Of a DNA stretch of 64,000 nucleotides, positions 1-64,000 are shown one piece after another (positions within the stretch are counted from its first letter, which is position 1; the number at the start of each line of letters is the position of its first letter). Position numbers and translations under genes: made by a program. This stretch comes from Longimicrobiales bacterium (GTDB taxonomy: Bacteria > Gemmatimonadota > Gemmatimonadetes > Longimicrobiales > Gaopeijiaceae). Below the pieces are notes generated by a model, which was not told the DNA's origin, did no database searches, and was given only the letters and a program-made list of their open reading frames with translations. The stretch is taken from NCBI GenBank assembly GCA_965238005.1, contig OZ250165.1, positions 4,320,001 through 4,384,000 of the forward strand, written 5' to 3'.

Positions 1-360
1 CACTTCAGGAGTCGGGCCCTCCCGGACCGAGTGATACCCTTGGAGGCCGTCACTTCCACCGTCGAGATCGTCGATCTCGCACTCCTCCAGCACCGCCACA
101 GCCCTGGACCGGATCTGCTGCGTGGTCCGGTAGTTCAGGCGGAGTCGCAGATCCCGGCCTCCGATCTCGATGCCGCACTGACTCATGACCACCGGCCTGC
201 CATAGATTCTTTGATGTCCATCGCCGACCAGGTACAGGGAATTTGGCCCCTCGGGTGCGATCGTCCGGAGTAGCTTGAGTGCTGGAGCCGTAAGATCCTG
301 GACCTCATCAACCAACACGGTCCGGTACGGCAACAGGACCGCCCCCGCGAGCAGTTCCAT
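1..360 (-). pseudogene. UvrD/superfamily I helicase fragment, 5'-truncated, runs off the window start
   Basis: Manual translation from ATG at 360 (not in the ORF track): PYRTVLVDEVQDL (Walker B), LYLVGDGHQRIY (motif III), LRLNYRTT (motif IV). Walker A and the N-terminus are absent. Confidence 0.8.
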
Positions 361-366
361 CGGTTC

Positions 367-817
367 GGCACTCCCGACGACGGTCGACGTTCGGGCATAC
401 AACCACTTCCTGGGAGCGTGCCAGGTTGTATTGATGGGCGCCCCCGAAGTCGCAAGCCGATACCGGGAGGGGTTGCCCGGGTGCCTCGGAAACCGGCCGA
501 TCCTCATGCCCGGGTTCCACTCCAATCTCCGGCGGCGTCTTCTTCGCTGGTACCGGGATCATGGGCTGGAGCCCAGGGTCGTCGCCGAAATCGCTGACAG
601 TGCTGTGCTCAAGGTCTTCGGACAGCGCGGGCTGGGTATGTTCGCGGTGCCGACGGCGGTCGAGGCGGACGTCGCTCGTCAGTACGAGGTGGAGCGGATC
701 GCGGTCCTGGAGGGAGTGCGGGAGGAGTATTACGCCATCTCCGTGGAGAGGCGCATCCGTAATCCGGCCACTAGCCCCCTGCCCCGCTTTCACACATGCG
801 ACGGCTGTGACGACTAA
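367..817 (+). pseudogene. NhaR-like LysR regulator, C-terminal substrate-binding domain only
   Basis: ALPTTVDVRAYNHFLG...PILMPG...LRRRLLRWYRDHGLEPRVVAEIADSAVLKVFGQRGLGMFAVP...EEYYAISVERRI. No HTH; the sequence upstream belongs to the opposite-strand helicase fragment. Confidence 0.75.
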
Positions 818-843
818 ACTGTTTGAGCGATCGTCTCAATAGC

Positions 844-921
844 ACGGGCGGTCTCCAGGACGACCTGCTCGCTCTCGTATTCCAGCTTCTCGGCGCGGGT
901 GTCGACGAGGTGCTGGACCCG
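844..921 (-). pseudogene. Phage terminase small subunit-like fragment (copy 1)
   Basis: RVQHLVDTRAEKLEYESEQVVLETAR, 24/26 aa identical to 8218-8295. Confidence 0.55.
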
Positions 922-1186
922 AGCTATCACGTTGACGCACTCGACGTGACTGGGGGGAACGAGGGGTAGCCAGTCATTTGCCTTCGACGATAGGGAGCGG
1001 TCGCTCGGCAGGCAACCGATTCTCGGGAGGTAGCAAGTCGGGATGTGCCGTTGCGCACCGTCGGGTCCGAGGCGACCGGTTCGCGGTGAACGTCCTTCCG
1101 TCGTAGGATGACTGGCCCAGCTCTCCCCCGCGACGCATTGCACCGAGATCGGCGACGTCGACGGATTCCCCCAAGACGGAGTCGCC

Positions 1187-2746
1187 GTGCGAAAGCTGCG
1201 AGTCGCGGTCCTCGATCTGGTCACCAAGGCGCCGACGCGCACCCTGTGGGCTCGCGTGGTGCATCCCAGTTTCGCGAGCATCATGCCGCAGGCGATCGCC
1301 GCGTGGTGTGAGAAGGCAGGACACGACGTCACCTTCGTCTGCTACACGGGCTTCGAGAACCTGCTCGAGGAGGTCCCGGCTGATCTCGACCTGCTCTTCG
1401 TGGGGGCGTTCTCCCAGGCGGGTCAGCTCTCGTACGCGCTCAGCAACATGTTCCGGCAACGCGGCTGCGTGACGGTCCTGGGCGGCCCCCACGCGCGCAG
1501 CTATCCGGACGACGCCCGCAAGTACTTCGATTACGTCCTGGGCTTCACCGACGAGGAGATCGTCGCTCGAGTTCTCGAGGAGTGCTGCGCCCAGCGGCCA
1601 TACGGTGAATACCTCACCGCGAGCCAACAGCCCCGGCACCTACCCGGAGTCCGCGAGCGCTGGAAGTACATCAAGCCGACCATCATGAAGTCGGCGACAC
1701 GGATCAAGGGTGTCCCGATGATCGGGAGCCTCGGATGCCCGTACACGTGCAGCTTCTGCGTCGACTCCACGGTGCCGTATCAGCCGATGGCCTTCGACGA
1801 GATCCGCGACGATCTGCGCTTCCTGGTCGAGGAGATGCCCCAGGCATGGATCGCATGGCACGATCCCAACTTCGGGGTCCGCTTCGACGACTACATGGGG
1901 GTGATCGAGGACGCTGTGCCCCCCGGGACGCTCACGTTCGCGGCTGAGAGCAGCCTGTCGCTACTCTCGGAGGACCGGGTCACGCGGCTGGGCGCCGCCA
2001 ACTTCAAGCTCATGCTCCCGGGAATCGAGTCCTGGTACGGCTTCGGCAACAAGGCCAAGACGGGCACGAAGACCGGGCTCGCCAAGATGGAGCAGGTCTC
2101 CGATCACGTGAACATGATCTTGGAGCACATCCCCTACGTACAGACGAACTTCGTGATCGGTCTGGACGACGACGAAGGCTGCGAGCCGTTCGAGTTGACC
2201 AAGAAGTTCCTCCGTCGGACGCCGGGGGCGTTTCCCGGTTACTCGCTCCTATCGTGTTTCGGCGAGGCGGCGCCGCTGAACCTCGAGGTGCAGCGCGCCG
2301 GTCGCGTGCGCCCGTTCCCCTTCCACTTCCTGAACAACAATCAGGCGATGAACGTGCAGCCCAAGAACTACGAGTGGACCACGTTCTATGACCACCTCAT
2401 CGACCTCTGCGAGTACTCGTTCTCGCTGCCTACCCTGGTTCGGCGTTTCCGCGCCACCCCCCCGCTCTTCGCGAAGGGGCTCAACCTAGTCAGGGCGATG
2501 TCGTCCGAGGGTTACGGCCGCATCAAGTATCACAAGACGATTCGCCGCATGTTGGGGGAGGATCGCCACGTGAGGAACTTCTTCGAGGGCGAGACCGACG
2601 AGATCCCACGTTTCTACGTGGACCGCATTCGGCACGAGCTCGGATCGTTCTGGGAGTACCTGCCCGAGGGGGCACTGGACCACGACCAGAACGCGTACGT
2701 GAAGAAGACCGACAAGGCCCGCGTGATGCAGGCGGCACAGGGATAG
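1187..2746 (+). CDS. B12-binding domain radical SAM protein
   Basis: CxxxCxxC motif (GCPYTCSFC), N-terminal VLGGPHA cobalamin-binding-like segment; 519 aa. Confidence 0.85.
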   Translation: MRKLRVAVLDLVTKAPTRTLWARVVHPSFASIMPQAIAAWCEKAGHDVTFVCYTGFENLLEEVPADLDLLFVGAFSQAGQLSYALSNMFRQRGCVTVLGGPHARSYPDDARKYFDYVLGFTDEEIVARVLEECCAQRPYGEYLTASQQPRHLPGVRERWKYIKPTIMKSATRIKGVPMIGSLGCPYTCSFCVDSTVPYQPMAFDEIRDDLRFLVEEMPQAWIAWHDPNFGVRFDDYMGVIEDAVPPGTLTFAAESSLSLLSEDRVTRLGAANFKLMLPGIESWYGFGNKAKTGTKTGLAKMEQVSDHVNMILEHIPYVQTNFVIGLDDDEGCEPFELTKKFLRRTPGAFPGYSLLSCFGEAAPLNLEVQRAGRVRPFPFHFLNNNQAMNVQPKNYEWTTFYDHLIDLCEYSFSLPTLVRRFRATPPLFAKGLNLVRAMSSEGYGRIKYHKTIRRMLGEDRHVRNFFEGETDEIPRFYVDRIRHELGSFWEYLPEGALDHDQNAYVKKTDKARVMQAAQG

Positions 2747-2774
2747 AGACCAGGCCGGCATTCTCCCGCACTTG

Positions 2775-3785
2775 TCACGCGAACGCTACCAGCCGCAACG
2801 GCTCGGACTTCCCACGCAGCTTCGTGGGGCCCATCTCCTCGACTGTCCATCCGTCCGGAAGAGTCAGGCGTTCGAAGAGATCGGCGGACCCGACGAGGCG
2901 CCTTCCGAGCCGGGCACACTCTCCTTGAATCCGGGCGCCGGTGTTGAGTACGTCGCCGTTGAAGACGAGCCCGCGCTTCAGATCTCCGATCTCCGCAGTC
3001 ATTACCTCCCCCACGTGCACCCCGGCCTTGTACTCCGGCACGACACCGAATTGGTCCAGGTAACGCTGTGTCTTCTTTTCGATGACGGAGTCGATGTCGA
3101 AGAACACTCGGAGGCAGTTCGCATCCTTGATCCCCCTCTCCTCCCTCCAGGTGACGACGACTTCGTCTCCGACGTACTCGTAGATCTCACCACCATTGTT
3201 GAGTACCGGCCCGGAGATGTCCCTGAAGAACTCGTTGATCAGGCCGAGGTAGGCCTCGTGCCCCAACTCCTCCGCGAGCGACGTCGAGGACTTGAGGTCT
3301 AAGAACATGAAGATGCGAGATTCGCGGTGAGGCCTGTGATATCGGCCCAGCAAGTAGCTCAGTAACACCCCCGGACCGAGGATCCGATCGAGCTGTCGAA
3401 AGAAGATGATGATCACGTAGAGAAGGAAACCGATGGCGACTTTGCGGGGGAGGGTGGGTTCTAAAAGAGACGCCCAAAATTCATCGATCGTCAGGCCTTG
3501 AAGGAAACCGAAGACGAGGCCGACCGACGAGAACACGGCAATCAGGGATCCGATGTACGTGATTGCCTTCGCCAGTAGTGCCACCGAGAACGGCAGACGC
3601 CGCATCCGCTCGTCGAAGGTGGACTCCTCGAGCAGGGCCAGCGGCATCGCGAGGGCGATCCCGACGACGAGACCGATGATCGAAATCCTCCCGTCGCTCA
3701 TGAACTCATAGCCAAGGGCGACGGGAACGCAGACCATTATGATCATGATGGCGGTTCTGAACCGGCGTGCTGTTTTCGCAGTCAT
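2775..3785 (-). CDS. Membrane-anchored class III adenylate/guanylate cyclase domain protein
   Basis: About 4 TM segments, then FMFLDLKSST, YEYVGDEVV, KAGVHVGEV, GDVLNTGARIQ; start uncertain (3785 or 3827). Confidence 0.85.
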   Translation of the reverse strand: MTAKTARRFRTAIMIIMVCVPVALGYEFMSDGRISIIGLVVGIALAMPLALLEESTFDERMRRLPFSVALLAKAITYIGSLIAVFSSVGLVFGFLQGLTIDEFWASLLEPTLPRKVAIGFLLYVIIIFFRQLDRILGPGVLLSYLLGRYHRPHRESRIFMFLDLKSSTSLAEELGHEAYLGLINEFFRDISGPVLNNGGEIYEYVGDEVVVTWREERGIKDANCLRVFFDIDSVIEKKTQRYLDQFGVVPEYKAGVHVGEVMTAEIGDLKRGLVFNGDVLNTGARIQGECARLGRRLVGSADLFERLTLPDGWTVEEMGPTKLRGKSEPLRLVAFA

Positions 3786-4040
3786 GATAGCCTCGGACTG
3801 GGACAAACTCTGATTCGAGTCAGACAATCGGATGAGGCTACCGCGCGGGGTGTGGATCTCGCAAACGGGGGCTCCTCGGCATGGAAGGGGTCATGAGGAA
3901 GACTGGAGCGCAGCTCACGCAGTTCTCACGATATACGGCTCGCCGGGGTGGTGCGGCTCGGAACGGGCGCCTAGTCTGGGGGCGTCCCGGCTGGCGCATG
4001 AAGTGCAGGCTCTGGATTACACCGATCCGTCACAGGGGTC

Positions 4041-5042
4041 ATGGTCCACAGCACAGCAACCAGAACGACGTCGATCATCAGAGCTCTAGGATGGGTCGCA
4101 ATCGTGCTTTCGGCGATCCTCCTCCTTGGCGACGGGGTCTCTCGTCTGGCTGGCTTGACTCAGGATCCCCGGCCGACGGATGTGTTGGACATTCGCTATG
4201 TCCAGCACCCGTGGATCACGGTCCTCCACATCGTCCCAGGGCTGCTGTTCCTCACGCTGGCTCCCCTGCAGTTCGTCGCCCGGATTCGGAAGCGGCGAAT
4301 CGGCCTTCACCGCGGCCTCGGGCGCATCCTCGCCATCTGTGCCGCGATCAGCGCCCTGTTCGCTCTGGTCGCCAACTTCCGCTTGCCCGCCTTCGGCGGA
4401 ATCAGCACTCAGGCGGCAACAGTCTTCTTCGGCACAATCTTTCTCTTTTCGCTGACGAAGGCGCTTCGTCATATCCGGCGGAAAGAGGTAGGCCTGCATC
4501 GCGAGTGGATGATCCGAACGTTCGCCATAGCCACAGGGGTTGCGACCATCCGGGTTTTCCTCGAGCTGCTCACGGCGCTGTCGGGACTCGGCCTCGAGGA
4601 GGTGTTTGGTGCCTCCTTCTGGCTGGGCTTCGGCGTCAACCTCCTAGTGGCGGAGGCGTGGATCAACCACACTCGTGTGGCGGGTCGCCTGACGGGCACC
4701 CGCACCTTATCGGCGAGCATCGGATTATGCTTTGTTTTCGTCGGCATCGCTCCGGCTGTCCATGCTCAATCCACGCCTTCATTTTCGGCGAGTTACGACT
4801 TTTTGGCCTATCAGAATTTCAAGAACCCAACGATTGCCGGCCAGCCCGCACCCGAGTTGCGAGACACCCAGGTACTAACCAAGAGGCGCCACTACTTCTA
4901 CGAGTTTCCGCCGCTGGAGGAGTGCCGCGATGGGCTGCGGGCGAGGTCGACTGGGACGGCGGACGGGAAAAAGGTGAAGTCGAGCTGGTTGGCGACACGA
5001 GTGCCTGGCCACGTTTCCTCGCGGCGACGGGCTATCTACTGA
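4041..5042 (+). CDS. DUF2306-like membrane protein fused to unrelated C-terminal fragments
   Basis: LHIVPGLLFLTLAPLQF...LHRGLGR...HREWMIRTFA...AEAWINHTR (to about 4680); then a signal-peptide-like segment and other sequence. Confidence 0.7.
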   Translation: MVHSTATRTTSIIRALGWVAIVLSAILLLGDGVSRLAGLTQDPRPTDVLDIRYVQHPWITVLHIVPGLLFLTLAPLQFVARIRKRRIGLHRGLGRILAICAAISALFALVANFRLPAFGGISTQAATVFFGTIFLFSLTKALRHIRRKEVGLHREWMIRTFAIATGVATIRVFLELLTALSGLGLEEVFGASFWLGFGVNLLVAEAWINHTRVAGRLTGTRTLSASIGLCFVFVGIAPAVHAQSTPSFSASYDFLAYQNFKNPTIAGQPAPELRDTQVLTKRRHYFYEFPPLEECRDGLRARSTGTADGKKVKSSWLATRVPGHVSSRRRAIY

Positions 5043-5067
5043 GGTATGAACCCGAAGAGGGAGCCGA

Positions 5068-5403
5068 GTGATGGGAGCAAAAGCAAAGACGGATGCGAGT
5101 GCCCTTTTCTGGAGGACCGCGGCGGCGTTGATGAGTCGCCCCGATGTGAGCGAGGGGACGCTCATGGGGTTCCCATGCCTGCGGGTGGGCGGTGGCTTCT
5201 TTGCCACGTGCGATCACCGCTCGGGGGACCTCATCGTGAAGCTGTCACGTGACCGGGTGCAGGAAGTCATCGCTAAGGGCGAGGGTGAAGCGTTCGCACC
5301 GGCCGGTCGCGTATTCAAGGAGTGGGTGTTGGTAAATCGACGTGACGCGCGGCGATGGCGGAAATTGATGGACGAGGCGCTTCAGTTCGTCCGCACCGCT
5401 TGA
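5068..5403 (+). CDS. TfoX/YjbR-like small protein
   Basis: GTLMGFPCLRVGGGFFA...LIVKL...GRVFKEWV pattern. Confidence 0.6.
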   Translation: MMGAKAKTDASALFWRTAAALMSRPDVSEGTLMGFPCLRVGGGFFATCDHRSGDLIVKLSRDRVQEVIAKGEGEAFAPAGRVFKEWVLVNRRDARRWRKLMDEALQFVRTA

Positions 5404-5543
5404 ACACGGACGTCTCGTTGATCAACTCCAGATGGAAGACCTGCGGCACTACCTGGACGGTTTCTAGTCGGATGTCTTGTCGGCATACGGCGCTGAGATC
5501 GCGCGACGAATGAAAGAGTGAAACCACCAACGAGGAGAGAGCG

Positions 5544-5831
5544 ATGAAGAAGTTTATGATTCTGCATTTCGGATTCGAGAAACCCACCCCCGAAATCATG
5601 GCGGCCTGGGGAAAATGGTTCGAGTCGATCGCCGACAAGACGGTCGACCAGGGCGGCTTCCACGGGGGTGCGCGAGAAATCTCAAAAAGCGGAACCAAAG
5701 ATCTGCCGATGGGCATGGAGTCCATCACCGGCTACTCGATCATCGAAGCCGCGGACCTCGACGCGGCAGAAAAAATCGCACAAGACAATCCATACATCGC
5801 AAGCATCAGAGTCTATGAAATTACGATGTAA
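5544..5831 (+). CDS. YciI family protein
   Basis: MKKFMILH...ITGYSIIEAADLDAAEKIAQDNP; GAGGAG-like RBS upstream. Confidence 0.8.
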   Translation: MKKFMILHFGFEKPTPEIMAAWGKWFESIADKTVDQGGFHGGAREISKSGTKDLPMGMESITGYSIIEAADLDAAEKIAQDNPYIASIRVYEITM

Positions 5832-5970
5832 GACCCAGTCATTTATGAAGAGGCTCATAGCGACTGCTCTGGAGCAGAACCCGCCATTCCTCCATCGTCG
5901 CGGTAGTCTTGCCCAAGTCGACCAAAAACACCGTCGTCCAGCCCGATAGAGGTCTCAACCATTTCCACGA

Positions 5971-6015
5971 GTGGGCCTGGGTAGACTCGAACTACCGACC
6001 TCACGCTTATCAGGC
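5971..6015 (-). mobile_element. tRNA-Ile(GAT) 3' fragment, integrative element att site
   Basis: Minus strand GCCTGATAAGCGTGAGGTCGGTAGTTCGAGTCTACCCAGGCCCAC: anticodon loop, T arm and acceptor 3' strand; no 5' half. Confidence 0.85.
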
Positions 6016-6182
6016 TCCTACGGAAGGAGCCGAATGTCGGCAAGAAACCGTATAAACCCTTGGTAGGGCGCACGATCTGCCGTACTTGCCGTCATGGGAT
6101 GCCGGAATCTGCCGTGATTAAAAGGCACAATGACGGGCCCATTGGGCACACGAACGGACACAACGCGCCGACCCAGATCGAC

Positions 6183-6245
6183 TTCTGCTTGCGCCTCCCG
6201 GCCCACTTTCGGATGTTGACCTCGGTCTGATCCCGGAGTGCGCCC
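6183..6245 (+). promoter_or_regulatory. Conserved kinase/cyclase leader element, copy 1
   Basis: TTCTGCTTGCGCCT-N-GGATGTTGACCTCGGTCTGATCC; repeated at 8827, 22002(-) and 48471(-). Confidence 0.75.
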
Positions 6246-6390
6246 GTGTCCGATCCAGTTATCCGTCTCAACGTCGCCCTGAAGGGCCGCTACCGCATCG
6301 ACCGGGAGCTAGGCGAGGGCGGGATGGCTACCGTCTATCTGGCCGATGACACAAAGCACGAGCGCAAGGTCGCGCTCAAAACCCTGGAGT
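6246..6390 (+). pseudogene. Ser/Thr protein kinase N-terminal fragment
   Basis: MSDPVIRLNVALKGRYRIDRELGEGGMATVYLADDTKHERKVALK, then homology stops. Confidence 0.85.
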
Positions 6391-6451
6391 GCGCGTGTAG
6401 GCCGGGCGTAGTCTCTTATCAGTCTACCGAGACCCACAGCAAGGGAGTCCC

Positions 6452-6949
6452 ATGAAAAAGTGGCTGAGGCGCATCCGTGGCGCAGTCGGCATGGGGCTGA
6501 CTTGGGCTGCAGCATGGCTCGGCGTCGGTTCCATACTCAATGCGGTAACTGCGGTAGTCTTCGGGGGCAGCCAGGGGATCGAGGGTATGGTCCTCTACGC
6601 CATTGCCGGCTTTGTCGTCGGTACTGCTTTCTCCGGGGTCCTGGGGCTCGCTGAGGGCCGTCGGAACTTCCATCAGATGTCCCTCGGGCGCTTCGCCGCT
6701 TGGGGGGCGTTGGGGGGTCTTCCACTGGGGCTTTACATGTCATGGCTCAATGGCGATTTCGCGCCTGGAGGGAGCATCGCGGCGGCGCTGCTTCTTACCG
6801 CCGTGCCAACACTGCTCGGTGCGGGCTCCGCCGCCGGTTCGCTGGCACTGGCTCGAAGGGCAGACGACCGCGAGATGCTCGAAGCCGGTGCAGAAGTTGC
6901 CGACATTGGGCTGACCGAAGAGGAGAAGCGCGAGCTGCTCGCGGGGTAG
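6452..6949 (+). CDS. Hypothetical membrane protein (about 4 TM)
   Basis: Hydrophobic 165-aa ORF, RBS AAGGGAG. Confidence 0.75.
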   Translation: MKKWLRRIRGAVGMGLTWAAAWLGVGSILNAVTAVVFGGSQGIEGMVLYAIAGFVVGTAFSGVLGLAEGRRNFHQMSLGRFAAWGALGGLPLGLYMSWLNGDFAPGGSIAAALLLTAVPTLLGAGSAAGSLALARRADDREMLEAGAEVADIGLTEEEKRELLAG

Positions 6950-7336
6950 GAGAGGCTGGCACCGTGTGTTGGGCGCTGAGTCGCAGTTCCATCCAGCCAT
7001 CGCCCAACCTCAGCATCACCCATAGCTTGACCTCAGCGGTCCGAATCGAAGGACCCCTGCTTCCCGCAGCCCAGGAGGTTGACAATGCTTCGTGTTGCTT
7101 GGTTCACCTTATGTGCAAGTCTATGATCGGTTCCCCTATCTCTATCGGCTCTCGTGCCGAGCCCAAGCGGATCTGTACGGCATCGCCTCTGAGCGACCAA
7201 ACGACTGGATCGTCGACGGACGTGTTCGCCTGCTCGACTTCCTACGCGCCTACGAGTTGTACAGCACTGGGTAATCCGGGGTCACGAGGGACCGACGAAC
7301 CAGGGTAGGTGGGGCGGAAAACACAACAAGAGACCA

Positions 7337-7618
7337 ATGATGCTTACGACGGAAGAATGTGAACAACTCCGGGCCCAAGCCGAACTGCAAGGGATGCCTG
7401 CATGCGAAAAGTGTAAGGTCATCCCTGGGACCCTAACGGATGACATAATCACGGTACGTGAAGTTCCGGCCGTGCCGATGTCTCAGGCCGACCGGGATGT
7501 ACAGGTCGCCCGAGCTAAGCATGAGTGGACCGTAGTGGTTCAGGATGTCACCTACGCGGTCGGGCAAGATAGCCGATACCTGTTGATCGCCTATGCGCCC
7601 TGGCCCGGAACCACCTAA
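7337..7618 (+). CDS. Hypothetical protein, possibly phage-derived
   Basis: 93-aa ORF with CxxC, in a mobile-debris region. Confidence 0.35.
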   Translation: MMLTTEECEQLRAQAELQGMPACEKCKVIPGTLTDDIITVREVPAVPMSQADRDVQVARAKHEWTVVVQDVTYAVGQDSRYLLIAYAPWPGTT

Positions 7619-7743
7619 GGCGGCGGGGACCCCCATGAGGCGGGTAGAGGCGGGAGGAGCAGACTAGAGCTTCCTGGGACCCATCCGACACCACTGACCC
7701 ACCCCCAAAGGCTAGATCCATCGACCTCCAGAACTCGTTCCAC

Positions 7744-7853
7744 GCGAGTTAGCCGGAGCCCAAGCGGAATCTCCAGTCACCGCCGGGAGTCGCTCGCGCG
7801 CTTCGCTTGCGGTCGGCATCTTGGTTCCGCAGCAGAATCGCAGATCCGTTAGA
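7744..7853 (+). mobile_element. Degenerate integron attC-like site
   Basis: Imperfect palindrome (GCGGAA...TTCCGC; GCGAGTTAGC...GCAGAATCGC) ending in a GTTAGA R'-box-like motif; no RYYYAAC box at the left. Confidence 0.45.
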
Positions 7854-8217
7854 GTGCGCCGTGCAAAGGTGGCGCGTTCTTGCAGGTGGAAGTCCTGCCG
7901 AGGCAGTTGGCGGTTCAGCCTCGTAGCTACGGGCGGGCGGTCTTCGGGTAACGGGAGGTCGTCAAGCCGCTCGGACAAGAGCCCTCGAAAGGAGGGCCAG
8001 CAAATCTGCGGGCCGAACGCGAGTGAACCCTGAGCAGGCCCCGAAAGAGCAGTCGCGAGAGCCGACCCGACTCTAACGCGGGGAAGGCCGCCGTATCCGG
8101 GACTGGGACAACCGCCGGTTCCGGGTGACTCGCCGGGGTAGTGGGGACGGCACGTAGAGACAGAACGCGTCGCAACACGGGAGGCCCACGGAGGCGAGGG
8201 GGTCGCTGCCCCTCAAC
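7854..8217 (+). ncRNA. Group II intron 5' portion (domain I), truncated, no RT ORF
   Basis: Starts GTGCGCCGTGCAAAGGTGGCGCGTTCTTGCAGGTGGAAGTCCTGCC; later GGGGAAGGCCGCC...GCCGGGGTAGTGGGGACGGCACG...CAACACGGGAGGCCC typical of domain I; no domain V/VI seen. Confidence 0.75.
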
Positions 8218-8685
8218 CGGATTCAGCATCTCGTGGACCGCCGAGCTGAGAAGCTGGAGTACGAGTCGGAGCAGGTAGTTCTGGAGACCGCCCGGCTGGC
8301 CATGAGCATCATCTGCGACGTCAGGGAGATCACCGAGAGCGGCGACGTGGTGGTCTTCCCCTCGGACACGTGGAGTGATCACACGGCGAAGGCGGTGAGC
8401 GAGGTCACAGTCCACAAGACCGAGCACTACGGCAAGGACGGAGGCCTCCGCAGCATCAGCACGCGGACCAACGTGAAGATGCATCCAAAGCAGGCGGCGC
8501 TGGCCCTACTCTCCCAGCAGCTCGGCATCATCGGCAAGGCCGCGAAGCAGCGTCCGGTCTGTTTGGAGGACATGGGCATCTGCATCCTCCCGACCCTCGA
8601 CGAGGAGCCCGACTGGGAGCGCATCGAGGACGGCGACCCACGCTACTCGCTGGTCAGGCCGCCGAGTGACGACGGGGACGAGTGA
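8218..8685 (+). pseudogene. Phage terminase small subunit-like, N-terminally truncated (copy 2)
   Basis: EQVVLETARLAMS...TAKAVSEVTV...NVKMHPKQAALALLSQQLG resembles the TerS C-terminal pattern. Confidence 0.6.
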
Positions 8686-8826
8686 TGAATTATCAGGAAG
8701 AGATCATTCCTTCAGATCAGCAAGCCGATAACGGCCTCTGAGCCACGAGGATGGTCCAGCCTACCCCCAGGGATACCGAGTAAATCCCGAAGACGCTCTA
8801 CACGCCTTTACACGCGTCTGACAGGG

Positions 8827-8877
8827 TTCTGCTTGCGCCTACCGGGCCGCTTTCGGATGTTGACCTCGGTCTGATCC
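8827..8877 (+). promoter_or_regulatory. Conserved kinase/cyclase leader element, copy 2
   Basis: TTCTGCTTGCGCCTACCGGGCCGCTTTCGGATGTTGACCTCGGTCTGATCC, 20 bp before ATG 8898. Confidence 0.75.
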
Positions 8878-8897
8878 TCCTATCCACGGACCGCTCG

Positions 8898-11800
8898 ATG
8901 ACTAGCTCCAAGAGGCGTCGCCTTCTCGCCGTGATGTTCACGGATGTGGTGGGCTACACGGCATTGATGCAGCGGGATGAGGAAGCGGCCCGGATCGTCC
9001 GACGACGCCACCGGGAGGTGTTGGAGGCGGCTGTTTCCTCAAACGGTGGTGATCTGCTTCAGTACTTAGGCGATGGAAGCCTCACCACGTTCCCGAGTGT
9101 CGTTGATGCGGTACGCGCCGCGATCGAGGTTCAACGCGGGCTCCGCCAGGAACCCGTCGTCCCGTTGCGGATCGGCATCCATCAGGGTGACATCTCCTAC
9201 GACACCCAGGGCGCTTACGGCGATAGTGTAAACATCGCCTCACGAATCCAGTCACTGGGGCCAGCCGGCAGCATCTTGGTCTCTGCGAAGGCTCATGACG
9301 AGGTCAAGAATCAGCCTGACATCACTACGACCCCTCTCGGTGAGTTCGAGCTAAAGAATGTCGAAGAATCGTTGCAGGTTTACGGGATTGTGGCAGACGT
9401 GCTCACGGTCCCGACTCGCAGTGAGGTTCTTACAAAGATTCGAAGTGCGCCTGACGCTGCGTTGAACATCACAATCCGCCTGAACACGGCTCTCGAGGGC
9501 CGCTACCGCGTAGGGCGTGAGCTTGGCCAGGGCGGCATGGCTACGGTTTACTTGGCCGAGGACCTGAGGCACGAGCGGAAAGTCGCCCTCAAGGTTCTCA
9601 AGCCTCAAGTCGCAGCAGTCGTGGGTGCCGAACGCTTCCTGGCCGAGATCAAGACCACAGCGAATCTCCAGCATCCGCACATCCTGCCGCTGTTCGACTC
9701 CGGCGTGGCCGACGGGTTCTTTTTTTATGTGATGCCCTACGTGGAGGGGGAGAGTCTGCGGGGTAGGCTGGACCGTGACCATCAGCTTCCGGTCGACGAG
9801 GCCGTCCGCATCGCCACGTACATGGCCGAGGCGCTCGACTACGCTCACCGCCGCGGAGTGATCCACCGCGACATCAAGCCGGGGAATGTCCTGATCCATG
9901 ATGGGCAGCCGGTGATCTCTGACTTCGGCATCGCCCTCGCGGTTGGGGCTGCCGGAGGGGATCGGCTTACCCAAACAGGCCTCAGTATGGGAACGCCGTG
10001 CTACATGTCGCCTGAGCAGGCGACCGGCGAACAGACGGTGGGGCCGGCCACAGACACCTACGCGCTCGGGTGTGTCCTGTACGAAATGCTAGTCGGTGAA
10101 CCGCCGTACACGGGCAGAACAGCGCAGGTGATCCTCGGCAAGAGCATCGCGGGGGAACCCGTGTCGGCTACCGAGCACCGTCCATCGGTCCCGGCAAATG
10201 TGGACGCGGCGATCAGAAACGCTCTAGAGAAGCTGCCAGCGGATCGCTTCACGGGCGCTCAGGACTTCGCTAAGGCGCTGGAGGATGAGCACTTCCGGTA
10301 TGGGGAACTGGTAACGGAAGGTGCAAGCGCCGCCGCGGGTCCATGGAAGGGATTGTCAATCGCCTTGGCGGCTGCCTTGGCCGCGACGCTCGGATGGTCG
10401 CTACTCAGCCCCGAACCACCCGCGCCGCTCGCCCGATTCTCGTCACCTTTCGAGGAGGGACAGTTTCCGGCTCCGGCTTCGTTTACGATGGAGTTCATGG
10501 CGGACGGCTCCGCGTTGGTGTACGTGGGACCGGATGCGTCAGGCGGGGGCACGCAGTTGTGGCTACGGCGTTGGGCCGACCTCGATGCAACACCCATTCA
10601 GGGAACAGAAGGTGCGATCGACGTCGCGCTGTCGCCCGACGGGCGAGAGGTGGCATTTGTGGCCCAGCGTGCGTTGCGTGTGGCCCCACTCGACGGTGGC
10701 CCGAGCCGGGCGCTGGTCGAGCTGGACGGCGGGGTCTCGGAGTGGACTTCGGACGGGACTGTGTACTTCACTGAACCCCCCGCCTCACTCGGACTCGCCC
10801 GCATTCCAGCCACAGGCGGAGGTAGCGAGGCAGTCGAGAGCATTACCGAGTTGCTAGAAGGCGAAGCCTACCACGGCTTTCTCAGCGTGCTTCCGGGGGG
10901 AATCATGGGGGTGTTCCAGGTAATGCACTCCCTGACTGGAGAGGACGCTGAGGTCTGGGCCATAGACCTGGACACCCGCGAGAGAAGGTTCCTCACGGCG
11001 GGCACCACACCGCGCTACGCTTCGACGGGGCACTTGCTGTTCGTAACGCCGGACGGTGTCCTCATGGCGCAGCCTATGGACCCAGCCACGGCAGAGCTTA
11101 CTGGCCCGGCCGTCCCGGTGGTAGAGGGTCTCGCGATCAACATCGGCCTTGCAGCCTATGCGGTGTCGGAGAGCGGGACGCTGATCTATTCGGCCGGGGG
11201 CCTGGCTGCGGTTGAGGGGATCTTCGAGCCAGTATGGGTGACGCGCTCAGGCGAGGCGGCACCTGTCGATCCTGGCTGGCGGTTCAACGCCATGGAGGGC
11301 TTCGGATTGAGGCTTTCGTCGGACGGCGCACGGGTGGCTATCACACAGAGGGTTGATGGAAACGAGGATGTCTGGATCAAGCAGCTTCCTGACGGACCGC
11401 TTGAGCGGCTCACATCAGATGACCTGGTCGACGCCTCCCCTTTCTGGAGTCCGAACGGTCAGTTCGTCGCCTACAGTAGGGGGGTACTGAACGGCGACAT
11501 CTGGCAAAGGCGTGCCGACGGGACGGGGTCGCCGCAGCTGGTACTCGACGACGAGCGAAGCCTGTATCAGGGCCGCTGGAGCCCCGACGGCGAGTGGATC
11601 GTATTCCGCACAATTACAGGACCCACACCGTCGTCCGACGACGACATCGTTGGCTTCCGGCCAGGCGTGGACAGCGCCGCGATACCGTTGGTTGCGAGCC
11701 CAGAGTTCTCCGAACAATCCCCGGCCCTATCCCCGAATGGGCGCTGGCTCGCGTACACTTCCGACCGGACAGGTCGGAGGGAAGTCTACGTCACGCCCTT

Positions 11801-12146
11801 CCCTGACGTCGATTCAGACCCAGTGTCAGTCTCGCGGGCCGGGGGACAAGCCCCCCTGTGGGCGCACAGCGGCAGCGAGTTGTTCTTCGTCGATGCCCAG
11901 GGAGGGCTCATTGCGGCTGGGGTAGAGGCGGATTCGGTGTTCCGCATCCTTCAGAGAGAGACGCTTTTCACCATCGGGTCGGAATACCTCCTTCTGGAGG
12001 GTATGGATTTCCACGACATCCGGCCCGACGACGAACAGTTCCTGATGGTACGTGCGGCGGTAGTCAGCGCTGAATCCAGTGGCGATACCCGGTTCATACT
12101 GGTCGAAAACTGGTTCACTGAGCTTCGCGAGCGGATGGGTAATTGA
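8898..12146 (+). CDS. Class III cyclase-like domain + Ser/Thr kinase + TM + TolB/PD40 beta-propeller protein
   Basis: MFTDVVGYT/LRIGIHQGD; GQGGMATVY, HRDIKPGN, DFGIA, YMSPEQ; repeated WSPDG/LSPNG motifs. Confidence 0.9.
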   Translation: MTSSKRRRLLAVMFTDVVGYTALMQRDEEAARIVRRRHREVLEAAVSSNGGDLLQYLGDGSLTTFPSVVDAVRAAIEVQRGLRQEPVVPLRIGIHQGDISYDTQGAYGDSVNIASRIQSLGPAGSILVSAKAHDEVKNQPDITTTPLGEFELKNVEESLQVYGIVADVLTVPTRSEVLTKIRSAPDAALNITIRLNTALEGRYRVGRELGQGGMATVYLAEDLRHERKVALKVLKPQVAAVVGAERFLAEIKTTANLQHPHILPLFDSGVADGFFFYVMPYVEGESLRGRLDRDHQLPVDEAVRIATYMAEALDYAHRRGVIHRDIKPGNVLIHDGQPVISDFGIALAVGAAGGDRLTQTGLSMGTPCYMSPEQATGEQTVGPATDTYALGCVLYEMLVGEPPYTGRTAQVILGKSIAGEPVSATEHRPSVPANVDAAIRNALEKLPADRFTGAQDFAKALEDEHFRYGELVTEGASAAAGPWKGLSIALAAALAATLGWSLLSPEPPAPLARFSSPFEEGQFPAPASFTMEFMADGSALVYVGPDASGGGTQLWLRRWADLDATPIQGTEGAIDVALSPDGREVAFVAQRALRVAPLDGGPSRALVELDGGVSEWTSDGTVYFTEPPASLGLARIPATGGGSEAVESITELLEGEAYHGFLSVLPGGIMGVFQVMHSLTGEDAEVWAIDLDTRERRFLTAGTTPRYASTGHLLFVTPDGVLMAQPMDPATAELTGPAVPVVEGLAINIGLAAYAVSESGTLIYSAGGLAAVEGIFEPVWVTRSGEAAPVDPGWRFNAMEGFGLRLSSDGARVAITQRVDGNEDVWIKQLPDGPLERLTSDDLVDASPFWSPNGQFVAYSRGVLNGDIWQRRADGTGSPQLVLDDERSLYQGRWSPDGEWIVFRTITGPTPSSDDDIVGFRPGVDSAAIPLVASPEFSEQSPALSPNGRWLAYTSDRTGRREVYVTPFPDVDSDPVSVSRAGGQAPLWAHSGSELFFVDAQGGLIAAGVEADSVFRILQRETLFTIGSEYLLLEGMDFHDIRPDDEQFLMVRAAVVSAESSGDTRFILVENWFTELRERMGN

Positions 12147-12320
12147 CCCGTCAGATCCCCTGTTCGCGTCTTCGTGGAAGGCGTGGTGATCGTCGGCAAC
12201 CTGCGGCCAGATACTCAGGGTTCCCCTCCCATCCACTGAGTCCTCGCCAGGCAACCCGAGTTTTTGGGGTCCCGCTTGGGGTCCCATAGGCCTCTTTTCG
12301 CCCCTCAGCTCACCGACACC

Positions 12321-12358
12321 AAAAAGCCGGAAGCCCGGGTAACTCCTGGACTCCCGGC
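12321..12358 (-). terminator. Intrinsic terminator downstream of the tRNA fragment
   Basis: Minus strand GCCGGGAGTCCAGG-AGTTA-CCCGGGCTTCCGGC-TTTTT. Confidence 0.7.
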
Positions 12359-12361
12359 CAG

Positions 12362-12404
12362 TGCCTCGCCAGGGACTCGAACCCCGAACCTACTGATTAA
12401 GAGT
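12362..12404 (-). mobile_element. tRNA-Lys(CTT) 3' fragment (att core)
   Basis: Minus strand ACTCTTAATCAGTAGGTTCGGGGTTCGAGTCCCTGGCGAGGCA; 5' half absent. Confidence 0.85.
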
Positions 12405-12823
12405 TCGACCGGAACATATACGCAGAGTGCCCGTGAGGTAGTCTAAGTTGTGGCGAAGTCTTGGGGCTAGGGGGTCGATTGTCCTCTCGAGGGTTCCCGA
12501 GATTCGACCCGTTTCGGGGAGTTTGGGGTCCCGGTTGGCGTCCCGATGCACCCATCCGTCCTCCGAGACGGACCGTGGGACAGTACCTCCCAAGGAGCTG
12601 ATTCCACCGTCGCGTGCACATGGCGGGACGAGCATCTTTAGGTGCTCAAATCCCGGTCGTCATATGCACAAGGCTGAAAAGGCGCAGCCAGAGAGCCGCA
12701 CCCTCCTACCCACTGTGACTCCCTTCACTCCTTGTCTCTTGCCATGCCCCAACCTACAATGCCATCAGCCTCGGACGCCCGTTGAATCTCCTTCCCCCTC
12801 CCCCACCCAGCGGGGCCCGCCCC

Positions 12824-14509
12824 ATGACCCACCGTCCTTCGTTCCGGCACGCACTCCCGCTCCTGGTGACGGGGGCCGTCCTCCTCGGGCTTGCGGCGGA
12901 TGCGGGCGGCCAGACGCCGCAGGCCGTCCTGCCCGCCCCGCCGCGCGCGGAAGGCGAGGGGCCGTTCGACCGCCTGATCATCCGGGGCGGGACCCTGATC
13001 GACGGGACGGGCGCGCCGCCCCGGGGGCCGGTGGACATCGTCATCGAGGGGAACCGGATTGTCGAAGTCGTGGGCGTCGGTACCCCCGGCCGGCCCATCG
13101 ACCCGGACCGGCGGCCGGGCGGCGCCACGCGGGAGATCGACGCCCACGGCGCCTGGGTGCTTCCGGGTTTCGTCGACGTGCACGTCCACATCGCCGACGT
13201 GAACGCCGGAGGCGACCCGTCGCAAAGCGAGATCCTCAAGGTCCCGGAGGCCGAATACAACTACAAGCTCTGGCTCGGCCACGGCATCACCACGGTCCGC
13301 GGGGTTCCCTTCGGCGAGATGGACTGGTCCCTGAACGAACGGGACCGCAGCGCCCGGAACGAGATCACCGCGCCCCGCTTGGTCTCGTACCACGTACCCG
13401 GCAGCGGCCGGGAATGGGGCGGGCGGCAGATCCTCACGCCCGAGGATGCCCGGGAGTGGGTGCGGTGGGCGGCGGAGAAGGGGATCGACGGCCTCAAGCT
13501 GGATGCCTACCGGCCCGAGATCATGCAGGCGCTGCTAGACGAGGCCGGCCGCCACAGGCTCGGCTCGTCGGCCCACCTCAGGCAGACGGGTGTCGCCCGG
13601 ATGAACGCCCTGGACGCCACCCGTCTCGGCCTCGGCACCGTCACCCATTTCTACGGGATCTTCGAGGCGCTCTACGACGATCACGACGTGCAGCCGTGGC
13701 CGCCGGAGATGAATTACAGTGACGAGCAGCTCCGGTTCGGCCAGGTGGCCCGCCAGTGGAACCTGATCGGTCCCCAGGGCTCGGAGGCGTGGAACGCCCT
13801 CATCGACGAGTTCCTGGAGCTGGACGTGATCCTCGATCCCACGATGACCGCGTACGTGGCGACGCGGGACGTGATGGCGGCCCGCCGGGCGGACTGGCAC
13901 GCGGAGTACACGCTTCCCTCCCTGTGGGACTTCTATGTCCCCAACCCCACCAGCCACGGCTCCTACTTCGCAGACTGGACCACATGGGACGAGGTGGCGT
14001 GGAAGCGGTTCTACCGGACGTGGATGGCCTTCCTCGACGACTACAAGGACGCCGGCGGCCGGGTGACGGTCAGCTCGGACGCCGGCTTCACGTACAACCT
14101 CATGGGCTTCTCGACCATCGAGGAGATGGAGCTCCTGCAGGAAGCCGGATTCCATCCCTTGGAGGTGATCCGGGGGGCCACGCTCCAGGGCGCTGAGGCC
14201 CTCTTCGAGCCCCGGGGCGAGCCCATCCGGTTCGGCGTGGTCCGGCCGCGACTCCTGGCGGATCTGGTGATCGTGGGCGAGAACCCGATCCAGAACCTGA
14301 AGGTCCTTTACGGCACTGGACACGTGCGCCTGGACGACGAGACCGGCAGCCCGGAGCGGGTCGGCGGCGTGACGTACACAATCAAGGACGGGATCGTCTA
14401 CGACGCGAAGGAGCTCCTGGCCGACGTGCGCCGCATGGTCGAGGAGCAGAAGCAGGAGCGCGGGATCACGTCGCTCCCTGGCCCCGAAGCCCGACCCCAC
14501 ATGAGGTAG
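12824..14509 (+). CDS. Secreted amidohydrolase family protein (paralog 1)
   Basis: Signal peptide; IRGGTLIDGTG, PGFVDVHVH, SSDAG, ADLVIVGENP. Confidence 0.9.
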   Translation: MTHRPSFRHALPLLVTGAVLLGLAADAGGQTPQAVLPAPPRAEGEGPFDRLIIRGGTLIDGTGAPPRGPVDIVIEGNRIVEVVGVGTPGRPIDPDRRPGGATREIDAHGAWVLPGFVDVHVHIADVNAGGDPSQSEILKVPEAEYNYKLWLGHGITTVRGVPFGEMDWSLNERDRSARNEITAPRLVSYHVPGSGREWGGRQILTPEDAREWVRWAAEKGIDGLKLDAYRPEIMQALLDEAGRHRLGSSAHLRQTGVARMNALDATRLGLGTVTHFYGIFEALYDDHDVQPWPPEMNYSDEQLRFGQVARQWNLIGPQGSEAWNALIDEFLELDVILDPTMTAYVATRDVMAARRADWHAEYTLPSLWDFYVPNPTSHGSYFADWTTWDEVAWKRFYRTWMAFLDDYKDAGGRVTVSSDAGFTYNLMGFSTIEEMELLQEAGFHPLEVIRGATLQGAEALFEPRGEPIRFGVVRPRLLADLVIVGENPIQNLKVLYGTGHVRLDDETGSPERVGGVTYTIKDGIVYDAKELLADVRRMVEEQKQERGITSLPGPEARPHMR

Positions 14510-14515
14510 CGCACC

Positions 14516-16132
14516 ATGGTCAAGGATCTCTCCTCCCTCCGACGGCTGGTCCCACTCCTGATGGTGGGCGCGCTCCCCGTTTCTTCGCCGGCCGACGCCA
14601 CCGCCCAGGTCCCGGACTTCATCACGCCAGCACCCTCCCGGCAGGAGGGCGATGGGCCCTTCGATCGCCTCATCATCCGGGGCGCCACCGTCATCGACGG
14701 AACCGGCGCTCCGCCGCGGGGCCCCATGGACATCGTCATCGAGGGCGATCGGATCGTGGACATGGTGCAGGTGGGGGCCCCCCGCGTGCCCATCGAGGAG
14801 AGCCGCCGGCCCGGGGGCGCCACGCGGGAGATCGACGCCCACGGCGCCTACGTGCTGCCGGGCTTCATCGACCTCCACGTCCACACAGGCGCTCCGGGGA
14901 AGACGCCCGAGGCCGAGTACATCTACAAGCTCTGGCTCGGCCACGGTATCACCACCGTGCGGGGTGTCGCCTTGGCCGACGGCACGCTCTTCTGGGGGCT
15001 CCGAGAGAAGGAGCGGAGCGCCCGCAACGAGATCACCGCGCCCCGGATGTTCGCGTGCATCAAGAATCCGGACCGGGTGCCCGGCTGGGACGATCCCCAC
15101 CTCCTGACACCGGAGGCGGGACGAGCGTGGGTTCGCTTCGCCGCCGAGAGCGGCGCGGACTGCCTCAAGCTGGGACGCTACTCCGAGGGGATGATGGACC
15201 CTCCCGTCATGAGGGCGATCCTGGACGAAGCCCGGAATCTCGGCCTGGGCACGACTGCCCACCTCCACCAGACCGGCGTGGGACAGATGAACGCCTTGGA
15301 CATGGCCCGGGCCGGCCTCGGCACCCTCACCCACTATTACGGCCTGTTCGAGTCCCTGTACCGGGACGACGACATCCAACCCTTCCCGGTGGACTACAAC
15401 TACGCGGACGAGCAACACCGCTTCGGTCAGGTCGCCCGCCAGTGGAACATGATCCACCCCCAGGGATCGACGGAGTGGAACGACCTCATCGACGAGTTCC
15501 TGGAGCTGGACTTGATCCTCGACCCGACCATGACGGCGTACGTGGCCAGCCGGGACGTGACTCGGGCCCGCAACGCCGACTGGCACGACGAATACACGCT
15601 CCCGTCGCTCTGGGACTACTACCAGCCGAGCCGGGAGAACCACGGGTCGTACTACTATGACTGGACCACGTGGGACGAGGTGGCGTGGAGGAACTTCTAC
15701 CGGGTGTGGATGGACTTCCTGGACGACTACAAGGACGCGGGCGGGCGGGTGACGGTGAGTTCGGACGCGGGCTTCATCTACAACCTCTTCGGCTTCTCGA
15801 CCATCGAGGAGATGGAGCTCCTCCAGGAGGCAGGCTTCCACCCCCTGGAGGTCATCCGGGGCGCCACCATGCACGCGGCCGAGGCCCTCTTCGAGCCCCG
15901 GGGCGAGCCCATCCAGTTCGGCGTGGTGCGGACGGGGCTCCTGGCGGACCTGGTGATCGTGGAGGAGAACCCCATCCAGAACCTGAAAGTGCTCTACGGA
16001 ACGGGGGCCCTCCGCCTGAACGATGAGACGGGCCGCGTCGAGCGCGTGGGTGGCGTGAAGTACACGATCAAGGATGGCATCGTGTACGACGCGAAGGAGC
16101 TCCTCGCCGACGTGCGCCGTATGTCGAGGTGA
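14516..16132 (+). CDS. Secreted amidohydrolase family protein (paralog 2)
   Basis: PGFIDLHVH; C-terminus shorter than paralogs (ADVRRMSR*). Confidence 0.9.
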   Translation: MVKDLSSLRRLVPLLMVGALPVSSPADATAQVPDFITPAPSRQEGDGPFDRLIIRGATVIDGTGAPPRGPMDIVIEGDRIVDMVQVGAPRVPIEESRRPGGATREIDAHGAYVLPGFIDLHVHTGAPGKTPEAEYIYKLWLGHGITTVRGVALADGTLFWGLREKERSARNEITAPRMFACIKNPDRVPGWDDPHLLTPEAGRAWVRFAAESGADCLKLGRYSEGMMDPPVMRAILDEARNLGLGTTAHLHQTGVGQMNALDMARAGLGTLTHYYGLFESLYRDDDIQPFPVDYNYADEQHRFGQVARQWNMIHPQGSTEWNDLIDEFLELDLILDPTMTAYVASRDVTRARNADWHDEYTLPSLWDYYQPSRENHGSYYYDWTTWDEVAWRNFYRVWMDFLDDYKDAGGRVTVSSDAGFIYNLFGFSTIEEMELLQEAGFHPLEVIRGATMHAAEALFEPRGEPIQFGVVRTGLLADLVIVEENPIQNLKVLYGTGALRLNDETGRVERVGGVKYTIKDGIVYDAKELLADVRRMSR

Positions 16133-16465
16133 GCTTCGACCGACAGCGTCCTCAACCCTGTACGAGAACGCCCGGGTGGTCGCAGAGTCCAAGTGTGACG
16201 CTCCAGCCGCGAACGCGGTCACGGTTCGCTTCGGGGTCGAATCGGGAGTCCTCGGATCGTCCCGTTGAAGGCGGATTGCCGGGGGGGGGATTCGCCGAAT
16301 ACGCGAACCGAGGGAGCGGTTGTCCGACTCCCTTGCGGCGCCTTGTGGCCTCCCCGTATTGTCGCGACCACAGGGCTCTTCCCAAGGGGGGTGGACCCCA
16401 ACGCTTGCCCGGCTGCACCCTGTCCGCACCGGGCACGGCAACCCCAACCGCGAGGATCGAGCGAC

Positions 16466-18130
16466 ATGAGACCTCACATCATGATGAAGTACCCATTCCT
16501 GGCTCTGGCGGCCGCGGCCGTCCTGGCCCTGGGGACGGCAACTCCGGCCCAAGCACAGGGGCGGGAGGTGGAGCAGGCCCCTGACCGGGCCCGGGGAGAA
16601 GGCCCCTTCGAACGACTCATCATCCGGGGAGTCAACATGATCGACGGCGCCGGGAGCCCGCCTCAGGGCCCGGTGGACATCGTCATCGAGGGGGATCGCA
16701 TTACCCAGATACGGGGCGTCGGCGCCCCCCTCGTGGAGATCGACGAGGCCCGCCGGCCCGGAGGAGCGACCCGGGAGATCGACGCCCACGGCATGTTTGC
16801 CATGCCCGGCTTTGTGGACATCCACATGCACACCGGCGGCGTGCCTAAAGCACCCCAGGCGGAATACATGTACAAGCTCTGGATGGGCCACGGGATCACC
16901 ACCACCCGGGGCGTCGGATACGGCCCCTTCGAGTGGTCGCTGCGGGAGAAGGCGCGCAGCGTGCGGAACGAGATCACCGCGCCCCGGATGTTCGTGTACG
17001 TGCGCCCCGGCTCGGGTGAGGGGTGGACCGGCGGCTCGCTCAACGACCCGGAGACTGCGCGCGCGTGGGTACGCTGGGCCGCCGAGCAGGAGATCGACGG
17101 CGCAAAGGTCGACGGCCTGAAGCTCGGGTCCTACGACCCGGACATCATGGAGGCGCTCATCGACGAGGCCCACAAGTTCGGCCTGGGCACGGTTGCCCAT
17201 CTAGGGCAGACTGGCGTCGCCCGCATGAACGCCCTCGACGCCGCCCGGATCGGACTGGACGCCGTGACTCACTTCTACGGGCTCTTCGAGGCCTTGTACG
17301 ACGATCGTGACGTCCAGCCCTGGCCGGTGGACCAGATCAACAACGACGAGCAGCAACGCTTTGGCGAGGTGGCCAGTCAGTGGAACATGATCCACCCACA
17401 GGGCTCGGACGAGTGGAACGCCCTCATCGACGAGTTCCTGGAGCTGGAATTGATCCTCGACCCGACCATGACGGCGTACGTGGCGACGCGGGACGTGATG
17501 CGGGCCCGCAACGCCGACTGGCACGCCGAATACACGCTCCCGTCGCTCTGGGACTACTACCAGCCGAACCGGGTGAACCACGGCTCCTACTACTACGACT
17601 GGACCACGTGGACCGAGTTGACGTGGAAGAGCTTCTACCGCGTGTGGATGGCCTTCCTGGACGATTACAAGGACGCCGGCGGCCGGGTGACGGTCAGTTC
17701 GGACGCGGGCTTCACCTACAACCTCTTCGGCTTCTCGACCGTCGAGGAGATGGAGCTCCTCCAGGAAGCGGGCTTCCACCCCCTGGAGGTCATCCGGGCC
17801 GCCACCCTGCACGGGGCCGAGGCTATCTTCGAGCCGAAGGGTGAGCGCATCGAGTTCGGGATCCTCCGGCCGGGCATGAAGGCCGACATCGCGATCGTGG
17901 GGGAGAACCCCATCCAGAACCTGAAGGTGCTCTACGGGACCGGGGCGGTCCGGCTCAACGACGAGACGGGCATGGCCGAGCGCGTCGGCGGCGTCCTGTG
18001 GACGATCAAGGACGGCATCGCCTACGACGCAAAGGAGCTCCTGGCCGACGTGCACCGCATGGTCGAGGAGCAGAAGCGGGAGCGGAGAGTCACCACGCTG
18101 CCAGACGTGCCGTGGGCGGGACGAAACTGA
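16466..18130 (+). CDS. Secreted amidohydrolase family protein (paralog 3)
   Basis: Signal peptide (…TPAQA), PGFVDIHMH; start inferred. Confidence 0.9.
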   Translation: MRPHIMMKYPFLALAAAAVLALGTATPAQAQGREVEQAPDRARGEGPFERLIIRGVNMIDGAGSPPQGPVDIVIEGDRITQIRGVGAPLVEIDEARRPGGATREIDAHGMFAMPGFVDIHMHTGGVPKAPQAEYMYKLWMGHGITTTRGVGYGPFEWSLREKARSVRNEITAPRMFVYVRPGSGEGWTGGSLNDPETARAWVRWAAEQEIDGAKVDGLKLGSYDPDIMEALIDEAHKFGLGTVAHLGQTGVARMNALDAARIGLDAVTHFYGLFEALYDDRDVQPWPVDQINNDEQQRFGEVASQWNMIHPQGSDEWNALIDEFLELELILDPTMTAYVATRDVMRARNADWHAEYTLPSLWDYYQPNRVNHGSYYYDWTTWTELTWKSFYRVWMAFLDDYKDAGGRVTVSSDAGFTYNLFGFSTVEEMELLQEAGFHPLEVIRAATLHGAEAIFEPKGERIEFGILRPGMKADIAIVGENPIQNLKVLYGTGAVRLNDETGMAERVGGVLWTIKDGIAYDAKELLADVHRMVEEQKRERRVTTLPDVPWAGRN

Positions 18131-18219
18131 CGCCCGCCCGATCTTCCACGATTCGGATGCCCCGAGAATCCGCGTGGATTGAGTTCTTCGGAGCACGCTG
18201 GGCGCACTGAGGAGGCCGA

Positions 18220-18255
18220 GACGCCCCCCACACTTCGGTCGGTGTGAGGGGCGTC
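18220..18255. terminator. GC-rich hairpin after the amidohydrolase triplet
   Basis: GACGCCCCCCACAC-TTCGGTCG-GTGTGAGGGGCGTC; no clear U-tract. Confidence 0.45.
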
Positions 18256-18529
18256 GAGCGTCAGCACTGAGCGCCGGCGTGTATTGGAAGTTGAGCTCCA
18301 GCGTCGGTGGGAGCTGCGCTCCCTGACGACTACCGTGACCCACCTGTGGGTGGCGAGAACCAAATCATTGGTGTTTCACCGGGTGAGATGGGGGGATTGT
18401 CGATGGCGAGTCACGGGGTCGGGCATGTGCACCTCGTAGCCATGTATGCTAGAGGGTCATGATATGGTGTGGTAGGCGTTCGCGCTCATCCAGACGTCCT
18501 CCGAAGAGCGCCCAATCACGGCGGATCTT

Positions 18530-18709
18530 GTGTGCCACCGGTGTGCCAACTCAGCCAAACGGGGCAGACCAGAGAAATGCGGAGCGCAAGACCAACCTCA
18601 CGTAAGTGCCATCCGAGAATACACTTACGGCACTGAGCCAACCTCAACAGAACTCAGCAAAACCGCCCGAATAATGAATGGGGTTCAGGGGGTCGCCGTG
18701 ACGAATCCG
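18530..18709 (+). mobile_element. att-site scar with a tRNA-Pro(GGG) fragment
   Basis: GTGTGCCA direct repeat (18530, 18541), CGTAAGTG/CACTTACG inverted repeat (18601-18629), TGAATGGGGTTCAGGGGGTCGCCG..CGAATCCG at 18675-18709. Confidence 0.65.
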
Positions 18710-18792
18710 TGGTTCGAGACGTTCACGACAATGCCCCCCGGCAGTCATAGCTTCGGGGGGCCTGTCTGCTAGAGACCGAAGGGCAGAACCGG

Positions 18793-19458
18793 CTAGTCGT
18801 CGCGCGGTTGGCGAACGAGTCGGATGTACGGCAGCGGCTGTTCCCAACCATCAGGGAACCTCTCCTTCGCCTCCTCGTCGGAAACCGACGGCGACATGAT
18901 CACGTCGTCGCCCTGCTGCCAGTTCGCGGGCGTGGCGAGCTGCTTCTCAGCCGTGAGCTGACACGAGTCGAGCAACCGGAGGATCTCGGCGAAGTTCCGT
19001 CCCGTGCTCATGGGATACGTCAGCGTCGCCTTGATCCTCTTGTCCGGCCCGATCACGAAGACCGACCGCGCCGTCGCGTTGTCCGCCGGCGTGCGCCCCT
19101 CCGACGTGTCGCCTGCGTCTGCCGGCAGCATGTCGTACACCTTCACGACTTCCAGATTCGGATCGCCGATCAGCGGGTAAGTCACCGCGTGACCCTGCGA
19201 CGCCTCGATGTCCTTCGACCATGCCTGGTGGTCGCTCACACCATCGACGCTGATGCCGATGATCTTGCAGTTCCGGGCCGCGAACTCGCCCTGAAGACCC
19301 GCGACGGCACCGAGCTCCGTGGTGCAGACCGGCGTGAAGTCCTTAGGGTGCGAGAACAGGAGAGCCCAACCGTCACCGATCCAGTCGTGGAAGCTGATCG
19401 TTCCCTGCGTGGTTTCGGCCGTGAAGTCGGGCGCGGTGTCGTTGATGCGTAAAGCCAT
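18793..19458 (-). CDS. 1-Cys peroxiredoxin (Prx6 family)
   Basis: LFSHPKDFTPVCTTE, YPMSTGRNF, ATPANW. Confidence 0.95.
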   Translation of the reverse strand: MALRINDTAPDFTAETTQGTISFHDWIGDGWALLFSHPKDFTPVCTTELGAVAGLQGEFAARNCKIIGISVDGVSDHQAWSKDIEASQGHAVTYPLIGDPNLEVVKVYDMLPADAGDTSEGRTPADNATARSVFVIGPDKRIKATLTYPMSTGRNFAEILRLLDSCQLTAEKQLATPANWQQGDDVIMSPSVSDEEAKERFPDGWEQPLPYIRLVRQPRDD

Positions 19459-19564
19459 GGGTTCCTCCAATGATCCAATGTGTGGTTTGCTATGCCACTG
19501 AGCGGTGCGGATCGAGAATGCGAACGGGCGAACGCACCTTCGCTCACAGGGCTGGGCGGTGATG

Positions 19565-20494
19565 CTACCCCTTCACGATCGCCGTCGCCACCTGTCTGCC
19601 TGCCTGCCTCGGCGCCACGGGTTTCAGCGTATCACCCTCTGCGGCCTCGCCCTCTACAATGGTGCAGACCGACGACTGCGAGAGCACGCGTGTGACCTCG
19701 ATGACTCCCACCACGTCGGTGATCTGGTCGAGAACCTCGCCCGCGGCGTTGACGATCTCGTCGATCACGCGGTGCACTTCGGAGCGCTGGCCGACCTGCA
19801 CGCCGAAGTTCTCGCCCTGGTCGATGTAGATCGATCCGTCGGCGGCGCTGCCCACGATCACCGGCATCGCCACCGGGGGCGCGGCGACCTCCGTGATCAC
19901 GAACCTGTCCCTCTGGCGCACGAGTGCTTCGACGATGTTGTCCGCGGCCGGGCCGAGGGCTTCCTCCGCGGCGCCCCGGTCCATCGCCGACATGCTGATG
20001 ACCCCGCTCACGTTAACGAGTCGCTTGCTCCCGGAGCCCTCCGTGGCCGTGATGATCTCGCCCGTCTCCGTGCTGAAGGCACGGACGTTCATCTCGCTCT
20101 CGGCTTCCGTGTAGCCGACGTTCCTGCCCAGGACGCGTGTGCCCCTCTCGTCGATGGAGAACCGCGTCACGGAGCCGGTGATCAGATACATGACGCCGGC
20201 GAGTCGACCGATCTCGACAACGTCGCTCGGGTTGACCTGGCCTGAGAGCTGGAAGCCCTGCTCCTCGAGGATCGCTTGCAGCCGCTCGCGCTCGATGACG
20301 GTGAACGCCCCCGAGTTCACGAGCCGCGTTACGATCATGTCGGCGGCCACGTTGCCCATCTCGCCGGCCCACCGGTCGGTCCTGTTGTCGAAGGGGAAGA
20401 CCGCCACTCGCGGCTTGTCCTGGGCGAGAACCGGCCCACCCGCCGAAAGCACGGCTGCGGTGGCGACAATGATTCCTCTGAGCAGCTTGCTCAT
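19565..20494 (-). CDS. CsgG/HfaB family secreted protein
   Basis: Signal peptide, RVAVFPFDN, FTVIERERLQAILEEQ, YLITGSVTRF. Confidence 0.85.
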   Translation of the reverse strand: MSKLLRGIIVATAAVLSAGGPVLAQDKPRVAVFPFDNRTDRWAGEMGNVAADMIVTRLVNSGAFTVIERERLQAILEEQGFQLSGQVNPSDVVEIGRLAGVMYLITGSVTRFSIDERGTRVLGRNVGYTEAESEMNVRAFSTETGEIITATEGSGSKRLVNVSGVISMSAMDRGAAEEALGPAADNIVEALVRQRDRFVITEVAAPPVAMPVIVGSAADGSIYIDQGENFGVQVGQRSEVHRVIDEIVNAAGEVLDQITDVVGVIEVTRVLSQSSVCTIVEGEAAEGDTLKPVAPRQAGRQVATAIVKG

Positions 20495-20516
20495 GAGTCG
20501 AACCTCCGATGGTTAG

Positions 20517-21995
20517 CTAGTCGCGAAGCGCCCGCACGAGCCAGCCTCTGGCAGCGGTTGCACCCTGTCTGCCGGCTTCCAGGGCGGCCTCGGTCCGGGC
20601 GTCGAGCGCGGTGCGTCCGGGCTTGGCGGGCTCGCCTCCCATGCCAACCCGGAACGCGGCCGAGTTGACGACCTCTCCCGTAGAGACCCGGTACATCCGG
20701 AGCTCGAGCTGCGCGCTGCCGCCGAACATGGGGCCGACGGCCTGAGTGGCGGTCGACTGGAGATCACCGACGATCATGAACTCCGCCCCGTACCGCCGCC
20801 CGAGGCTCGCGAGGGATGCGAAGTCACCCTCGAGCGCCGACCGTACGGCCGGCTCGTCCTCCCGGATGAGCGCCAGGCTGCTGGCGTCCATCACCCTCAC
20901 CTCCCGGCGGCTCCTCAGCGAGCGGAGGATCGATCCCTCCACGAGTCGGGGACCCGGACCGTCGCCGTACACGATGACGAGTAGGCCGTTACGGGGTGCC
21001 TCATCGACGACCCCCTCATCGGGAGTCTCGGCTGCCGTGGTGGGCCTGACCCCGGGCTGCTGGGGCCCAGGGTCGTCGACGGGGGGCGTCTGCGTGTCCG
21101 TGCCGGAGTCGCCACCACCCGCGATGGAGTCGGTCGCCCGCCCGACGTCGGGAAGCGGCTCACTCGCCTGTCCCCCGGCGTCCTCCGCAGGCGAGCTCTG
21201 CTGATCCGTCGCGACGGCGGCCGGCGGGTCGCCGCCTTCCTCGCCCTCCGCCCGTGATCCTTCGCCCACGGTGACGGTTGACGCGACGAAGACCGAGAGG
21301 AGAATGAAGCCGACCACCGAGGTGGCTATTCCCACGGCCACGGCCTTCCGGTGCCAGGCGCTCGTCCGCTTGGGCGGTCGGTCGGAGGCGGCCGCCGCTG
21401 CGGCGCCGGCGAGGGCCGACTCGGGCACCGCGACCGTCTCTCCCGGACGGGCGAGCACGTAGAGCGTGGCTGGCTTGTCGACGCCCTTGAGCGAGTGCTG
21501 ACCGATGGACTGCGGGTCGTACTTGGACCGGTTGCGGATCAACCGATACACTTCTTCACTCACTACGATCTGGTCTGCGGTCGCGACGCCCTCGATGCGG
21601 GCGGCCACGTTGACGCCGTCGCCGTACACGTCTCCGTCTTCGGCCTCGACGACCTCACCGACGTGGACGCCGACGCTCAGGCTACAGTCGTGTGAGCGTA
21701 CGACTTCCAAGCCGTCGAAGGCCTCACGGAGCGCGATCGCGCTCTCGAGGGCTCGGTTGGTCGAGTCGAAGACGGCGAGAGCGCCGTCCCCGAGGAACTT
21801 CACGACCCGGCCCTTGCCCCCGACAGCTTCATGGACGAGCCGCTGGAACTCGTCCACTATCGCCAGCGCCGCGTCCTCGTCCCGGTTGGAGAGGGCCGTG
21901 TAGCCGACGATGTCGGCGAACCAGACGGCGGCGAGGCGCCGTGTGCGATCCCGTGCCACGTCTACGAAGTTAAGGCCATATGGTCGCTCATGCAT
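20517..21995 (-). CDS. Class III cyclase domain + TM + low-complexity linker + extracellular CsgG-like domain
   Basis: RRLAAVWFADIVGYTAL, VKFLGDGAL, GVHVGEV, YGDGVNVAARIE. Confidence 0.85.
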   Translation of the reverse strand: MHERPYGLNFVDVARDRTRRLAAVWFADIVGYTALSNRDEDAALAIVDEFQRLVHEAVGGKGRVVKFLGDGALAVFDSTNRALESAIALREAFDGLEVVRSHDCSLSVGVHVGEVVEAEDGDVYGDGVNVAARIEGVATADQIVVSEEVYRLIRNRSKYDPQSIGQHSLKGVDKPATLYVLARPGETVAVPESALAGAAAAAASDRPPKRTSAWHRKAVAVGIATSVVGFILLSVFVASTVTVGEGSRAEGEEGGDPPAAVATDQQSSPAEDAGGQASEPLPDVGRATDSIAGGGDSGTDTQTPPVDDPGPQQPGVRPTTAAETPDEGVVDEAPRNGLLVIVYGDGPGPRLVEGSILRSLRSRREVRVMDASSLALIREDEPAVRSALEGDFASLASLGRRYGAEFMIVGDLQSTATQAVGPMFGGSAQLELRMYRVSTGEVVNSAAFRVGMGGEPAKPGRTALDARTEAALEAGRQGATAARGWLVRALRD

Positions 21996-22001
21996 CTCCT
22001 C

Positions 22002-22053
22002 GGATCAGACCGAGGTCAAGATCCTATGCGCGGGCTGGTAGGCGTAAGCAGAA
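22002..22053 (-). promoter_or_regulatory. Conserved kinase/cyclase leader element, copy 3
   Basis: Minus strand TTCTGCTTACGCCTACCAGCCCGCGCATAGGATCTTGACCTCGGTCTGATCC, followed by GAGGAG-ATG. Confidence 0.75.
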
Positions 22054-22248
22054 TCCTGTCAGAACGCTTGCAAGTGCTCGGAACCCCCGGAGGTGGCGGC
22101 CCAAGACCCTTTTCCGCTCTGGCGTGAAGACGTCGTCACCCCGTTCATGTTGACCGCTTTGGTCCGGCCTCTCACCTTATCCCCACCCGTAAAAGGGTTT
22201 TTGTTTTGCCGGTTCTTGGCGGAAGGGTAGAATCCGACGAGGTGCATC

Positions 22249-24531
22249 ATGGAGTCGATGGGTACTTTGGGTAAGCGTTCGCGTGTCCTGACCTGCCTCG
22301 GCGGGGTTCTCTTCTTGACCGCCTGTGGTGGGGCCGCCACACCGGCGCCCCGGCCGGCACCGGTAGCCGACCCCGATCCGGCGGACCCACCGGCGGAGGT
22401 GGTTGCCGAAGCTCCGCCTCAGACCGCCGAGCCTCAGCCCTTCGTGTACGGGGTGGACCTCGACACGGTCCAGGCCAGCCGCTTCGACCAGGGGAAGATG
22501 TGGACGTTCGAGCTTCCCCCGGTCGGCTACTTCGAGCAGACGTACGGATTCCGTCCGGACGACGCATGGTTCGAGAAGGCCCGACTCGGCTCGCTGCGCC
22601 TCTCGAACTGCTCGGCTTCCTTCGTCTCTCCGAACGGACTCGTCCTGACCAACCACCACTGCGCGCGCGAGTTCGTCTCGCAGGTCTCGGGCGACGGGGA
22701 GTCGCTTCTCGACGACGGCCTGGTGACGCGGGACCTCGCCGACGAGCGGTCCCTGGAGGACTTCCAGGCCGACCAGCTCGTCGACATCGTCGACGCCACC
22801 GACGAGGTGAACTCGACGCTCGACGCGCTTCCCACCGCGCAGCGGGTGGAGCGGCGAGAGAGCCTCCTCGAAGAGATCGAGGCGCGCATCTTGGAGGAGC
22901 TGGGTGGTGAGGACTCCGGGCACGTGGTCGAGATGATCTCGCTGTACAACGGCGGGCGCACGTCCGCGTATGTCTTCCGCCGCTACACGAACGCGAAGCT
23001 CGTCTTCGTCCCCGAGCTGCAGATCGGATTCTTCGGTGGCGACCCCGACAACTTCACCTACCCCCGCTACAACCTCGACTTCTCCTTCTTCCGCATTTAC
23101 GACGACGACGGGCGGCCGCTGTCGACCGAGAACTACTTCCAGTTCGACGACGACGGTCTGGAGGAGGGCGATCCCATCTTCATCGTCGGCAATCCCGGCT
23201 CGACCAGCCGACTCCAGACCGTGGCCGAGCTCGAGTTCCGCCGAGACGTGAGCGACCGCGCGATCCTCGACCTGCTGCGCTCCCGGATGGAGGCCCTCGA
23301 CTCATACATCAACGAGTTTCCGGAGGACGCCGAGGAGCGAGATCTCAGGAATACGTATTTCAGCCTGTCGAACTCTTTGAAGGCGTATACGGGGCAAGTG
23401 CGCGGCCTCGAGGACCCGATCATCATCGCGCGCCGCAAGGACACCGAGCGGGACTTCCAGGCGGCGATCGACGCCGATCCGGCGCTCTCTGGCCGTTACG
23501 GATCGCTGATCGCCGATATGGCTGAGCAACAGGATCAGAAGCGCGCGCAAGCGCCCGGCTTCGGCGCCTTCCTCGCGATGTCGAGTCCCGCTATAGCGTC
23601 GTCGACGCTGCATCGCGCCCTCATCGCCTTTCAGATCCTGAATGCACGACAGAGCGGCGCTCCCGCCGACGCGATCGAAGGCCTCATGGAGCAGCTGCGC
23701 AGCGTCCCGGATCAGGCTTCCGAGCTCGACCAGGCGTTCGTCGAGGCACGGTTCCACGACTTCACGCACTCCTACGGTGACAGCTCACCGCTCTCCACGG
23801 CGGTGCTGCAGGGCATGAGCGTCGAGGCCCGAGCCGCTGCCGTGGTCAGTGGGTCGCAGCTCCAAGACTCGGCGGCCGCGGTCGCCGCGATCGAGAACAA
23901 CACGTTGACCATGGCCGACCCCGCGCTCGGGATCGTGGGCGCCTATCTGCCTACCTTCTCCCAGTTCCAGCAGATCGTCGCGTCTGTCTTCCCGCAGGAG
24001 GAGGAGATCGCTGCCGAGCTGGGTCGGGCCCGCTTCGAGATCTACGGGATCGATGAGCCGCCCGACGCGACCTTCTCGCTCAGGATCGCCGACGGGGTCG
24101 TGACCGGATACGACTACAACGGCACGCGGGCGCCGGCGTTCACCACGATCTACGGCTTGTACGACCGCCACTTCTCGCACGCGGGTGACGATGACTGGGC
24201 ACTCCCGGACCGCTGGCTGGACGCGCGGGAGACGCTCGATCTCTCGACGCCGATCAACTTCGTCTCGACGGCCGACATCATCGGCGGCAACTCCGGTTCG
24301 CCGGTTCTGGACCAGGAGCTCGAGGTGGTCGGAGTGGTCTTCGACGGCAACATCGAGAGCCTGCCGGGGGACTACATCTATGTTCCGGAGCTGAACCGGT
24401 CCGTCACGGTCGACGTGCGTGCCATCCTGGAGGCCCTCGACGAGATCTACGACAGCGACAGGTTGGTGCTGGAGCTCACCACGGGTCGACTCGTGGAAAC
24501 CGAGGAGGAGGCCGACCGGGCAGGGCGCTAG
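22249..24531 (+). CDS. S46 family dipeptidyl peptidase, lipoprotein
   Basis: LTAC lipobox, CSASFVSPNGLVLTNHHC, FFGGDPDNFTYPR, DIIGGNSGSPV. Confidence 0.93.
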   Translation: MESMGTLGKRSRVLTCLGGVLFLTACGGAATPAPRPAPVADPDPADPPAEVVAEAPPQTAEPQPFVYGVDLDTVQASRFDQGKMWTFELPPVGYFEQTYGFRPDDAWFEKARLGSLRLSNCSASFVSPNGLVLTNHHCAREFVSQVSGDGESLLDDGLVTRDLADERSLEDFQADQLVDIVDATDEVNSTLDALPTAQRVERRESLLEEIEARILEELGGEDSGHVVEMISLYNGGRTSAYVFRRYTNAKLVFVPELQIGFFGGDPDNFTYPRYNLDFSFFRIYDDDGRPLSTENYFQFDDDGLEEGDPIFIVGNPGSTSRLQTVAELEFRRDVSDRAILDLLRSRMEALDSYINEFPEDAEERDLRNTYFSLSNSLKAYTGQVRGLEDPIIIARRKDTERDFQAAIDADPALSGRYGSLIADMAEQQDQKRAQAPGFGAFLAMSSPAIASSTLHRALIAFQILNARQSGAPADAIEGLMEQLRSVPDQASELDQAFVEARFHDFTHSYGDSSPLSTAVLQGMSVEARAAAVVSGSQLQDSAAAVAAIENNTLTMADPALGIVGAYLPTFSQFQQIVASVFPQEEEIAAELGRARFEIYGIDEPPDATFSLRIADGVVTGYDYNGTRAPAFTTIYGLYDRHFSHAGDDDWALPDRWLDARETLDLSTPINFVSTADIIGGNSGSPVLDQELEVVGVVFDGNIESLPGDYIYVPELNRSVTVDVRAILEALDEIYDSDRLVLELTTGRLVETEEEADRAGR

Positions 24532-24566
24532 CGAGAGAGGGTGTTCGGGACCGGCGATCCGCCGGC

Positions 24567-26342
24567 CTAGAGGGGCCAGAACCAGGGAATCAAGAGCGTG
24601 CCCAAGACCCAGAATATGAGGTTGAGTGGTGCGCCAACACGAACGAAGTCCACGAACCGGTACTGGCCGGGCCCATAGATCATCGTGTTCGTCTGGTAGC
24701 CAACCGGCGTCATGAAGCTCGACGACGCCGCAAACACGACCGCGAACATGAAGGTGCGCGGGTTCGCGTCGATCGAAAGCGCGGTGGTGATCGCGATAGG
24801 GAGTAACAGCGCGACAGTCGCGTTGTTCGACATCACTTCTGTCAGCAACATGGTGATGCCGAAAAATGCAGCAAGCAGCGCAATCGGCCCGAATCCACCG
24901 ACCCCGTCAATCATCCCTCCCGCCAGCATCGTCGAAGCGCCAGTTTTTTCCAATGCGGCGCCCAGCGCAAGCATGCCCGCCAGTAGGAAGAGCACGTTCC
25001 ACTCGATCGCCCCGTAAGCCTCCTCCGTCGAGATGCACCCGCTCAGCACCATCATCAGGGCGCCCGCGGCTGCAGCAGCCACAATCGACAGCATTCCGGT
25101 TGCCGCGATCACAACGACCGAGACCACGATGACGAGCGCTTTGGTGGCCTTGGGCCAGTTGAAACGTGGGATCCCGGCCCTGGACACCAACAGGAACACG
25201 CGCTGCTGGGTGAGATGCTCGATCTGGTCGTTCGGTACGTCGATCAGCAGCGTGTCTCCCGGCATCAGCTTCATGTTCTGAAACTCGCCATGCGTTAGCG
25301 CTCCGTGCTGCCGGACGGCCAGCACGGCGGCTCCGTAATTCTCTCGTAGATGCGACTCGGCGAGGGACGTCCCGGCCAGCGGTGAGCTGGGCCCGACGAC
25401 TGCCTCAACGAGCCTGGTGTCGGTGGACTCGAGGTCCTCGTCACGCCACTTCATGCTCATGCCGAAGGTCACTCCGGCGCGGTCCTTCAGCTCGTTGATC
25501 GTGTGCAGATCCCCCTTGATGCGAAGAACGTCGTGTTCGCGAAGGATGATCTCAGCAGTCGGGCGCAGGGTGTCCTCGCCGCGTAGGATCTGCAGAACTT
25601 CGACGCCCAGCTCTTCGACGAGCGGCGCCGATGCCAGTGACTGGCCGACTGATTTCGATTCCGCCAGTAACACGAGGTCGGTCAGGTAGTCGCCCATACC
25701 GAAGCTCTTCGTCAGATCCCCTTTGCCGCGGTGGTCGGGAACGAGCTTTCTGCCCACCGTCATCATGTAGGCGACTCCGACGGCGAAGAAGATCACGCCG
25801 AGCTTCGTGAACTCGAACATGCCGAAGGCTTCGAGCCCTGCCTGCTCGGCTATCGAGCTCGCCAGGATGTTGGTCGATGTCCCAAGCACGGTGCACATGC
25901 CTCCAAACATGGAAGCGAAGGAGAGGGGCATCAGCAGTTTTGAGGGGCTCGTGTCTGCTCGCCGCGCGACGACGATGACGACAGGGATCAGGATTGCCAC
26001 CGCAGCCGTATTGTTCAGGAAGGATGACAGCACGCCGACACCCACCATCACCAGGAACAGCGTCAGCCCCGAGCTGTGCCGGGCCAGTCTCCCGAGCGCT
26101 CTGCTAACGAAGTTCACCGCGCCGCTCCGGAACATTCCGGCGCTGAGCACGAACATCGCGCCGACCGTGACGGTTGCGGTGTTAGCGAAACCGGCCAACC
26201 CCTCCGCCGGGGTGAGAACGCCGGAGACGAGAAGCGCGATCATGACGAGGATGGCCACGACGTCGGTGGAGAATTTCTCGGTGACAAACAGCACCATCGC
26301 ACAGATCGTCAAGACCAGTACGAAGACGATTTCCCACGTCAC
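24567..26342 (-). CDS. SLC13/DASS family permease with TrkA-C domains
   Basis: SSFLNNTA, LLMPLSFASMFGGMCTVLGTSTN, VMSNNAT, FMTPVGYQTN. Confidence 0.92.
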   Translation of the reverse strand: MTWEIVFVLVLTICAMVLFVTEKFSTDVVAILVMIALLVSGVLTPAEGLAGFANTATVTVGAMFVLSAGMFRSGAVNFVSRALGRLARHSSGLTLFLVMVGVGVLSSFLNNTAAVAILIPVVIVVARRADTSPSKLLMPLSFASMFGGMCTVLGTSTNILASSIAEQAGLEAFGMFEFTKLGVIFFAVGVAYMMTVGRKLVPDHRGKGDLTKSFGMGDYLTDLVLLAESKSVGQSLASAPLVEELGVEVLQILRGEDTLRPTAEIILREHDVLRIKGDLHTINELKDRAGVTFGMSMKWRDEDLESTDTRLVEAVVGPSSPLAGTSLAESHLRENYGAAVLAVRQHGALTHGEFQNMKLMPGDTLLIDVPNDQIEHLTQQRVFLLVSRAGIPRFNWPKATKALVIVVSVVVIAATGMLSIVAAAAAGALMMVLSGCISTEEAYGAIEWNVLFLLAGMLALGAALEKTGASTMLAGGMIDGVGGFGPIALLAAFFGITMLLTEVMSNNATVALLLPIAITTALSIDANPRTFMFAVVFAASSSFMTPVGYQTNTMIYGPGQYRFVDFVRVGAPLNLIFWVLGTLLIPWFWPL

Positions 26343-26484
26343 TTTTGCCCCCTGTGCTCGATGTGTTGCCCGGATGCCGAAGAATACACCGTCGGCGCGC
26401 GCAGTGACGACCCGCTATCATTCGATTTTCCATCGAACCCTGAGGAGCGAGCCCGGTGAAGCTATTCCATTGGCTGGTGTTCGA

Positions 26485-27795
26485 ATGAGCGTGTCGACGA
26501 ATCAGCTCAAAGGTTGGATCGAGGATGCCCGAGCGCGAACATTTTCGATGGTGGACGATCTCGACGATGACCAGATGTCGGTGCCGTATTTGCCCACAGT
26601 GAACCCGTTCCTGTGGGAGCTGGGCCACGGGATATGGTTTCAGGAGTTCTGGGTGTTGCGTCATGCGCTCGGTGAAACGCCGCTCGGTGGAACGCCCCTG
26701 CTCGATGATCCGGATCACCTGTTCGACTCGGCCCATGTCGGACATGAGATGCGCTGGCATTTGAAGATGCCGGGACGAGTGGAGGTTGTGAGCTATGGAC
26801 AGCGAGTGCGGGATGCCGTTCTCGAGAAACTCGCCGAGGGTGAACCCAGCCCCGAGCTTCGCTACTTCCTGCTCCTGTCTGTGTTCCACGAGGACATGCA
26901 CCAGGAAGCGTTTTGTTACATGCGTCAGACGCTCGGCTACGCGCCGCCCAGCTGGCTCGGCCCGGCGCAGGCGGCAGCGGAGCCGTCGCCGTACGGTGAC
27001 GCGAGGATTCCGGGAGGCCGGGTCGACATCGGCGCGAGCAGGGACGAGCCGTTCGTGTTCGACAACGAAAAGTGGGCCCACCCGGTCGACATCGAGGCGT
27101 TCCACATTGCCCGCTCGCCGGTGACCCAAGCTCAGTTCCTGGAGTTCGTCGAGGACGGCGGCTATCGACGGTCCGAGCTGTGGAGTGACCCTGGCTGGCG
27201 CTGGCGGCTGGCTGCTGGCGCCGAGTGCCCGGTCTACTGGCGACTCCACGGCGATGCGTGGCAAAAGCGTGTCTTCGACACCTGGCGGGATCTCGAGGTG
27301 AATGTCCCAGTCGTCCACGTCAACTGGTATGAGGCGGACGCCTGGTGTCGCTGGGCGGGACGGCGCCTGCCGACCGAGCCTGAGTGGGAAGTCGCGGCGA
27401 CGGCCGAGGTCGATGGCGACGCGTTGACCGGTGCCCGGCGCCGGTACCCATGGGGCGACTCTCCCGAGCCGGGCCCCGAGAGAGCCAACCTCGATGGCAA
27501 CGGTGGCGGTCTCTGGCCGATCACGGCCGCCGCCGCGGGTGACACGCCAGCCGGCTGCCGGCAGATGCTAGGTAACGTCTGGGAGTGGACCGCCAGCGAC
27601 TTCCTGCCCTACCCGGGCTTCGTGGTCGACCCCTACGAGCAGTACTCGAAGCCGTGGTTCGGCTGTCGCAAGGTCTTGCGTGGCGGCTGCTGGATGACTC
27701 GAACGCGCATGCTGCGCCCCACCTGGCGCAACTACTTCACGCCGAATCGGCGGGACGTTTTCACGGGTTTTCGCACCTGCGCGATCGAGCGTTGA
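26485..27795 (+). CDS. senA: Selenoneine synthase SenA (EgtB-like sulfoxide/selenoxide synthase)
   Basis: DinB-like domain WELGHGIWFQEFW and HEDMHQE, FGE-like domain RRLPTEPEWE and GNVWEW; overlaps senB start. Confidence 0.85.
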   Translation: MSVSTNQLKGWIEDARARTFSMVDDLDDDQMSVPYLPTVNPFLWELGHGIWFQEFWVLRHALGETPLGGTPLLDDPDHLFDSAHVGHEMRWHLKMPGRVEVVSYGQRVRDAVLEKLAEGEPSPELRYFLLLSVFHEDMHQEAFCYMRQTLGYAPPSWLGPAQAAAEPSPYGDARIPGGRVDIGASRDEPFVFDNEKWAHPVDIEAFHIARSPVTQAQFLEFVEDGGYRRSELWSDPGWRWRLAAGAECPVYWRLHGDAWQKRVFDTWRDLEVNVPVVHVNWYEADAWCRWAGRRLPTEPEWEVAATAEVDGDALTGARRRYPWGDSPEPGPERANLDGNGGGLWPITAAAAGDTPAGCRQMLGNVWEWTASDFLPYPGFVVDPYEQYSKPWFGCRKVLRGGCWMTRTRMLRPTWRNYFTPNRRDVFTGFRTCAIER

Positions 27796-28751
27796 ACGTC
27801 ACCCTGGTCAGCCCGGCTCCAGTGACGTCGCTAGGCGGGAACCGCACGACCTCGGTGCGCTGGCAGCGGCTGTTGGAAGAGTTGGGGCACCCGACGGATC
27901 TCGTTCAGAGTTGGCAGGGTGACGAAGCCGAAGTCTTGATCGCGCTGCATGCACGAAAGAGCTTCGAATCGATCCGGCGATTCCACGAAGTGCGGCAGGG
28001 AGCACCGCTGGTGGTCGCGTTGGCCGGAACCGATCTGTATCGCGACCTCGACCAGAGCGACGAAGTGCTTCGTGCCCTCGAGATGGCGACCCGCGTCGTG
28101 GCCCTGCAGCCGGCAGCGCTCGAGCGCTTGCCGCGGGCGGTGCACGACAAGGTCCATGTCATCCTACAGTCGGCCGAGCCCCCGCCCTCGCCCCCGGAGA
28201 CCTTGCCGGATCGATTCGAAGTCTCTGTGCTATCCCACCTCCGGGCGATCAAGGATCCACTGATGGCCGCGGCCGCGACCCGGCGCCTGCCGGCGACTTC
28301 GCGCATCGTCGTGCGGCACGCCGGTAGCGCGCTCGACCAGGAGCTCGGCGAGGAGGCCCGCAAGGAGACCGAGACCAACCCGCGCTATCGATGGCTCGGG
28401 CCGCTGCCGTTCGATCTAGCCCGTGAGCTGCTCGCGAGCTCCCGTCTGATGGTACTCAGCTCGCGCGACGAGGGCGGTGCCAACGTGGTCTCGGAAGCGA
28501 TCGTTGCCGGGGTGCCGGTCCTGTCGACCGACATCCCCGGATCCAGGGGACTGCTCGGTGACGACTACCCCGGGTACTTCCCGGTCGGCGACGACGAGGG
28601 CCTCGCGAGCCTTCTGCTACGAGCCGAGTCCGAGCCCGCGTACCTGGCGGAGCTCAAGGAACACTGCGTGCGCTTGCGGCCTCGCTTTGCCCCGGAAAGG
28701 GAGCGGACGGCCTGGCAAGAGCTCCTGGGAAGCGTTCTCCGCACTCGCTAG
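27792..28751 (+). CDS. senB: Selenosugar synthase SenB glycosyltransferase
   Basis: GGNRTTSVRW, IALHARKS, LAGTDLYRD, HLRAIKDP, SSRDEGGANVVSE; TTG start overlapping the senA stop. Confidence 0.85.
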   Translation: MNVTLVSPAPVTSLGGNRTTSVRWQRLLEELGHPTDLVQSWQGDEAEVLIALHARKSFESIRRFHEVRQGAPLVVALAGTDLYRDLDQSDEVLRALEMATRVVALQPAALERLPRAVHDKVHVILQSAEPPPSPPETLPDRFEVSVLSHLRAIKDPLMAAAATRRLPATSRIVVRHAGSALDQELGEEARKETETNPRYRWLGPLPFDLARELLASSRLMVLSSRDEGGANVVSEAIVAGVPVLSTDIPGSRGLLGDDYPGYFPVGDDEGLASLLLRAESEPAYLAELKEHCVRLRPRFAPERERTAWQELLGSVLRTR

Positions 28752-29923
28752 CGGTCATCGCCCGTGACGAGCCGCCCTCCTTCCACCCAGACGTCTCCGT
28801 CGACCGTCACGGTCGCGTCGGTGAAGAAGTTCCAGCGAACGTAACCGCCCCCGACCGCACCGCCGAGCTCGGAGTTGTCCCCAAGCGAGAGACGCACCAC
28901 GCCGGCGCCGTAGCCGTAGTAGGGGATCCACGGATCACCCTGCTCCGGGATCCCGAGCAGCGGGTTGAAGCCCAGCGCAAATTCCCGGAACGCGCGTCCG
29001 GCGTCTCCGGCCGAGTCCATCTCCGCCACAGCGGCGCCGAGGCCTTGCTCGGCCCGGGCGTCGACGACCCGACCCGACTCGAACGTCAGCACCAGACCTT
29101 CCACGGTGATCCCGCCCCACACCGACGGCGGGAAGGCGATCGTGCCGTTGACCGACTCCTCCAGCGGGGCGACGCGGATGGCGCCCGCCGGGAGCTCGAC
29201 CTCCCGATCGATAAGGTTCAGGGCCCGCTCCGCCCGTGCGGCCGACGCATCCCCGTCCTGCTTGGTCACCGGACGGTCGCCGATGCGGAAGGACATGTCG
29301 GTACCAGCCGGCGTCGTGACACGGACCTCCGAGCCGCGCATCGCCTGCTCGAAGCCGGCCTGCGCGGCGGCGAGCGCCACGTAGTCGGTCTCGTGCAGGA
29401 CGTTCTCGTAGAAGGCGTCGTACTCGGGTGTTTGATCCATGAGCGTGCCGTCGAGCGCGTACGCCCCCGCCCAGTGGAAGTGGACGGTCCGGCCCTGTCC
29501 CTGCCGGAGCAGGTCCTGGAGGCCCGAGTAGACGGGGTGCAGCACGGTCGCCCCCGGCATCATCACCGCCGCGTCCACCTCCCCCAGAAGTTCGACCAGC
29601 GCCTGGTCCGAGGCCTCCGCGAGCCGGGCCGTGAAGTCGGTCGCCCAGGCGTTCGGCGTGTCACCGGCTACCGACCAAGCGCCCAGGTCGGTCGCACCCG
29701 CGGCCAGGACGCCCGCCCGAAACGTCGGCACTATGGCGTTGAATGAGCCGGGCATCGCCACCAGGAGCACACGCTCGCCCGGCTGCAGCGCGAGCCGCTC
29801 GAGCAGGCCCTCGGCGAGAGCGTCGTAGTCGAGCACAATCGGCTCGGTGTCCGGTCCCGGCGGGGGGTTCGGAGACGGCTCGCAGCCTGAGAACAGGAAC
29901 AGGCCCAACGCTGTTTTCGCCAC
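28748..29923 (-). CDS. Aminopeptidase-like (M29-related) lipoprotein
   Basis: VRVTTPAGTDMSF, ELPAG, REFALGFNP, SLGDN; start uncertain. Confidence 0.7.
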   Translation of the reverse strand: MAKTALGLFLFSGCEPSPNPPPGPDTEPIVLDYDALAEGLLERLALQPGERVLLVAMPGSFNAIVPTFRAGVLAAGATDLGAWSVAGDTPNAWATDFTARLAEASDQALVELLGEVDAAVMMPGATVLHPVYSGLQDLLRQGQGRTVHFHWAGAYALDGTLMDQTPEYDAFYENVLHETDYVALAAAQAGFEQAMRGSEVRVTTPAGTDMSFRIGDRPVTKQDGDASAARAERALNLIDREVELPAGAIRVAPLEESVNGTIAFPPSVWGGITVEGLVLTFESGRVVDARAEQGLGAAVAEMDSAGDAGRAFREFALGFNPLLGIPEQGDPWIPYYGYGAGVVRLSLGDNSELGGAVGGGYVRWNFFTDATVTVDGDVWVEGGRLVTGDDR

Positions 29924-29985
29924 CCACAGGATATCCGGTGTCGGATCACCATCGGGTGAGGTCGAGTGGCGCTGGATCGTAGATC

Positions 29986-30528
29986 TCAACGGACTTCGAG
30001 CCCCCGAAGCTCGAGCACGGCCCGGATGATCTTCTGATGGTGGTTGTCGTGGATCACAGCGAACTGTAGCCACTGCGCCGCGTTGAGGTTGCCGAACGCG
30101 AAATGATTTCGTGTGGCGGGCGACGCCTGTAGCTGCGCGAGGGAACCCTCTAGTCCCTCCACCCGCTCTCTGATTCCGTGAAACCTTGCCGCCAGCTCCT
30201 CGGCGCTCGTCCCCTTGGGCAGGTTTCGCTCAGGGGCCTTACCCCGACCTCTGGGAAATGCACCGACGAGCAGGACGATCCGCCCGGCCAGGCTGGGGCG
30301 ACCGCCTGTGTCGAGCTTGGGATCCCCGTCGCGGGCTCGCTCGATCCAACTCACGATTCCCCCATTGGCGATCGAGAGATGCTCCAGGTGGTCCTTCACG
30401 CTCCACTTGGAGACCGCCGGGGCCGACGCCTCGTACAAGGCCGGATCGCATGCCTGCTCGATCTCCAGGTCCAGGCTCGCCAGTAGTGCGGCGTGGGCTC
30501 GGAGGAGCTTCGTCGACGCAACGTCCAT
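29986..30528 (-). CDS. DinB family protein
   Basis: WSVKDHLEHL...HFAFGNLNAAQWLQFAVIHDNHH. Confidence 0.85.
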   Translation of the reverse strand: MDVASTKLLRAHAALLASLDLEIEQACDPALYEASAPAVSKWSVKDHLEHLSIANGGIVSWIERARDGDPKLDTGGRPSLAGRIVLLVGAFPRGRGKAPERNLPKGTSAEELAARFHGIRERVEGLEGSLAQLQASPATRNHFAFGNLNAAQWLQFAVIHDNHHQKIIRAVLELRGLEVR

Positions 30529-30658
30529 TCTCCTGCGTCCTCACATTCATATGCCGTGACACGACCGGCAGAGCCGAGGGAGGTGTAGCCCCTTTTTTAC
30601 TCCAAAATCTGGATCTTTCTCCCCACCCACCCCCGCTCCCCTACCCGAACCAACCGCG

Positions 30659-31018
30659 TTACCGTACCCCCAACGCATTCAAGCCGAGCAGCAGGTGCTG
30701 CAGCACGATGGGCCACCACTGATCGGACACTGGAAAGGCATACGTCCATGCATCGGTCGTCGGTCTTCCATCGCGGTGGTCCTCGAACGCCTCCAGGTAC
30801 CGGTTGGCAAAGATCACATCCAACCGCTCGATCCGGTCGCCGTCGTCGAAAAAGCCGTCGGCGATTCCTTCGCCAACCTTGACCGTGACCTTGCGGTAGA
30901 GCGCGGCGAAATATCCGAGCCGTGAGCTCGCGGCGCGCGACCACTCGACGATCTCCGTCAGCCGCTCCACGACCTCGTCGATCGTGTCGGCGGGCACCCG
31001 TCGTCCCGCCTCGCTCAT
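30659..31018 (-). pseudogene. DUF5995-like protein, 3'-truncated
   Basis: LGYFAALYRKVT...ERLDVIFANRYL...QHLLLGLNA, then an abrupt stop. Confidence 0.6.
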
Positions 31019-32439
31019 CCGATCGGCGCCCGAATCGCGCGGCCGGGCCGAGCGTCCGTGACCTCTCCGTCATCGACGACGATCTCCCCCTCGATGATCA
31101 CGTACGGAATCCCTGCGGCGGGGATCGTAGCGTCCTCGTAGGTCGAGCGGTCGATCACCGTCTCCGGATCGAAGATCGTGATGTCGGCGTCGGCGCCGAC
31201 CCGGATGCGTCCTTTGTTCGCCATCGAGGGAACGCGCGCCTCGAGTCGGCGGGCGGGCATGACCGTCATTTTCCTGAGGGCGTCCATGAGCGTGAGCCCG
31301 CCTTCCTCACGGACGTACCGCCCGAGCACCTTCGAGTACGAGCCCGAGGTCCGCGGGTGGCCCTGCCCATCCACGAGGAAGCCGTCGCTCGCGATCATCG
31401 TGAGGGGGCTGAAGACGGCCGTCCGTGTCATGTCTTCGGTGCGACTATGGATGATCACGGCGCCGCCTTGCCTGCGCGCCCCCGCGAATGTCTCCCGCGT
31501 CGCCCGCTGTCCGGTTGACACGAGCTGGTGGCGCTGGAAGTCCTCGTCGGTCCAGCTCTCCCAGTCGTCGAAGAGTGCGGATGGGATCTCGGTCATGCCC
31601 GCGCCGTACGGGTACGTCTCTGTCGTGACGTCCTGGCCGGCCGACCGCGTCTCCTCGACCATCTCGAGAAAACGGTCGATGTCCCGCCCGGAGGACGAGT
31701 TGATGTGCACAACGTGGAGCGCGGCCCCGGCCCGGCGCGCCGCGGCGAGCGTGGAGTCGAAGCCCGGCACGCCGCTCCGCATGTGAATGTGGATCGGGGC
31801 CCCGATGTCACCCGCAACGCCGAACATGCGCTCGATCTCGTCCATGGTCGCGCCGGGCGTATACGCGGCCCCGAAGCCTACGGCGACCGCGCCCTGAGCC
31901 AAACCCTCTCGAATCCGGCGCTCCATCTCATCGAGCTGCTCGGGCGTCACGCTTCCCGAACCTCCGATCCCAGCGGGCAGAATGCCCTCACTGGGATCGT
32001 CGAGGAGGTCCATTCGGACGCCGATGTGTCCGATGCTCACTCCGTAGTTGACGATCTGCCCTCCCTCAAGCGCGGCATACCACGCGCCCACGTCCGGCGT
32101 GCCGACCTCCAGCTCGAGCGCCGAGGTGACTCCGTCCCTCACCATCAGAGCGTAGGCCTCCTCGAACTGCCCATGTTCGTGCAGATCGATGAAGCCCGGC
32201 GCGACGACCAGCCCGCTCGCGTTGATGGTCTGTGCGCCATCGATCTCCCCGTCGACGATCGCGGCGATGCTTCCGCCCCGGATTCCGATGCTGCGGACGG
32301 CGTCGAGACCCGATTCGGGATCCACGACCCGGCCATTCGCGATGACCAGGTCGAAGTCACCGCCACCCTCCTCTGCGGGAACGCAGCCCAGCAGCGTCCC
32401 GGTGAGCAGGGCGATTCCGATCGCGAGTGTGCGTTTCAT
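31015..32439 (-). CDS. Amidohydrolase (D-aminoacylase/D-glutamate deacylase-like) lipoprotein
   Basis: LLGC lipobox, [32 protein letters not shown]. Confidence 0.9.
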
Positions 32440-32564
32440 CCCTCGGGCCTCCTGTAGATCACGCCATCCTTCATCACGAAGACGGCTCGTCTCAGCGCGT
32501 TGATGTCTCTCAGCGGATCCCCGTCCGCGGCGATGATGTCCGCAATCTTGCCCGCCGCGAGGTC
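32436..32564 (-). pseudogene. Amidohydrolase C-terminal remnant
   Basis: [42 protein letters not shown], stop overlapping the next ATG; similar to the domain ends in 41808-44237. Confidence 0.8.
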
Positions 32565-33022
32565 ACCGGCTGTCCTTAGAGGACGGGGGTCCCGCGACAG
32601 GAATGCGTGCCTCTACGATTCGGCGGAGCGCCTCCGGTAGGTCCACGACGAGTCCGAGGCGGGCACGCAGCTCAACAGGGTCGACGACACCCATTTCGAG
32701 CAGCGCGAGGCAGAACTCGATGTCCTTCTGGCGGTTTGCGATGGCCTTCGAGATCAAGAGATCGTGGAGTTCGAGGCAGAGTGCGACGACGCCGTTGGTG
32801 GAACATGGATGCCTCTCCGATCGAGCCATCGATCAGATCGGCCTGGTGGCCATCCTCGTCTCCGAGCACGGCCACGTCCACCTCGATCGAACGAAGAGCC
32901 TCCTCGGGGAGCGGCTCGTCAAGAGACGCATGAACGGCTTGGCTTCCAATCACGAGCACCTCGTCAACGCCAAGGACCGCGGCGGCGGCTCGGACCGCGT
33001 GCTCGAAGGCATCACGAGTCAC
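32563..33022 (-). pseudogene. DUF6036-like nucleotidyltransferase with internal deletion/frameshift
   Basis: VLVIGSQAV...SIEVDV...DLIDGSIGEASMFH, then a frame change to LCLELHDLLISKAIANRQKD. Confidence 0.75.
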
Positions 33023-33530
33023 TGCGCCTCCTCTTCCTCTCCTCCTCGGCGAAGGCTCGGTACTCCGTTGCACGCTCCTTGGCCGAGAGCACTCCGGCGA
33101 ACGGCGTGACCTGCCGGAGTTCTCGTGCGCGCGCACCGGGATCGGTGAGTACCGGGATCAACTCGGGAATCGACCTCTTCAGAAGTACGCCCCACTCGTC
33201 GAGCAACTGTCGGGCTCCGGGGTTGGCGTGACGCATCTTCTTCAGAGTCTCTCGGGCCCGTTTCAACACCCAGCTGGGCCGCTCTTCCAGCCGCAGCGCG
33301 ATCGACCGATGGAGCGAGATGCTACGGCGATCCTCCCTCGTCAGCGGAGGATGGAACTGCACGCTCATTGCGAGCCCGACTGACTCCGCCAGCCGTCTGA
33401 CGGTGCCGAGCGTGGGGCTCTTTCGCCCCGTTTCGTAGGCTGCGATGGTCGGCTGTGACGTCCCGGCCGCATCCGCCAGCGCGGCCTGGGTTACCCCGAC
33501 TGTCCTCCGTAACGTCCGAATTTCGCTCAT
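33012..33530 (-). CDS. XRE-family HTH protein (putative antitoxin partner of the DUF6036-like gene)
   Basis: GVTQAALADAAGTSQPTIAAYETGRKSPT...RELRQVTPFAGVL. Confidence 0.85.
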   Translation of the reverse strand: MSEIRTLRRTVGVTQAALADAAGTSQPTIAAYETGRKSPTLGTVRRLAESVGLAMSVQFHPPLTREDRRSISLHRSIALRLEERPSWVLKRARETLKKMRHANPGARQLLDEWGVLLKRSIPELIPVLTDPGARARELRQVTPFAGVLSAKERATEYRAFAEEERKRRRSDS

Positions 33531-33584
33531 ACGATATAATATCCGAACGGATATGTTTTCGCAATCCGGTTGCGGGCTCTGCGA

Positions 33585-33608
33585 GGGTTCAGGGGGTCGC
33601 CGGCTCGA
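33585..33608 (+). mobile_element. tRNA-Pro-like fragment / att scar
   Basis: GGGTTCAGGGGGTCGCCGGCTCGA; first 18 bp identical to 18681-18698. Confidence 0.55.
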
Positions 33609-33652
33609 GCCGAGGCACAAGGCGATCTGAACGCGCGGTCCTACCCTTGCGC

Positions 33653-33916
33653 TTATGCCGCCTCTACAGAGGTCGTGTGCTCGCAGCAGTCCACGAACTG
33701 CTCGAGTCGTTCGGGGCTGAACCCGGTTATGAAGTCGTTGCCGTGGGCGATCACGGGAACTCCGACCCCACCGCTCAGAGAGCGCCACTCTCTCAGGGCT
33801 TCAACGTCCTGTGTGATGTCGAGCTCCTCGAACTCACAACCGTGTTCCTTGAGCCAATCCTTGGCATCTCTGCAATAGGGTCACGTAGGGGTGGTGTAAA
33901 CTCTGATCTTGGCCAT
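33653..33916 (-). CDS. Glutaredoxin/NrdH-like selenoprotein (U-P-Y-C), TGA at 33881-33883
   Basis: MAKIRVYTTPT[TGA]PYCRDAKDWLKEHGCEFEELDITQD...GVPVI...ITGFSPERL; RBS GGAGG; SECIS-like hairpin at 33853-33865. Confidence 0.85.
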
Positions 33917-34160
33917 AGGGGCCTCCTGGAGGGTGTGGACGTCGGACTTCTGATACCAAGAGAAGATGCGGCCGAATACAGGTCGTCGCGAGCCTTGTCC
34001 CCCCACTCCCTCCCTCCTACTCTCCAACCCACCGACCCGCCCGGCCGCATGCGCGGCCGACTCCCGCGGATCGCATGATGCCGACTCGAGGGGGCTGTGA
34101 TGCGGCGGTAGCGAGCACCAGTGTACGACAGCTCGGGAACGCCCGAGCAGGAGGAGCGAC

Positions 34161-36371
34161 ATGAGGGCCTGGACGATAGCACAGCTTTTCGGTGCCGGCG
34201 GCCGCTTCGCGCCGGGGGCGGTCGCCGCCTTGATGGCGCTCGCCACCCTGACGACGCTCGCCGCCCTGATCGCCATGACCGCCTGTCAGCCCGGCACCGA
34301 CACACTGAGCATCGACGACGACGACATCGGAGGCGTCGTGACGGGGCCAGGCGGGCCGGAGGCCGCCGTCTGGGTGATCGCGGAGACGACCGACCTTCCG
34401 ACGCGCTTCGCCCGGATCGTGGTGACGGACGACCGGGGTCGTTACTTGATCCCCGACCTTCCCGAGGCGAGCTACGACGTGTGGGTGCGCGGCTACGGCC
34501 TGGTGGATTCGGAGAAGCTTCACGCCTCGCCCGGCAGGGTCCGGAACCTGACCGCGGTGCCGGCACCGGACGCCCGGACGGCGGCGGAGTATTATCCGGC
34601 GGGCTATTGGCTGTCGCTCCTCCACATGCCCGAAGCGGACCAGTTCCCGGGGACCGGAGAGGGGGGGAACGGTATCTCGCCGAACATCCGGAACCAGGCC
34701 CAGCTCCTCAGGCTCGTGAAGTCGGGGAACTGCACCGCCTGCCATCAGCTCGGCACCATCGGCACCCGGCATATCCCCGAGGAACTGGGCGACTTCGAGT
34801 CCTCCGTGGACGCATGGGACCGGCGGATTCAGTCGGGCCAGGCCGGAGCGGGGATGAGCGCCGGTTTCGACCGGATGGGCCGGCAAGTGATGCTGGAGAT
34901 GTTCGCGGACTGGACCGACCGTATCGCCGCGGGCGAAGTGCCGCCGGCACCTCCCCGGCCGCAGGGCGTGGAGCGCAACGTGGTCGTCACGGTGTGGGAC
35001 TGGGCCGATCCGAAGGCGTACCTCCACGACGAGGCCTCCACGGATAGGCGGAATCCCACGGTCAACGCAAACGGGCCCATCTACGGGGCGCTGGAGGCCA
35101 GCGCGGATTACGTGCCCGTTCTGGATCCGGTGAGCCACACGGCGAGCCAGGTCGGTCTGACCGTCCGCGATCCGAGCACGCGGCCAGCCTCGGGTCCGGG
35201 CATGCCTCAACCGTCGCCGTATTGGGGCGACGAGCCCATCTGGATGAGCAAGAACAACGTCCACAACCCGATGTTGGACGAGAGGGGCCGGGTCTGGCTC
35301 ACATCCACCGTGCGCCCCCCGGACAATCCGGAATTCTGCCGGGAGGGGTCGGACCACCCGTCGGCGAAGCTCTTCCCCACTGCTCGCGCTCGGCGCCACC
35401 TTGCGATGTACGATCCGGAGACGGAGGAGCTCACCCACATCAGCACCTGTTTCAGCACGCACCACCTCATGTTCGCCGAGGACGAGGACAACACGCTCTG
35501 GACGAGCGGCGGCGGGCAGGTCGTGGGCTGGCTGAACACGAGGATGTTCGAGGAGACCGGCGACGAGGAGGCCTCGCAGGGCTGGACGGCGCTCGTCCTC
35601 GATACCAACGGCAACGGGACGCGGGACGACTACGTGGAGCCCAACCAGCCGGTCGACCCCACGAAGGACAAGAGAATCGTAGCCGGCTTCTACTCCGTGG
35701 CGCCCGCCCCCGACGGTTCCGTGTGGGCGACGTCACTGGGCTATCCGGGCGCGGTCGTCCGGTTGGATCCGGGCTCGAACCCGCCGGAGACGGCGCTGGC
35801 CGAACTATACGAGCTGCCGCTGGACGCCTCAGGGGCGCCCATTGAGGGGTTTTCACCGCGCGGCGGAGACATCGACCGGAACGGGGTGATGTGGGCGGCG
35901 CTCGCCAGCGGGCACATGGCCAGCTTCGACCGGAGCAAGTGCACGGGACCGCTCAACGGACCGTCAGCCACGGGCCGGCACTGTCCCGAGGGCTGGACCT
36001 TCTGGGAGGAGCCGCTGCCACAGATCCAGGGCGTGACCACCTCGGGAAGCGCCGAGGCGAGCTACTACACGTGGATCGATCAGTTCAACACGCTCGGCCT
36101 CGGCGAGAACGTGCCGATCAACACCGGCAACGCGTCCGAAGGGCTCTTGGCCCTCGTAAACGGGGCTTGGGTGGTTCTGCGGGTCCCCTATCCGCTCGGC
36201 TTCTACACCAAGTGGATGGACGGCCGCATCGACGATCCGGAGGGGGGCTGGAAGGGGAGGGGTCTGTGGGCGACCGTGAGCACGCGGGCGCCGTTCCACA
36301 TGGAAGGCGGCAAGGGCACGCCCAGCAAGGTCATGAAGTTCCAGTTGCGGCCCGACCCGCTGGCCAGGTGA
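34161..36371 (+). CDS. Lipoprotein: carboxypeptidase-regulatory-like domain, CxxCH motif and beta-propeller-like region
   Basis: MTAC lipobox, IVVTDDRGRYLIPDLP, CTACHQLG. Confidence 0.8.
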   Translation: MRAWTIAQLFGAGGRFAPGAVAALMALATLTTLAALIAMTACQPGTDTLSIDDDDIGGVVTGPGGPEAAVWVIAETTDLPTRFARIVVTDDRGRYLIPDLPEASYDVWVRGYGLVDSEKLHASPGRVRNLTAVPAPDARTAAEYYPAGYWLSLLHMPEADQFPGTGEGGNGISPNIRNQAQLLRLVKSGNCTACHQLGTIGTRHIPEELGDFESSVDAWDRRIQSGQAGAGMSAGFDRMGRQVMLEMFADWTDRIAAGEVPPAPPRPQGVERNVVVTVWDWADPKAYLHDEASTDRRNPTVNANGPIYGALEASADYVPVLDPVSHTASQVGLTVRDPSTRPASGPGMPQPSPYWGDEPIWMSKNNVHNPMLDERGRVWLTSTVRPPDNPEFCREGSDHPSAKLFPTARARRHLAMYDPETEELTHISTCFSTHHLMFAEDEDNTLWTSGGGQVVGWLNTRMFEETGDEEASQGWTALVLDTNGNGTRDDYVEPNQPVDPTKDKRIVAGFYSVAPAPDGSVWATSLGYPGAVVRLDPGSNPPETALAELYELPLDASGAPIEGFSPRGGDIDRNGVMWAALASGHMASFDRSKCTGPLNGPSATGRHCPEGWTFWEEPLPQIQGVTTSGSAEASYYTWIDQFNTLGLGENVPINTGNASEGLLALVNGAWVVLRVPYPLGFYTKWMDGRIDDPEGGWKGRGLWATVSTRAPFHMEGGKGTPSKVMKFQLRPDPLAR

Positions 36372-36404
36372 GGCGGGCGCTCGTCCCCCTACGGGGCCTT
36401 TCCA

Positions 36405-37736
36405 TCAGCCACTCGCGACCTCGTAGCCCTGCTGCGCCCACGCCGTGGTTCCGCCATTGATGCTGCGCACATCCTGATAGCCCAAGGAAGCGAGGAACAG
36501 AGCGCCGGACAGAGACCGTACGCCCGAGCCGCAGACCACGAGGATGGGGGCCTCGCGATCCTCGGGCAGCATGTCGACGTACTCGCTCATCTCCTGCAGC
36601 GGCATCAGAAGCCCACCGGGAATACGCACGTTCACGTATTCATCGGGCTCACGTACGTCGACCACCAGAGGACTCACGGTCTCGATGAGCTCGTGGGCGA
36701 GCCCGACCTCGATGGTGAGGCCCGGCGTGCCCCTCGCGTTCTCGACGAGGGCGTCCATCATGTGCTCGCGTGGACTGGGGGCCGCGGTCGAGCCCAGGTG
36801 TGGGAGGTGCTTGGGCACGGACGAGGCGTACTTGAAGGCATTGTCCGGGAACAACACCACGGCGAGCACACCGGGCTCGTCCGGAACCAGGTCGAAGGCA
36901 CCGGCGAGAGCCATGCCGGAGCTCGGACCGGCTATGATGCTCTCCTCACGGTTGAGCCGGAGGCAGAGGTCGAAGGCCGCCTGGTTGGTCACCTCGACCA
37001 GGTCGTCATACTCGTCGGGCCGGAAGAGCTCGGTCTGCTGGAGCTGGCGAAGGCTCCGCACCCCCGGGATGTCGTGTCCCTCTTCCGGGTACACGCCATG
37101 AACCTTGATGGCGGGGCTCTTCTCCTTCAGGAACCGTCCCGTCCCCGTAATCGTCCCGCAGGTGCCCAGGCCGGCCACGAAGTGCGTCACGGCGCCGTCG
37201 GTCTGGAGCCAGATCTCCGGGCCCGTGGTCTTGTAGTGCGCCTCGGGATTGGCTTCGTTCCGATACTGATTGAGCATGTGGAAGTCGGGATCCTCGGCCA
37301 GCTCGTTGGCTTTGGCGATCGCTCCTTCGGGAGCGCCGGGAGCGGGGCAAAGGGTGTCCTCGAGCTCGATGACGTTCGCGCCGAAGAACCGCAGCATCGT
37401 GCGCTTCTCGAGTGGGATTTCCGATGACAGCGGGGTGGTGAGCGAATACCCCCTCGCATTGGACAACATGGCCAGGCCCATCCCGGTGTTCCCTGAGGTG
37501 GGCTCGACCAGCTTCTGCTCCGGGTCCAGAACTCCCCGCTTCTCGGCATCGACGATCATGTTGGCGGCGATGCGATCCTTGACCGCGCCGAACGGGTTGT
37601 ACCACTCGAGCTTTGCGTACACCTGTGCGTGCTCGAACGGAACCACGCGATCGAGCCGCACGAGAGGTGTGGGATTCTCCACGTCGCAGAGCAGGCCGAG
37701 TACCGAGTCGTATACGCGTCGTCGGTGATCTCGCAT
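36405..37736 (-). CDS. Cysteine synthase family PLP enzyme fused to a C-terminal rhodanese domain
   Basis: YAKLEWYNPFGAVKDR, EPTSGNTG, GLGTCGT; VDVREPDEY...VCGSGVRS...GGTTAW; RBS GGAGG before ATG 37736. Confidence 0.9.
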   Translation of the reverse strand: MRDHRRRVYDSVLGLLCDVENPTPLVRLDRVVPFEHAQVYAKLEWYNPFGAVKDRIAANMIVDAEKRGVLDPEQKLVEPTSGNTGMGLAMLSNARGYSLTTPLSSEIPLEKRTMLRFFGANVIELEDTLCPAPGAPEGAIAKANELAEDPDFHMLNQYRNEANPEAHYKTTGPEIWLQTDGAVTHFVAGLGTCGTITGTGRFLKEKSPAIKVHGVYPEEGHDIPGVRSLRQLQQTELFRPDEYDDLVEVTNQAAFDLCLRLNREESIIAGPSSGMALAGAFDLVPDEPGVLAVVLFPDNAFKYASSVPKHLPHLGSTAAPSPREHMMDALVENARGTPGLTIEVGLAHELIETVSPLVVDVREPDEYVNVRIPGGLLMPLQEMSEYVDMLPEDREAPILVVCGSGVRSLSGALFLASLGYQDVRSINGGTTAWAQQGYEVASG

Positions 37737-37967
37737 GAGCCGTCCTCCGTGATGTCGACGATGGGGCCCGCCGGACTCTCGGTTCCCGGATTCGCGCCCC
37801 TCCCTGCATAGTGCTCCGGAAGCCCTCCGGAGTTCCCGCCGCTCTCGGCGCTCTCCGCGAAATCGGAACAGTAGTTCGCCACACACTTCCGAGGGTGACC
37901 TGCAGCATCTTGCTCCCGCCGGGCTCCACGGCGCATGTTTCCGCCGCCCAATTGCCGAAGGGAGACC

Positions 37968-39566
37968 ATGCGCCACACCGCCATCCTCGCCATCCTCGCC
38001 ATCGCCGCCGCCCTCGCCGCAGCCCCTGTCGACGCTCAGACGTACGACGTCCTGATCCGCGGTGGCACCGTCATCGACGGCACCGGCACGCCTGGCTTTG
38101 CCGCCGACGTCGCGGTCTCGGACGGCAGGATCGTTGCAATCTCCCGCGACGGGATCGACCCCTCCGAGGCGGAGACCGTCATCGACGCGACCGGACAGGT
38201 CGTCACACCGGGCTTCATCGACAACCACGCGCACGTCCAGCGGACGATCGCCGAGTATCCGCTGGCCGAGAATTTCCTCCGCCAGGGGATCGCTACCATC
38301 GTCGCTTCTCTGCACTCGGGCGCGCAGCCTTGGCCGCTCGAGGACTTCGCCTCGAGCCTCGAGATGGCGCCCAACGTGGGGTTCTTCGCGGGTCACTCGT
38401 GGACGCGCCGGCGTGTCATGGGCATGGACAACCGCGCCCCGACGCCCGAAGAGCTGGAAGAGATGAAGGCCCTCGTCGACCAGTCGATGCGGGAGGGGGC
38501 GCTGGGTCTCTCGACCGGCCTTCTCTACGTGCCCGCGAACTTCGCCGAGACGGAGGAAATCATAGAGCTGGCCAAGATCGCTGCGGCCCACGGCGGAATC
38601 TACGTGAGCCACATGCGGAACGAGGCGAGCGGGCTCCTCGAGTCGGTGGCCGAAGTCATCCGCATCGCGGACGAGGCCGGCATCCCGGCGCAGATCAACC
38701 ACCACAAAGCGACCGGATCCGCACAGTGGGGCTGGAGCGTAAGGACGCTGGCGATGATCGACTCCGCCAACGCGGCCGGGCTGACGGTCACGCACGACCT
38801 CTACCCGTACACCGCTTCAAGCACCGGGTCTTCGATCCTCTTCCCGCAGTGGGCGCTCGCGGACGGCTCAGCGGCGTTTGCGGAGCGCGTTGCCGACCCC
38901 GAGACGCGCGCGCGTCTGGAAGAGGGCATGCGCTTCATCTTCACCACGGACCGGACCGGGGGAGACATCTCCCGCATCCAGTTCCGCGTCTTGGGCTCGG
39001 ATCAGAGCTACAACGGAAAAACGCTAGCGGACTACGCCGCCGACCGCGGGCTTCCTAACGACCTGGAGACAGGGATCGACCTGGCGATCGAGCTCCAGCT
39101 ACGGGGCGGGTTCAGCGCGATCTACCACGCGATGGACGAGGACGACGTCATCCGGATCATGCAGCACCCGCTGGCCATGATCGAGACCGACGGGGACGCG
39201 GTGGGCTACGGGATCGGCTACCCCCACCCGCGCAGCTATGGAGCCTTCCCGCGCGTGCTCGCCCGCTACGTCCGCGAGCTCGGCGTCATCACGCTCGAGG
39301 AGGCCGTGAAGAAGATGACGTCGATGCCGGCCCAGTGGCTCGGACGCGAGGACATGGGCTTCATCGCAGAAGGGATGCGGGCCGACGTGGCGGTCTTCGA
39401 CCCGGACGTGATCGCGGACCGGGCGACGTACGCCGATCCCCACCAATTCTCGGTGGGAATCACCGATCTGCTGGTAAACGGCGTGCCGGTGATCCTCAAC
39501 GGCGGCATCACCGGCGAGAAGCCGGGAAGATGGATTCGCGGACCGGTGCGGAGGCCGATCAGCTAG
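37968..39566 (+). CDS. N-acyl-D-amino-acid deacylase family amidohydrolase
   Basis: PGFIDNHAH, GLSTGLLYVP, SHMRNE, HPRSYGAFPRVL. Confidence 0.92.
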   Translation: MRHTAILAILAIAAALAAAPVDAQTYDVLIRGGTVIDGTGTPGFAADVAVSDGRIVAISRDGIDPSEAETVIDATGQVVTPGFIDNHAHVQRTIAEYPLAENFLRQGIATIVASLHSGAQPWPLEDFASSLEMAPNVGFFAGHSWTRRRVMGMDNRAPTPEELEEMKALVDQSMREGALGLSTGLLYVPANFAETEEIIELAKIAAAHGGIYVSHMRNEASGLLESVAEVIRIADEAGIPAQINHHKATGSAQWGWSVRTLAMIDSANAAGLTVTHDLYPYTASSTGSSILFPQWALADGSAAFAERVADPETRARLEEGMRFIFTTDRTGGDISRIQFRVLGSDQSYNGKTLADYAADRGLPNDLETGIDLAIELQLRGGFSAIYHAMDEDDVIRIMQHPLAMIETDGDAVGYGIGYPHPRSYGAFPRVLARYVRELGVITLEEAVKKMTSMPAQWLGREDMGFIAEGMRADVAVFDPDVIADRATYADPHQFSVGITDLLVNGVPVILNGGITGEKPGRWIRGPVRRPIS

Positions 39567-39591
39567 GATGGAGTCCGGGTCGTCCTGGAAC

Positions 39592-39775
39592 GGCGATCGA
39601 GAAAACCGTGTGGTTCGGCTCTGGAGCGCTCGAGCGCTTCCGGTACGACTCCAACTACAACAACCTGCCCCCGTTCGGGACAATTCAGCTGGCGTTCGAG
39701 CGGGGGGCCGCCGAGTTTGGTCAGGAATCGACGCAGGGTACCACGCTGTTCTTGAAGGTCTCGACCGTCCTATAG
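39592..39775 (+). pseudogene. C-terminal remnant of an outer-membrane (DUF5916-like) protein
   Basis: LPPFGTIQLAFERG...QGTTLFLKVSTVL*. Confidence 0.4.
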
Positions 39776-39815
39776 CGTCAGCCTCTCCCACCAACTTGTC
39801 CACGCCCCCACCAGA

Positions 39816-39962
39816 TGGTACGGTGTAGCCAACGTGAAGTGGCTGAAGCGGATCGCGGTCAGGGACACGCGCTTCATGGGCCGGTTCATGGCTCGGGACT
39901 ACGTGACGCTTCGGGAGGAGCAGCGGAACGGCGAAACCGTGTGGACCGAGTCTTCCGTCGTA
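39816..39962 (+). pseudogene. Sulfite oxidase family molybdoenzyme internal fragment
   Basis: WYGVANVKWLKRIAVRDTRFMGRFMARDYVTLREE. Confidence 0.75.
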
Positions 39963-40042
39963 CTGGGAGAGCAACGGGCAGGTGACGAGGCGGATCCTGA
40001 TCGACTGACGGCGAGCGCCAGCACCTGCCGAGAAGGAAGGTC

Positions 40043-40816
40043 GTGATGAAAGGACGCTGTCGCCACAGCATCAGTCGCGCCTCGGCATTCTCCGGCCTCG
40101 CGCTGCTCGTGCTCTTCGCGACAGCACCGTCACGGCCTGGTTTCGCAGCCCAGAGTGGACAGCCACAGGTAGCCGCTACGGGTGCGCTGGAAGGTTATGT
40201 GCGTCTAGCAGGTGAGTCCCGGCCCGCACCAACGCGTGTGCAGAACACAACGGATCCAGAGGTATGTGGCCTCGAACACAGCCTCGAGGACTTGATGCTG
40301 TCGGCGGAGACTCGAGGCGTTCAGCATGTGATCGGGACGCTGGTCGACGTCCCCACAGATCAGCTTCCTGCCGGACTTCCGCAACGGCTCGTCATCGACA
40401 ACCACGAATGTCGGTTCATTCCACACGTGGCGGTAGCGAGGGTAGGGGACACGATCGTGGCGAAGAACAGCGACCCGATTTTTCACACCACTCACTACTA
40501 CGGTCCCCTCACTTCCAACGTAGCTCTGCCGGTGGAGGGAATGACCGTCTCCCGAGTATTCCGGCGTTCAGGTATGATCAGCGTATTGTGTGATACCCAT
40601 GGCTGGATGCGGGCCTTTGTTCGAGTGGATGTCCACCCTTTTCACGCGGTTTCGGACGAGCTCGGCTTCCTCCGGATCTTCGGAATCCCGCCGGGGAGCT
40701 ACACGCTAGAGCTTTGGCACGAAACGCTGGGTACGCAGCAGGTTCGGGTTGAGATTCGATCAGGCGAGACGGCGCGGCTCGACCTCGAGTACGCGCTCAC
40801 TCACTCTCGACCCTAG
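40043..40816 (+). CDS. Secreted carboxypeptidase-regulatory/cupredoxin-like domain protein
   Basis: CRFIPHV, NSDPIFH, CDTHGWM, IPPGSYTLELWHE. Confidence 0.8.
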   Translation: MMKGRCRHSISRASAFSGLALLVLFATAPSRPGFAAQSGQPQVAATGALEGYVRLAGESRPAPTRVQNTTDPEVCGLEHSLEDLMLSAETRGVQHVIGTLVDVPTDQLPAGLPQRLVIDNHECRFIPHVAVARVGDTIVAKNSDPIFHTTHYYGPLTSNVALPVEGMTVSRVFRRSGMISVLCDTHGWMRAFVRVDVHPFHAVSDELGFLRIFGIPPGSYTLELWHETLGTQQVRVEIRSGETARLDLEYALTHSRP

Positions 40817-41023
40817 TGTGGTGTTACAGAAGTTCGCGAGCCACCGAGAGTGCCGAGGCGCCGGATCCGGGGTACCCGCGCCGTTAGGCGTGGGTCAGGC
40901 GCGACGACGAGGAATAGCAACGCGGGCACCGCGGCCGAAGGCCGTGGTCCGAGGAGGAGGAACGCCGCAGGGCCGGATGCATCGGTGCTCGAATGGCCGA
41001 GACACTTCTGTAACACCATACTA
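40814..41023. mobile_element. IS630-like MITE / internally deleted IS (210 bp)
   Basis: Terminal inverted repeats TAGTGTGGTGTTACAGAAGT (40814-40833) and ACTTCTGTAACACCATACTA (41004-41023), 19/20 match, TA at both ends. Confidence 0.75.
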
Positions 41024-41052
41024 CACTCAGACGAAAAAATCGGAGGCGCGCT

Positions 41053-41781
41053 ATGAAAGGCACAGCTGCTCTCGTGCTCATGGGGACCGTTGGGGCCCTC
41101 CTTGGCGGGGCTGCCGAGGGCCAAGAGGCCACGCCGCGGATGCAGCCGGGGGCTGCCATGACCCTGTACGCGCCCGAACAGCACGATCTCTACGACGGTC
41201 GCTTCGTTCTCTCCGCTGGCCGCGTACACCAGGTCGGACGTCTCCGGGACGCGCCCGGGTGGGATCACATGGGCAACGACGGGGCAGGCGTGCACCCCGT
41301 CGGTGGCACGGTCGAGATAGACGTGAATGAGATCGACAACACCGGGCGGTTCGTAGCGCGGCTGGAGGTCCCGGAGGGAGATCTCTCCATTGAAATGGAT
41401 CGATTCAACGAATTCAGTCCGTGTCAGGACGGGGGAGTCGCGGCCTTCATCTTCGAGCACGGCGACTCAGGATGCGGTGATACCAACTGGCCCAAGACGC
41501 TTCTGTATGTGGCGGGTTGGGGTTTTGGTCACGCGACCCTGAACGGCGCGACGCTCTATGAGGACTACCAGATACATTTCATGGTGACGCAGGGCATGCG
41601 CGACCGGGAAACTCTAGAGGTGAACTATCCGCTTCTGAACAAGAGCTCCGCGGCGGGCGCCGTGAATCCCGCGGTCATCCAACTCGACTTCTTCATACGC
41701 AGCCCGGAGGGGGACGACAGAAACGACCCCACGCGTGCGGTCTTCGATCACTTCTTCGCAATGGAAGTGACTTGGAGGTAG
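41053..41781 (+). CDS. Secreted hypothetical protein
   Basis: RBS GGAGG, signal peptide, 242 aa. Confidence 0.75.
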   Translation: MKGTAALVLMGTVGALLGGAAEGQEATPRMQPGAAMTLYAPEQHDLYDGRFVLSAGRVHQVGRLRDAPGWDHMGNDGAGVHPVGGTVEIDVNEIDNTGRFVARLEVPEGDLSIEMDRFNEFSPCQDGGVAAFIFEHGDSGCGDTNWPKTLLYVAGWGFGHATLNGATLYEDYQIHFMVTQGMRDRETLEVNYPLLNKSSAAGAVNPAVIQLDFFIRSPEGDDRNDPTRAVFDHFFAMEVTWR

Positions 41782-41807
41782 ATACGGCCTCCTTTGAGCT
41801 TCGAGGC

Positions 41808-44237
41808 TCAGGGGTGCTTGTACACCTCCCCGTCCTTCATCACGAAGACGACGCGCCCCAGCGCGGAGATGTCTTCGAGTGGGTTGCCCTGGACCGCGAT
41901 CACGTCAGCCAGCAGTCCCCCGGCCAGGTTTCCCCGATCGGGTAGGTCGAACGCCTCCGCGGCCCGGGTCGTGGCGCTGACGATCGCGTCCTTGGTGGAT
42001 TGGCCCGCGACGACGCGACGCTCGAACTCGATGGCGTTCGTACCCTCCCAGAGCCAGCCACGGTTCGCGTCCGTGCCGAAGACGATCCGGACTCCCTTTT
42101 CGACGGCTTTGGTGAATACCCGGGTGCGCGGCGGTAGGAAGTCGATGGTGAATTGGAGTGCCGCACCGCTGTATCCCATCTGGTCCGCGTGCTCCACGTA
42201 GTACTCGCCGAGGTACAGGTTGGGCGAGTAATACGTGCCCCGCTCGGCCATCAGGTCCAGGGTCGCGTCGTCGAGCAAGGCGCCGTGCTCGATGGTACGG
42301 GCCCCGGCAAGGATCGCCCGTCGGGCACCTGCCGGTGCGTGGGCGTGTGCCGACACCGGCTTTCCGGCGCGCTGCGCTTCGTCCACGAGCCAGTCGAGCT
42401 GCTCCTGTGAGAACACCGGGGCCCCGCCGGACCGGCTGCTCAAGGTGGCCATGACCTTCACCCAGTCGACGCCCTGGGCCACACGGCCCCGTACCATGGC
42501 CCGGATGGTCCGCTCACCGGACGGCTGTTCGTAGGCGGTCCGACTGGCGTCCTCGGCACCCACCAGCTCATCCCAGCCGATCCAGCGGCCGGACACCACC
42601 ATCCGGGGGCCCGGGACCAATCGCTCCTCTATTGCGTCTCGAAGAGCGACGGCGGCGGGGGTCAGGCTGCCCAGGCTGCGAACGGTCGTGAACCCGCTCA
42701 TCAAGACGCTCTCGGCATTACGCGCGCCGTAGAGCGCCTCCTTCGGCTCGCTCGCACCGGGCTCGAAGTTGGCCGTGATGTGCACGTGACCATCGATGAG
42801 TCCCGGCAAGATCGTGTAGCCCGTCAGATCGATGACGCGGTCCCCGGTGGGACGTTGCGTGGATGAGCGTACCGACCGGATCTGATCCCCCCGCACCACG
42901 ATCACCGGATTCTGGACGACATTCCCGTCTCCATCGATCGCCATGTCCGAGAGCAGGACGATCCCCTCCTCCTGACCAGCGGCCGGTGTCGCGAGCGGGA
43001 GGTGCGGTCGCTTGCAGACCTCGCCGTCCTTCATCACGAACACGGACCGGCCCAGCGCTTTGATGTCCTCCAGAGGGTTGCCGTCCACGGCGATGATGTC
43101 TGCGAGCATGCCCTCCTCCAGGTTGCCGACATCATCCATGAACAGAGCTTCCGCGGCCCGAGTCGTCGCACTTACGATCGCGTCCTTGGTGGTCTGGCCC
43201 GCTGCGTGACGGCGCTCGAACTCGAGGGCGGTGGTGCCGGACCAGATCCAACCCGAGTTGGAGTCCGTGCTGAAGACGATCTTCACACCCTTTCGGACCG
43301 CGTTCGAGAATACCTCGGTGCGGATGGAGAGAAACTCCTTCGTGAATCGGATGGCCTCTCCTGAATAACCGAACTCGTCGGCGTGCTCGACGTAGTACTC
43401 ACCCAGGTAGAGGTTGGGCGCGTAGTAGGTCCCCCGCTCCACCATCAGATCCAGGGTCTCGTCGTCCAGCAGAGCGCCGTGCTCGATGGTGCGCGCTCCC
43501 GCCACGATGGCCCGCCGGGCGCCCTCGGGGGCGTGAGCGTGGGCCGAGACCGGCTTGTGCTGCGTCCTCGCCTCGTCCATGGCCCAGTCGAGCTGCTCCT
43601 GCGAGTAGGTCGGAGTACCGCCCTGACGGCTGCTCCGGGTGGCGAAGACCTTGATCCAGTCGACGTCGTCGTCGGAGCGATCCCTTACCCACTCGCGTAT
43701 GGCCCCTTCCCCGGCTGGCCCGTTTCCCTCTGTCAAGCGATCCCCCTCGGCGGCCGCAAGGACGGCGTCGGTCAACCCCTGGCCCGAAACCAACAGCCTC
43801 GGGCCCGGCGCGAGACCCTGGTCGATGGCGTCCCGAAGGGCCGTGGCCACCCCCGTCGGACTTCCAAGGCTGCGCACCGTCGTGAACCCGCTTTCGAACA
43901 ACACTCGCGCGTTGCGCGCCGCGTAGAGGGCCGTCAACGCGCGACCATCGCCCCGGCCGAAGCTCGCTCCGATGTGGGCATGTGCATCGATCATCCCCGG
44001 CAGCAACGTGTATCCCCGCAGGTCGATCACCTCCCCACCCTCTGGGGGAGTGGTCGACGATCGGATCATTCGAATTTGGTTCCCGCGGATCACGATCACG
44101 GGGTTCGGAATCGGGTTCCCGTATCCGTCGATCGCGAGATCCGCGACCAGGACGATATCTCGCCCCTGCCCCCGTGCGGGTGCGGCCCCCAGCACGACGA
44201 CGGCCGTCACAGCCAACAGCATTCGGATCGTTCCCAT
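41808..44237 (-). CDS. Double amidohydrolase (two Xaa-Pro dipeptidase-like domains fused)
   Basis: PGMIDAHAH...AHAH...TIEHG...STDS, repeated as PGLIDGHVH...AHAH...TIEHG...GTDA. Confidence 0.9.
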   Translation of the reverse strand: MGTIRMLLAVTAVVVLGAAPARGQGRDIVLVADLAIDGYGNPIPNPVIVIRGNQIRMIRSSTTPPEGGEVIDLRGYTLLPGMIDAHAHIGASFGRGDGRALTALYAARNARVLFESGFTTVRSLGSPTGVATALRDAIDQGLAPGPRLLVSGQGLTDAVLAAAEGDRLTEGNGPAGEGAIREWVRDRSDDDVDWIKVFATRSSRQGGTPTYSQEQLDWAMDEARTQHKPVSAHAHAPEGARRAIVAGARTIEHGALLDDETLDLMVERGTYYAPNLYLGEYYVEHADEFGYSGEAIRFTKEFLSIRTEVFSNAVRKGVKIVFSTDSNSGWIWSGTTALEFERRHAAGQTTKDAIVSATTRAAEALFMDDVGNLEEGMLADIIAVDGNPLEDIKALGRSVFVMKDGEVCKRPHLPLATPAAGQEEGIVLLSDMAIDGDGNVVQNPVIVVRGDQIRSVRSSTQRPTGDRVIDLTGYTILPGLIDGHVHITANFEPGASEPKEALYGARNAESVLMSGFTTVRSLGSLTPAAVALRDAIEERLVPGPRMVVSGRWIGWDELVGAEDASRTAYEQPSGERTIRAMVRGRVAQGVDWVKVMATLSSRSGGAPVFSQEQLDWLVDEAQRAGKPVSAHAHAPAGARRAILAGARTIEHGALLDDATLDLMAERGTYYSPNLYLGEYYVEHADQMGYSGAALQFTIDFLPPRTRVFTKAVEKGVRIVFGTDANRGWLWEGTNAIEFERRVVAGQSTKDAIVSATTRAAEAFDLPDRGNLAGGLLADVIAVQGNPLEDISALGRVVFVMKDGEVYKHP

Positions 44238-45868
44238 CACCCTACTCCTTGCTCCCGTGTAGGCGGGTGGTCGCGGGTGATCTCGGAGGCCGACCGGAGC
44301 GACAGCGCCGAGAAGGTCAGAGTGCCGTTGTTGCACCCGCCGGAAACCAGCGTCGGCGCCCCCACCACGAAGAGGTTCTCGTGATCGTGGCTCCGCCCCC
44401 AGGAGTCGACGACGGACGTGCCCGGGTCCGTGCCCATGCGGCACCCTCCCCCCGGGTGGTCCTGCGTGTCGTCCTCGGAGGTGCCCAGCACGCGGCCCCC
44501 TCCGGCGCGGGCGATGTCTGCGTGGATGCTGCGGATACGCTCCTCCGTGGCGCCGCGCACGCTTCGCGAGACCGGATCGTCCCGAAACTCGAGGCGCGGC
44601 AGCGGATCGTCGAAGCGGTTCGTCGCGGACGGGTCGAGAACGACGCTGCTGTCCCGGTCCGGCAGGACGTCGTAGTACGACCGCATGCGCGCCGTGCCCG
44701 TCTCGGTCCGGGCGCGCCAGTCCGCCATTGCGGCGTCACCGACGAGGAGGTTGCCGCCGCCGCCGCGCAGGCGGGGTCCCCGCTGGGTCGTCGACTCCCA
44801 CACGCGGAAGTCGTGCCGCACATACGGTAGGTCCCCCAGCCCCGGGCCCCCGGAGAGCGTGGGGCGCTGGAAGTACTTGGAGAGGAGCGAGTGCCCGTAG
44901 TTCATCCCCGGGATCAGTCGCATCGGCAGCTCAACGAACGCGCTCACGCTCCGGTGCCCGGTCATGTACCGGCCCAGCGTGCCGGACGAGTTCGCCAACC
45001 CGTCGGGGAAGCGGGGGCTCTGGGACAGCATCAGCAGCCACGGGCTCCACGTGTAGCCCGCCGCCAGCACGAAGGTCCGGGCCCGGAACACGATCTCGGT
45101 GTCCGGCTCGTCGTAGCTCCGCGCCAGCGCGGCGTGGATCCTGTCGCTCTCCTCCTCCAGCTCCAGGCGGCGCACCAGGGTGCGGGGCATCAGGCGGATG
45201 CGCCCGTCCGCCACGAGCTGCTGGAAGGTGAAGTCGGGCGTATACTTGGCGCCGGTGGGGCAGATGTTGCAGGTGTCGCAGCGCTGGCAGACGTTGCGCC
45301 CCCGCCACGGCCGCGTGTTCTTGGCGACCGGGTTCGTCCAGGCCGGGATGCCCGCGTCCCTCACCCAGGCCCGGAGGCGCTCCAAGGTCCAGGTGAGAGG
45401 GACCGCGGGCATGGGGTAGGAGGCCGAGCGGGGATCCAGCGCCTCCGGGCCCTGCTCCCCGGCCACGCCGATCCGCTCCTCCGCTTCCTGGTACCAGGGG
45501 TCCATCTCGTCGTAGTCGATGGGCCAGTCCTGAAAGACGCCGAACGTGGAGCGGATCCGGAAGTCCTCCGGGGAATACCGCGGGACGGTCCCACCCCAGT
45601 GCAGCGCCTGCCCTCCAACGACCATCGACCGCGACATGATCCCGGCCGCCCACTGGTCCTCGATATGGTCGTCCGTCCACGGGTTTTCGTCGTAGTCCAT
45701 GTAGCGGCGGCGCCGCTCGAAGCGCTCCTCCAGCGGCGCGGAGTGCCCCCCGGCCTCGACCACGAGGACGTCCAGGTCCCGCTCCTCCGTGAGCCGCTCG
45801 GCGACCATGGCGGCGCCGATCCCCCCACCGATGACGACGATGTCGGCCTCCTCGATGCGGCGCCTCAC
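44237..45868 (-). CDS. GMC family oxidoreductase
   Basis: IVVIGGGIG FAD motif, CQRCDTCNICPTGAK, HPGGGCRMG. Confidence 0.92.
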   Translation of the reverse strand: MRRRIEEADIVVIGGGIGAAMVAERLTEERDLDVLVVEAGGHSAPLEERFERRRRYMDYDENPWTDDHIEDQWAAGIMSRSMVVGGQALHWGGTVPRYSPEDFRIRSTFGVFQDWPIDYDEMDPWYQEAEERIGVAGEQGPEALDPRSASYPMPAVPLTWTLERLRAWVRDAGIPAWTNPVAKNTRPWRGRNVCQRCDTCNICPTGAKYTPDFTFQQLVADGRIRLMPRTLVRRLELEEESDRIHAALARSYDEPDTEIVFRARTFVLAAGYTWSPWLLMLSQSPRFPDGLANSSGTLGRYMTGHRSVSAFVELPMRLIPGMNYGHSLLSKYFQRPTLSGGPGLGDLPYVRHDFRVWESTTQRGPRLRGGGGNLLVGDAAMADWRARTETGTARMRSYYDVLPDRDSSVVLDPSATNRFDDPLPRLEFRDDPVSRSVRGATEERIRSIHADIARAGGGRVLGTSEDDTQDHPGGGCRMGTDPGTSVVDSWGRSHDHENLFVVGAPTLVSGGCNNGTLTFSALSLRSASEITRDHPPTREQGVG

Positions 45869-46473
45869 GAGAGGGCCTCCGGCTCGTCGGACGACCGCTC
45901 CAGGTTGCGGCACGTGCGCGGCGAAACGCGCCGCCCGTAGCAAAGGTCCACCGCCTCCGGCGAGTCGAACCAGTGGGCCATGAGCGCCGTGGCCACGTGG
46001 CGGGCACGAAGGGGTGACGGGAGGCCGGTGCCGCGGTCGGCGGCCATCGCCGCGGTGACGAGGTCATGCCGTGCGGGGCCGTCCATCTCGGCGAAGGGCG
46101 CCCCATGGCGCCTGTGCGCCTCCAGATCCAGCGCGTCGAGCTGGGCCCGCCAGCCGGGGGCGGGGTCGGGCGGTCCGTAGCGGATCTCGTGGGTGCCGTA
46201 TCCGTGGTTCAGCTCCGGCACTGCCCTATAGTCCCGCACCCACGCGGCGAAGTCGGCCACCGCCTGCGCCCGCCCGTCGTCGCCGAGCTCCGCCGGCAGG
46301 ACGACCGCCCCCACCGCGTCGAGGAGCGGACCGGCCAGATCACGGCTGGGCTCGGCGGTCTCGCCGGTCTGGGCGGTATCGCTGGGCGGTGTGCCCGGCA
46401 CACACCCGGCGGCAGCCGCGGCGGAGAGAGCCGCGCCGGTGCGCTTGAGGAAGCTACGGCGATCGTGGGTCAT
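45865..46473 (-). CDS. Tat-exported gluconate-2-dehydrogenase subunit 3-like protein
   Basis: DRRSFLK twin-arginine signal; overlaps the GMC gene. Confidence 0.75.
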   Translation of the reverse strand: MTHDRRSFLKRTGAALSAAAAAGCVPGTPPSDTAQTGETAEPSRDLAGPLLDAVGAVVLPAELGDDGRAQAVADFAAWVRDYRAVPELNHGYGTHEIRYGPPDPAPGWRAQLDALDLEAHRRHGAPFAEMDGPARHDLVTAAMAADRGTGLPSPLRARHVATALMAHWFDSPEAVDLCYGRRVSPRTCRNLERSSDEPEALS

Positions 46474-48470
46474 GGGTCGGGCAGCGCGAAGACCACCAGC
46501 GTTCCACCGTCAGCCCCGCCACCCGCGGCGATCGCCACGTACTGACGACCGTCCGACGTCCCGTACGACATCGGGTTGGCGTAGCCGCGGGCGGGCAGCT
46601 CGCCGCGCCACAGCTCCTCTCCGGTGGAGGCGTCGAAGGCCCAGAGCGCGTCGTCCCCTCCCGTAAGGAAGACGAGGCCGCCACGGGTGACGATGGGCCC
46701 TGGCGCTCCGGACACACCGAGTCGATCCGGGAGCGCCACCCCCGCGAGCGCCGGATTCGAGCGCACCCGCTCGTCGTCGCCCACCGGGACCTGCCAGGTG
46801 ATCTCCCCGCGGTTCATGTCGATGGCGGTGAGCGTGCCGTACGGCGGGTCGATGATCGGAATGCCGTCCACACGCGTCCGCCCCCGCTTCTCCCGGTCGA
46901 TGTTCCACTCCGCGACGACCCGCATGGTGTCGGCGGGGCCGAGGACAAACACCGCCGGACTCTCCGTGGACTTCACGTACAGCCAGCCGGTCTCCGGATC
47001 GACCGCCGAGCCGCCCCAGTTTCCCCCGCCGATGATCCCGGGCAGGCCGAGCGTCCCCTCGATCGAGGGCGGCGTGTAGAGCGCCCCGAAGCGCATCCCC
47101 CGGACGAGCTCCCGCGCCTTGCGATTGAGCTCGTCTGTGAGGCTCACAAGATCCGCCTCCATGAACCCCTGCCGCGCGAAGGGCGGCGGCCGGGTGGGGA
47201 AGGGCTGGGTTCGGGCAGCACGCTCGCCGGGCACGTCCGAGGCGGGAACCGGGCGGTCCTTGACGGGCCACACCGGCTCGCCGGTCACGCGGTCAAAGGC
47301 GAACACGAAGCCCGTTTTCGCGCTGATCGCCACCGCGTCGACACTGCGCCCGTCGACCTCCGCCGTGTACAGCACCGGCGCACCGGGCAGGTCGTAGTCC
47401 CAGAGGCCGTGGCGTACGGTCTGGAAGTGCCAGACCCGCTCGCCGGTGCGCGCGTCCAGGCAGAGGAGCGCCTCCGCGAACAAGTTGTCGCCCTTCCGGT
47501 CCCCGCCGTAGTAGTCTCCGCTTGGCGTGCCCATGGGCACATACAGGAGCCCGCGCTCCACGTCCACGGTCATGGGCGCCCACGCGTTGGTGTGGCCCTT
47601 CACACGCCACGACCCGTCCTCCCACGTCTCGTTGCCGAACTCGCCTTCCTGGGGGATCGGGTTGAAGCCCCAGACCTTCCGGCCGGTGTGGACGTCGAAG
47701 GCCTGGATGTCACCCGGGGGGTCGCGGGGGTAGACGAACCCGTCCCACACGCCGTTGCCCACGATCACGAGGTCCCCGAAGACCACCGGCGGGGAGGTCT
47801 GCGTGTAGTGCAGACGGTTCGTCGGCCACAGGAGCGTCTCCGTGAGGTCCACCTCGCCGTGGTGGCCGAAGTCCTCGACGGGCGTGCCGGTCGCCGCGTC
47901 CAGAGCGATGAGGCGCCAGCGGGTGTTGAGGAAGATCCTCCTGCCGTCGGGTCCGGTCCACAGCACGACCCCGCGGTGGACCAGGCCCGTCCCGTTGGGT
48001 GGGCGGCCCCACTCCACGGTGCGCGGATCGTAGGACCAGAGCTCGGCACCGGTGCGTGCATCGAGCGCCACCACGCGGTTGAAGGGCGTGGACAGGTACA
48101 TGGTGTCGCCCACCACGAGCGGTGTGACCTCGAAGTTGCCCGCTCTCACGTCCTGGCCCGGGATGGGGCGGAGCGGCGCGGAGATCGGCACGTCTCCTGT
48201 CTCCCAGCTCCACGCCACCTCCAGCGAGGCCACGTTGCTCCGGTCGATCGACGCGAGCGGCGAGTACTTCGTCCCGTCCGTGTTGCCTCCGTAGGTGGGC
48301 CAGTCGCCCTCGGCCGCTGTCCAGGAGCCGCCACCGTTCGAGCCCGGAGCGCAGGCGAGGGTGAGGAGGCCTCCCGCCACGAGGGCGCCGACCGTACGGA
48401 CGCCGGGCCGGCGTCCCGTGCGATAGCGGCCTTCCAGGGCTGCGTTCAGGCGGGTGATGAGATCGGTCAT
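46470..48470 (-). CDS. PQQ-dependent (glucose/quinate-type) dehydrogenase with kinase-derived N-terminal 17 aa
   Basis: DWPTYGG, FEVTPLVV, WHFQTVRHGLWDYD, ANPMSY; starts MTDLITRLNAALEGRYR. Confidence 0.9.
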   Translation of the reverse strand: MTDLITRLNAALEGRYRTGRRPGVRTVGALVAGGLLTLACAPGSNGGGSWTAAEGDWPTYGGNTDGTKYSPLASIDRSNVASLEVAWSWETGDVPISAPLRPIPGQDVRAGNFEVTPLVVGDTMYLSTPFNRVVALDARTGAELWSYDPRTVEWGRPPNGTGLVHRGVVLWTGPDGRRIFLNTRWRLIALDAATGTPVEDFGHHGEVDLTETLLWPTNRLHYTQTSPPVVFGDLVIVGNGVWDGFVYPRDPPGDIQAFDVHTGRKVWGFNPIPQEGEFGNETWEDGSWRVKGHTNAWAPMTVDVERGLLYVPMGTPSGDYYGGDRKGDNLFAEALLCLDARTGERVWHFQTVRHGLWDYDLPGAPVLYTAEVDGRSVDAVAISAKTGFVFAFDRVTGEPVWPVKDRPVPASDVPGERAARTQPFPTRPPPFARQGFMEADLVSLTDELNRKARELVRGMRFGALYTPPSIEGTLGLPGIIGGGNWGGSAVDPETGWLYVKSTESPAVFVLGPADTMRVVAEWNIDREKRGRTRVDGIPIIDPPYGTLTAIDMNRGEITWQVPVGDDERVRSNPALAGVALPDRLGVSGAPGPIVTRGGLVFLTGGDDALWAFDASTGEELWRGELPARGYANPMSYGTSDGRQYVAIAAGGGADGGTLVVFALPDP

Positions 48471-48529
48471 GGGCGCACTCCGGGATCAGACCGAGTCAAC
48501 ATCCCATGGGCACTGGAGGGTGCGCAAGC
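48471..48529 (-). promoter_or_regulatory. Conserved kinase/cyclase leader element, copy 4
   Basis: Minus strand GCTTGCGCACCCTCCAGTGCCCATGGGATGTTGACTCGGTCTGATCCCGGAGTGCGCCC-ATG. Confidence 0.75.
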
Positions 48530-48564
48530 GGCGGTCGAAAGGGCCGAGGGAGAGGCGGCCGGAG

Positions 48565-49017
48565 TCATACAGCGCAAACCGGGTGGACCAACACCGGATC
48601 CACCGCACTCGCTCGACGTGCCGGGACGTAGCACGCCGCGGCCGTAACGAGTACGAGGATCACAGAGAGTCCAGCGATGAGGCTCGGATCCAGCGCGTTC
48701 ATTCCGTAGAGCAGAGCCTCGAGTACACGGACCGAGGCCAGGACACCCACGAGGCCCACGACGACTCCGAGGCCGACGGCCAACCCGCCGCGGACAACCA
48801 GGGCTCGGATGTCTTCCGTCCGCGCACCCAACGCGATCCGGACCCCGATCTCGTGCGTGCGTTGCGCCACGGTGTATGCGACCACTCCATACAAGCCTAC
48901 GAGGGCGAGCAGGAGCCCGATGGCGGCGAAGATACCGCCGATCAGCATGTGGAAGCGGGGACGCGCGAGTGAGTCATAGATCCGACTGTCCAACGTCGAT
49001 ACGTCGATGGTGGTCAC
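48565..49017 (-). pseudogene. ADOP/FtsX-type ABC permease C-terminal fragment
   Basis: GLYGVVAYTVAQRTHEIGVRIALGA...YVPARRASAVDP. Confidence 0.85.
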
Positions 49018-49043
49018 GAGTCCTGGCGGGCCCCGTCAAGTCC

Positions 49044-49088
49044 TCACTCCCCCCTCAACGCCAGCAGCGGATCCACCTTGCCGGCCCG
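49044..49088 (-). pseudogene. Second ADOP permease tail
   Basis: RAGKVDPLLALRGE*. Confidence 0.65.
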
Positions 49089-49106
49089 CCCGAGCGTCGG
49101 TTGGCC

Positions 49107-49431
49107 CTAGGCGCTGAACATCTCTTGGAGGATGGCAAGGACCTTCTTCAAGGTGGTACTGGACAGCCTACCCAATCGGCGGACGAGCCGAGCTCGATCC
49201 ACGGTGCGTAGTTGATCGAGCACGACGTACCCGTCCTTCTTCTTGAATCGGCATGAGATGCGAAACGGGTAGGTGTGTCCTCCTGTCGTCATCGGGGCGA
49301 CCAAAAACCGCTCAGGTGATCGTTGAGTTCGTCCGGAGAGAGAAGGACACACGGGCGTGTCCAGTGTATCTCCCGTCCTGGGGTGGGGCCGAGAGACACG
49401 AGTAGACGTCTCCTCGCCTGGGAGGCGTCAC
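49107..49431 (-). pseudogene. PemK/MazF toxin with two frameshifts
   Basis: PRRGDVY / VSLGPTPGREIHWTRPCVLLSPDELN / LVAPMTT...LDQLRTVDRARL spread over three frames. Confidence 0.85.
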
Positions 49432-49679
49432 TCCCAAGTCCAGTCGGTCTCGTCGAACTCGGTCGTTGTCGGCTCGTCGAGCAGTCCGTCATCTCTCCGC
49501 TCATGAAGCAAGCGGGCCGCCTGGTTCCATCCGGCGTGTGGGCATGAGGTTCGCTCGATGAAGATGCCGGGGTCTACGACCCGCAACTCCACCTCTTCCC
49601 CGAGTCCGGCCTGCTCGATAAGCGGTTTCGGGATGCGGATCCCGCGGGACAAGCGTGCAACATCCGTACGTATACTCAC
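49428..49679 (-). CDS. AbrB/MazE antitoxin (possibly degenerate)
   Basis: SRGIRIPKPLIEQAGL...EFDETDWTWE; overlaps the toxin start. Confidence 0.8.
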   Translation of the reverse strand: MSIRTDVARLSRGIRIPKPLIEQAGLGEEVELRVVDPGIFIERTSCPHAGWNQAARLLHERRDDGLLDEPTTTEFDETDWTWE

Positions 49680-49717
49680 GATAAAAAGATACGTATCCCT
49701 CTCTCAGGGACACGGGC

Positions 49718-50053
49718 CTAGGCCTTCAGGTTGAGGACGGTCTCCACTGCCTTGGCCGACCTCCTCCACCGTGCCGTCTCCGTCTCGAGGCGCCTGAGGC
49801 CGACGGGCGTCAGAGCGTAGAACTTGGCACGGCGGCCGGTGTCATTTCGCCCCCACTCGGCCTCGAGACACCCCTCTTTCTCGAGACGGTGAAGCGCCGG
49901 GTACAGCACGCCCTCCTCAACGCGGAGCACCTCCTCCGTGAGCTCCCAGACCCACCTGCTGATCGCGTATCCGTGAAGCGGGCCCCAGGTCAACGACTTG
50001 AGGATGAGGACGTTGAGCGTGCCAGGAATGAGCTTGTCACGTGGTGCGGCCAT
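49718..50053 (-). CDS. PadR family regulator (ADOP-associated type)
   Basis: PGTLNVLILKSL..GPLHGYAI..EEGVLYPALHRLE..GRRAKFYALT. Confidence 0.92.
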   Translation of the reverse strand: MAAPRDKLIPGTLNVLILKSLTWGPLHGYAISRWVWELTEEVLRVEEGVLYPALHRLEKEGCLEAEWGRNDTGRRAKFYALTPVGLRRLETETARWRRSAKAVETVLNLKA

Positions 50054-50093
50054 GCCCGAGTATACCTATGTTACATATGTAAAGGCAAGTGCG

Positions 50094-50140
50094 GTGAGTG
50101 GACTAGACAGTGAGTGGACTGGACGGTGAGTGGACTGGCG
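50094..50140 (+). repeat. About 3 x 16-bp tandem repeat (GTGAGTGGACTRGACR)
   Basis: Units at 50094, 50110 and 50126; palindrome TTACATATGTAA at 50071-50082 nearby. Confidence 0.8.
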
Positions 50141-50298
50141 AACCGTGCGTTCGCGGGTTTCGCCTTGTTGACCTCTCTGCTCCTCCCCCTCACGTTATCC
50201 CGACCCGTGAAGGGGCTGTTGGCATGGTATCCTTGGCTCGTCTGGAGCCGGTGAGATAGTCACCGACGCGGCTCCCTGACGATCGGACATCCACCGCG

Positions 50299-51210
50299 AT
50301 GGGAGGTCCTGCCGTGTTCGCTCTCCGCAGGGGCGTGGTGCGCGCCCTCGCGTTGCTCGTTCTCGTATGCTGCACGGCCTGTGGCAGCGGCGAGGACGAT
50401 CCTTTCGATCCCCCTTCCGACACCGGAACCGCACCCGACACCGAGACCGACCCGGCGATCCCCCCCGTCACGTCCGGCACCTGGTATCGGCCGCCCGTGA
50501 CCACGACCTGGCAGTGGCAGCTCCAGGGGGACGTGAACATCGGGTACGACGTCGCGCTCTACGAGCTGGATCTGGTCGAGACGCCCGCCTCGGTCGTCGC
50601 AGCCCTGAAGGCCTCCGGACGCCGGCTGCTCTGCTACTTCTCGGCCGGTTCCTGGGAGGACTTCCGGCCTGACGCCGGGCAGTTTCCCTCGTCCGCTCTC
50701 GGCTCGGTGTGTTCGGGGTTTGAGGACGAACGCTGGCTGGACGTGCGTTCCCCGGAGGTCATGACGCTCATGAAGGCTCGCCTGGACCTCGCCGTCCAAC
50801 GCGGCTGTGACGGGGTCGAGGCAGACAATGTGGACGGTTTCGAGAACGCGACGGGATTCCCCCTGACGGCAGCCGACCAACTGGCGTTCAACCGTACGCT
50901 GTACAACGAAGCCCATGGCCGCGGGCTCGCGGTCGCGATGAAGAACGACGTGGGCCAGGTCGCCGATCTCCTCGAGTACGTGGATCTGCACGTGAGCGAG
51001 CGGTGCCACGAGTTAGACGAGTGCGGTCTCCTCGATCCGTTCATCGCCCAGGGCAAGCCCGTGCTCAACGCGGAGTATCTCCAGCAGTACGTGGCGGACG
51101 CAGCGGCACGGGACGCGATGTGCGCCTCGGCGCGGGGACGCGGACTTCGCACGCTCGTCTTACCTGAGGACTTGGACGATGCCTTCCGCTTCAGCTGCGA
51201 TTCCACCTGA
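50299..51210 (+). CDS. GH114 endo-alpha-1,4-polygalactosaminidase-like lipoprotein
   Basis: TWQWQLQG, CYFSAGSWED, GVEADNVDG, AMKND, VLNAEY. Confidence 0.9.
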   Translation: MGGPAVFALRRGVVRALALLVLVCCTACGSGEDDPFDPPSDTGTAPDTETDPAIPPVTSGTWYRPPVTTTWQWQLQGDVNIGYDVALYELDLVETPASVVAALKASGRRLLCYFSAGSWEDFRPDAGQFPSSALGSVCSGFEDERWLDVRSPEVMTLMKARLDLAVQRGCDGVEADNVDGFENATGFPLTAADQLAFNRTLYNEAHGRGLAVAMKNDVGQVADLLEYVDLHVSERCHELDECGLLDPFIAQGKPVLNAEYLQQYVADAAARDAMCASARGRGLRTLVLPEDLDDAFRFSCDST

Positions 51211-51235
51211 AGCGTCGCTTCGCTCCGCAGGGCAG

Positions 51236-51781
51236 CTACCGTCGCCTCTCCAGATCGCCTCGACCCTCGCCTGCGCTTCTGCCACCACGGGCTGCACTTC
51301 CGGATCCGCGTCCGTGAGCGCTTTTCGTATGACGACCGAACGGTGGCAGCTGGCACTCACGCGCGACCTCGTCCACCTCGCCTATACTCGATCTCGAGGG
51401 AGACTCGAGCCAGAGGTCGATGGCGTGATCGGCGTCGGGAACCGTCAGGTCAGGCCGCCGGGAGAGACCCAGCGTCACCTCCAGAACCTCTCCCTCGCCT
51501 CTTTCCTTCAGCTCGAGGTGGACGATCTCATGAGCGAGGTCCCGCCCGCCGATCGTGGGCTGGTTCGCACTTCGTCGAGAGTTTCGGACGCCCACGAGGT
51601 CGCGGCCGTCCTGCTGGTCACCGTAGAACTCGAAACCGAGCTCGACGAATCTTTCCTTCGCGCACGATATGGACTCGAGGTCGCCGTTCGCCCGCGTCGT
51701 GTACGGCACGGGGACATTGAGCCCGCGAGGATAGCAGGCTGTCATCATCGGGACGGCCGTGGCCAGGAGGACCCATCGCAT
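51236..51781 (-). CDS. Hypothetical lipoprotein
   Basis: MRWVLLATAVPMMTAC lipobox-like start. Confidence 0.5.
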   Translation of the reverse strand: MRWVLLATAVPMMTACYPRGLNVPVPYTTRANGDLESISCAKERFVELGFEFYGDQQDGRDLVGVRNSRRSANQPTIGGRDLAHEIVHLELKERGEGEVLEVTLGLSRRPDLTVPDADHAIDLWLESPSRSSIGEVDEVARECQLPPFGRHTKSAHGRGSGSAARGGRSAGEGRGDLERRR

Positions 51782-51881
51782 CGGTAGCTGCTCGCTCGTC
51801 GAGGCGCCGTCTACCGACCCCGCCCTGCCGGCGGATCGTAGAGGTCACCGTATCGCTCTACACGAGGCCGGCGTTGGGGTT

Positions 51882-52568
51882 CTATCGCTCCGGTGTTCGA
51901 GCGATCCAGATGACGTGGCGAGCACCTTTCCCACCGTGCGCCCGAACCCGGACCTCGTCTACCGCGAAACCGGCCTTGCGCAGGCGTTTGCCGAACGCGC
52001 GGTCCGGACCGGCCGACCACACCGCGAGCATGCTCTTTGGCCGGAGTGCCTCGTAGGACGCGTTCAGCCCTGCCCTCGAGTAGAGCCAATCATTGCCCTC
52101 CTGGGTCAATCCGTCCGGGCCGTTGTCGACGTCCAACAAGATGGCGTCGAAGGACCGCGCCTCCGCCGTCAGCATGATGGCGACGTCGACCTCGTGAACG
52201 GTGACCCGTTCATCCCGGAGAGGATGACCGGCGTGCTCCCCGACGGGGCCTCGGTTCCACTCGACCACCGCCGGCACCAACTCGGCCACCAACACCTCGG
52301 CGTCGTGCCCGAGGTGGCGCAGCGCAGAAGCAAGCGTGAATCCCATGCCCAAACCGCCGATCAGCACGCGGGGCCGCTCGCGGCCGGCGACCTCGGTGCA
52401 CGCGATCTCGGCCAGCGCGTCCGCGGACCCGTGGGTTCGAGTGCTCATCAGGTCCTGGCCGCCCACGACCCTGATCAAGAAGTCCTCGCCGTGCTGGTAG
52501 AGACCGAGCTCACCGCCGTCGCCCGGTATCGGTGCAGTATCGAGCAATGTCACGCGGTTTCTCAACAT
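51882..52568 (-). CDS. Spermidine synthase-like SAM-dependent methyltransferase-fold protein
   Basis: VLIGGLGMGFTL, AELVPAVVEWNR, LLDVDNGPDG. Confidence 0.9.
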   Translation of the reverse strand: MLRNRVTLLDTAPIPGDGGELGLYQHGEDFLIRVVGGQDLMSTRTHGSADALAEIACTEVAGRERPRVLIGGLGMGFTLASALRHLGHDAEVLVAELVPAVVEWNRGPVGEHAGHPLRDERVTVHEVDVAIMLTAEARSFDAILLDVDNGPDGLTQEGNDWLYSRAGLNASYEALRPKSMLAVWSAGPDRAFGKRLRKAGFAVDEVRVRAHGGKGARHVIWIARTPER

Positions 52569-52805
52569 GTCACGGGGAGCCCGGCCAACGAGGATGGACG
52601 ACTTCGCTTCACTCCACTGCAGCTACTAAGGTAGTCATGCGAGGCCTGCTGTTGCGAATCGTAGCTCGTATACGCTGCATATTGTAGTTCAAGATTGTTG
52701 TATATTGAAGTGTGATATCGTTGCGAATTGGAGTATAAGAGCGTTATCCTCCTTTATATACCTAACCTGGACGCCCCGGGAATCTTACCAGTCGAGGCAT
52801 CCATA

Positions 52806-54056
52806 ATGGTCTACCATCCCCGCATCGTGGACCGGGAACTGCAACGGCGCCTCGCTTCGATGGGGGCCGTTGTCATCGAAGGTCCGAAGGCGTGCGGGAA
52901 GACAGCTACCGCCCGGCAGGTGTCCAGGAGCGAAGTGTTGCTGGACGTCGACCAGAACGCACGCCGAGCCGCGTCGGTGGATCCTGCCCTCGTGCTGGAC
53001 GGGGAGGTGCCTCGCCTCATTGACGAGTGGCAGATCGAACCGGAGATCTGGAACCACATCCGCCGTGTTGTCGACGACCGGGACGAGCCCGGACAGTTCG
53101 TTCTCACAGGGTCTGCCGTCCCCGCCGACGACGTGATCCGCCATACCGGGGCCGGGCGCTTGACCCGGTTGCGGATGCGGCCGATGAGCCTCTTCGAGAC
53201 CGGCGACGCCACTGGCGAGGTTTCGCTCCGACAGCTTCTTGACGGCGTGCCAGCCCGGGCCGCGGACCCCGGGATGACCGTTGCCACCCTCGTGAACAAG
53301 GCTGCCGTCGGTGGATGGCCTGGCCACCTGGGGCGCGGCGTCGATGAGGGACTCGAAGCGGTGCGCTCCTACTTGGACGAAGTCCGAAGGGTAGACATCG
53401 GCCGGGTCGATCAGACCCAGCGAGACCCACGGAGCGTCGGCCTGCTGCTGGCATCCTTGGGGCGCAATGTAGCCACGTATGTCAGCATATCGACCCTGGC
53501 GGCCGATGCGGGCGGCGCGGACGGGCCACTAGCCCGGACCACGGTGCGGGACTACCTGGCGGCACTGGCGCGGCTCATGATCACCGAGGACCAACCGACA
53601 TGGGCCCCGCACCTGCGCTCGAGATCCAGGCTGAGGAAGGCATCGAAGCGCCATTTCGTGGATCCGTCCCTGGCCGTGGCCGCAATCGGCGCCTCACCGG
53701 ACACCCTGCTGGACGACCTGGACTTGTTCGGCTTCGTCTTCGAGTCCCTCGTCGTCCGTGACCTGAGGGTCTATGCTCAGGCGGCGGACGCCGAGGTCCT
53801 TCAGTACCGGGACAACACGGGACTGGAGGTGGATGCCATCATCCGGGCGAGGGACGGCCGTTGGGCCGCCTTCGAGGTCAAGCTGGGCCACCGGCGGGTG
53901 GACGAAGGAGCAAGGAATCTCTTGAAGTTCCGCGATCGAGTGGACGCACACCGATTGGGCCAGCCCGGGGCACTGGCCGTCATCGTCCCCACCGGGTACA
54001 GCTACGCACGGGACGACGGAGTGGCGGTGCTATCCATGGGGACGCTGGGGCCCTAG
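52806..54056 (+). CDS. AAA ATPase with DUF4143 / PD-(D/E)xK-like C-terminus
   Basis: GPKACGKT, LIDEWQ, VLTGS, KRHFVDPSL, EVDAII...AFEVK. Confidence 0.9.
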   Translation: MVYHPRIVDRELQRRLASMGAVVIEGPKACGKTATARQVSRSEVLLDVDQNARRAASVDPALVLDGEVPRLIDEWQIEPEIWNHIRRVVDDRDEPGQFVLTGSAVPADDVIRHTGAGRLTRLRMRPMSLFETGDATGEVSLRQLLDGVPARAADPGMTVATLVNKAAVGGWPGHLGRGVDEGLEAVRSYLDEVRRVDIGRVDQTQRDPRSVGLLLASLGRNVATYVSISTLAADAGGADGPLARTTVRDYLAALARLMITEDQPTWAPHLRSRSRLRKASKRHFVDPSLAVAAIGASPDTLLDDLDLFGFVFESLVVRDLRVYAQAADAEVLQYRDNTGLEVDAIIRARDGRWAAFEVKLGHRRVDEGARNLLKFRDRVDAHRLGQPGALAVIVPTGYSYARDDGVAVLSMGTLGP

Positions 54057-54296
54057 TCGATTACAACCGCGGTGCACCGCACCAGTCGCCGCGTCATATA
54101 GCTGGAATCAGCCGGACGGGTTAGTCTGCCCGTCCAACCATTTGCAAAGGAAGTGGATCGTGCGGAGAGGATGGATGTGCGGGACCACTAAAACGATCGA
54201 GTACCTAGTGCGCGGTCGTGGAGAGATGACCGTGACGTACTCGGCGCTGAAGGGTGGGACGGTGACGGCGACGTTGCAGGTCCGGTAGGCTGTCGC

Positions 54297-56024
54297 ATGT
54301 TCGGAAGTCCAGTGGGCTGGCGCGTTAGGCTGCTGTTTCCGCTCCTGCTCGGCACGTCCTCGGTCCTGCAGGCCCAGGTCGACGAGGAGCTCGTGCGCGC
54401 CTACCTATGGCCGCACAACACCGCCGAGTTCGAGCGGGCCGAAGCCGTCCTTCGCACCGCCACGTGGACGACGGCAGCGAGCCGCGCAGACATACGCGAC
54501 CTCGCTGAGATCATGCGCTCGGGACCACCGGTTACGCCGGGCCAGACACCGACCCTGGGAGACTCCCTGAACGCAATCATCGTTTCGACCCGTGGCGGCC
54601 GGAGCGTGCCCGTCTGGGTTCGCCTCCCCGGCGACTACACGCCCGATCGCCAGTGGCCGCTGATGTTCGCCATGCACGGTGGACCGCCGGGAAGCGTGGA
54701 AGGCGCCATTGGTAGCGCCCTGCTCATGATCCAGGTGTGGGGCGAGGCAGCCGAGACCGCCGGCTGGATCGTAGCTTCGCCGGCCATGGTCGACGTCGTC
54801 TCACGAGACGGGCGCACGCAGGAACGGTTCCCCTACGAGATCTTCCAGCCTGAGGAAGCGCGGGCGGTCATCGATGCGGTGCGCGCCCGATCCAGCATCA
54901 ACCCGGATCGGATCGTCTCCACTGGGATCTCTCTCGGCTCGAACTTCTCCATCGCATACGCCGCCGCGCACCCGGATTGGTTCTCCGCGATCGTCCCGGT
55001 CTCCACGGAGGGCGAGTCCCGCGAGCACTTGCTGCGCAATGTCGTGCCGGTGCCCGTCTACGTCCTGGAGGGCTCGCAGGATCGCAACATCCGGGGCGTG
55101 GGCGGCCCACGCGCGATGAACGACATCCTCACCGCCTTGGGGAGCGACCTGGTCTATCGTGAGTTCAGCGACCGGGCCCATGAGGGGTTCCGAGAGCACT
55201 ATCCCGCCGTGCTGCAGTGGCTGGACAGCCGCCCTCGCCGGACGGACCCGCAGGAAGTGCTGCGCGTGCCGCATGCCGGGATCACAGGCACGAGCCGGCG
55301 GGTGCACTGGGTCGAATCCCGGGACCGGCGGGGGCTCGTACGCGCGCGTGTCACGAGCCCGACCGAGATCCAGATCACGGCCCGTTGGACCGGCGCGGTC
55401 CGCCTTCACCTCAACGACCGGCTCGTCGATCTGGACCGAGCGATCACGGTCCTCGTGAACGGGCAGAGGGTGTTCGAGGGAAGACTCGAGCGCTCGATCC
55501 TCACGGCGCTCGAAGGAGCGCGTGAGCTGAAGGACGAACGTCGGGTCTATCCGGTCCGGCTGGACGTAGAAGTCCCGCGCACGGCTGCCTCGATCGAGGC
55601 GGGGACCGCGCTCTGGACGGAGCTCGAGCCTACTCACGGCGAGGGTATTCTCTCCTTCTGGGAGATGTACGCCGTGCGAGCGCTCGAGGAACGGTTCGAG
55701 AGCGTGGGGTTCAGCGGGGAGGAGGCACCACTTCCGAGAGGCCTCGAGCCCACCGCGCCCGAACAACTCGCGATCCGGGTCACGGATGTGGACGGTGGGA
55801 GTGGCGCTGCCCAGGCCGGTTTGCGATCCGGGGACGTGCTGGTCGGCTTTGGGGACGAGCCCTTTTTCAGCGGCCGAGGTGGCGTGGCGGGCCTCCATCA
55901 CTGGCTCGTGCGCGAGCTGAGAACGCACGCCCGGGAGTACGAGCTGCTCGTGTGGCGCGAGGGCCGTCCCGTGACGCTCTTGGGCGGATTCGCACTGGGG
56001 CCCTACCGGCCACCCACCAACTGA
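54297..56024 (+). CDS. Secreted alpha/beta-hydrolase (esterase-like) with C-terminal PDZ-like domain
   Basis: WPLMFAMHGG, GISLG nucleophile elbow, AGLRSGDVL. Confidence 0.75.
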   Translation: MFGSPVGWRVRLLFPLLLGTSSVLQAQVDEELVRAYLWPHNTAEFERAEAVLRTATWTTAASRADIRDLAEIMRSGPPVTPGQTPTLGDSLNAIIVSTRGGRSVPVWVRLPGDYTPDRQWPLMFAMHGGPPGSVEGAIGSALLMIQVWGEAAETAGWIVASPAMVDVVSRDGRTQERFPYEIFQPEEARAVIDAVRARSSINPDRIVSTGISLGSNFSIAYAAAHPDWFSAIVPVSTEGESREHLLRNVVPVPVYVLEGSQDRNIRGVGGPRAMNDILTALGSDLVYREFSDRAHEGFREHYPAVLQWLDSRPRRTDPQEVLRVPHAGITGTSRRVHWVESRDRRGLVRARVTSPTEIQITARWTGAVRLHLNDRLVDLDRAITVLVNGQRVFEGRLERSILTALEGARELKDERRVYPVRLDVEVPRTAASIEAGTALWTELEPTHGEGILSFWEMYAVRALEERFESVGFSGEEAPLPRGLEPTAPEQLAIRVTDVDGGSGAAQAGLRSGDVLVGFGDEPFFSGRGGVAGLHHWLVRELRTHAREYELLVWREGRPVTLLGGFALGPYRPPTN

Positions 56025-56246
56025 CGCCACGCTTCATGCGATGCTCCTGGTGGTGGCGGAGACACCGCCCCCCTGAGGCGTTGCGCCGAAAGCGCGGGGC
56101 GGGGTCTATTCCCACCATTGCATCGATCCAGCCACCCATTCGGGGATCCGTCTCCTGGGTGACACCCTCACGGGCTGGGCCACCCAGTGGACCGCCTTCG
56201 GCTTCATCGCAGCAGACGCCGAGCTGGAAAACAACAGGGAACAAAC

Positions 56247-56279
56247 TTGACAGAAGGCTCGTTATGTTGTATATACATC
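56247..56279 (+). promoter_or_regulatory. Sigma70-like promoter overlapped by a putative MarR operator
   Basis: TTGACA(56247)-N17-TATATA; TGTTGTATATACATC at 56265-56279. Confidence 0.7.
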
Positions 56280-56352
56280 TTACAACGACAATAATACTGC
56301 AAATGGGGCACATCCACGCACCAGCTGCCAACGCCGAGAGCGGACGGACGAA

Positions 56353-56811
56353 ATGACCGAAGCAACACGCCGAGCCGAAGAAGCCGTCGCCGACATGGCC
56401 GCGGAGTGCCTCGCGATGCGAACCCGTCTCATCGGCCGCACCGTTACGGGGATCTACGACGAGGCTCTTCGGCCCGTGGGCGTCACGGCCGGCCAACTGA
56501 ACATTCTCGCCGTCGTGGTGCGCCGCGGTCCGGTTTCCCCCGGCGAGGTGGCCCGACGGCTCAACATTGAGAAGTCGACGATGAGCCGTAACGTGGAGCG
56601 TATGAAGCGGAACGGCTGGCTGGCGATTCGTCCCGGCGCGTCGGCCCGCTCTCAGGAGCTCCGAGTCACGGAGTCGGGCCGGCGGATCCTCGTGGAGGCG
56701 GAGCCCCTGTGGCGTGAAGCCCAACGCCGCTCCCGCGAGATCCTCGGGGCCGGCGGGACGGAAGCGATTCACCAGTTGGACGACGCGATTCGGAATCGAA
56801 GCGCTGTGTAG
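56353..56811 (+). CDS. MarR family transcriptional regulator
   Basis: ECLAMRTR...YDEALRPVGVTAGQLNIL...EKSTMSRNV. Confidence 0.92.
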   Translation: MTEATRRAEEAVADMAAECLAMRTRLIGRTVTGIYDEALRPVGVTAGQLNILAVVVRRGPVSPGEVARRLNIEKSTMSRNVERMKRNGWLAIRPGASARSQELRVTESGRRILVEAEPLWREAQRRSREILGAGGTEAIHQLDDAIRNRSAV

Positions 56812-56830
56812 GGAGTTTTTTTCACACAAG

Positions 56831-56845
56831 TGTTGTATATACATC
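56831..56845 (+). promoter_or_regulatory. Second copy of the putative MarR operator
   Basis: Identical 15-mer TGTTGTATATACATC just before RBS GGAGGA. Confidence 0.7.
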
Positions 56846-56862
56846 ACCTAATGGAGGACATC

Positions 56863-57759
56863 ATGTCGAAGTCTCTGATTCTCGTTACCGGAGCGACGGG
56901 CAAGACCGGAAGCGCCGTGGTTCGTCAGCTGTTGGACCGCGGGTATCCAGTGAGGGCGACCGTGAGGAAGCGCGACGAGCGTGCCGACGAGTTGGAGTCG
57001 CTGGGCGCCGAGGTGGTCGTGGCGGACTTCCACGATCTGCGCTCCATGCGGGACGCCCTGGAAGGCGTAGGGCGAGTGTATTTCGTCTATCCCCCGCAGG
57101 GCGGCCGGCTCGTCGAGGCGACCGCGATCGCCGCGACCGCCGCGCAGGATGCCGGAGTCGGGGGATTCGTGAACATGTCCCAGATCTCCGCACGTGAGTA
57201 TTCGGACAGTCCCCTCGCGCGTCATCACTGGCTCTCCGAGAAGATCCTGGACTGGGCCGACGTGGGTGCGATCCACATTCGGCCGACCTTCTTCGCCGAA
57301 ATGCTCCCCATCCTCGGCGCCCAGACCATCGCCGCTCAGGGCAAGCTGTACCTGCCCTACGGCAACGAGCGCCACGCCCCCGTGGCGGCTAACGATATCG
57401 CCCGAGTCGTGGTCGGACTCCTGACAGACCCCGAGCCGCACGTCGGCGAGCGTTACGTCCTCACCGGACCGAAGAACCTGACGGTTGCCGAGATGGCCTC
57501 GGTGCTCAGCGAGGAGTTGGGCACGACGGTGGAGTACGTGGATCTCCCGGTGGACGTGTGGGGAGACGTCATTTCGGGGGTGGACGGGCTGAACGAGTTC
57601 GCCGTGACGCACCTCAAGGCCGTCGCCGTGGACCACCAGAAGGGGATCTTCAGCGGCGAGACGGACGTCGTGGAGCGGATCGGCGGACAGCCCCCGCAGT
57701 CGCTGCCGCAGTTCATTCGCGAGAACATCGACGCCTTTGGAGTGGTGAGCCATGCGTAG
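56863..57759 (+). CDS. NmrA family NAD(P)-binding protein
   Basis: ILVTGATGKTG, MSQISAR, HIRPTFF. Confidence 0.92.
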   Translation: MSKSLILVTGATGKTGSAVVRQLLDRGYPVRATVRKRDERADELESLGAEVVVADFHDLRSMRDALEGVGRVYFVYPPQGGRLVEATAIAATAAQDAGVGGFVNMSQISAREYSDSPLARHHWLSEKILDWADVGAIHIRPTFFAEMLPILGAQTIAAQGKLYLPYGNERHAPVAANDIARVVVGLLTDPEPHVGERYVLTGPKNLTVAEMASVLSEELGTTVEYVDLPVDVWGDVISGVDGLNEFAVTHLKAVAVDHQKGIFSGETDVVERIGGQPPQSLPQFIRENIDAFGVVSHA

Positions 57760-58358
57760 CCTGGCGGCGGACCCGGGCACGGTCCTGGTGACCGGCGGAT
57801 CGAGGTGACCATGCGCCCCTCGTCGAGGCCGACCCGGAGCGCCTCGAGCGAATGCTGCAACTGAACGTGCTCGGGCTGACTGGTCTGACCCGACGGCTCC
57901 TGCCGGACATGCTGTCCCGTGGCCGGGGCCGGATCCTGAACGTGGCGTCGCTGGTGGCCTATTTCCAGGGCGGGCCGAACTGGACTACGTACGTGGCGTC
58001 GAAGGCCTACGTGCTCTCCTTCACGAGGGGCCTCGCCATGGAGCTGCGGGGGACGGGCGTCTCGGCGACCGCCCTCGCCCCCGGCGCAACGGATACCGAA
58101 TTCGTCGGCCGTTCGGGACTTGGAGACGTGCGAGCGTACCGGTGGCTCCCCAAGGCGTCACCCGAACGGATCGCACACGCCGCCTACGTCGGGACGATTG
58201 CGGGCCGGGCCACGGTGATACCCGGACTGCTGAACCGCCTCCTGGCGTTCCTGGGCGAGTTGCATCCGCGGGGCGTCGCTCAGGCGGCGTTCACCTTGCT
58301 GTCCGGCTCGTCCCGTGCTCACCCTTCCGCTCTGGGCGTAGGCGGTCTAGGGTTGTAG
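57752..58358 (+). pseudogene. SDR oxidoreductase with internal deletion
   Basis: MRSLAADPGTVLVTGGS jumps, out of frame, to EADPERLERMLQLNV...ILNVAS...YVASK. Confidence 0.8.
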
Positions 58359-58501
58359 TCTCCACCTGTTGAGGCGCGTTCGGATTCCTTATCCTTTGCG
58401 CCACGCCCTCCTGAGTCTTCTGCCGACGCCAGGCACACTTGATCGGGGAGGCGCGGAGCGCTCTCGCCGCTCACGGGACCGTCGCGCCCGGGGGACCACG
58501 G

Positions 58502-58582
58502 ATGAACGACGCTCGGCTTACCTACGATGTCTTCCTGAGCTACAACTGGCGGGATCACGGGGCGGTGGTTGACGGGCTGTAG
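58502..58582 (+). pseudogene. TIR domain N-terminal remnant
   Basis: MNDARLTYDVFLSYNWRDHGAV*. Confidence 0.6.
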
Positions 58583-58646
58583 GCACGTGTCGAGCTAGTC
58601 TTGATCTCTCCGGGCCGCAAGCGACGTCGTACATGGGTCCCAAAAC

Positions 58647-60341
58647 ATGGGGCCCGCGCACAACACGCGTGACCCGAACGGGGGTCTCGCGACCCGGCCA
58701 CCCCTCTCCTCGCCCCATGCATTCGTGTACCTTGGGGCTCGCGCCCGTTACCCGGACATCGAGCCTCCGATCGCCCCCGACCCGACAGTCACGCCCCTCG
58801 CCGTTCTTCGCGGCGTATTCGGTTACGAGGACTTCCGCCCCGGCCAGCTAAAGGTCATCGAAGCCGTGCTCGCGGGCCGCGACTGCATCGCACTCATGCC
58901 CACCGGGGCGGGCAAGTCACTGACCTTTCAGGTGCCGGCCCGCATGTTGGACGGAACGGTGCTTGTAGTGTCTCCGCTGATCTCCCTCATGAAGGACCAG
59001 GTCGATGCGCTCGGTGATCTGGGCTTTCGGGCTGCTGCGATCAACTCGTCGCTTGAGCCGGGCGAGCGAGAGCGGAGACTCCAGGCGCTCAGAGCCGGAG
59101 AGTACGAGCTCGTCTATCTGGCCCCGGAGGGGCTCGACGGCCGCTTGAGCAGGGAGGCGGGAAACTGGCCGCTCTCGCTGCTCGTGGTGGACGAGGCCCA
59201 TTGCATCAGCCAGTGGGGCCACGATTTCCGGCCGTCGTACCGGCGGCTGCAGCGGCTCCGAGAGGCGCTGCCGGACGTGCCCGTGCTAGCGCTCACGGCA
59301 ACCGCCACGAACGCCGTGGCCCGCGACATCATCCGGCAGCTCGACATGAGCAAGCCCGCCGGTTTCAAGGGCTCGTTCTTCCGCCCCAACCTGAACATCT
59401 ACTGCAGGAAGAAGGGCACCGGACCTACGCGCCGCGAGATTTCAGGGCTGATCAAGGCGCGGTCGGGGCAGAGCGGCATCCTGTATTGCGCCTCGCGGAA
59501 GGCGGTCGATCAGATGGCCGACTTCCTCTGTGATCAGGGGGTGCGGGCGTTGCCGTATCACGCGGGAATGCAGGACGTCGATCGGGCGGCGAACCAGGAT
59601 GCTTTCGCGAGGGACGACGCCGACGTGATCGTCGCGACCATCGCCTTCGGCATGGGTATCGACAAGTCGAATGTGCGCTTCGTCATCCATCGGGATATGC
59701 CCAAGGACGTAGAGTCCTGGTATCAGGAGATGGGACGCGCGGGTCGGGACGGTCTGGATAGCGACTGCTTCCTCTTCTACTCGTGGGCCGACGTGAAGCA
59801 GCATGAGCGGTTCCTGAGCGACATCGACGACCCCGATCTCTACTGGGCGAAGATCGAGGCGGCCAAGTCCCTGTTCCGATTGGTGGAGAACGGCGGGTGC
59901 CGGCACAAGAAGATCCTCGGCCACTTCGGCGAGGAGATCGCAGCGTGCGGCACCTCGTGTGATTGGTGCACGGGTGTGAAGGCGGAGGACCTGGCGGCGG
60001 AGGGGATGATGGCCGTGGAGGTGGCAGGCCCCCGACAACGATCACCGAGGTCCTACGATCGAATCGCGGAGCCCGGGCCGCTCTCGGATGAAGGGGAGGC
60101 CCTGTTTCAGTGTCTGCGAGAGCTTCGCAAGTCGATTGCGGACCAGCAAGGTGCGCCAGCCTACATCGTGTTCAGCGACAAGACCCTTCATGCCATGGCC
60201 GAGGCACGTCCGTCCACACCGGAGGAGCTCCTGGCCGTCTCGGGTGTTGGGCCGATGAAGCTCGACCGGTACGGAGAGGCGTTCCTGGAGGTGGTGAACC
60301 GGGCCCCAACGAGGCCGGTGACGGCTGACGCCGAGGGGTAA
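58647..60341 (+). CDS. recQ: RecQ family DNA helicase with HRDC domain
   Basis: [33 protein letters not shown], Zn motif, HRDC; start uncertain. Confidence 0.9.
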
Positions 60342-60365
60342 GACAGCGAAAAAGGCACTGTGAAC

Positions 60366-61676
60366 CTACCGGCCACCCACTCCCTGACGCGGCGTCCCAT
60401 CCGTCGGCAGCTCGAGCGTCCGCCGCACCGTCCCGGCCTTTTCGGCTTCCACCACGATCGTCACACGAGCGGGTTGAGCGCCGTCGCGGATGCGCACCGC
60501 CCAGCCGACGATATGAGGCTCGGGAGTCCCTCCTCGAGCCCCGGGCAGCACACCTAACGAGACGACCGAATCACCCGAGACCGACTCGGCGTTCACCAGC
60601 TCCAGCCTGACGCGCACGGGTTCGGCGATGCCGAGCACTTCGGCGGCGTGAACCGTCGTAGGCGAAGTTCGTGTAGCCGGTGATCGCCACACCGTCTTTG
60701 GCGATCGCGCCGTAGGCCTCGAGGTCCGCGCGCGGGAAGTCCCCGTCCTGATCGGCGAGCGTCGGGAAGCGCAGGATCAGACCGCCACTGGTATGGAAGG
60801 TGTGGATGGCCGCCATGTTCGGCGCTCGGTGATATACGTCACCAGGGCATGCGTCTCGGGCTCCGACAGCGGAAACGGGCCGGACGCGAACTGCGCCGGA
60901 CTCCAGTTGGCGGGGAAATTCCGGTTCAGATCGACCCCGCCCACGCGGTCTTCGTTGAAGCGACCGTCACCATCGTTGTCGATCCCCTCTCCCATCAGCC
61001 GATAGCGGGGACCTTCGGGAGCGACGCCCTGAGCGCGGACCATGCGACGCGAGTCCGCGCTGTGCACCGTCCACTCGCCCTCGGGGTCCGGCACCCGCAT
61101 TTGAAGGATCCGCCCGTCACCGTCCAGGTCCTCCGGCGGGTCCTCGTCGACGAGACCGTCCCCATCTTCGTCGACGGGCCGCACGTTCCAGCGGTGGTTC
61201 TCGGGCGTGTCCACCGAAATCGCGCGTCCGTCCGGGTTCACGATGGGAACGACGTAGAAGACCCGTCCGTTCACCAGCTCGGTGATCGCCTGATCGTTCC
61301 CGTGAGCTCCCACGATCCGATCGAGAAAGGCCAGCGCGCCCTCGCCCCCCAGCACTTCGCCACCGTGGATGTTGCCGTCCACGTAGAACCCTGGCTTTTC
61401 GGTCCCGGGGCCCGTGGCGGGGTTGTTCACGTCCACGGCCCAGATCGGTCGTCCTTCGCGGCTCCGGCCGATCACGTCGAGCGTGACGAGCTGAGGGTAC
61501 CGGGCGGCCAAGGTCTCGAGGTAGGTGCCGATCTCATCCAGGGTGTGGTAGTGCTCGAACTGGATCAGCCCGGTGCCTTGGGCGGCGGAAGCCGCTGGGA
61601 GACGTAGTCCGGCGGACGCCGCCGGAAGAAGGAGTGTGGCGGCGAAAGGGATTGGAAAGCACGGGAAACGGAGCAT
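60366..61676 (-). pseudogene. M14 zinc carboxypeptidase, frameshifted and internally deleted
   Basis: DGNIHGGE, VNPDG, DLNRNF, SEPET; frame change near 60820 to IHTFHTSGG; truncation, then the C-terminal domain in another frame. Confidence 0.85.
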
Positions 61677-61703
61677 GATGCCTCGACTTCGTCCGAAGAG
61701 CGG

Positions 61704-62195
61704 TCAGTGCCCCGGCCCCTGATCGTCGGCGGACGGGCCGTAGATCGCCGGGACTTTGCTCCCCATCGGTCGTAGGTACGTGCTGAGCTGTCCGCGATGG
61801 TGTACCGAGTCCAGGAGCATGATCCAGGCCAGCTGCATCCGCGGCGCCTCCATGATCATGTCCTCCCCGGCGAAGAACTTCGCCGGGCTCATCCAGGTCT
61901 CCTCGTTCATACGGCCGAGTCGCTCGATCACCTCCCCGAACGTCTGGTCCAGTGTCGCAACCGCGTCCTCGACGGTGTCGAAGGGCACCTGGTTTCGATG
62001 ATGGATCACGCCGTCGTCGAGAAGCTCGATCAGGTCCTGGTTGTGCCCGATCAAGTGTTCGATGAGATCTGTGGCGCAGCGGGCCTTGGGGTCGGGGCGG
62101 TGCCCTCGGCCCTCCTCGGGGACCGCGCCTACGACATTGCGAAAGAGTCCGCGCTCGTGCTCCAGGATCCCTTGCAGAAAAGCGGGCGTGCTCAT
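61704..62195 (-). CDS. DinB family protein
   Basis: RPDPKAR...LIEHL...HHRGQLSTYLRPMGSKVPAIYGPS. Confidence 0.9.
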   Translation of the reverse strand: MSTPAFLQGILEHERGLFRNVVGAVPEEGRGHRPDPKARCATDLIEHLIGHNQDLIELLDDGVIHHRNQVPFDTVEDAVATLDQTFGEVIERLGRMNEETWMSPAKFFAGEDMIMEAPRMQLAWIMLLDSVHHRGQLSTYLRPMGSKVPAIYGPSADDQGPGH

Positions 62196-62378
62196 GGAGA
62201 TTCTCCTTATCGAAAAAGAGGTGAGGGTTCGAAGACGGATAATCTTGCCCCTCCGGAGCGGCGGGGCCACCCCCGACCGGGCGCCTGCACAACCTCGTTG
62301 CCCCTGGCTCGCTCACAAGCTACTCTGCGACTGGGGCGCGTCCCAGCGAACGGCCAACCTCGGGGGGTTGCAGTGGAC

Positions 62379-63179
62379 ATGCACGTCGATCGAAGGGCGT
62401 TTCTCGCGACGATCGGTGTCGGAGCCCTCGGAGCCATGTCGCCCGAGGACAGGGCCGAAGAGCTTGAGCACTACATGATCAACAAGCTCGACGACAGCGT
62501 GACGCCCGAGCCGGATCCCGCCGAGATCGAGTATCTGCAAGAGCGGGAGCAAGAGGTGCGGCCGCCTCGCGGAACAGGGAGACTGTTCACACCGACACCG
62601 GGCGGGCGCACCTTCGAGCCGCTTCCGAGCAACCCGACCTTGATGGACTTCTTCAAGCTGCGCTTCGCGCCGGCGACCCACGTGCTGCAGAGCGCCACGC
62701 ACGCGTTCGAGACCGACCAGCCCGAGCGGACCATCATGGCGTGCCTGCTGCACGACGTCATCCAGAACCTCATCAAGGTCGATCACGGATATTGGGGATC
62801 CCAGCTGTTCGCGCCCTACGTAGACGAACGGATCGCCTGGGGCATCAAGTATCACCAGGCGCTGCGGTTTTATCCGGACGAGTCGGTGGGATACGAGTAC
62901 CCCGAGATGTACAACCGCATCTTCGGCGAGGACTACGTCCCCGAGGACTACATCAAGCGGGACTACGAGTTCGCCCGGAACCACAGCTGGTACATGGAGG
63001 CGCGCCTGATCACGGTGAACGACACCTATGGGTTCCAGGAAGGCATGCAGGTCGACCTGGAGGCGTTCACTGACATCATCGGGCGACACTTCAAGCAGCC
63101 GAAAGAGGGGTTGGGCTACGACGGCAGCCCGGTGGCCCACATGTTCCGGTCGATCCAGTTCCCGAACCACCCCCTGTAG
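62379..63179 (+). CDS. HD-domain protein with Tat-like N-terminus
   Basis: DRRAFL, HVLQSAT, CLLHD, DHGYWG, YHQALRF. Confidence 0.85.
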   Translation: MHVDRRAFLATIGVGALGAMSPEDRAEELEHYMINKLDDSVTPEPDPAEIEYLQEREQEVRPPRGTGRLFTPTPGGRTFEPLPSNPTLMDFFKLRFAPATHVLQSATHAFETDQPERTIMACLLHDVIQNLIKVDHGYWGSQLFAPYVDERIAWGIKYHQALRFYPDESVGYEYPEMYNRIFGEDYVPEDYIKRDYEFARNHSWYMEARLITVNDTYGFQEGMQVDLEAFTDIIGRHFKQPKEGLGYDGSPVAHMFRSIQFPNHPL

Positions 63180-63219
63180 CCGGCCGTCGGGATATGATCC
63201 CGACCGGAGGCACTCCCCG

Positions 63220-63918
63220 ATGTTCGGCCGCCCTCGGACAGCGCTGCTGCTCTACGCCGTCGCGATGGGCTATGTCGAAGCCGCGGTCGTCGTCTATCTT
63301 CGCGCCATCTACTACCCCGAGGGATTCTCCTTCCCGCTGAAGCCCATGGACGCCGGGATCCTAGCCGTGGAGATCGGCCGGGAGGCCGCGACCGTCGTCA
63401 TGATCTTCACCGTTGCGTGGGCGGCGGCTCGCTCCGGCTGGCAGACGCTGACCGGCTTCGCGCTCGTCTTCGGCGTGTGGGACATCGCGTATTACGCCGG
63501 ACTGCGGATTCTGCTGGGCTGGCCGGCGTCTCTCTTCGAGCCGGATGTGCTCTTCCTCATCCCCGCTGTCTGGGTCGGGCCGGTGTTGGCCCCATCCCTG
63601 ATCGCCCTCTCCATGTCGGCGGCGGCCTGGGCGCTCTGGCCGATGGATCACGGAGCCATCTCGCCGCGTGCGTGGGAGTGGTCGCTCATGGTAGCGGCGG
63701 GCTGCATGTTGCTCGCGACGTTCATCGTGCCCGCTGCGCTAGCCGGGGTGACGGGATTGGGGGAGGGAGTCTCACTGCCGGCGGTGAGCTACCCGTGGTG
63801 GGGATGGATCGCAGGAGAGTCCGCAGCCCTTTTCGTAGCGGTGCGATGGTGGATGAGAGGACGGAGGAATTCGACTCCTTTACCATTGGCTTCTGCTCCT
63901 TCAGGAGGTGAAGGATGA
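63220..63918 (+). CDS. Hypothetical membrane protein
   Basis: AMGYVEAAVVVYLR...EIGREAAT...WDIAYY...LFLIP. Confidence 0.8.
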   Translation: MFGRPRTALLLYAVAMGYVEAAVVVYLRAIYYPEGFSFPLKPMDAGILAVEIGREAATVVMIFTVAWAAARSGWQTLTGFALVFGVWDIAYYAGLRILLGWPASLFEPDVLFLIPAVWVGPVLAPSLIALSMSAAAWALWPMDHGAISPRAWEWSLMVAAGCMLLATFIVPAALAGVTGLGEGVSLPAVSYPWWGWIAGESAALFVAVRWWMRGRRNSTPLPLASAPSGGEG

Positions 63919-64000
63919 GCAAGCGACGCGTGCGCCACGCGATACTCGGAGCAGCGCTACTCCCTTGGCTCGCGGCCGGTTGTGGGGGTAGCGACAGCGG
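63915..64000 (+). CDS. Putative lipoprotein, partial (runs off the window end)
   Basis: MSKRRVRHAILGAALLPWLAAGC lipobox; RBS AGGAGG; ATG overlaps the upstream TGA. Confidence 0.65.
   Translation, partial: MSKRRVRHAILGAALLPWLAAGCGGSDS

Follow-up and report, generated by a model that had tools for sequence, protein, structure and literature searches.

Promoter capture by deletion-fusion has been described by Lind et al. (2015; PMC4395868) and for the fadA-fwsR fusions (bioRxiv 10.1101/091744). As far as the accessible parts of these two sources go, a deletion places another gene behind the promoter of an upstream gene, in some cases with the upstream gene's first codons joined in frame, in single laboratory events between neighbours whose transcription was measured. 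Putative mobile promoters are a related phenomenon, presented in the accessible text of Nijveen, Matus-Garcia and van Passel (2012; PMC3575422) as stretches of at least 80% identity over at least 50 nt before unrelated genes, some of them across taxa. The element that we describe here occurs four times in the 64,000-nt stretch of Longimicrobiales DNA that was analysed (the window) and 40 times in the genome at E<0.01. Copy 4 has the same anatomy as the deletion-fusions, but the present case comprises dozens of natural loci that carry the putative promoter of one family and are known from sequence. Like mobile promoters, the element shows at least 80% identity over at least 50 nt before unrelated genes. 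However, the published screen, in its accessible description, left out pairs whose adjoining coding DNA is paralogous and turned up mostly pairs, whereas here 22 of 40 copies are followed by paralogous kinase codons and the family of origin is known. Literature searches outside supplements and subscription journals brought up no description of the element or of the kinase expansion, and the accessible part of PMC11316326 makes no mention of the element.

The original prediction placed four copies of a common consensus in the window, and all four are present at the claimed positions and match it. Copy 1 (core 6183..6233, + strand) carries a -35 box TTGCGC at 6189-6194 and, after a 17-nt spacer, a -10 box GATGTT at 6212-6217. 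The boxes of copy 2 (8827..8877, +) lie at 8833-8838 and 8856-8861. Copy 3 (22002..22053, -) has TTACGC at 22047-22042, an 18-nt spacer and GATCTT at 22023-22018; the same site is present in the sister species G001, and one short-read contig (X3, 19371-22435), from a run that may be the assembly's own source, spans it with zero differences. Copy 4 (48483..48529, -) has its boxes at 48527-48522 and 48503-48498, 18 nt apart, and a 1-nt deletion at the dyad centre. The spacers of 17, 17, 18 and 18 nt in copies 1-4, the stretch CTGACAGG common to copies 2 and 3, and the start codons 12, 20, 6 and 12 nt 3' of copies 1, 2, 3 and 4 (predicted, 6-20 bp) are likewise as foreseen. Genuine as these four copies are, they belong to a set of 40, and the element is the core of a unit of about 160 bp. 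With up to 3 mismatches allowed, the 22-nt core matches the genome 29 times, whereas 10 letter-shuffled versions of it give 0.0 matches, so that its recurrence is far beyond chance; every one of these matches lies within copies or fragments of the homologous unit. A conserved upstream block of about 105 bp is present in 26 of the 40 copies, including copy 2 (8721..8824, +, with no conserved RNA fold) and excluding copy 1, and has 34 copies in the genome when searched alone. TTGCGC is exact in all 29 of these 34 that reach the -35 box, and block and spacer are 84-85% conserved. The proposed pattern of conserved ends around a variable spacer holds, although the upstream block, at 85% identity to the consensus, equals the spacer (84%) in conservation.

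The element has a sigma-70-type layout of TTGCGC, 17-18 nt and GATGTT, which supports the suggestion of a promoter and now allows the -10 box to be placed. A -35 box beginning with TTG lies 16-18 nt from the -10 box in 35 of 40 copies, at a spacing of 17 nt in 26 and of 18 nt in 9. Among the upstream regions of 60 kinase paralogs, fetched without regard to motif, 13 show TTG, 17-18 nt and (G/C)ATNNT followed by an ATG after 7 nt (12 cases) or 8 nt (1 case), and 7 further ones carry the leadered element. Since kinase paralogs of other genera have the same two boxes 7 nt before the ATG, the -10 box is fixed and the start site is predicted to lie in the middle of the 'dyad', at about 6224-6225 (+) in copy 1, 8868-8869 in copy 2, 22010 in copy 3 and 48490 in copy 4. 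Second and sixth -10 positions (A2, T6) are constant while the middle varies, a constancy that is partly built in, as the search pattern required these two bases; one copy, in G002, has TTGACA at -35. Genome-wide, the layout has 58 matches at 4272 near-start ATGs versus 13 at 18621 internal ATGs, and the 58 have T, G, C and A at the first -10 position in 25, 16, 14 and 3 cases, so that G is usual there in this genome. The element thus shares with promoters of the sigma-70 family the TTG-led -35 box, the 17-18 nt spacer, the fixed A and T of the -10 box and its place 7 nt before leaderless ATGs; unlike the housekeeping -10 box, whose first base is T, its -10 box starts with G or C. In Mycobacterium tuberculosis, the accessible part of PMC3898074 reports TANNNT 7-12 bp upstream of start sites, including leaderless ones. 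A strict TTGACA/TATAAT scan gave 0 sites in the window at 6000-9000, and the four copies fail this pattern. For selection on the promoter after truncation, a strict count over 14 stubs gave 7 changes in 137 stub codons versus 0 in 112 key promoter bases; this difference falls short of significance (p 0.06-0.09), and whole kinases elsewhere show as much variation as the stubs (32 of 424). Behind non-kinase copies (n=34), the next coding DNA is on the same strand in 18, on the opposite strand in 3 and absent in 13, and the same-strand share is not above that after any stop codon (p 0.16).

What lies behind the element? The 22 copies noted above run on into Ser/Thr kinase sequence, and only 2 of them are whole genes; by the same test, 18 of the 40 have no kinase continuation. 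Sixteen stubs end 24-166 nt into the kinase, at 15 different positions, and the kinase matches in the genome number 30 over the first 50 residues and 14, 11, 10, 9 and 5 in the bins that follow. Four relatives have 40-41 kinase matches versus 11 in this genome and 2 in G001. One kinase family accounts for the copies, which are its homologous 5' ends and not convergent sites; this speaks against the proposed regulon. In copy 1, a stub ORF of 69 codons (6246..6455, +; kinase homology to ~6380) ends in a TGA that shares bases with the next ORF's ATG (ATGA), as is typical of translationally coupled genes. The cargo, a 165-aa ORF at 6452..6949 (+) without Pfam or NCBIfam match, has a homolog behind the element in another locus (L183), and downstream of it lies a repeated 3' trailer (6984..7030, +), which at other places in the genome comes after the stop codons of kinases. 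The core of copy 2 continues into a second leader variant, which precedes kinase starts in other copies, and then a class III cyclase-Ser/Thr kinase-PD40 propeller gene (8898..12146, +), whose G001 ortholog keeps three kinase start codons before the cyclase start; the first part of the trailer of the kinase family lies at 12141..12203 (+). Behind copy 3, a 9-codon ORF (21962..21991, -) begins Met-Ser-Asp, ends 2 nt before an in-frame cyclase GTG (ATG in G001) and is likely a decayed kinase stub. The gene itself (20517..21995, -) had been called cyclase-CsgG-like: it is a class III cyclase, but the CsgG Pfam match belongs to the next gene (19565-20494), and the copy 3 gene combines Guanylate_cyc with an LpoB-like domain. 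Its G001 ortholog has an in-frame stop. Copy 4 heads a PQQ-dependent dehydrogenase (46470..48470, -), of which the first 16 codons (48470-48423) are a kinase stub fused in frame before a hydrophobic stretch ending in Cys. The fusion is intact in G001, with a dN/dS of 0.12 over 666 codons, and the closest homolog in G063 has its own start, no element and no fusion. Across the genome the cargo is varied (hydrolases, peptidases, Ig-like proteins, a cyclophilin).

Based on these observations, we think it likely that the element is the sigma-70-type core promoter and 5' leader of the kinase family, multiplied with the kinase genes, and probably kept after most of their bodies were deleted; it would now drive whatever gene adjoins it. 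It would have spread by descent with an expanded and decaying family, together with promoter capture. RNA polymerase would bind at TTGCGC/GATGTT and start 7-8 nt past the -10 box, within the 'dyad'. The cargo might then be read by in-frame fusion in copy 4, by coupling to the stop of the stub in copies 1 and 3, and from its own start in copy 2. The dyad may have arisen incidentally, with the -10 box as its left arm and the remains of duplicated kinase start codons as its right arm. The right arm repeats kinase Ser-Asp-Pro codons, and in 13 of 40 copies the last 9 nt of the core are found again 21-24 nt downstream, where they form the kinase start. One locus, L072, keeps an intact first ATG where the last 9 nt of the core lie; this intermediate is the only exact case among 151 genomes and could be a recombinant. 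That TGATCC might pair with the 16S tail was also considered and set aside; a literature search gave no paper on it.

A dyad over the -10 box and start site is positioned as an operator would be, and it might instead be a site through which a single repressor jointly controls kinases, cyclases and captured cargo. In 27 ungapped copies of this genome the inner arms are 89-100% conserved, one copy with a double compensatory change forms an alternative perfect palindrome, TGATC holds its place in G063, G011 and G053 while adjacent bases drift, and cyclases are over-represented in the cargo (5 of 21). However, the dyad has no stable fold, and of the 440 cells in its covariation check 2 are compensatory and 46 broken: 2 compensatory and 17 broken of 216 in this genome, 0 and 29 of 224 in other genomes, counted over the anchored copies except 8 of 35 that are gapped or diverged and over loci other than the pattern-selected L154-L222. 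A dyad in the 105-bp upstream block likewise showed no two-sided change. Because the copies are homologous over 60-160 bp and coding DNA, the conservation of the dyad needs no convergent selection; moreover, leaderless paralogs use the same boxes without a dyad. The cargo is functionally unrelated, and tabulating the genes behind the 40 copies for the kinase and cyclase regulon of the original prediction showed that most are neither. We regard one repressor acting on all these genes as improbable and a regulon based on such an operator as unlikely; the element is probably not the binding site of a dedicated regulator. Even further from the evidence is the idea of a structured RNA, a miniature mobile element or a site-specific crossover site such as attC, to which we give very little credence. 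In many copies homology does stop sharply where the core ends on its 3' side, element copies occur in same-strand clusters, and the genome holds attC-like repeats and 48 tyrosine-recombinase matches. The idea is nonetheless largely refuted, as folding z-scores for six stretches (-1.35 to +0.08) are nothing above shuffles, the consensus fold reaches -3.3 kcal/mol with zero covariation in 32 copies, and Rfam has no match over any copy, its search returning just one group II intron piece. Fixed ends or a fixed crossover point were not found: the 5' ends of the unit vary, as do its 3' ends, given the scatter of stub ends. The attC-like repeat of the genome is a different sequence, which led us to discard attC itself.

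The same scatter, 16 stubs ending at 15 positions, leaves the site-specific recombination anchor of the original prediction unsupported. Its broader suggestion, a shuffling of signalling modules, gains slight support if shared homology is the agent, as the promoter classes are interspersed over the kinase tree. The promoter and first kinase codons, together with the shared 3' trailer, would then serve as homology arms, and cargo or promoter modules would be swapped among loci and genomes in a portable expression shell. This account is compatible with the promoter-capture reading rather than exclusive of it, and we hold it to be rather unlikely. Starred branches of the tree force at least 8 changes; kinases that bear the element are not monophyletic (9 changes versus a shuffled mean of 9.3), so that simple descent needs many losses or recombination. 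The tree, however, covers 450 nt, leaves 19 of 42 inner branches open and has imperfect labels, several 'other' rows having the element further upstream. Of 15 trailer copies, 11 lie within 8 kb behind a same-strand element, some after unrelated cargo, but a trailer is expected behind kinase remnants anyway. Two cargo units each occur twice with different upstream DNA; on the other hand, in 21 of 34 cases the sequence that follows the stub occurs nowhere else in the genome. In several genomes (L155, L157, L174, L188, L006, L010) stubs are fused in frame to proteins that look secreted, and single copies occur in records titled Acidobacteriota, Chloroflexota and Gemmatimonadales, where binning error is possible. 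In its fullest form, which we would put forward only as a tentative speculation, the kinase 5' end of this Longimicrobiales lineage is a recombinable shell, with promoter, ribosome site and first codons before, and the shared trailer behind, a cargo that is exchanged by homology; secreted proteins would use the kinase start as N-terminus, and loaded shells would reach other phyla. Such a shell would be a route of gene capture without an integrase, based on a signalling family's own paralogy. Mobilisation by an IS91-type rolling-circle element was considered and set aside, the genome having just 4 short Y2 transposase pieces.

What are the implications if the element is the captured promoter of the kinase family? 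It would represent natural promoter capture on a large scale, with a known donor and dozens of unrelated genes, and dated orthologous examples such as copy 4 would make it possible to test directly how often selection favours a capture. It would also provide a first working promoter consensus for these uncultured Gemmatimonadota, in which the first -10 base may be G or C, and would warn that the short kinase-like N-terminal stretches of their secreted proteins are genuine fusions. It opens no new regulon. A young insertion sequence was rejected as the cause of the stub ends: it adjoins kinase 5' DNA 4 times and leaves their scatter unexplained. It has 45 near-identical ends, 44 of them at CTAG, and encodes DUF772 and a DDE transposase; we take it to be of the IS1182 family.

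The ~52-bp element, with a TTGCGC -35 box, a spacer of 17-18 nt, a GATGTT -10 box and an overlapping imperfect dyad, is a real repeat. The four copies in the window (G000:C1:4320001-4384000), at 6183..6233 (+), 8827..8877 (+), 22002..22053 (-) and 48483..48529 (-) and here numbered 1 to 4, are present as originally described and stand within a genome-wide total of 40 (a profile search returned 51 matches, 40 of them at E<0.01). Across the genome the 22-nt core is matched exactly 10 times, and a further 6, 10 and 3 times with 1, 2 and 3 mismatches; ten letter-shuffled cores gave no match at up to 3. As an additional block of ~105 bp lies 5' of the core in 26 of 40 copies, the full unit measures ~160 bp; within the window it is full-length in copy 2 only. 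In nine copies (L233:2158-2244 and eight other places in this genome, G000) this block is preceded by the end of a membrane-protein gene, its final 10-25 codons. The core pattern occurs in 3 of 40 relatives (G001, G002 and G011), and other searches found it in G053 and G130. When one genome of each species was scanned, the core matched 70 times, at 69 loci in 17 records. The element is restricted to its lineage, since 15 of these records are titled Longimicrobiales or Gemmatimonadota, against a single Chloroflexota and a single Acidobacteriota record; these two and a Gemmatimonadales record have just one copy apiece (L183, L191 and L174, respectively; L191 sits on a 2.2-Mb contig). The literature searched contained no account of it.

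The original reading of the element as a promoter is strengthened by leaderless kinase paralogs with matching boxes, by box spacing and by genome-wide enrichment, and judged from sequence the element is very probably a promoter with a predicted start site. Among 60 upstream regions of kinase paralogs from six genomes, picked on protein match alone, 13 have a TTG-led and a [GC]ATNNT box 17-18 nt apart, with an ATG 7 nt (12 cases) or 8 nt (one case) past the second; seven of the 60 bear the leadered element. Three more pattern matches, on the opposite strand, were attributed to chance. A -10 box ~7 nt before ATG is a leaderless layout, which fixes GATGTT as the -10 box of the element; for Mycobacterium tuberculosis, PMC3898074 puts the TANNNT centre 7-12 bp upstream of mapped starts. 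Transcription would begin 7-8 nt past GATGTT, in mid-dyad, so that the transcript would take in just one half of it. Both boxes are present in 35 of 40 G000 copies, spaced by 17 nt (26) or 18 nt (9), with GATGTT in 27, GATCTT in 4, GACATT in 2 and GAGATT and CATGTT in one each; one G002 copy has TTGACA. With our own rough gene caller, the same layout matched 58 of 4272 near-start ATGs versus 13 of 18621 internal ATGs in G000, and the first -10 base varied so widely (T 25, G 16, C 14, A 3) that a special sigma factor is unnecessary. The upstream block alone, in a profile trained on copies first located via the core and thus not fully independent, found 34 copies, of which 29 extend to the -35 box (exact TTGCGC in 29/29) and 26 to the -10 box. 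Mean consensus agreement in the 26 full-length copies of the core search is 0.85 for the upstream block, 1.00 for the -35 box, 0.84 for the spacer, 0.90 for the -10 box, 0.78 for the inner dyad and 0.90 for the last six bases. Leaderless versions of the kinase promoter also occur in G000 on stubs, the leftover kinase 5' codons (C1:1655785, 1987354 and 2337494).

What kind of element is this? We place it with promoter capture, in variant form. Experimental-evolution studies have described deletions that bring about such capture (PMC4395868; bioRxiv 10.1101/091744). The screen for putative mobile promoters left out copies with paralogous coding DNA (PMC3575422), whereas 22 of the 40 copies here continue directly into kinase DNA. 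Kinase homology reaches at least 436 nt in six of the 22, just two of the six being complete genes (Pkinase and PD40; 904 and 919 aa), and ends at 24-166 nt in the other 16, at 15 distinct positions. Kinase matches per successive 50-residue bin number 30, 14, 11, 10, 9, 5 and 3, the later bins being less conserved among paralogs anyway; matches, which are not copy numbers, total 40-41 in G011, G014, G045 and G063, 11 in G000 and 2 in G001. Among the cargo, class III cyclases are over-represented (5 of 21 genome matches lie behind a copy, two of the five being duplicates of one unit); this excess may arise in part from the sharing of signalling islands by cyclase and kinase genes. Other cargo is of varied families, the longest ORFs encoding, among others, alpha/beta hydrolase, GGDEF-FHA, BNR/sortilin, enolase, creatininase, Big_2, cyclophilin, DUF1326, two DPP IV peptidases, M20 peptidase, bactofilin, SodC, ABM, DinB and transposases; 16 of 42 scanned proteins had no domain match.

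Copy 4 is the one well-supported promoter capture: the N-terminus of its PQQ dehydrogenase consists of 16 kinase codons, G001 retains this fusion in intact form (pS 0.115, dN/dS 0.12), and in G063 the closest homolog lacks the element and begins at a start of its own. Similar in-frame stub fusions to secreted-looking proteins occur at least at L006, L010, L155, L157, L174 and L188. Ahead of copy 4 (48500-49900, -) lie, as labelled by eye, a PadR-like gene, a toxin-antitoxin-like pair and a C-terminal ABC permease remnant; the latter two are missing from G001. The leader variant of copy 2 is also found ahead of kinases, its G001 ortholog keeps three kinase codons ahead of the cyclase start, and its kinase domain has a dN/dS of 0.135. 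Copy 3 is followed by a 9-codon Met-Ser-Asp ORF ending just before the likely cyclase start; this cyclase has an in-frame stop in the G001 ortholog and a dN/dS of 0.65. General selection for capture is unsupported by decay and strand tests: stubs show decay in 7 of 137 codons versus 0 of 112 promoter bases (p 0.06-0.09), and coding DNA within 400 nt past a copy (n=34) is same-strand in 18, opposite in 3 and absent in 13 (p 0.004 relative to random intergenic points, 0.16 relative to points that follow a stop codon). Many of the copies could be simple relics.

A recombination anchor had been offered as the alternative. As a fixed crossover it fails (16 stubs, 15 end positions); shuffling of promoter and cargo modules through shared homology is possible. 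In a tree built from 45 kinase 5' regions (19 of 42 branches open, element labels imperfect) the element is scattered: explaining its 10 carrier rows takes 9 changes (shuffled mean 9.3), all within one 34-row group. A shared 3' trailer after kinase stops (in the window at 6984..7030 and 12141..12203) lies within 8 kb behind the element in 11 of 15 cases, some with unrelated cargo; against this, DNA past the stub is unique in the genome in 21 of 34 cases.

The dyad is unlikely to be an operator that defines a regulon. Across its eight symmetric pairs, 27 ungapped G000 copies give 216 cells, 2 of them compensatory and 17 broken; for 28 sequences of other genomes, 29 of the 224 cells are broken and none is compensatory. 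However, in the 27 G000 copies conservation of the inner arms is 89-100%, a single copy with a perfect alternative palindrome accounts for both compensatory cells, and the TGATC position is kept across genera. An RNA hairpin fares no better: single-strand folds did not surpass shuffles, and the consensus fold built from 32 copies lacks covariation. The final 9 nt of the core reappear 21-24 nt downstream in 13 of 40 copies, there forming the start of the kinase (Ser-Asp-Pro codons); at L072, in G011, the first of the two positions holds an intact ATG, followed by the same ribosome-site leader and then another start. This suggests that the right arm could be left over from duplication of a kinase start, which would also account for the sharp homology edge there; the origin is suggestive only, since L072 is the sole exact case among 151 genomes and may be recombinant.

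Elsewhere on G000:C1, one insertion sequence with a CTAG target shows a recent burst at 45 places (e.g. 1657411 and 2138480), and two large tRNA arrays of 18 and 17 genes lie at 1035994-1037821 and 4451264-4453598, one holding tRNA-Ile(AAT), unusual in bacteria. In the window, three tandem amidohydrolase paralogs (12782-18130) are 65-78% alike over 300-nt blocks. The stub ORF of copy 1 has 69 codons, and its TGA overlaps the ATG of a small, hydrophobic 165-aa ORF (6452-6949) that has no family match, homologous pieces in G011 islands and a homolog behind the element in L183, there after a different short stub. The copy 1-2 region is flanked by tRNA-like 3' fragments at 5970-6015 (-) and ~12360-12404, uncalled by ARAGORN, which by eye we read as putative integration scars, tRNA-Ile-like and tRNA-Lys-like; the latter fragment has a look-alike beside tRNA-Lys elsewhere in the genome. 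At 7792-8180, an attC-like repeat (10 genome copies) directly followed by a truncated group II intron 5' part (Rfam RF02003 at 7880-8022) looks like an attC-targeting intron relic. The 150-aa ORF at 8233-8685 has no Pfam or NCBIfam match and by eye resembles a phage terminase small subunit fragment.
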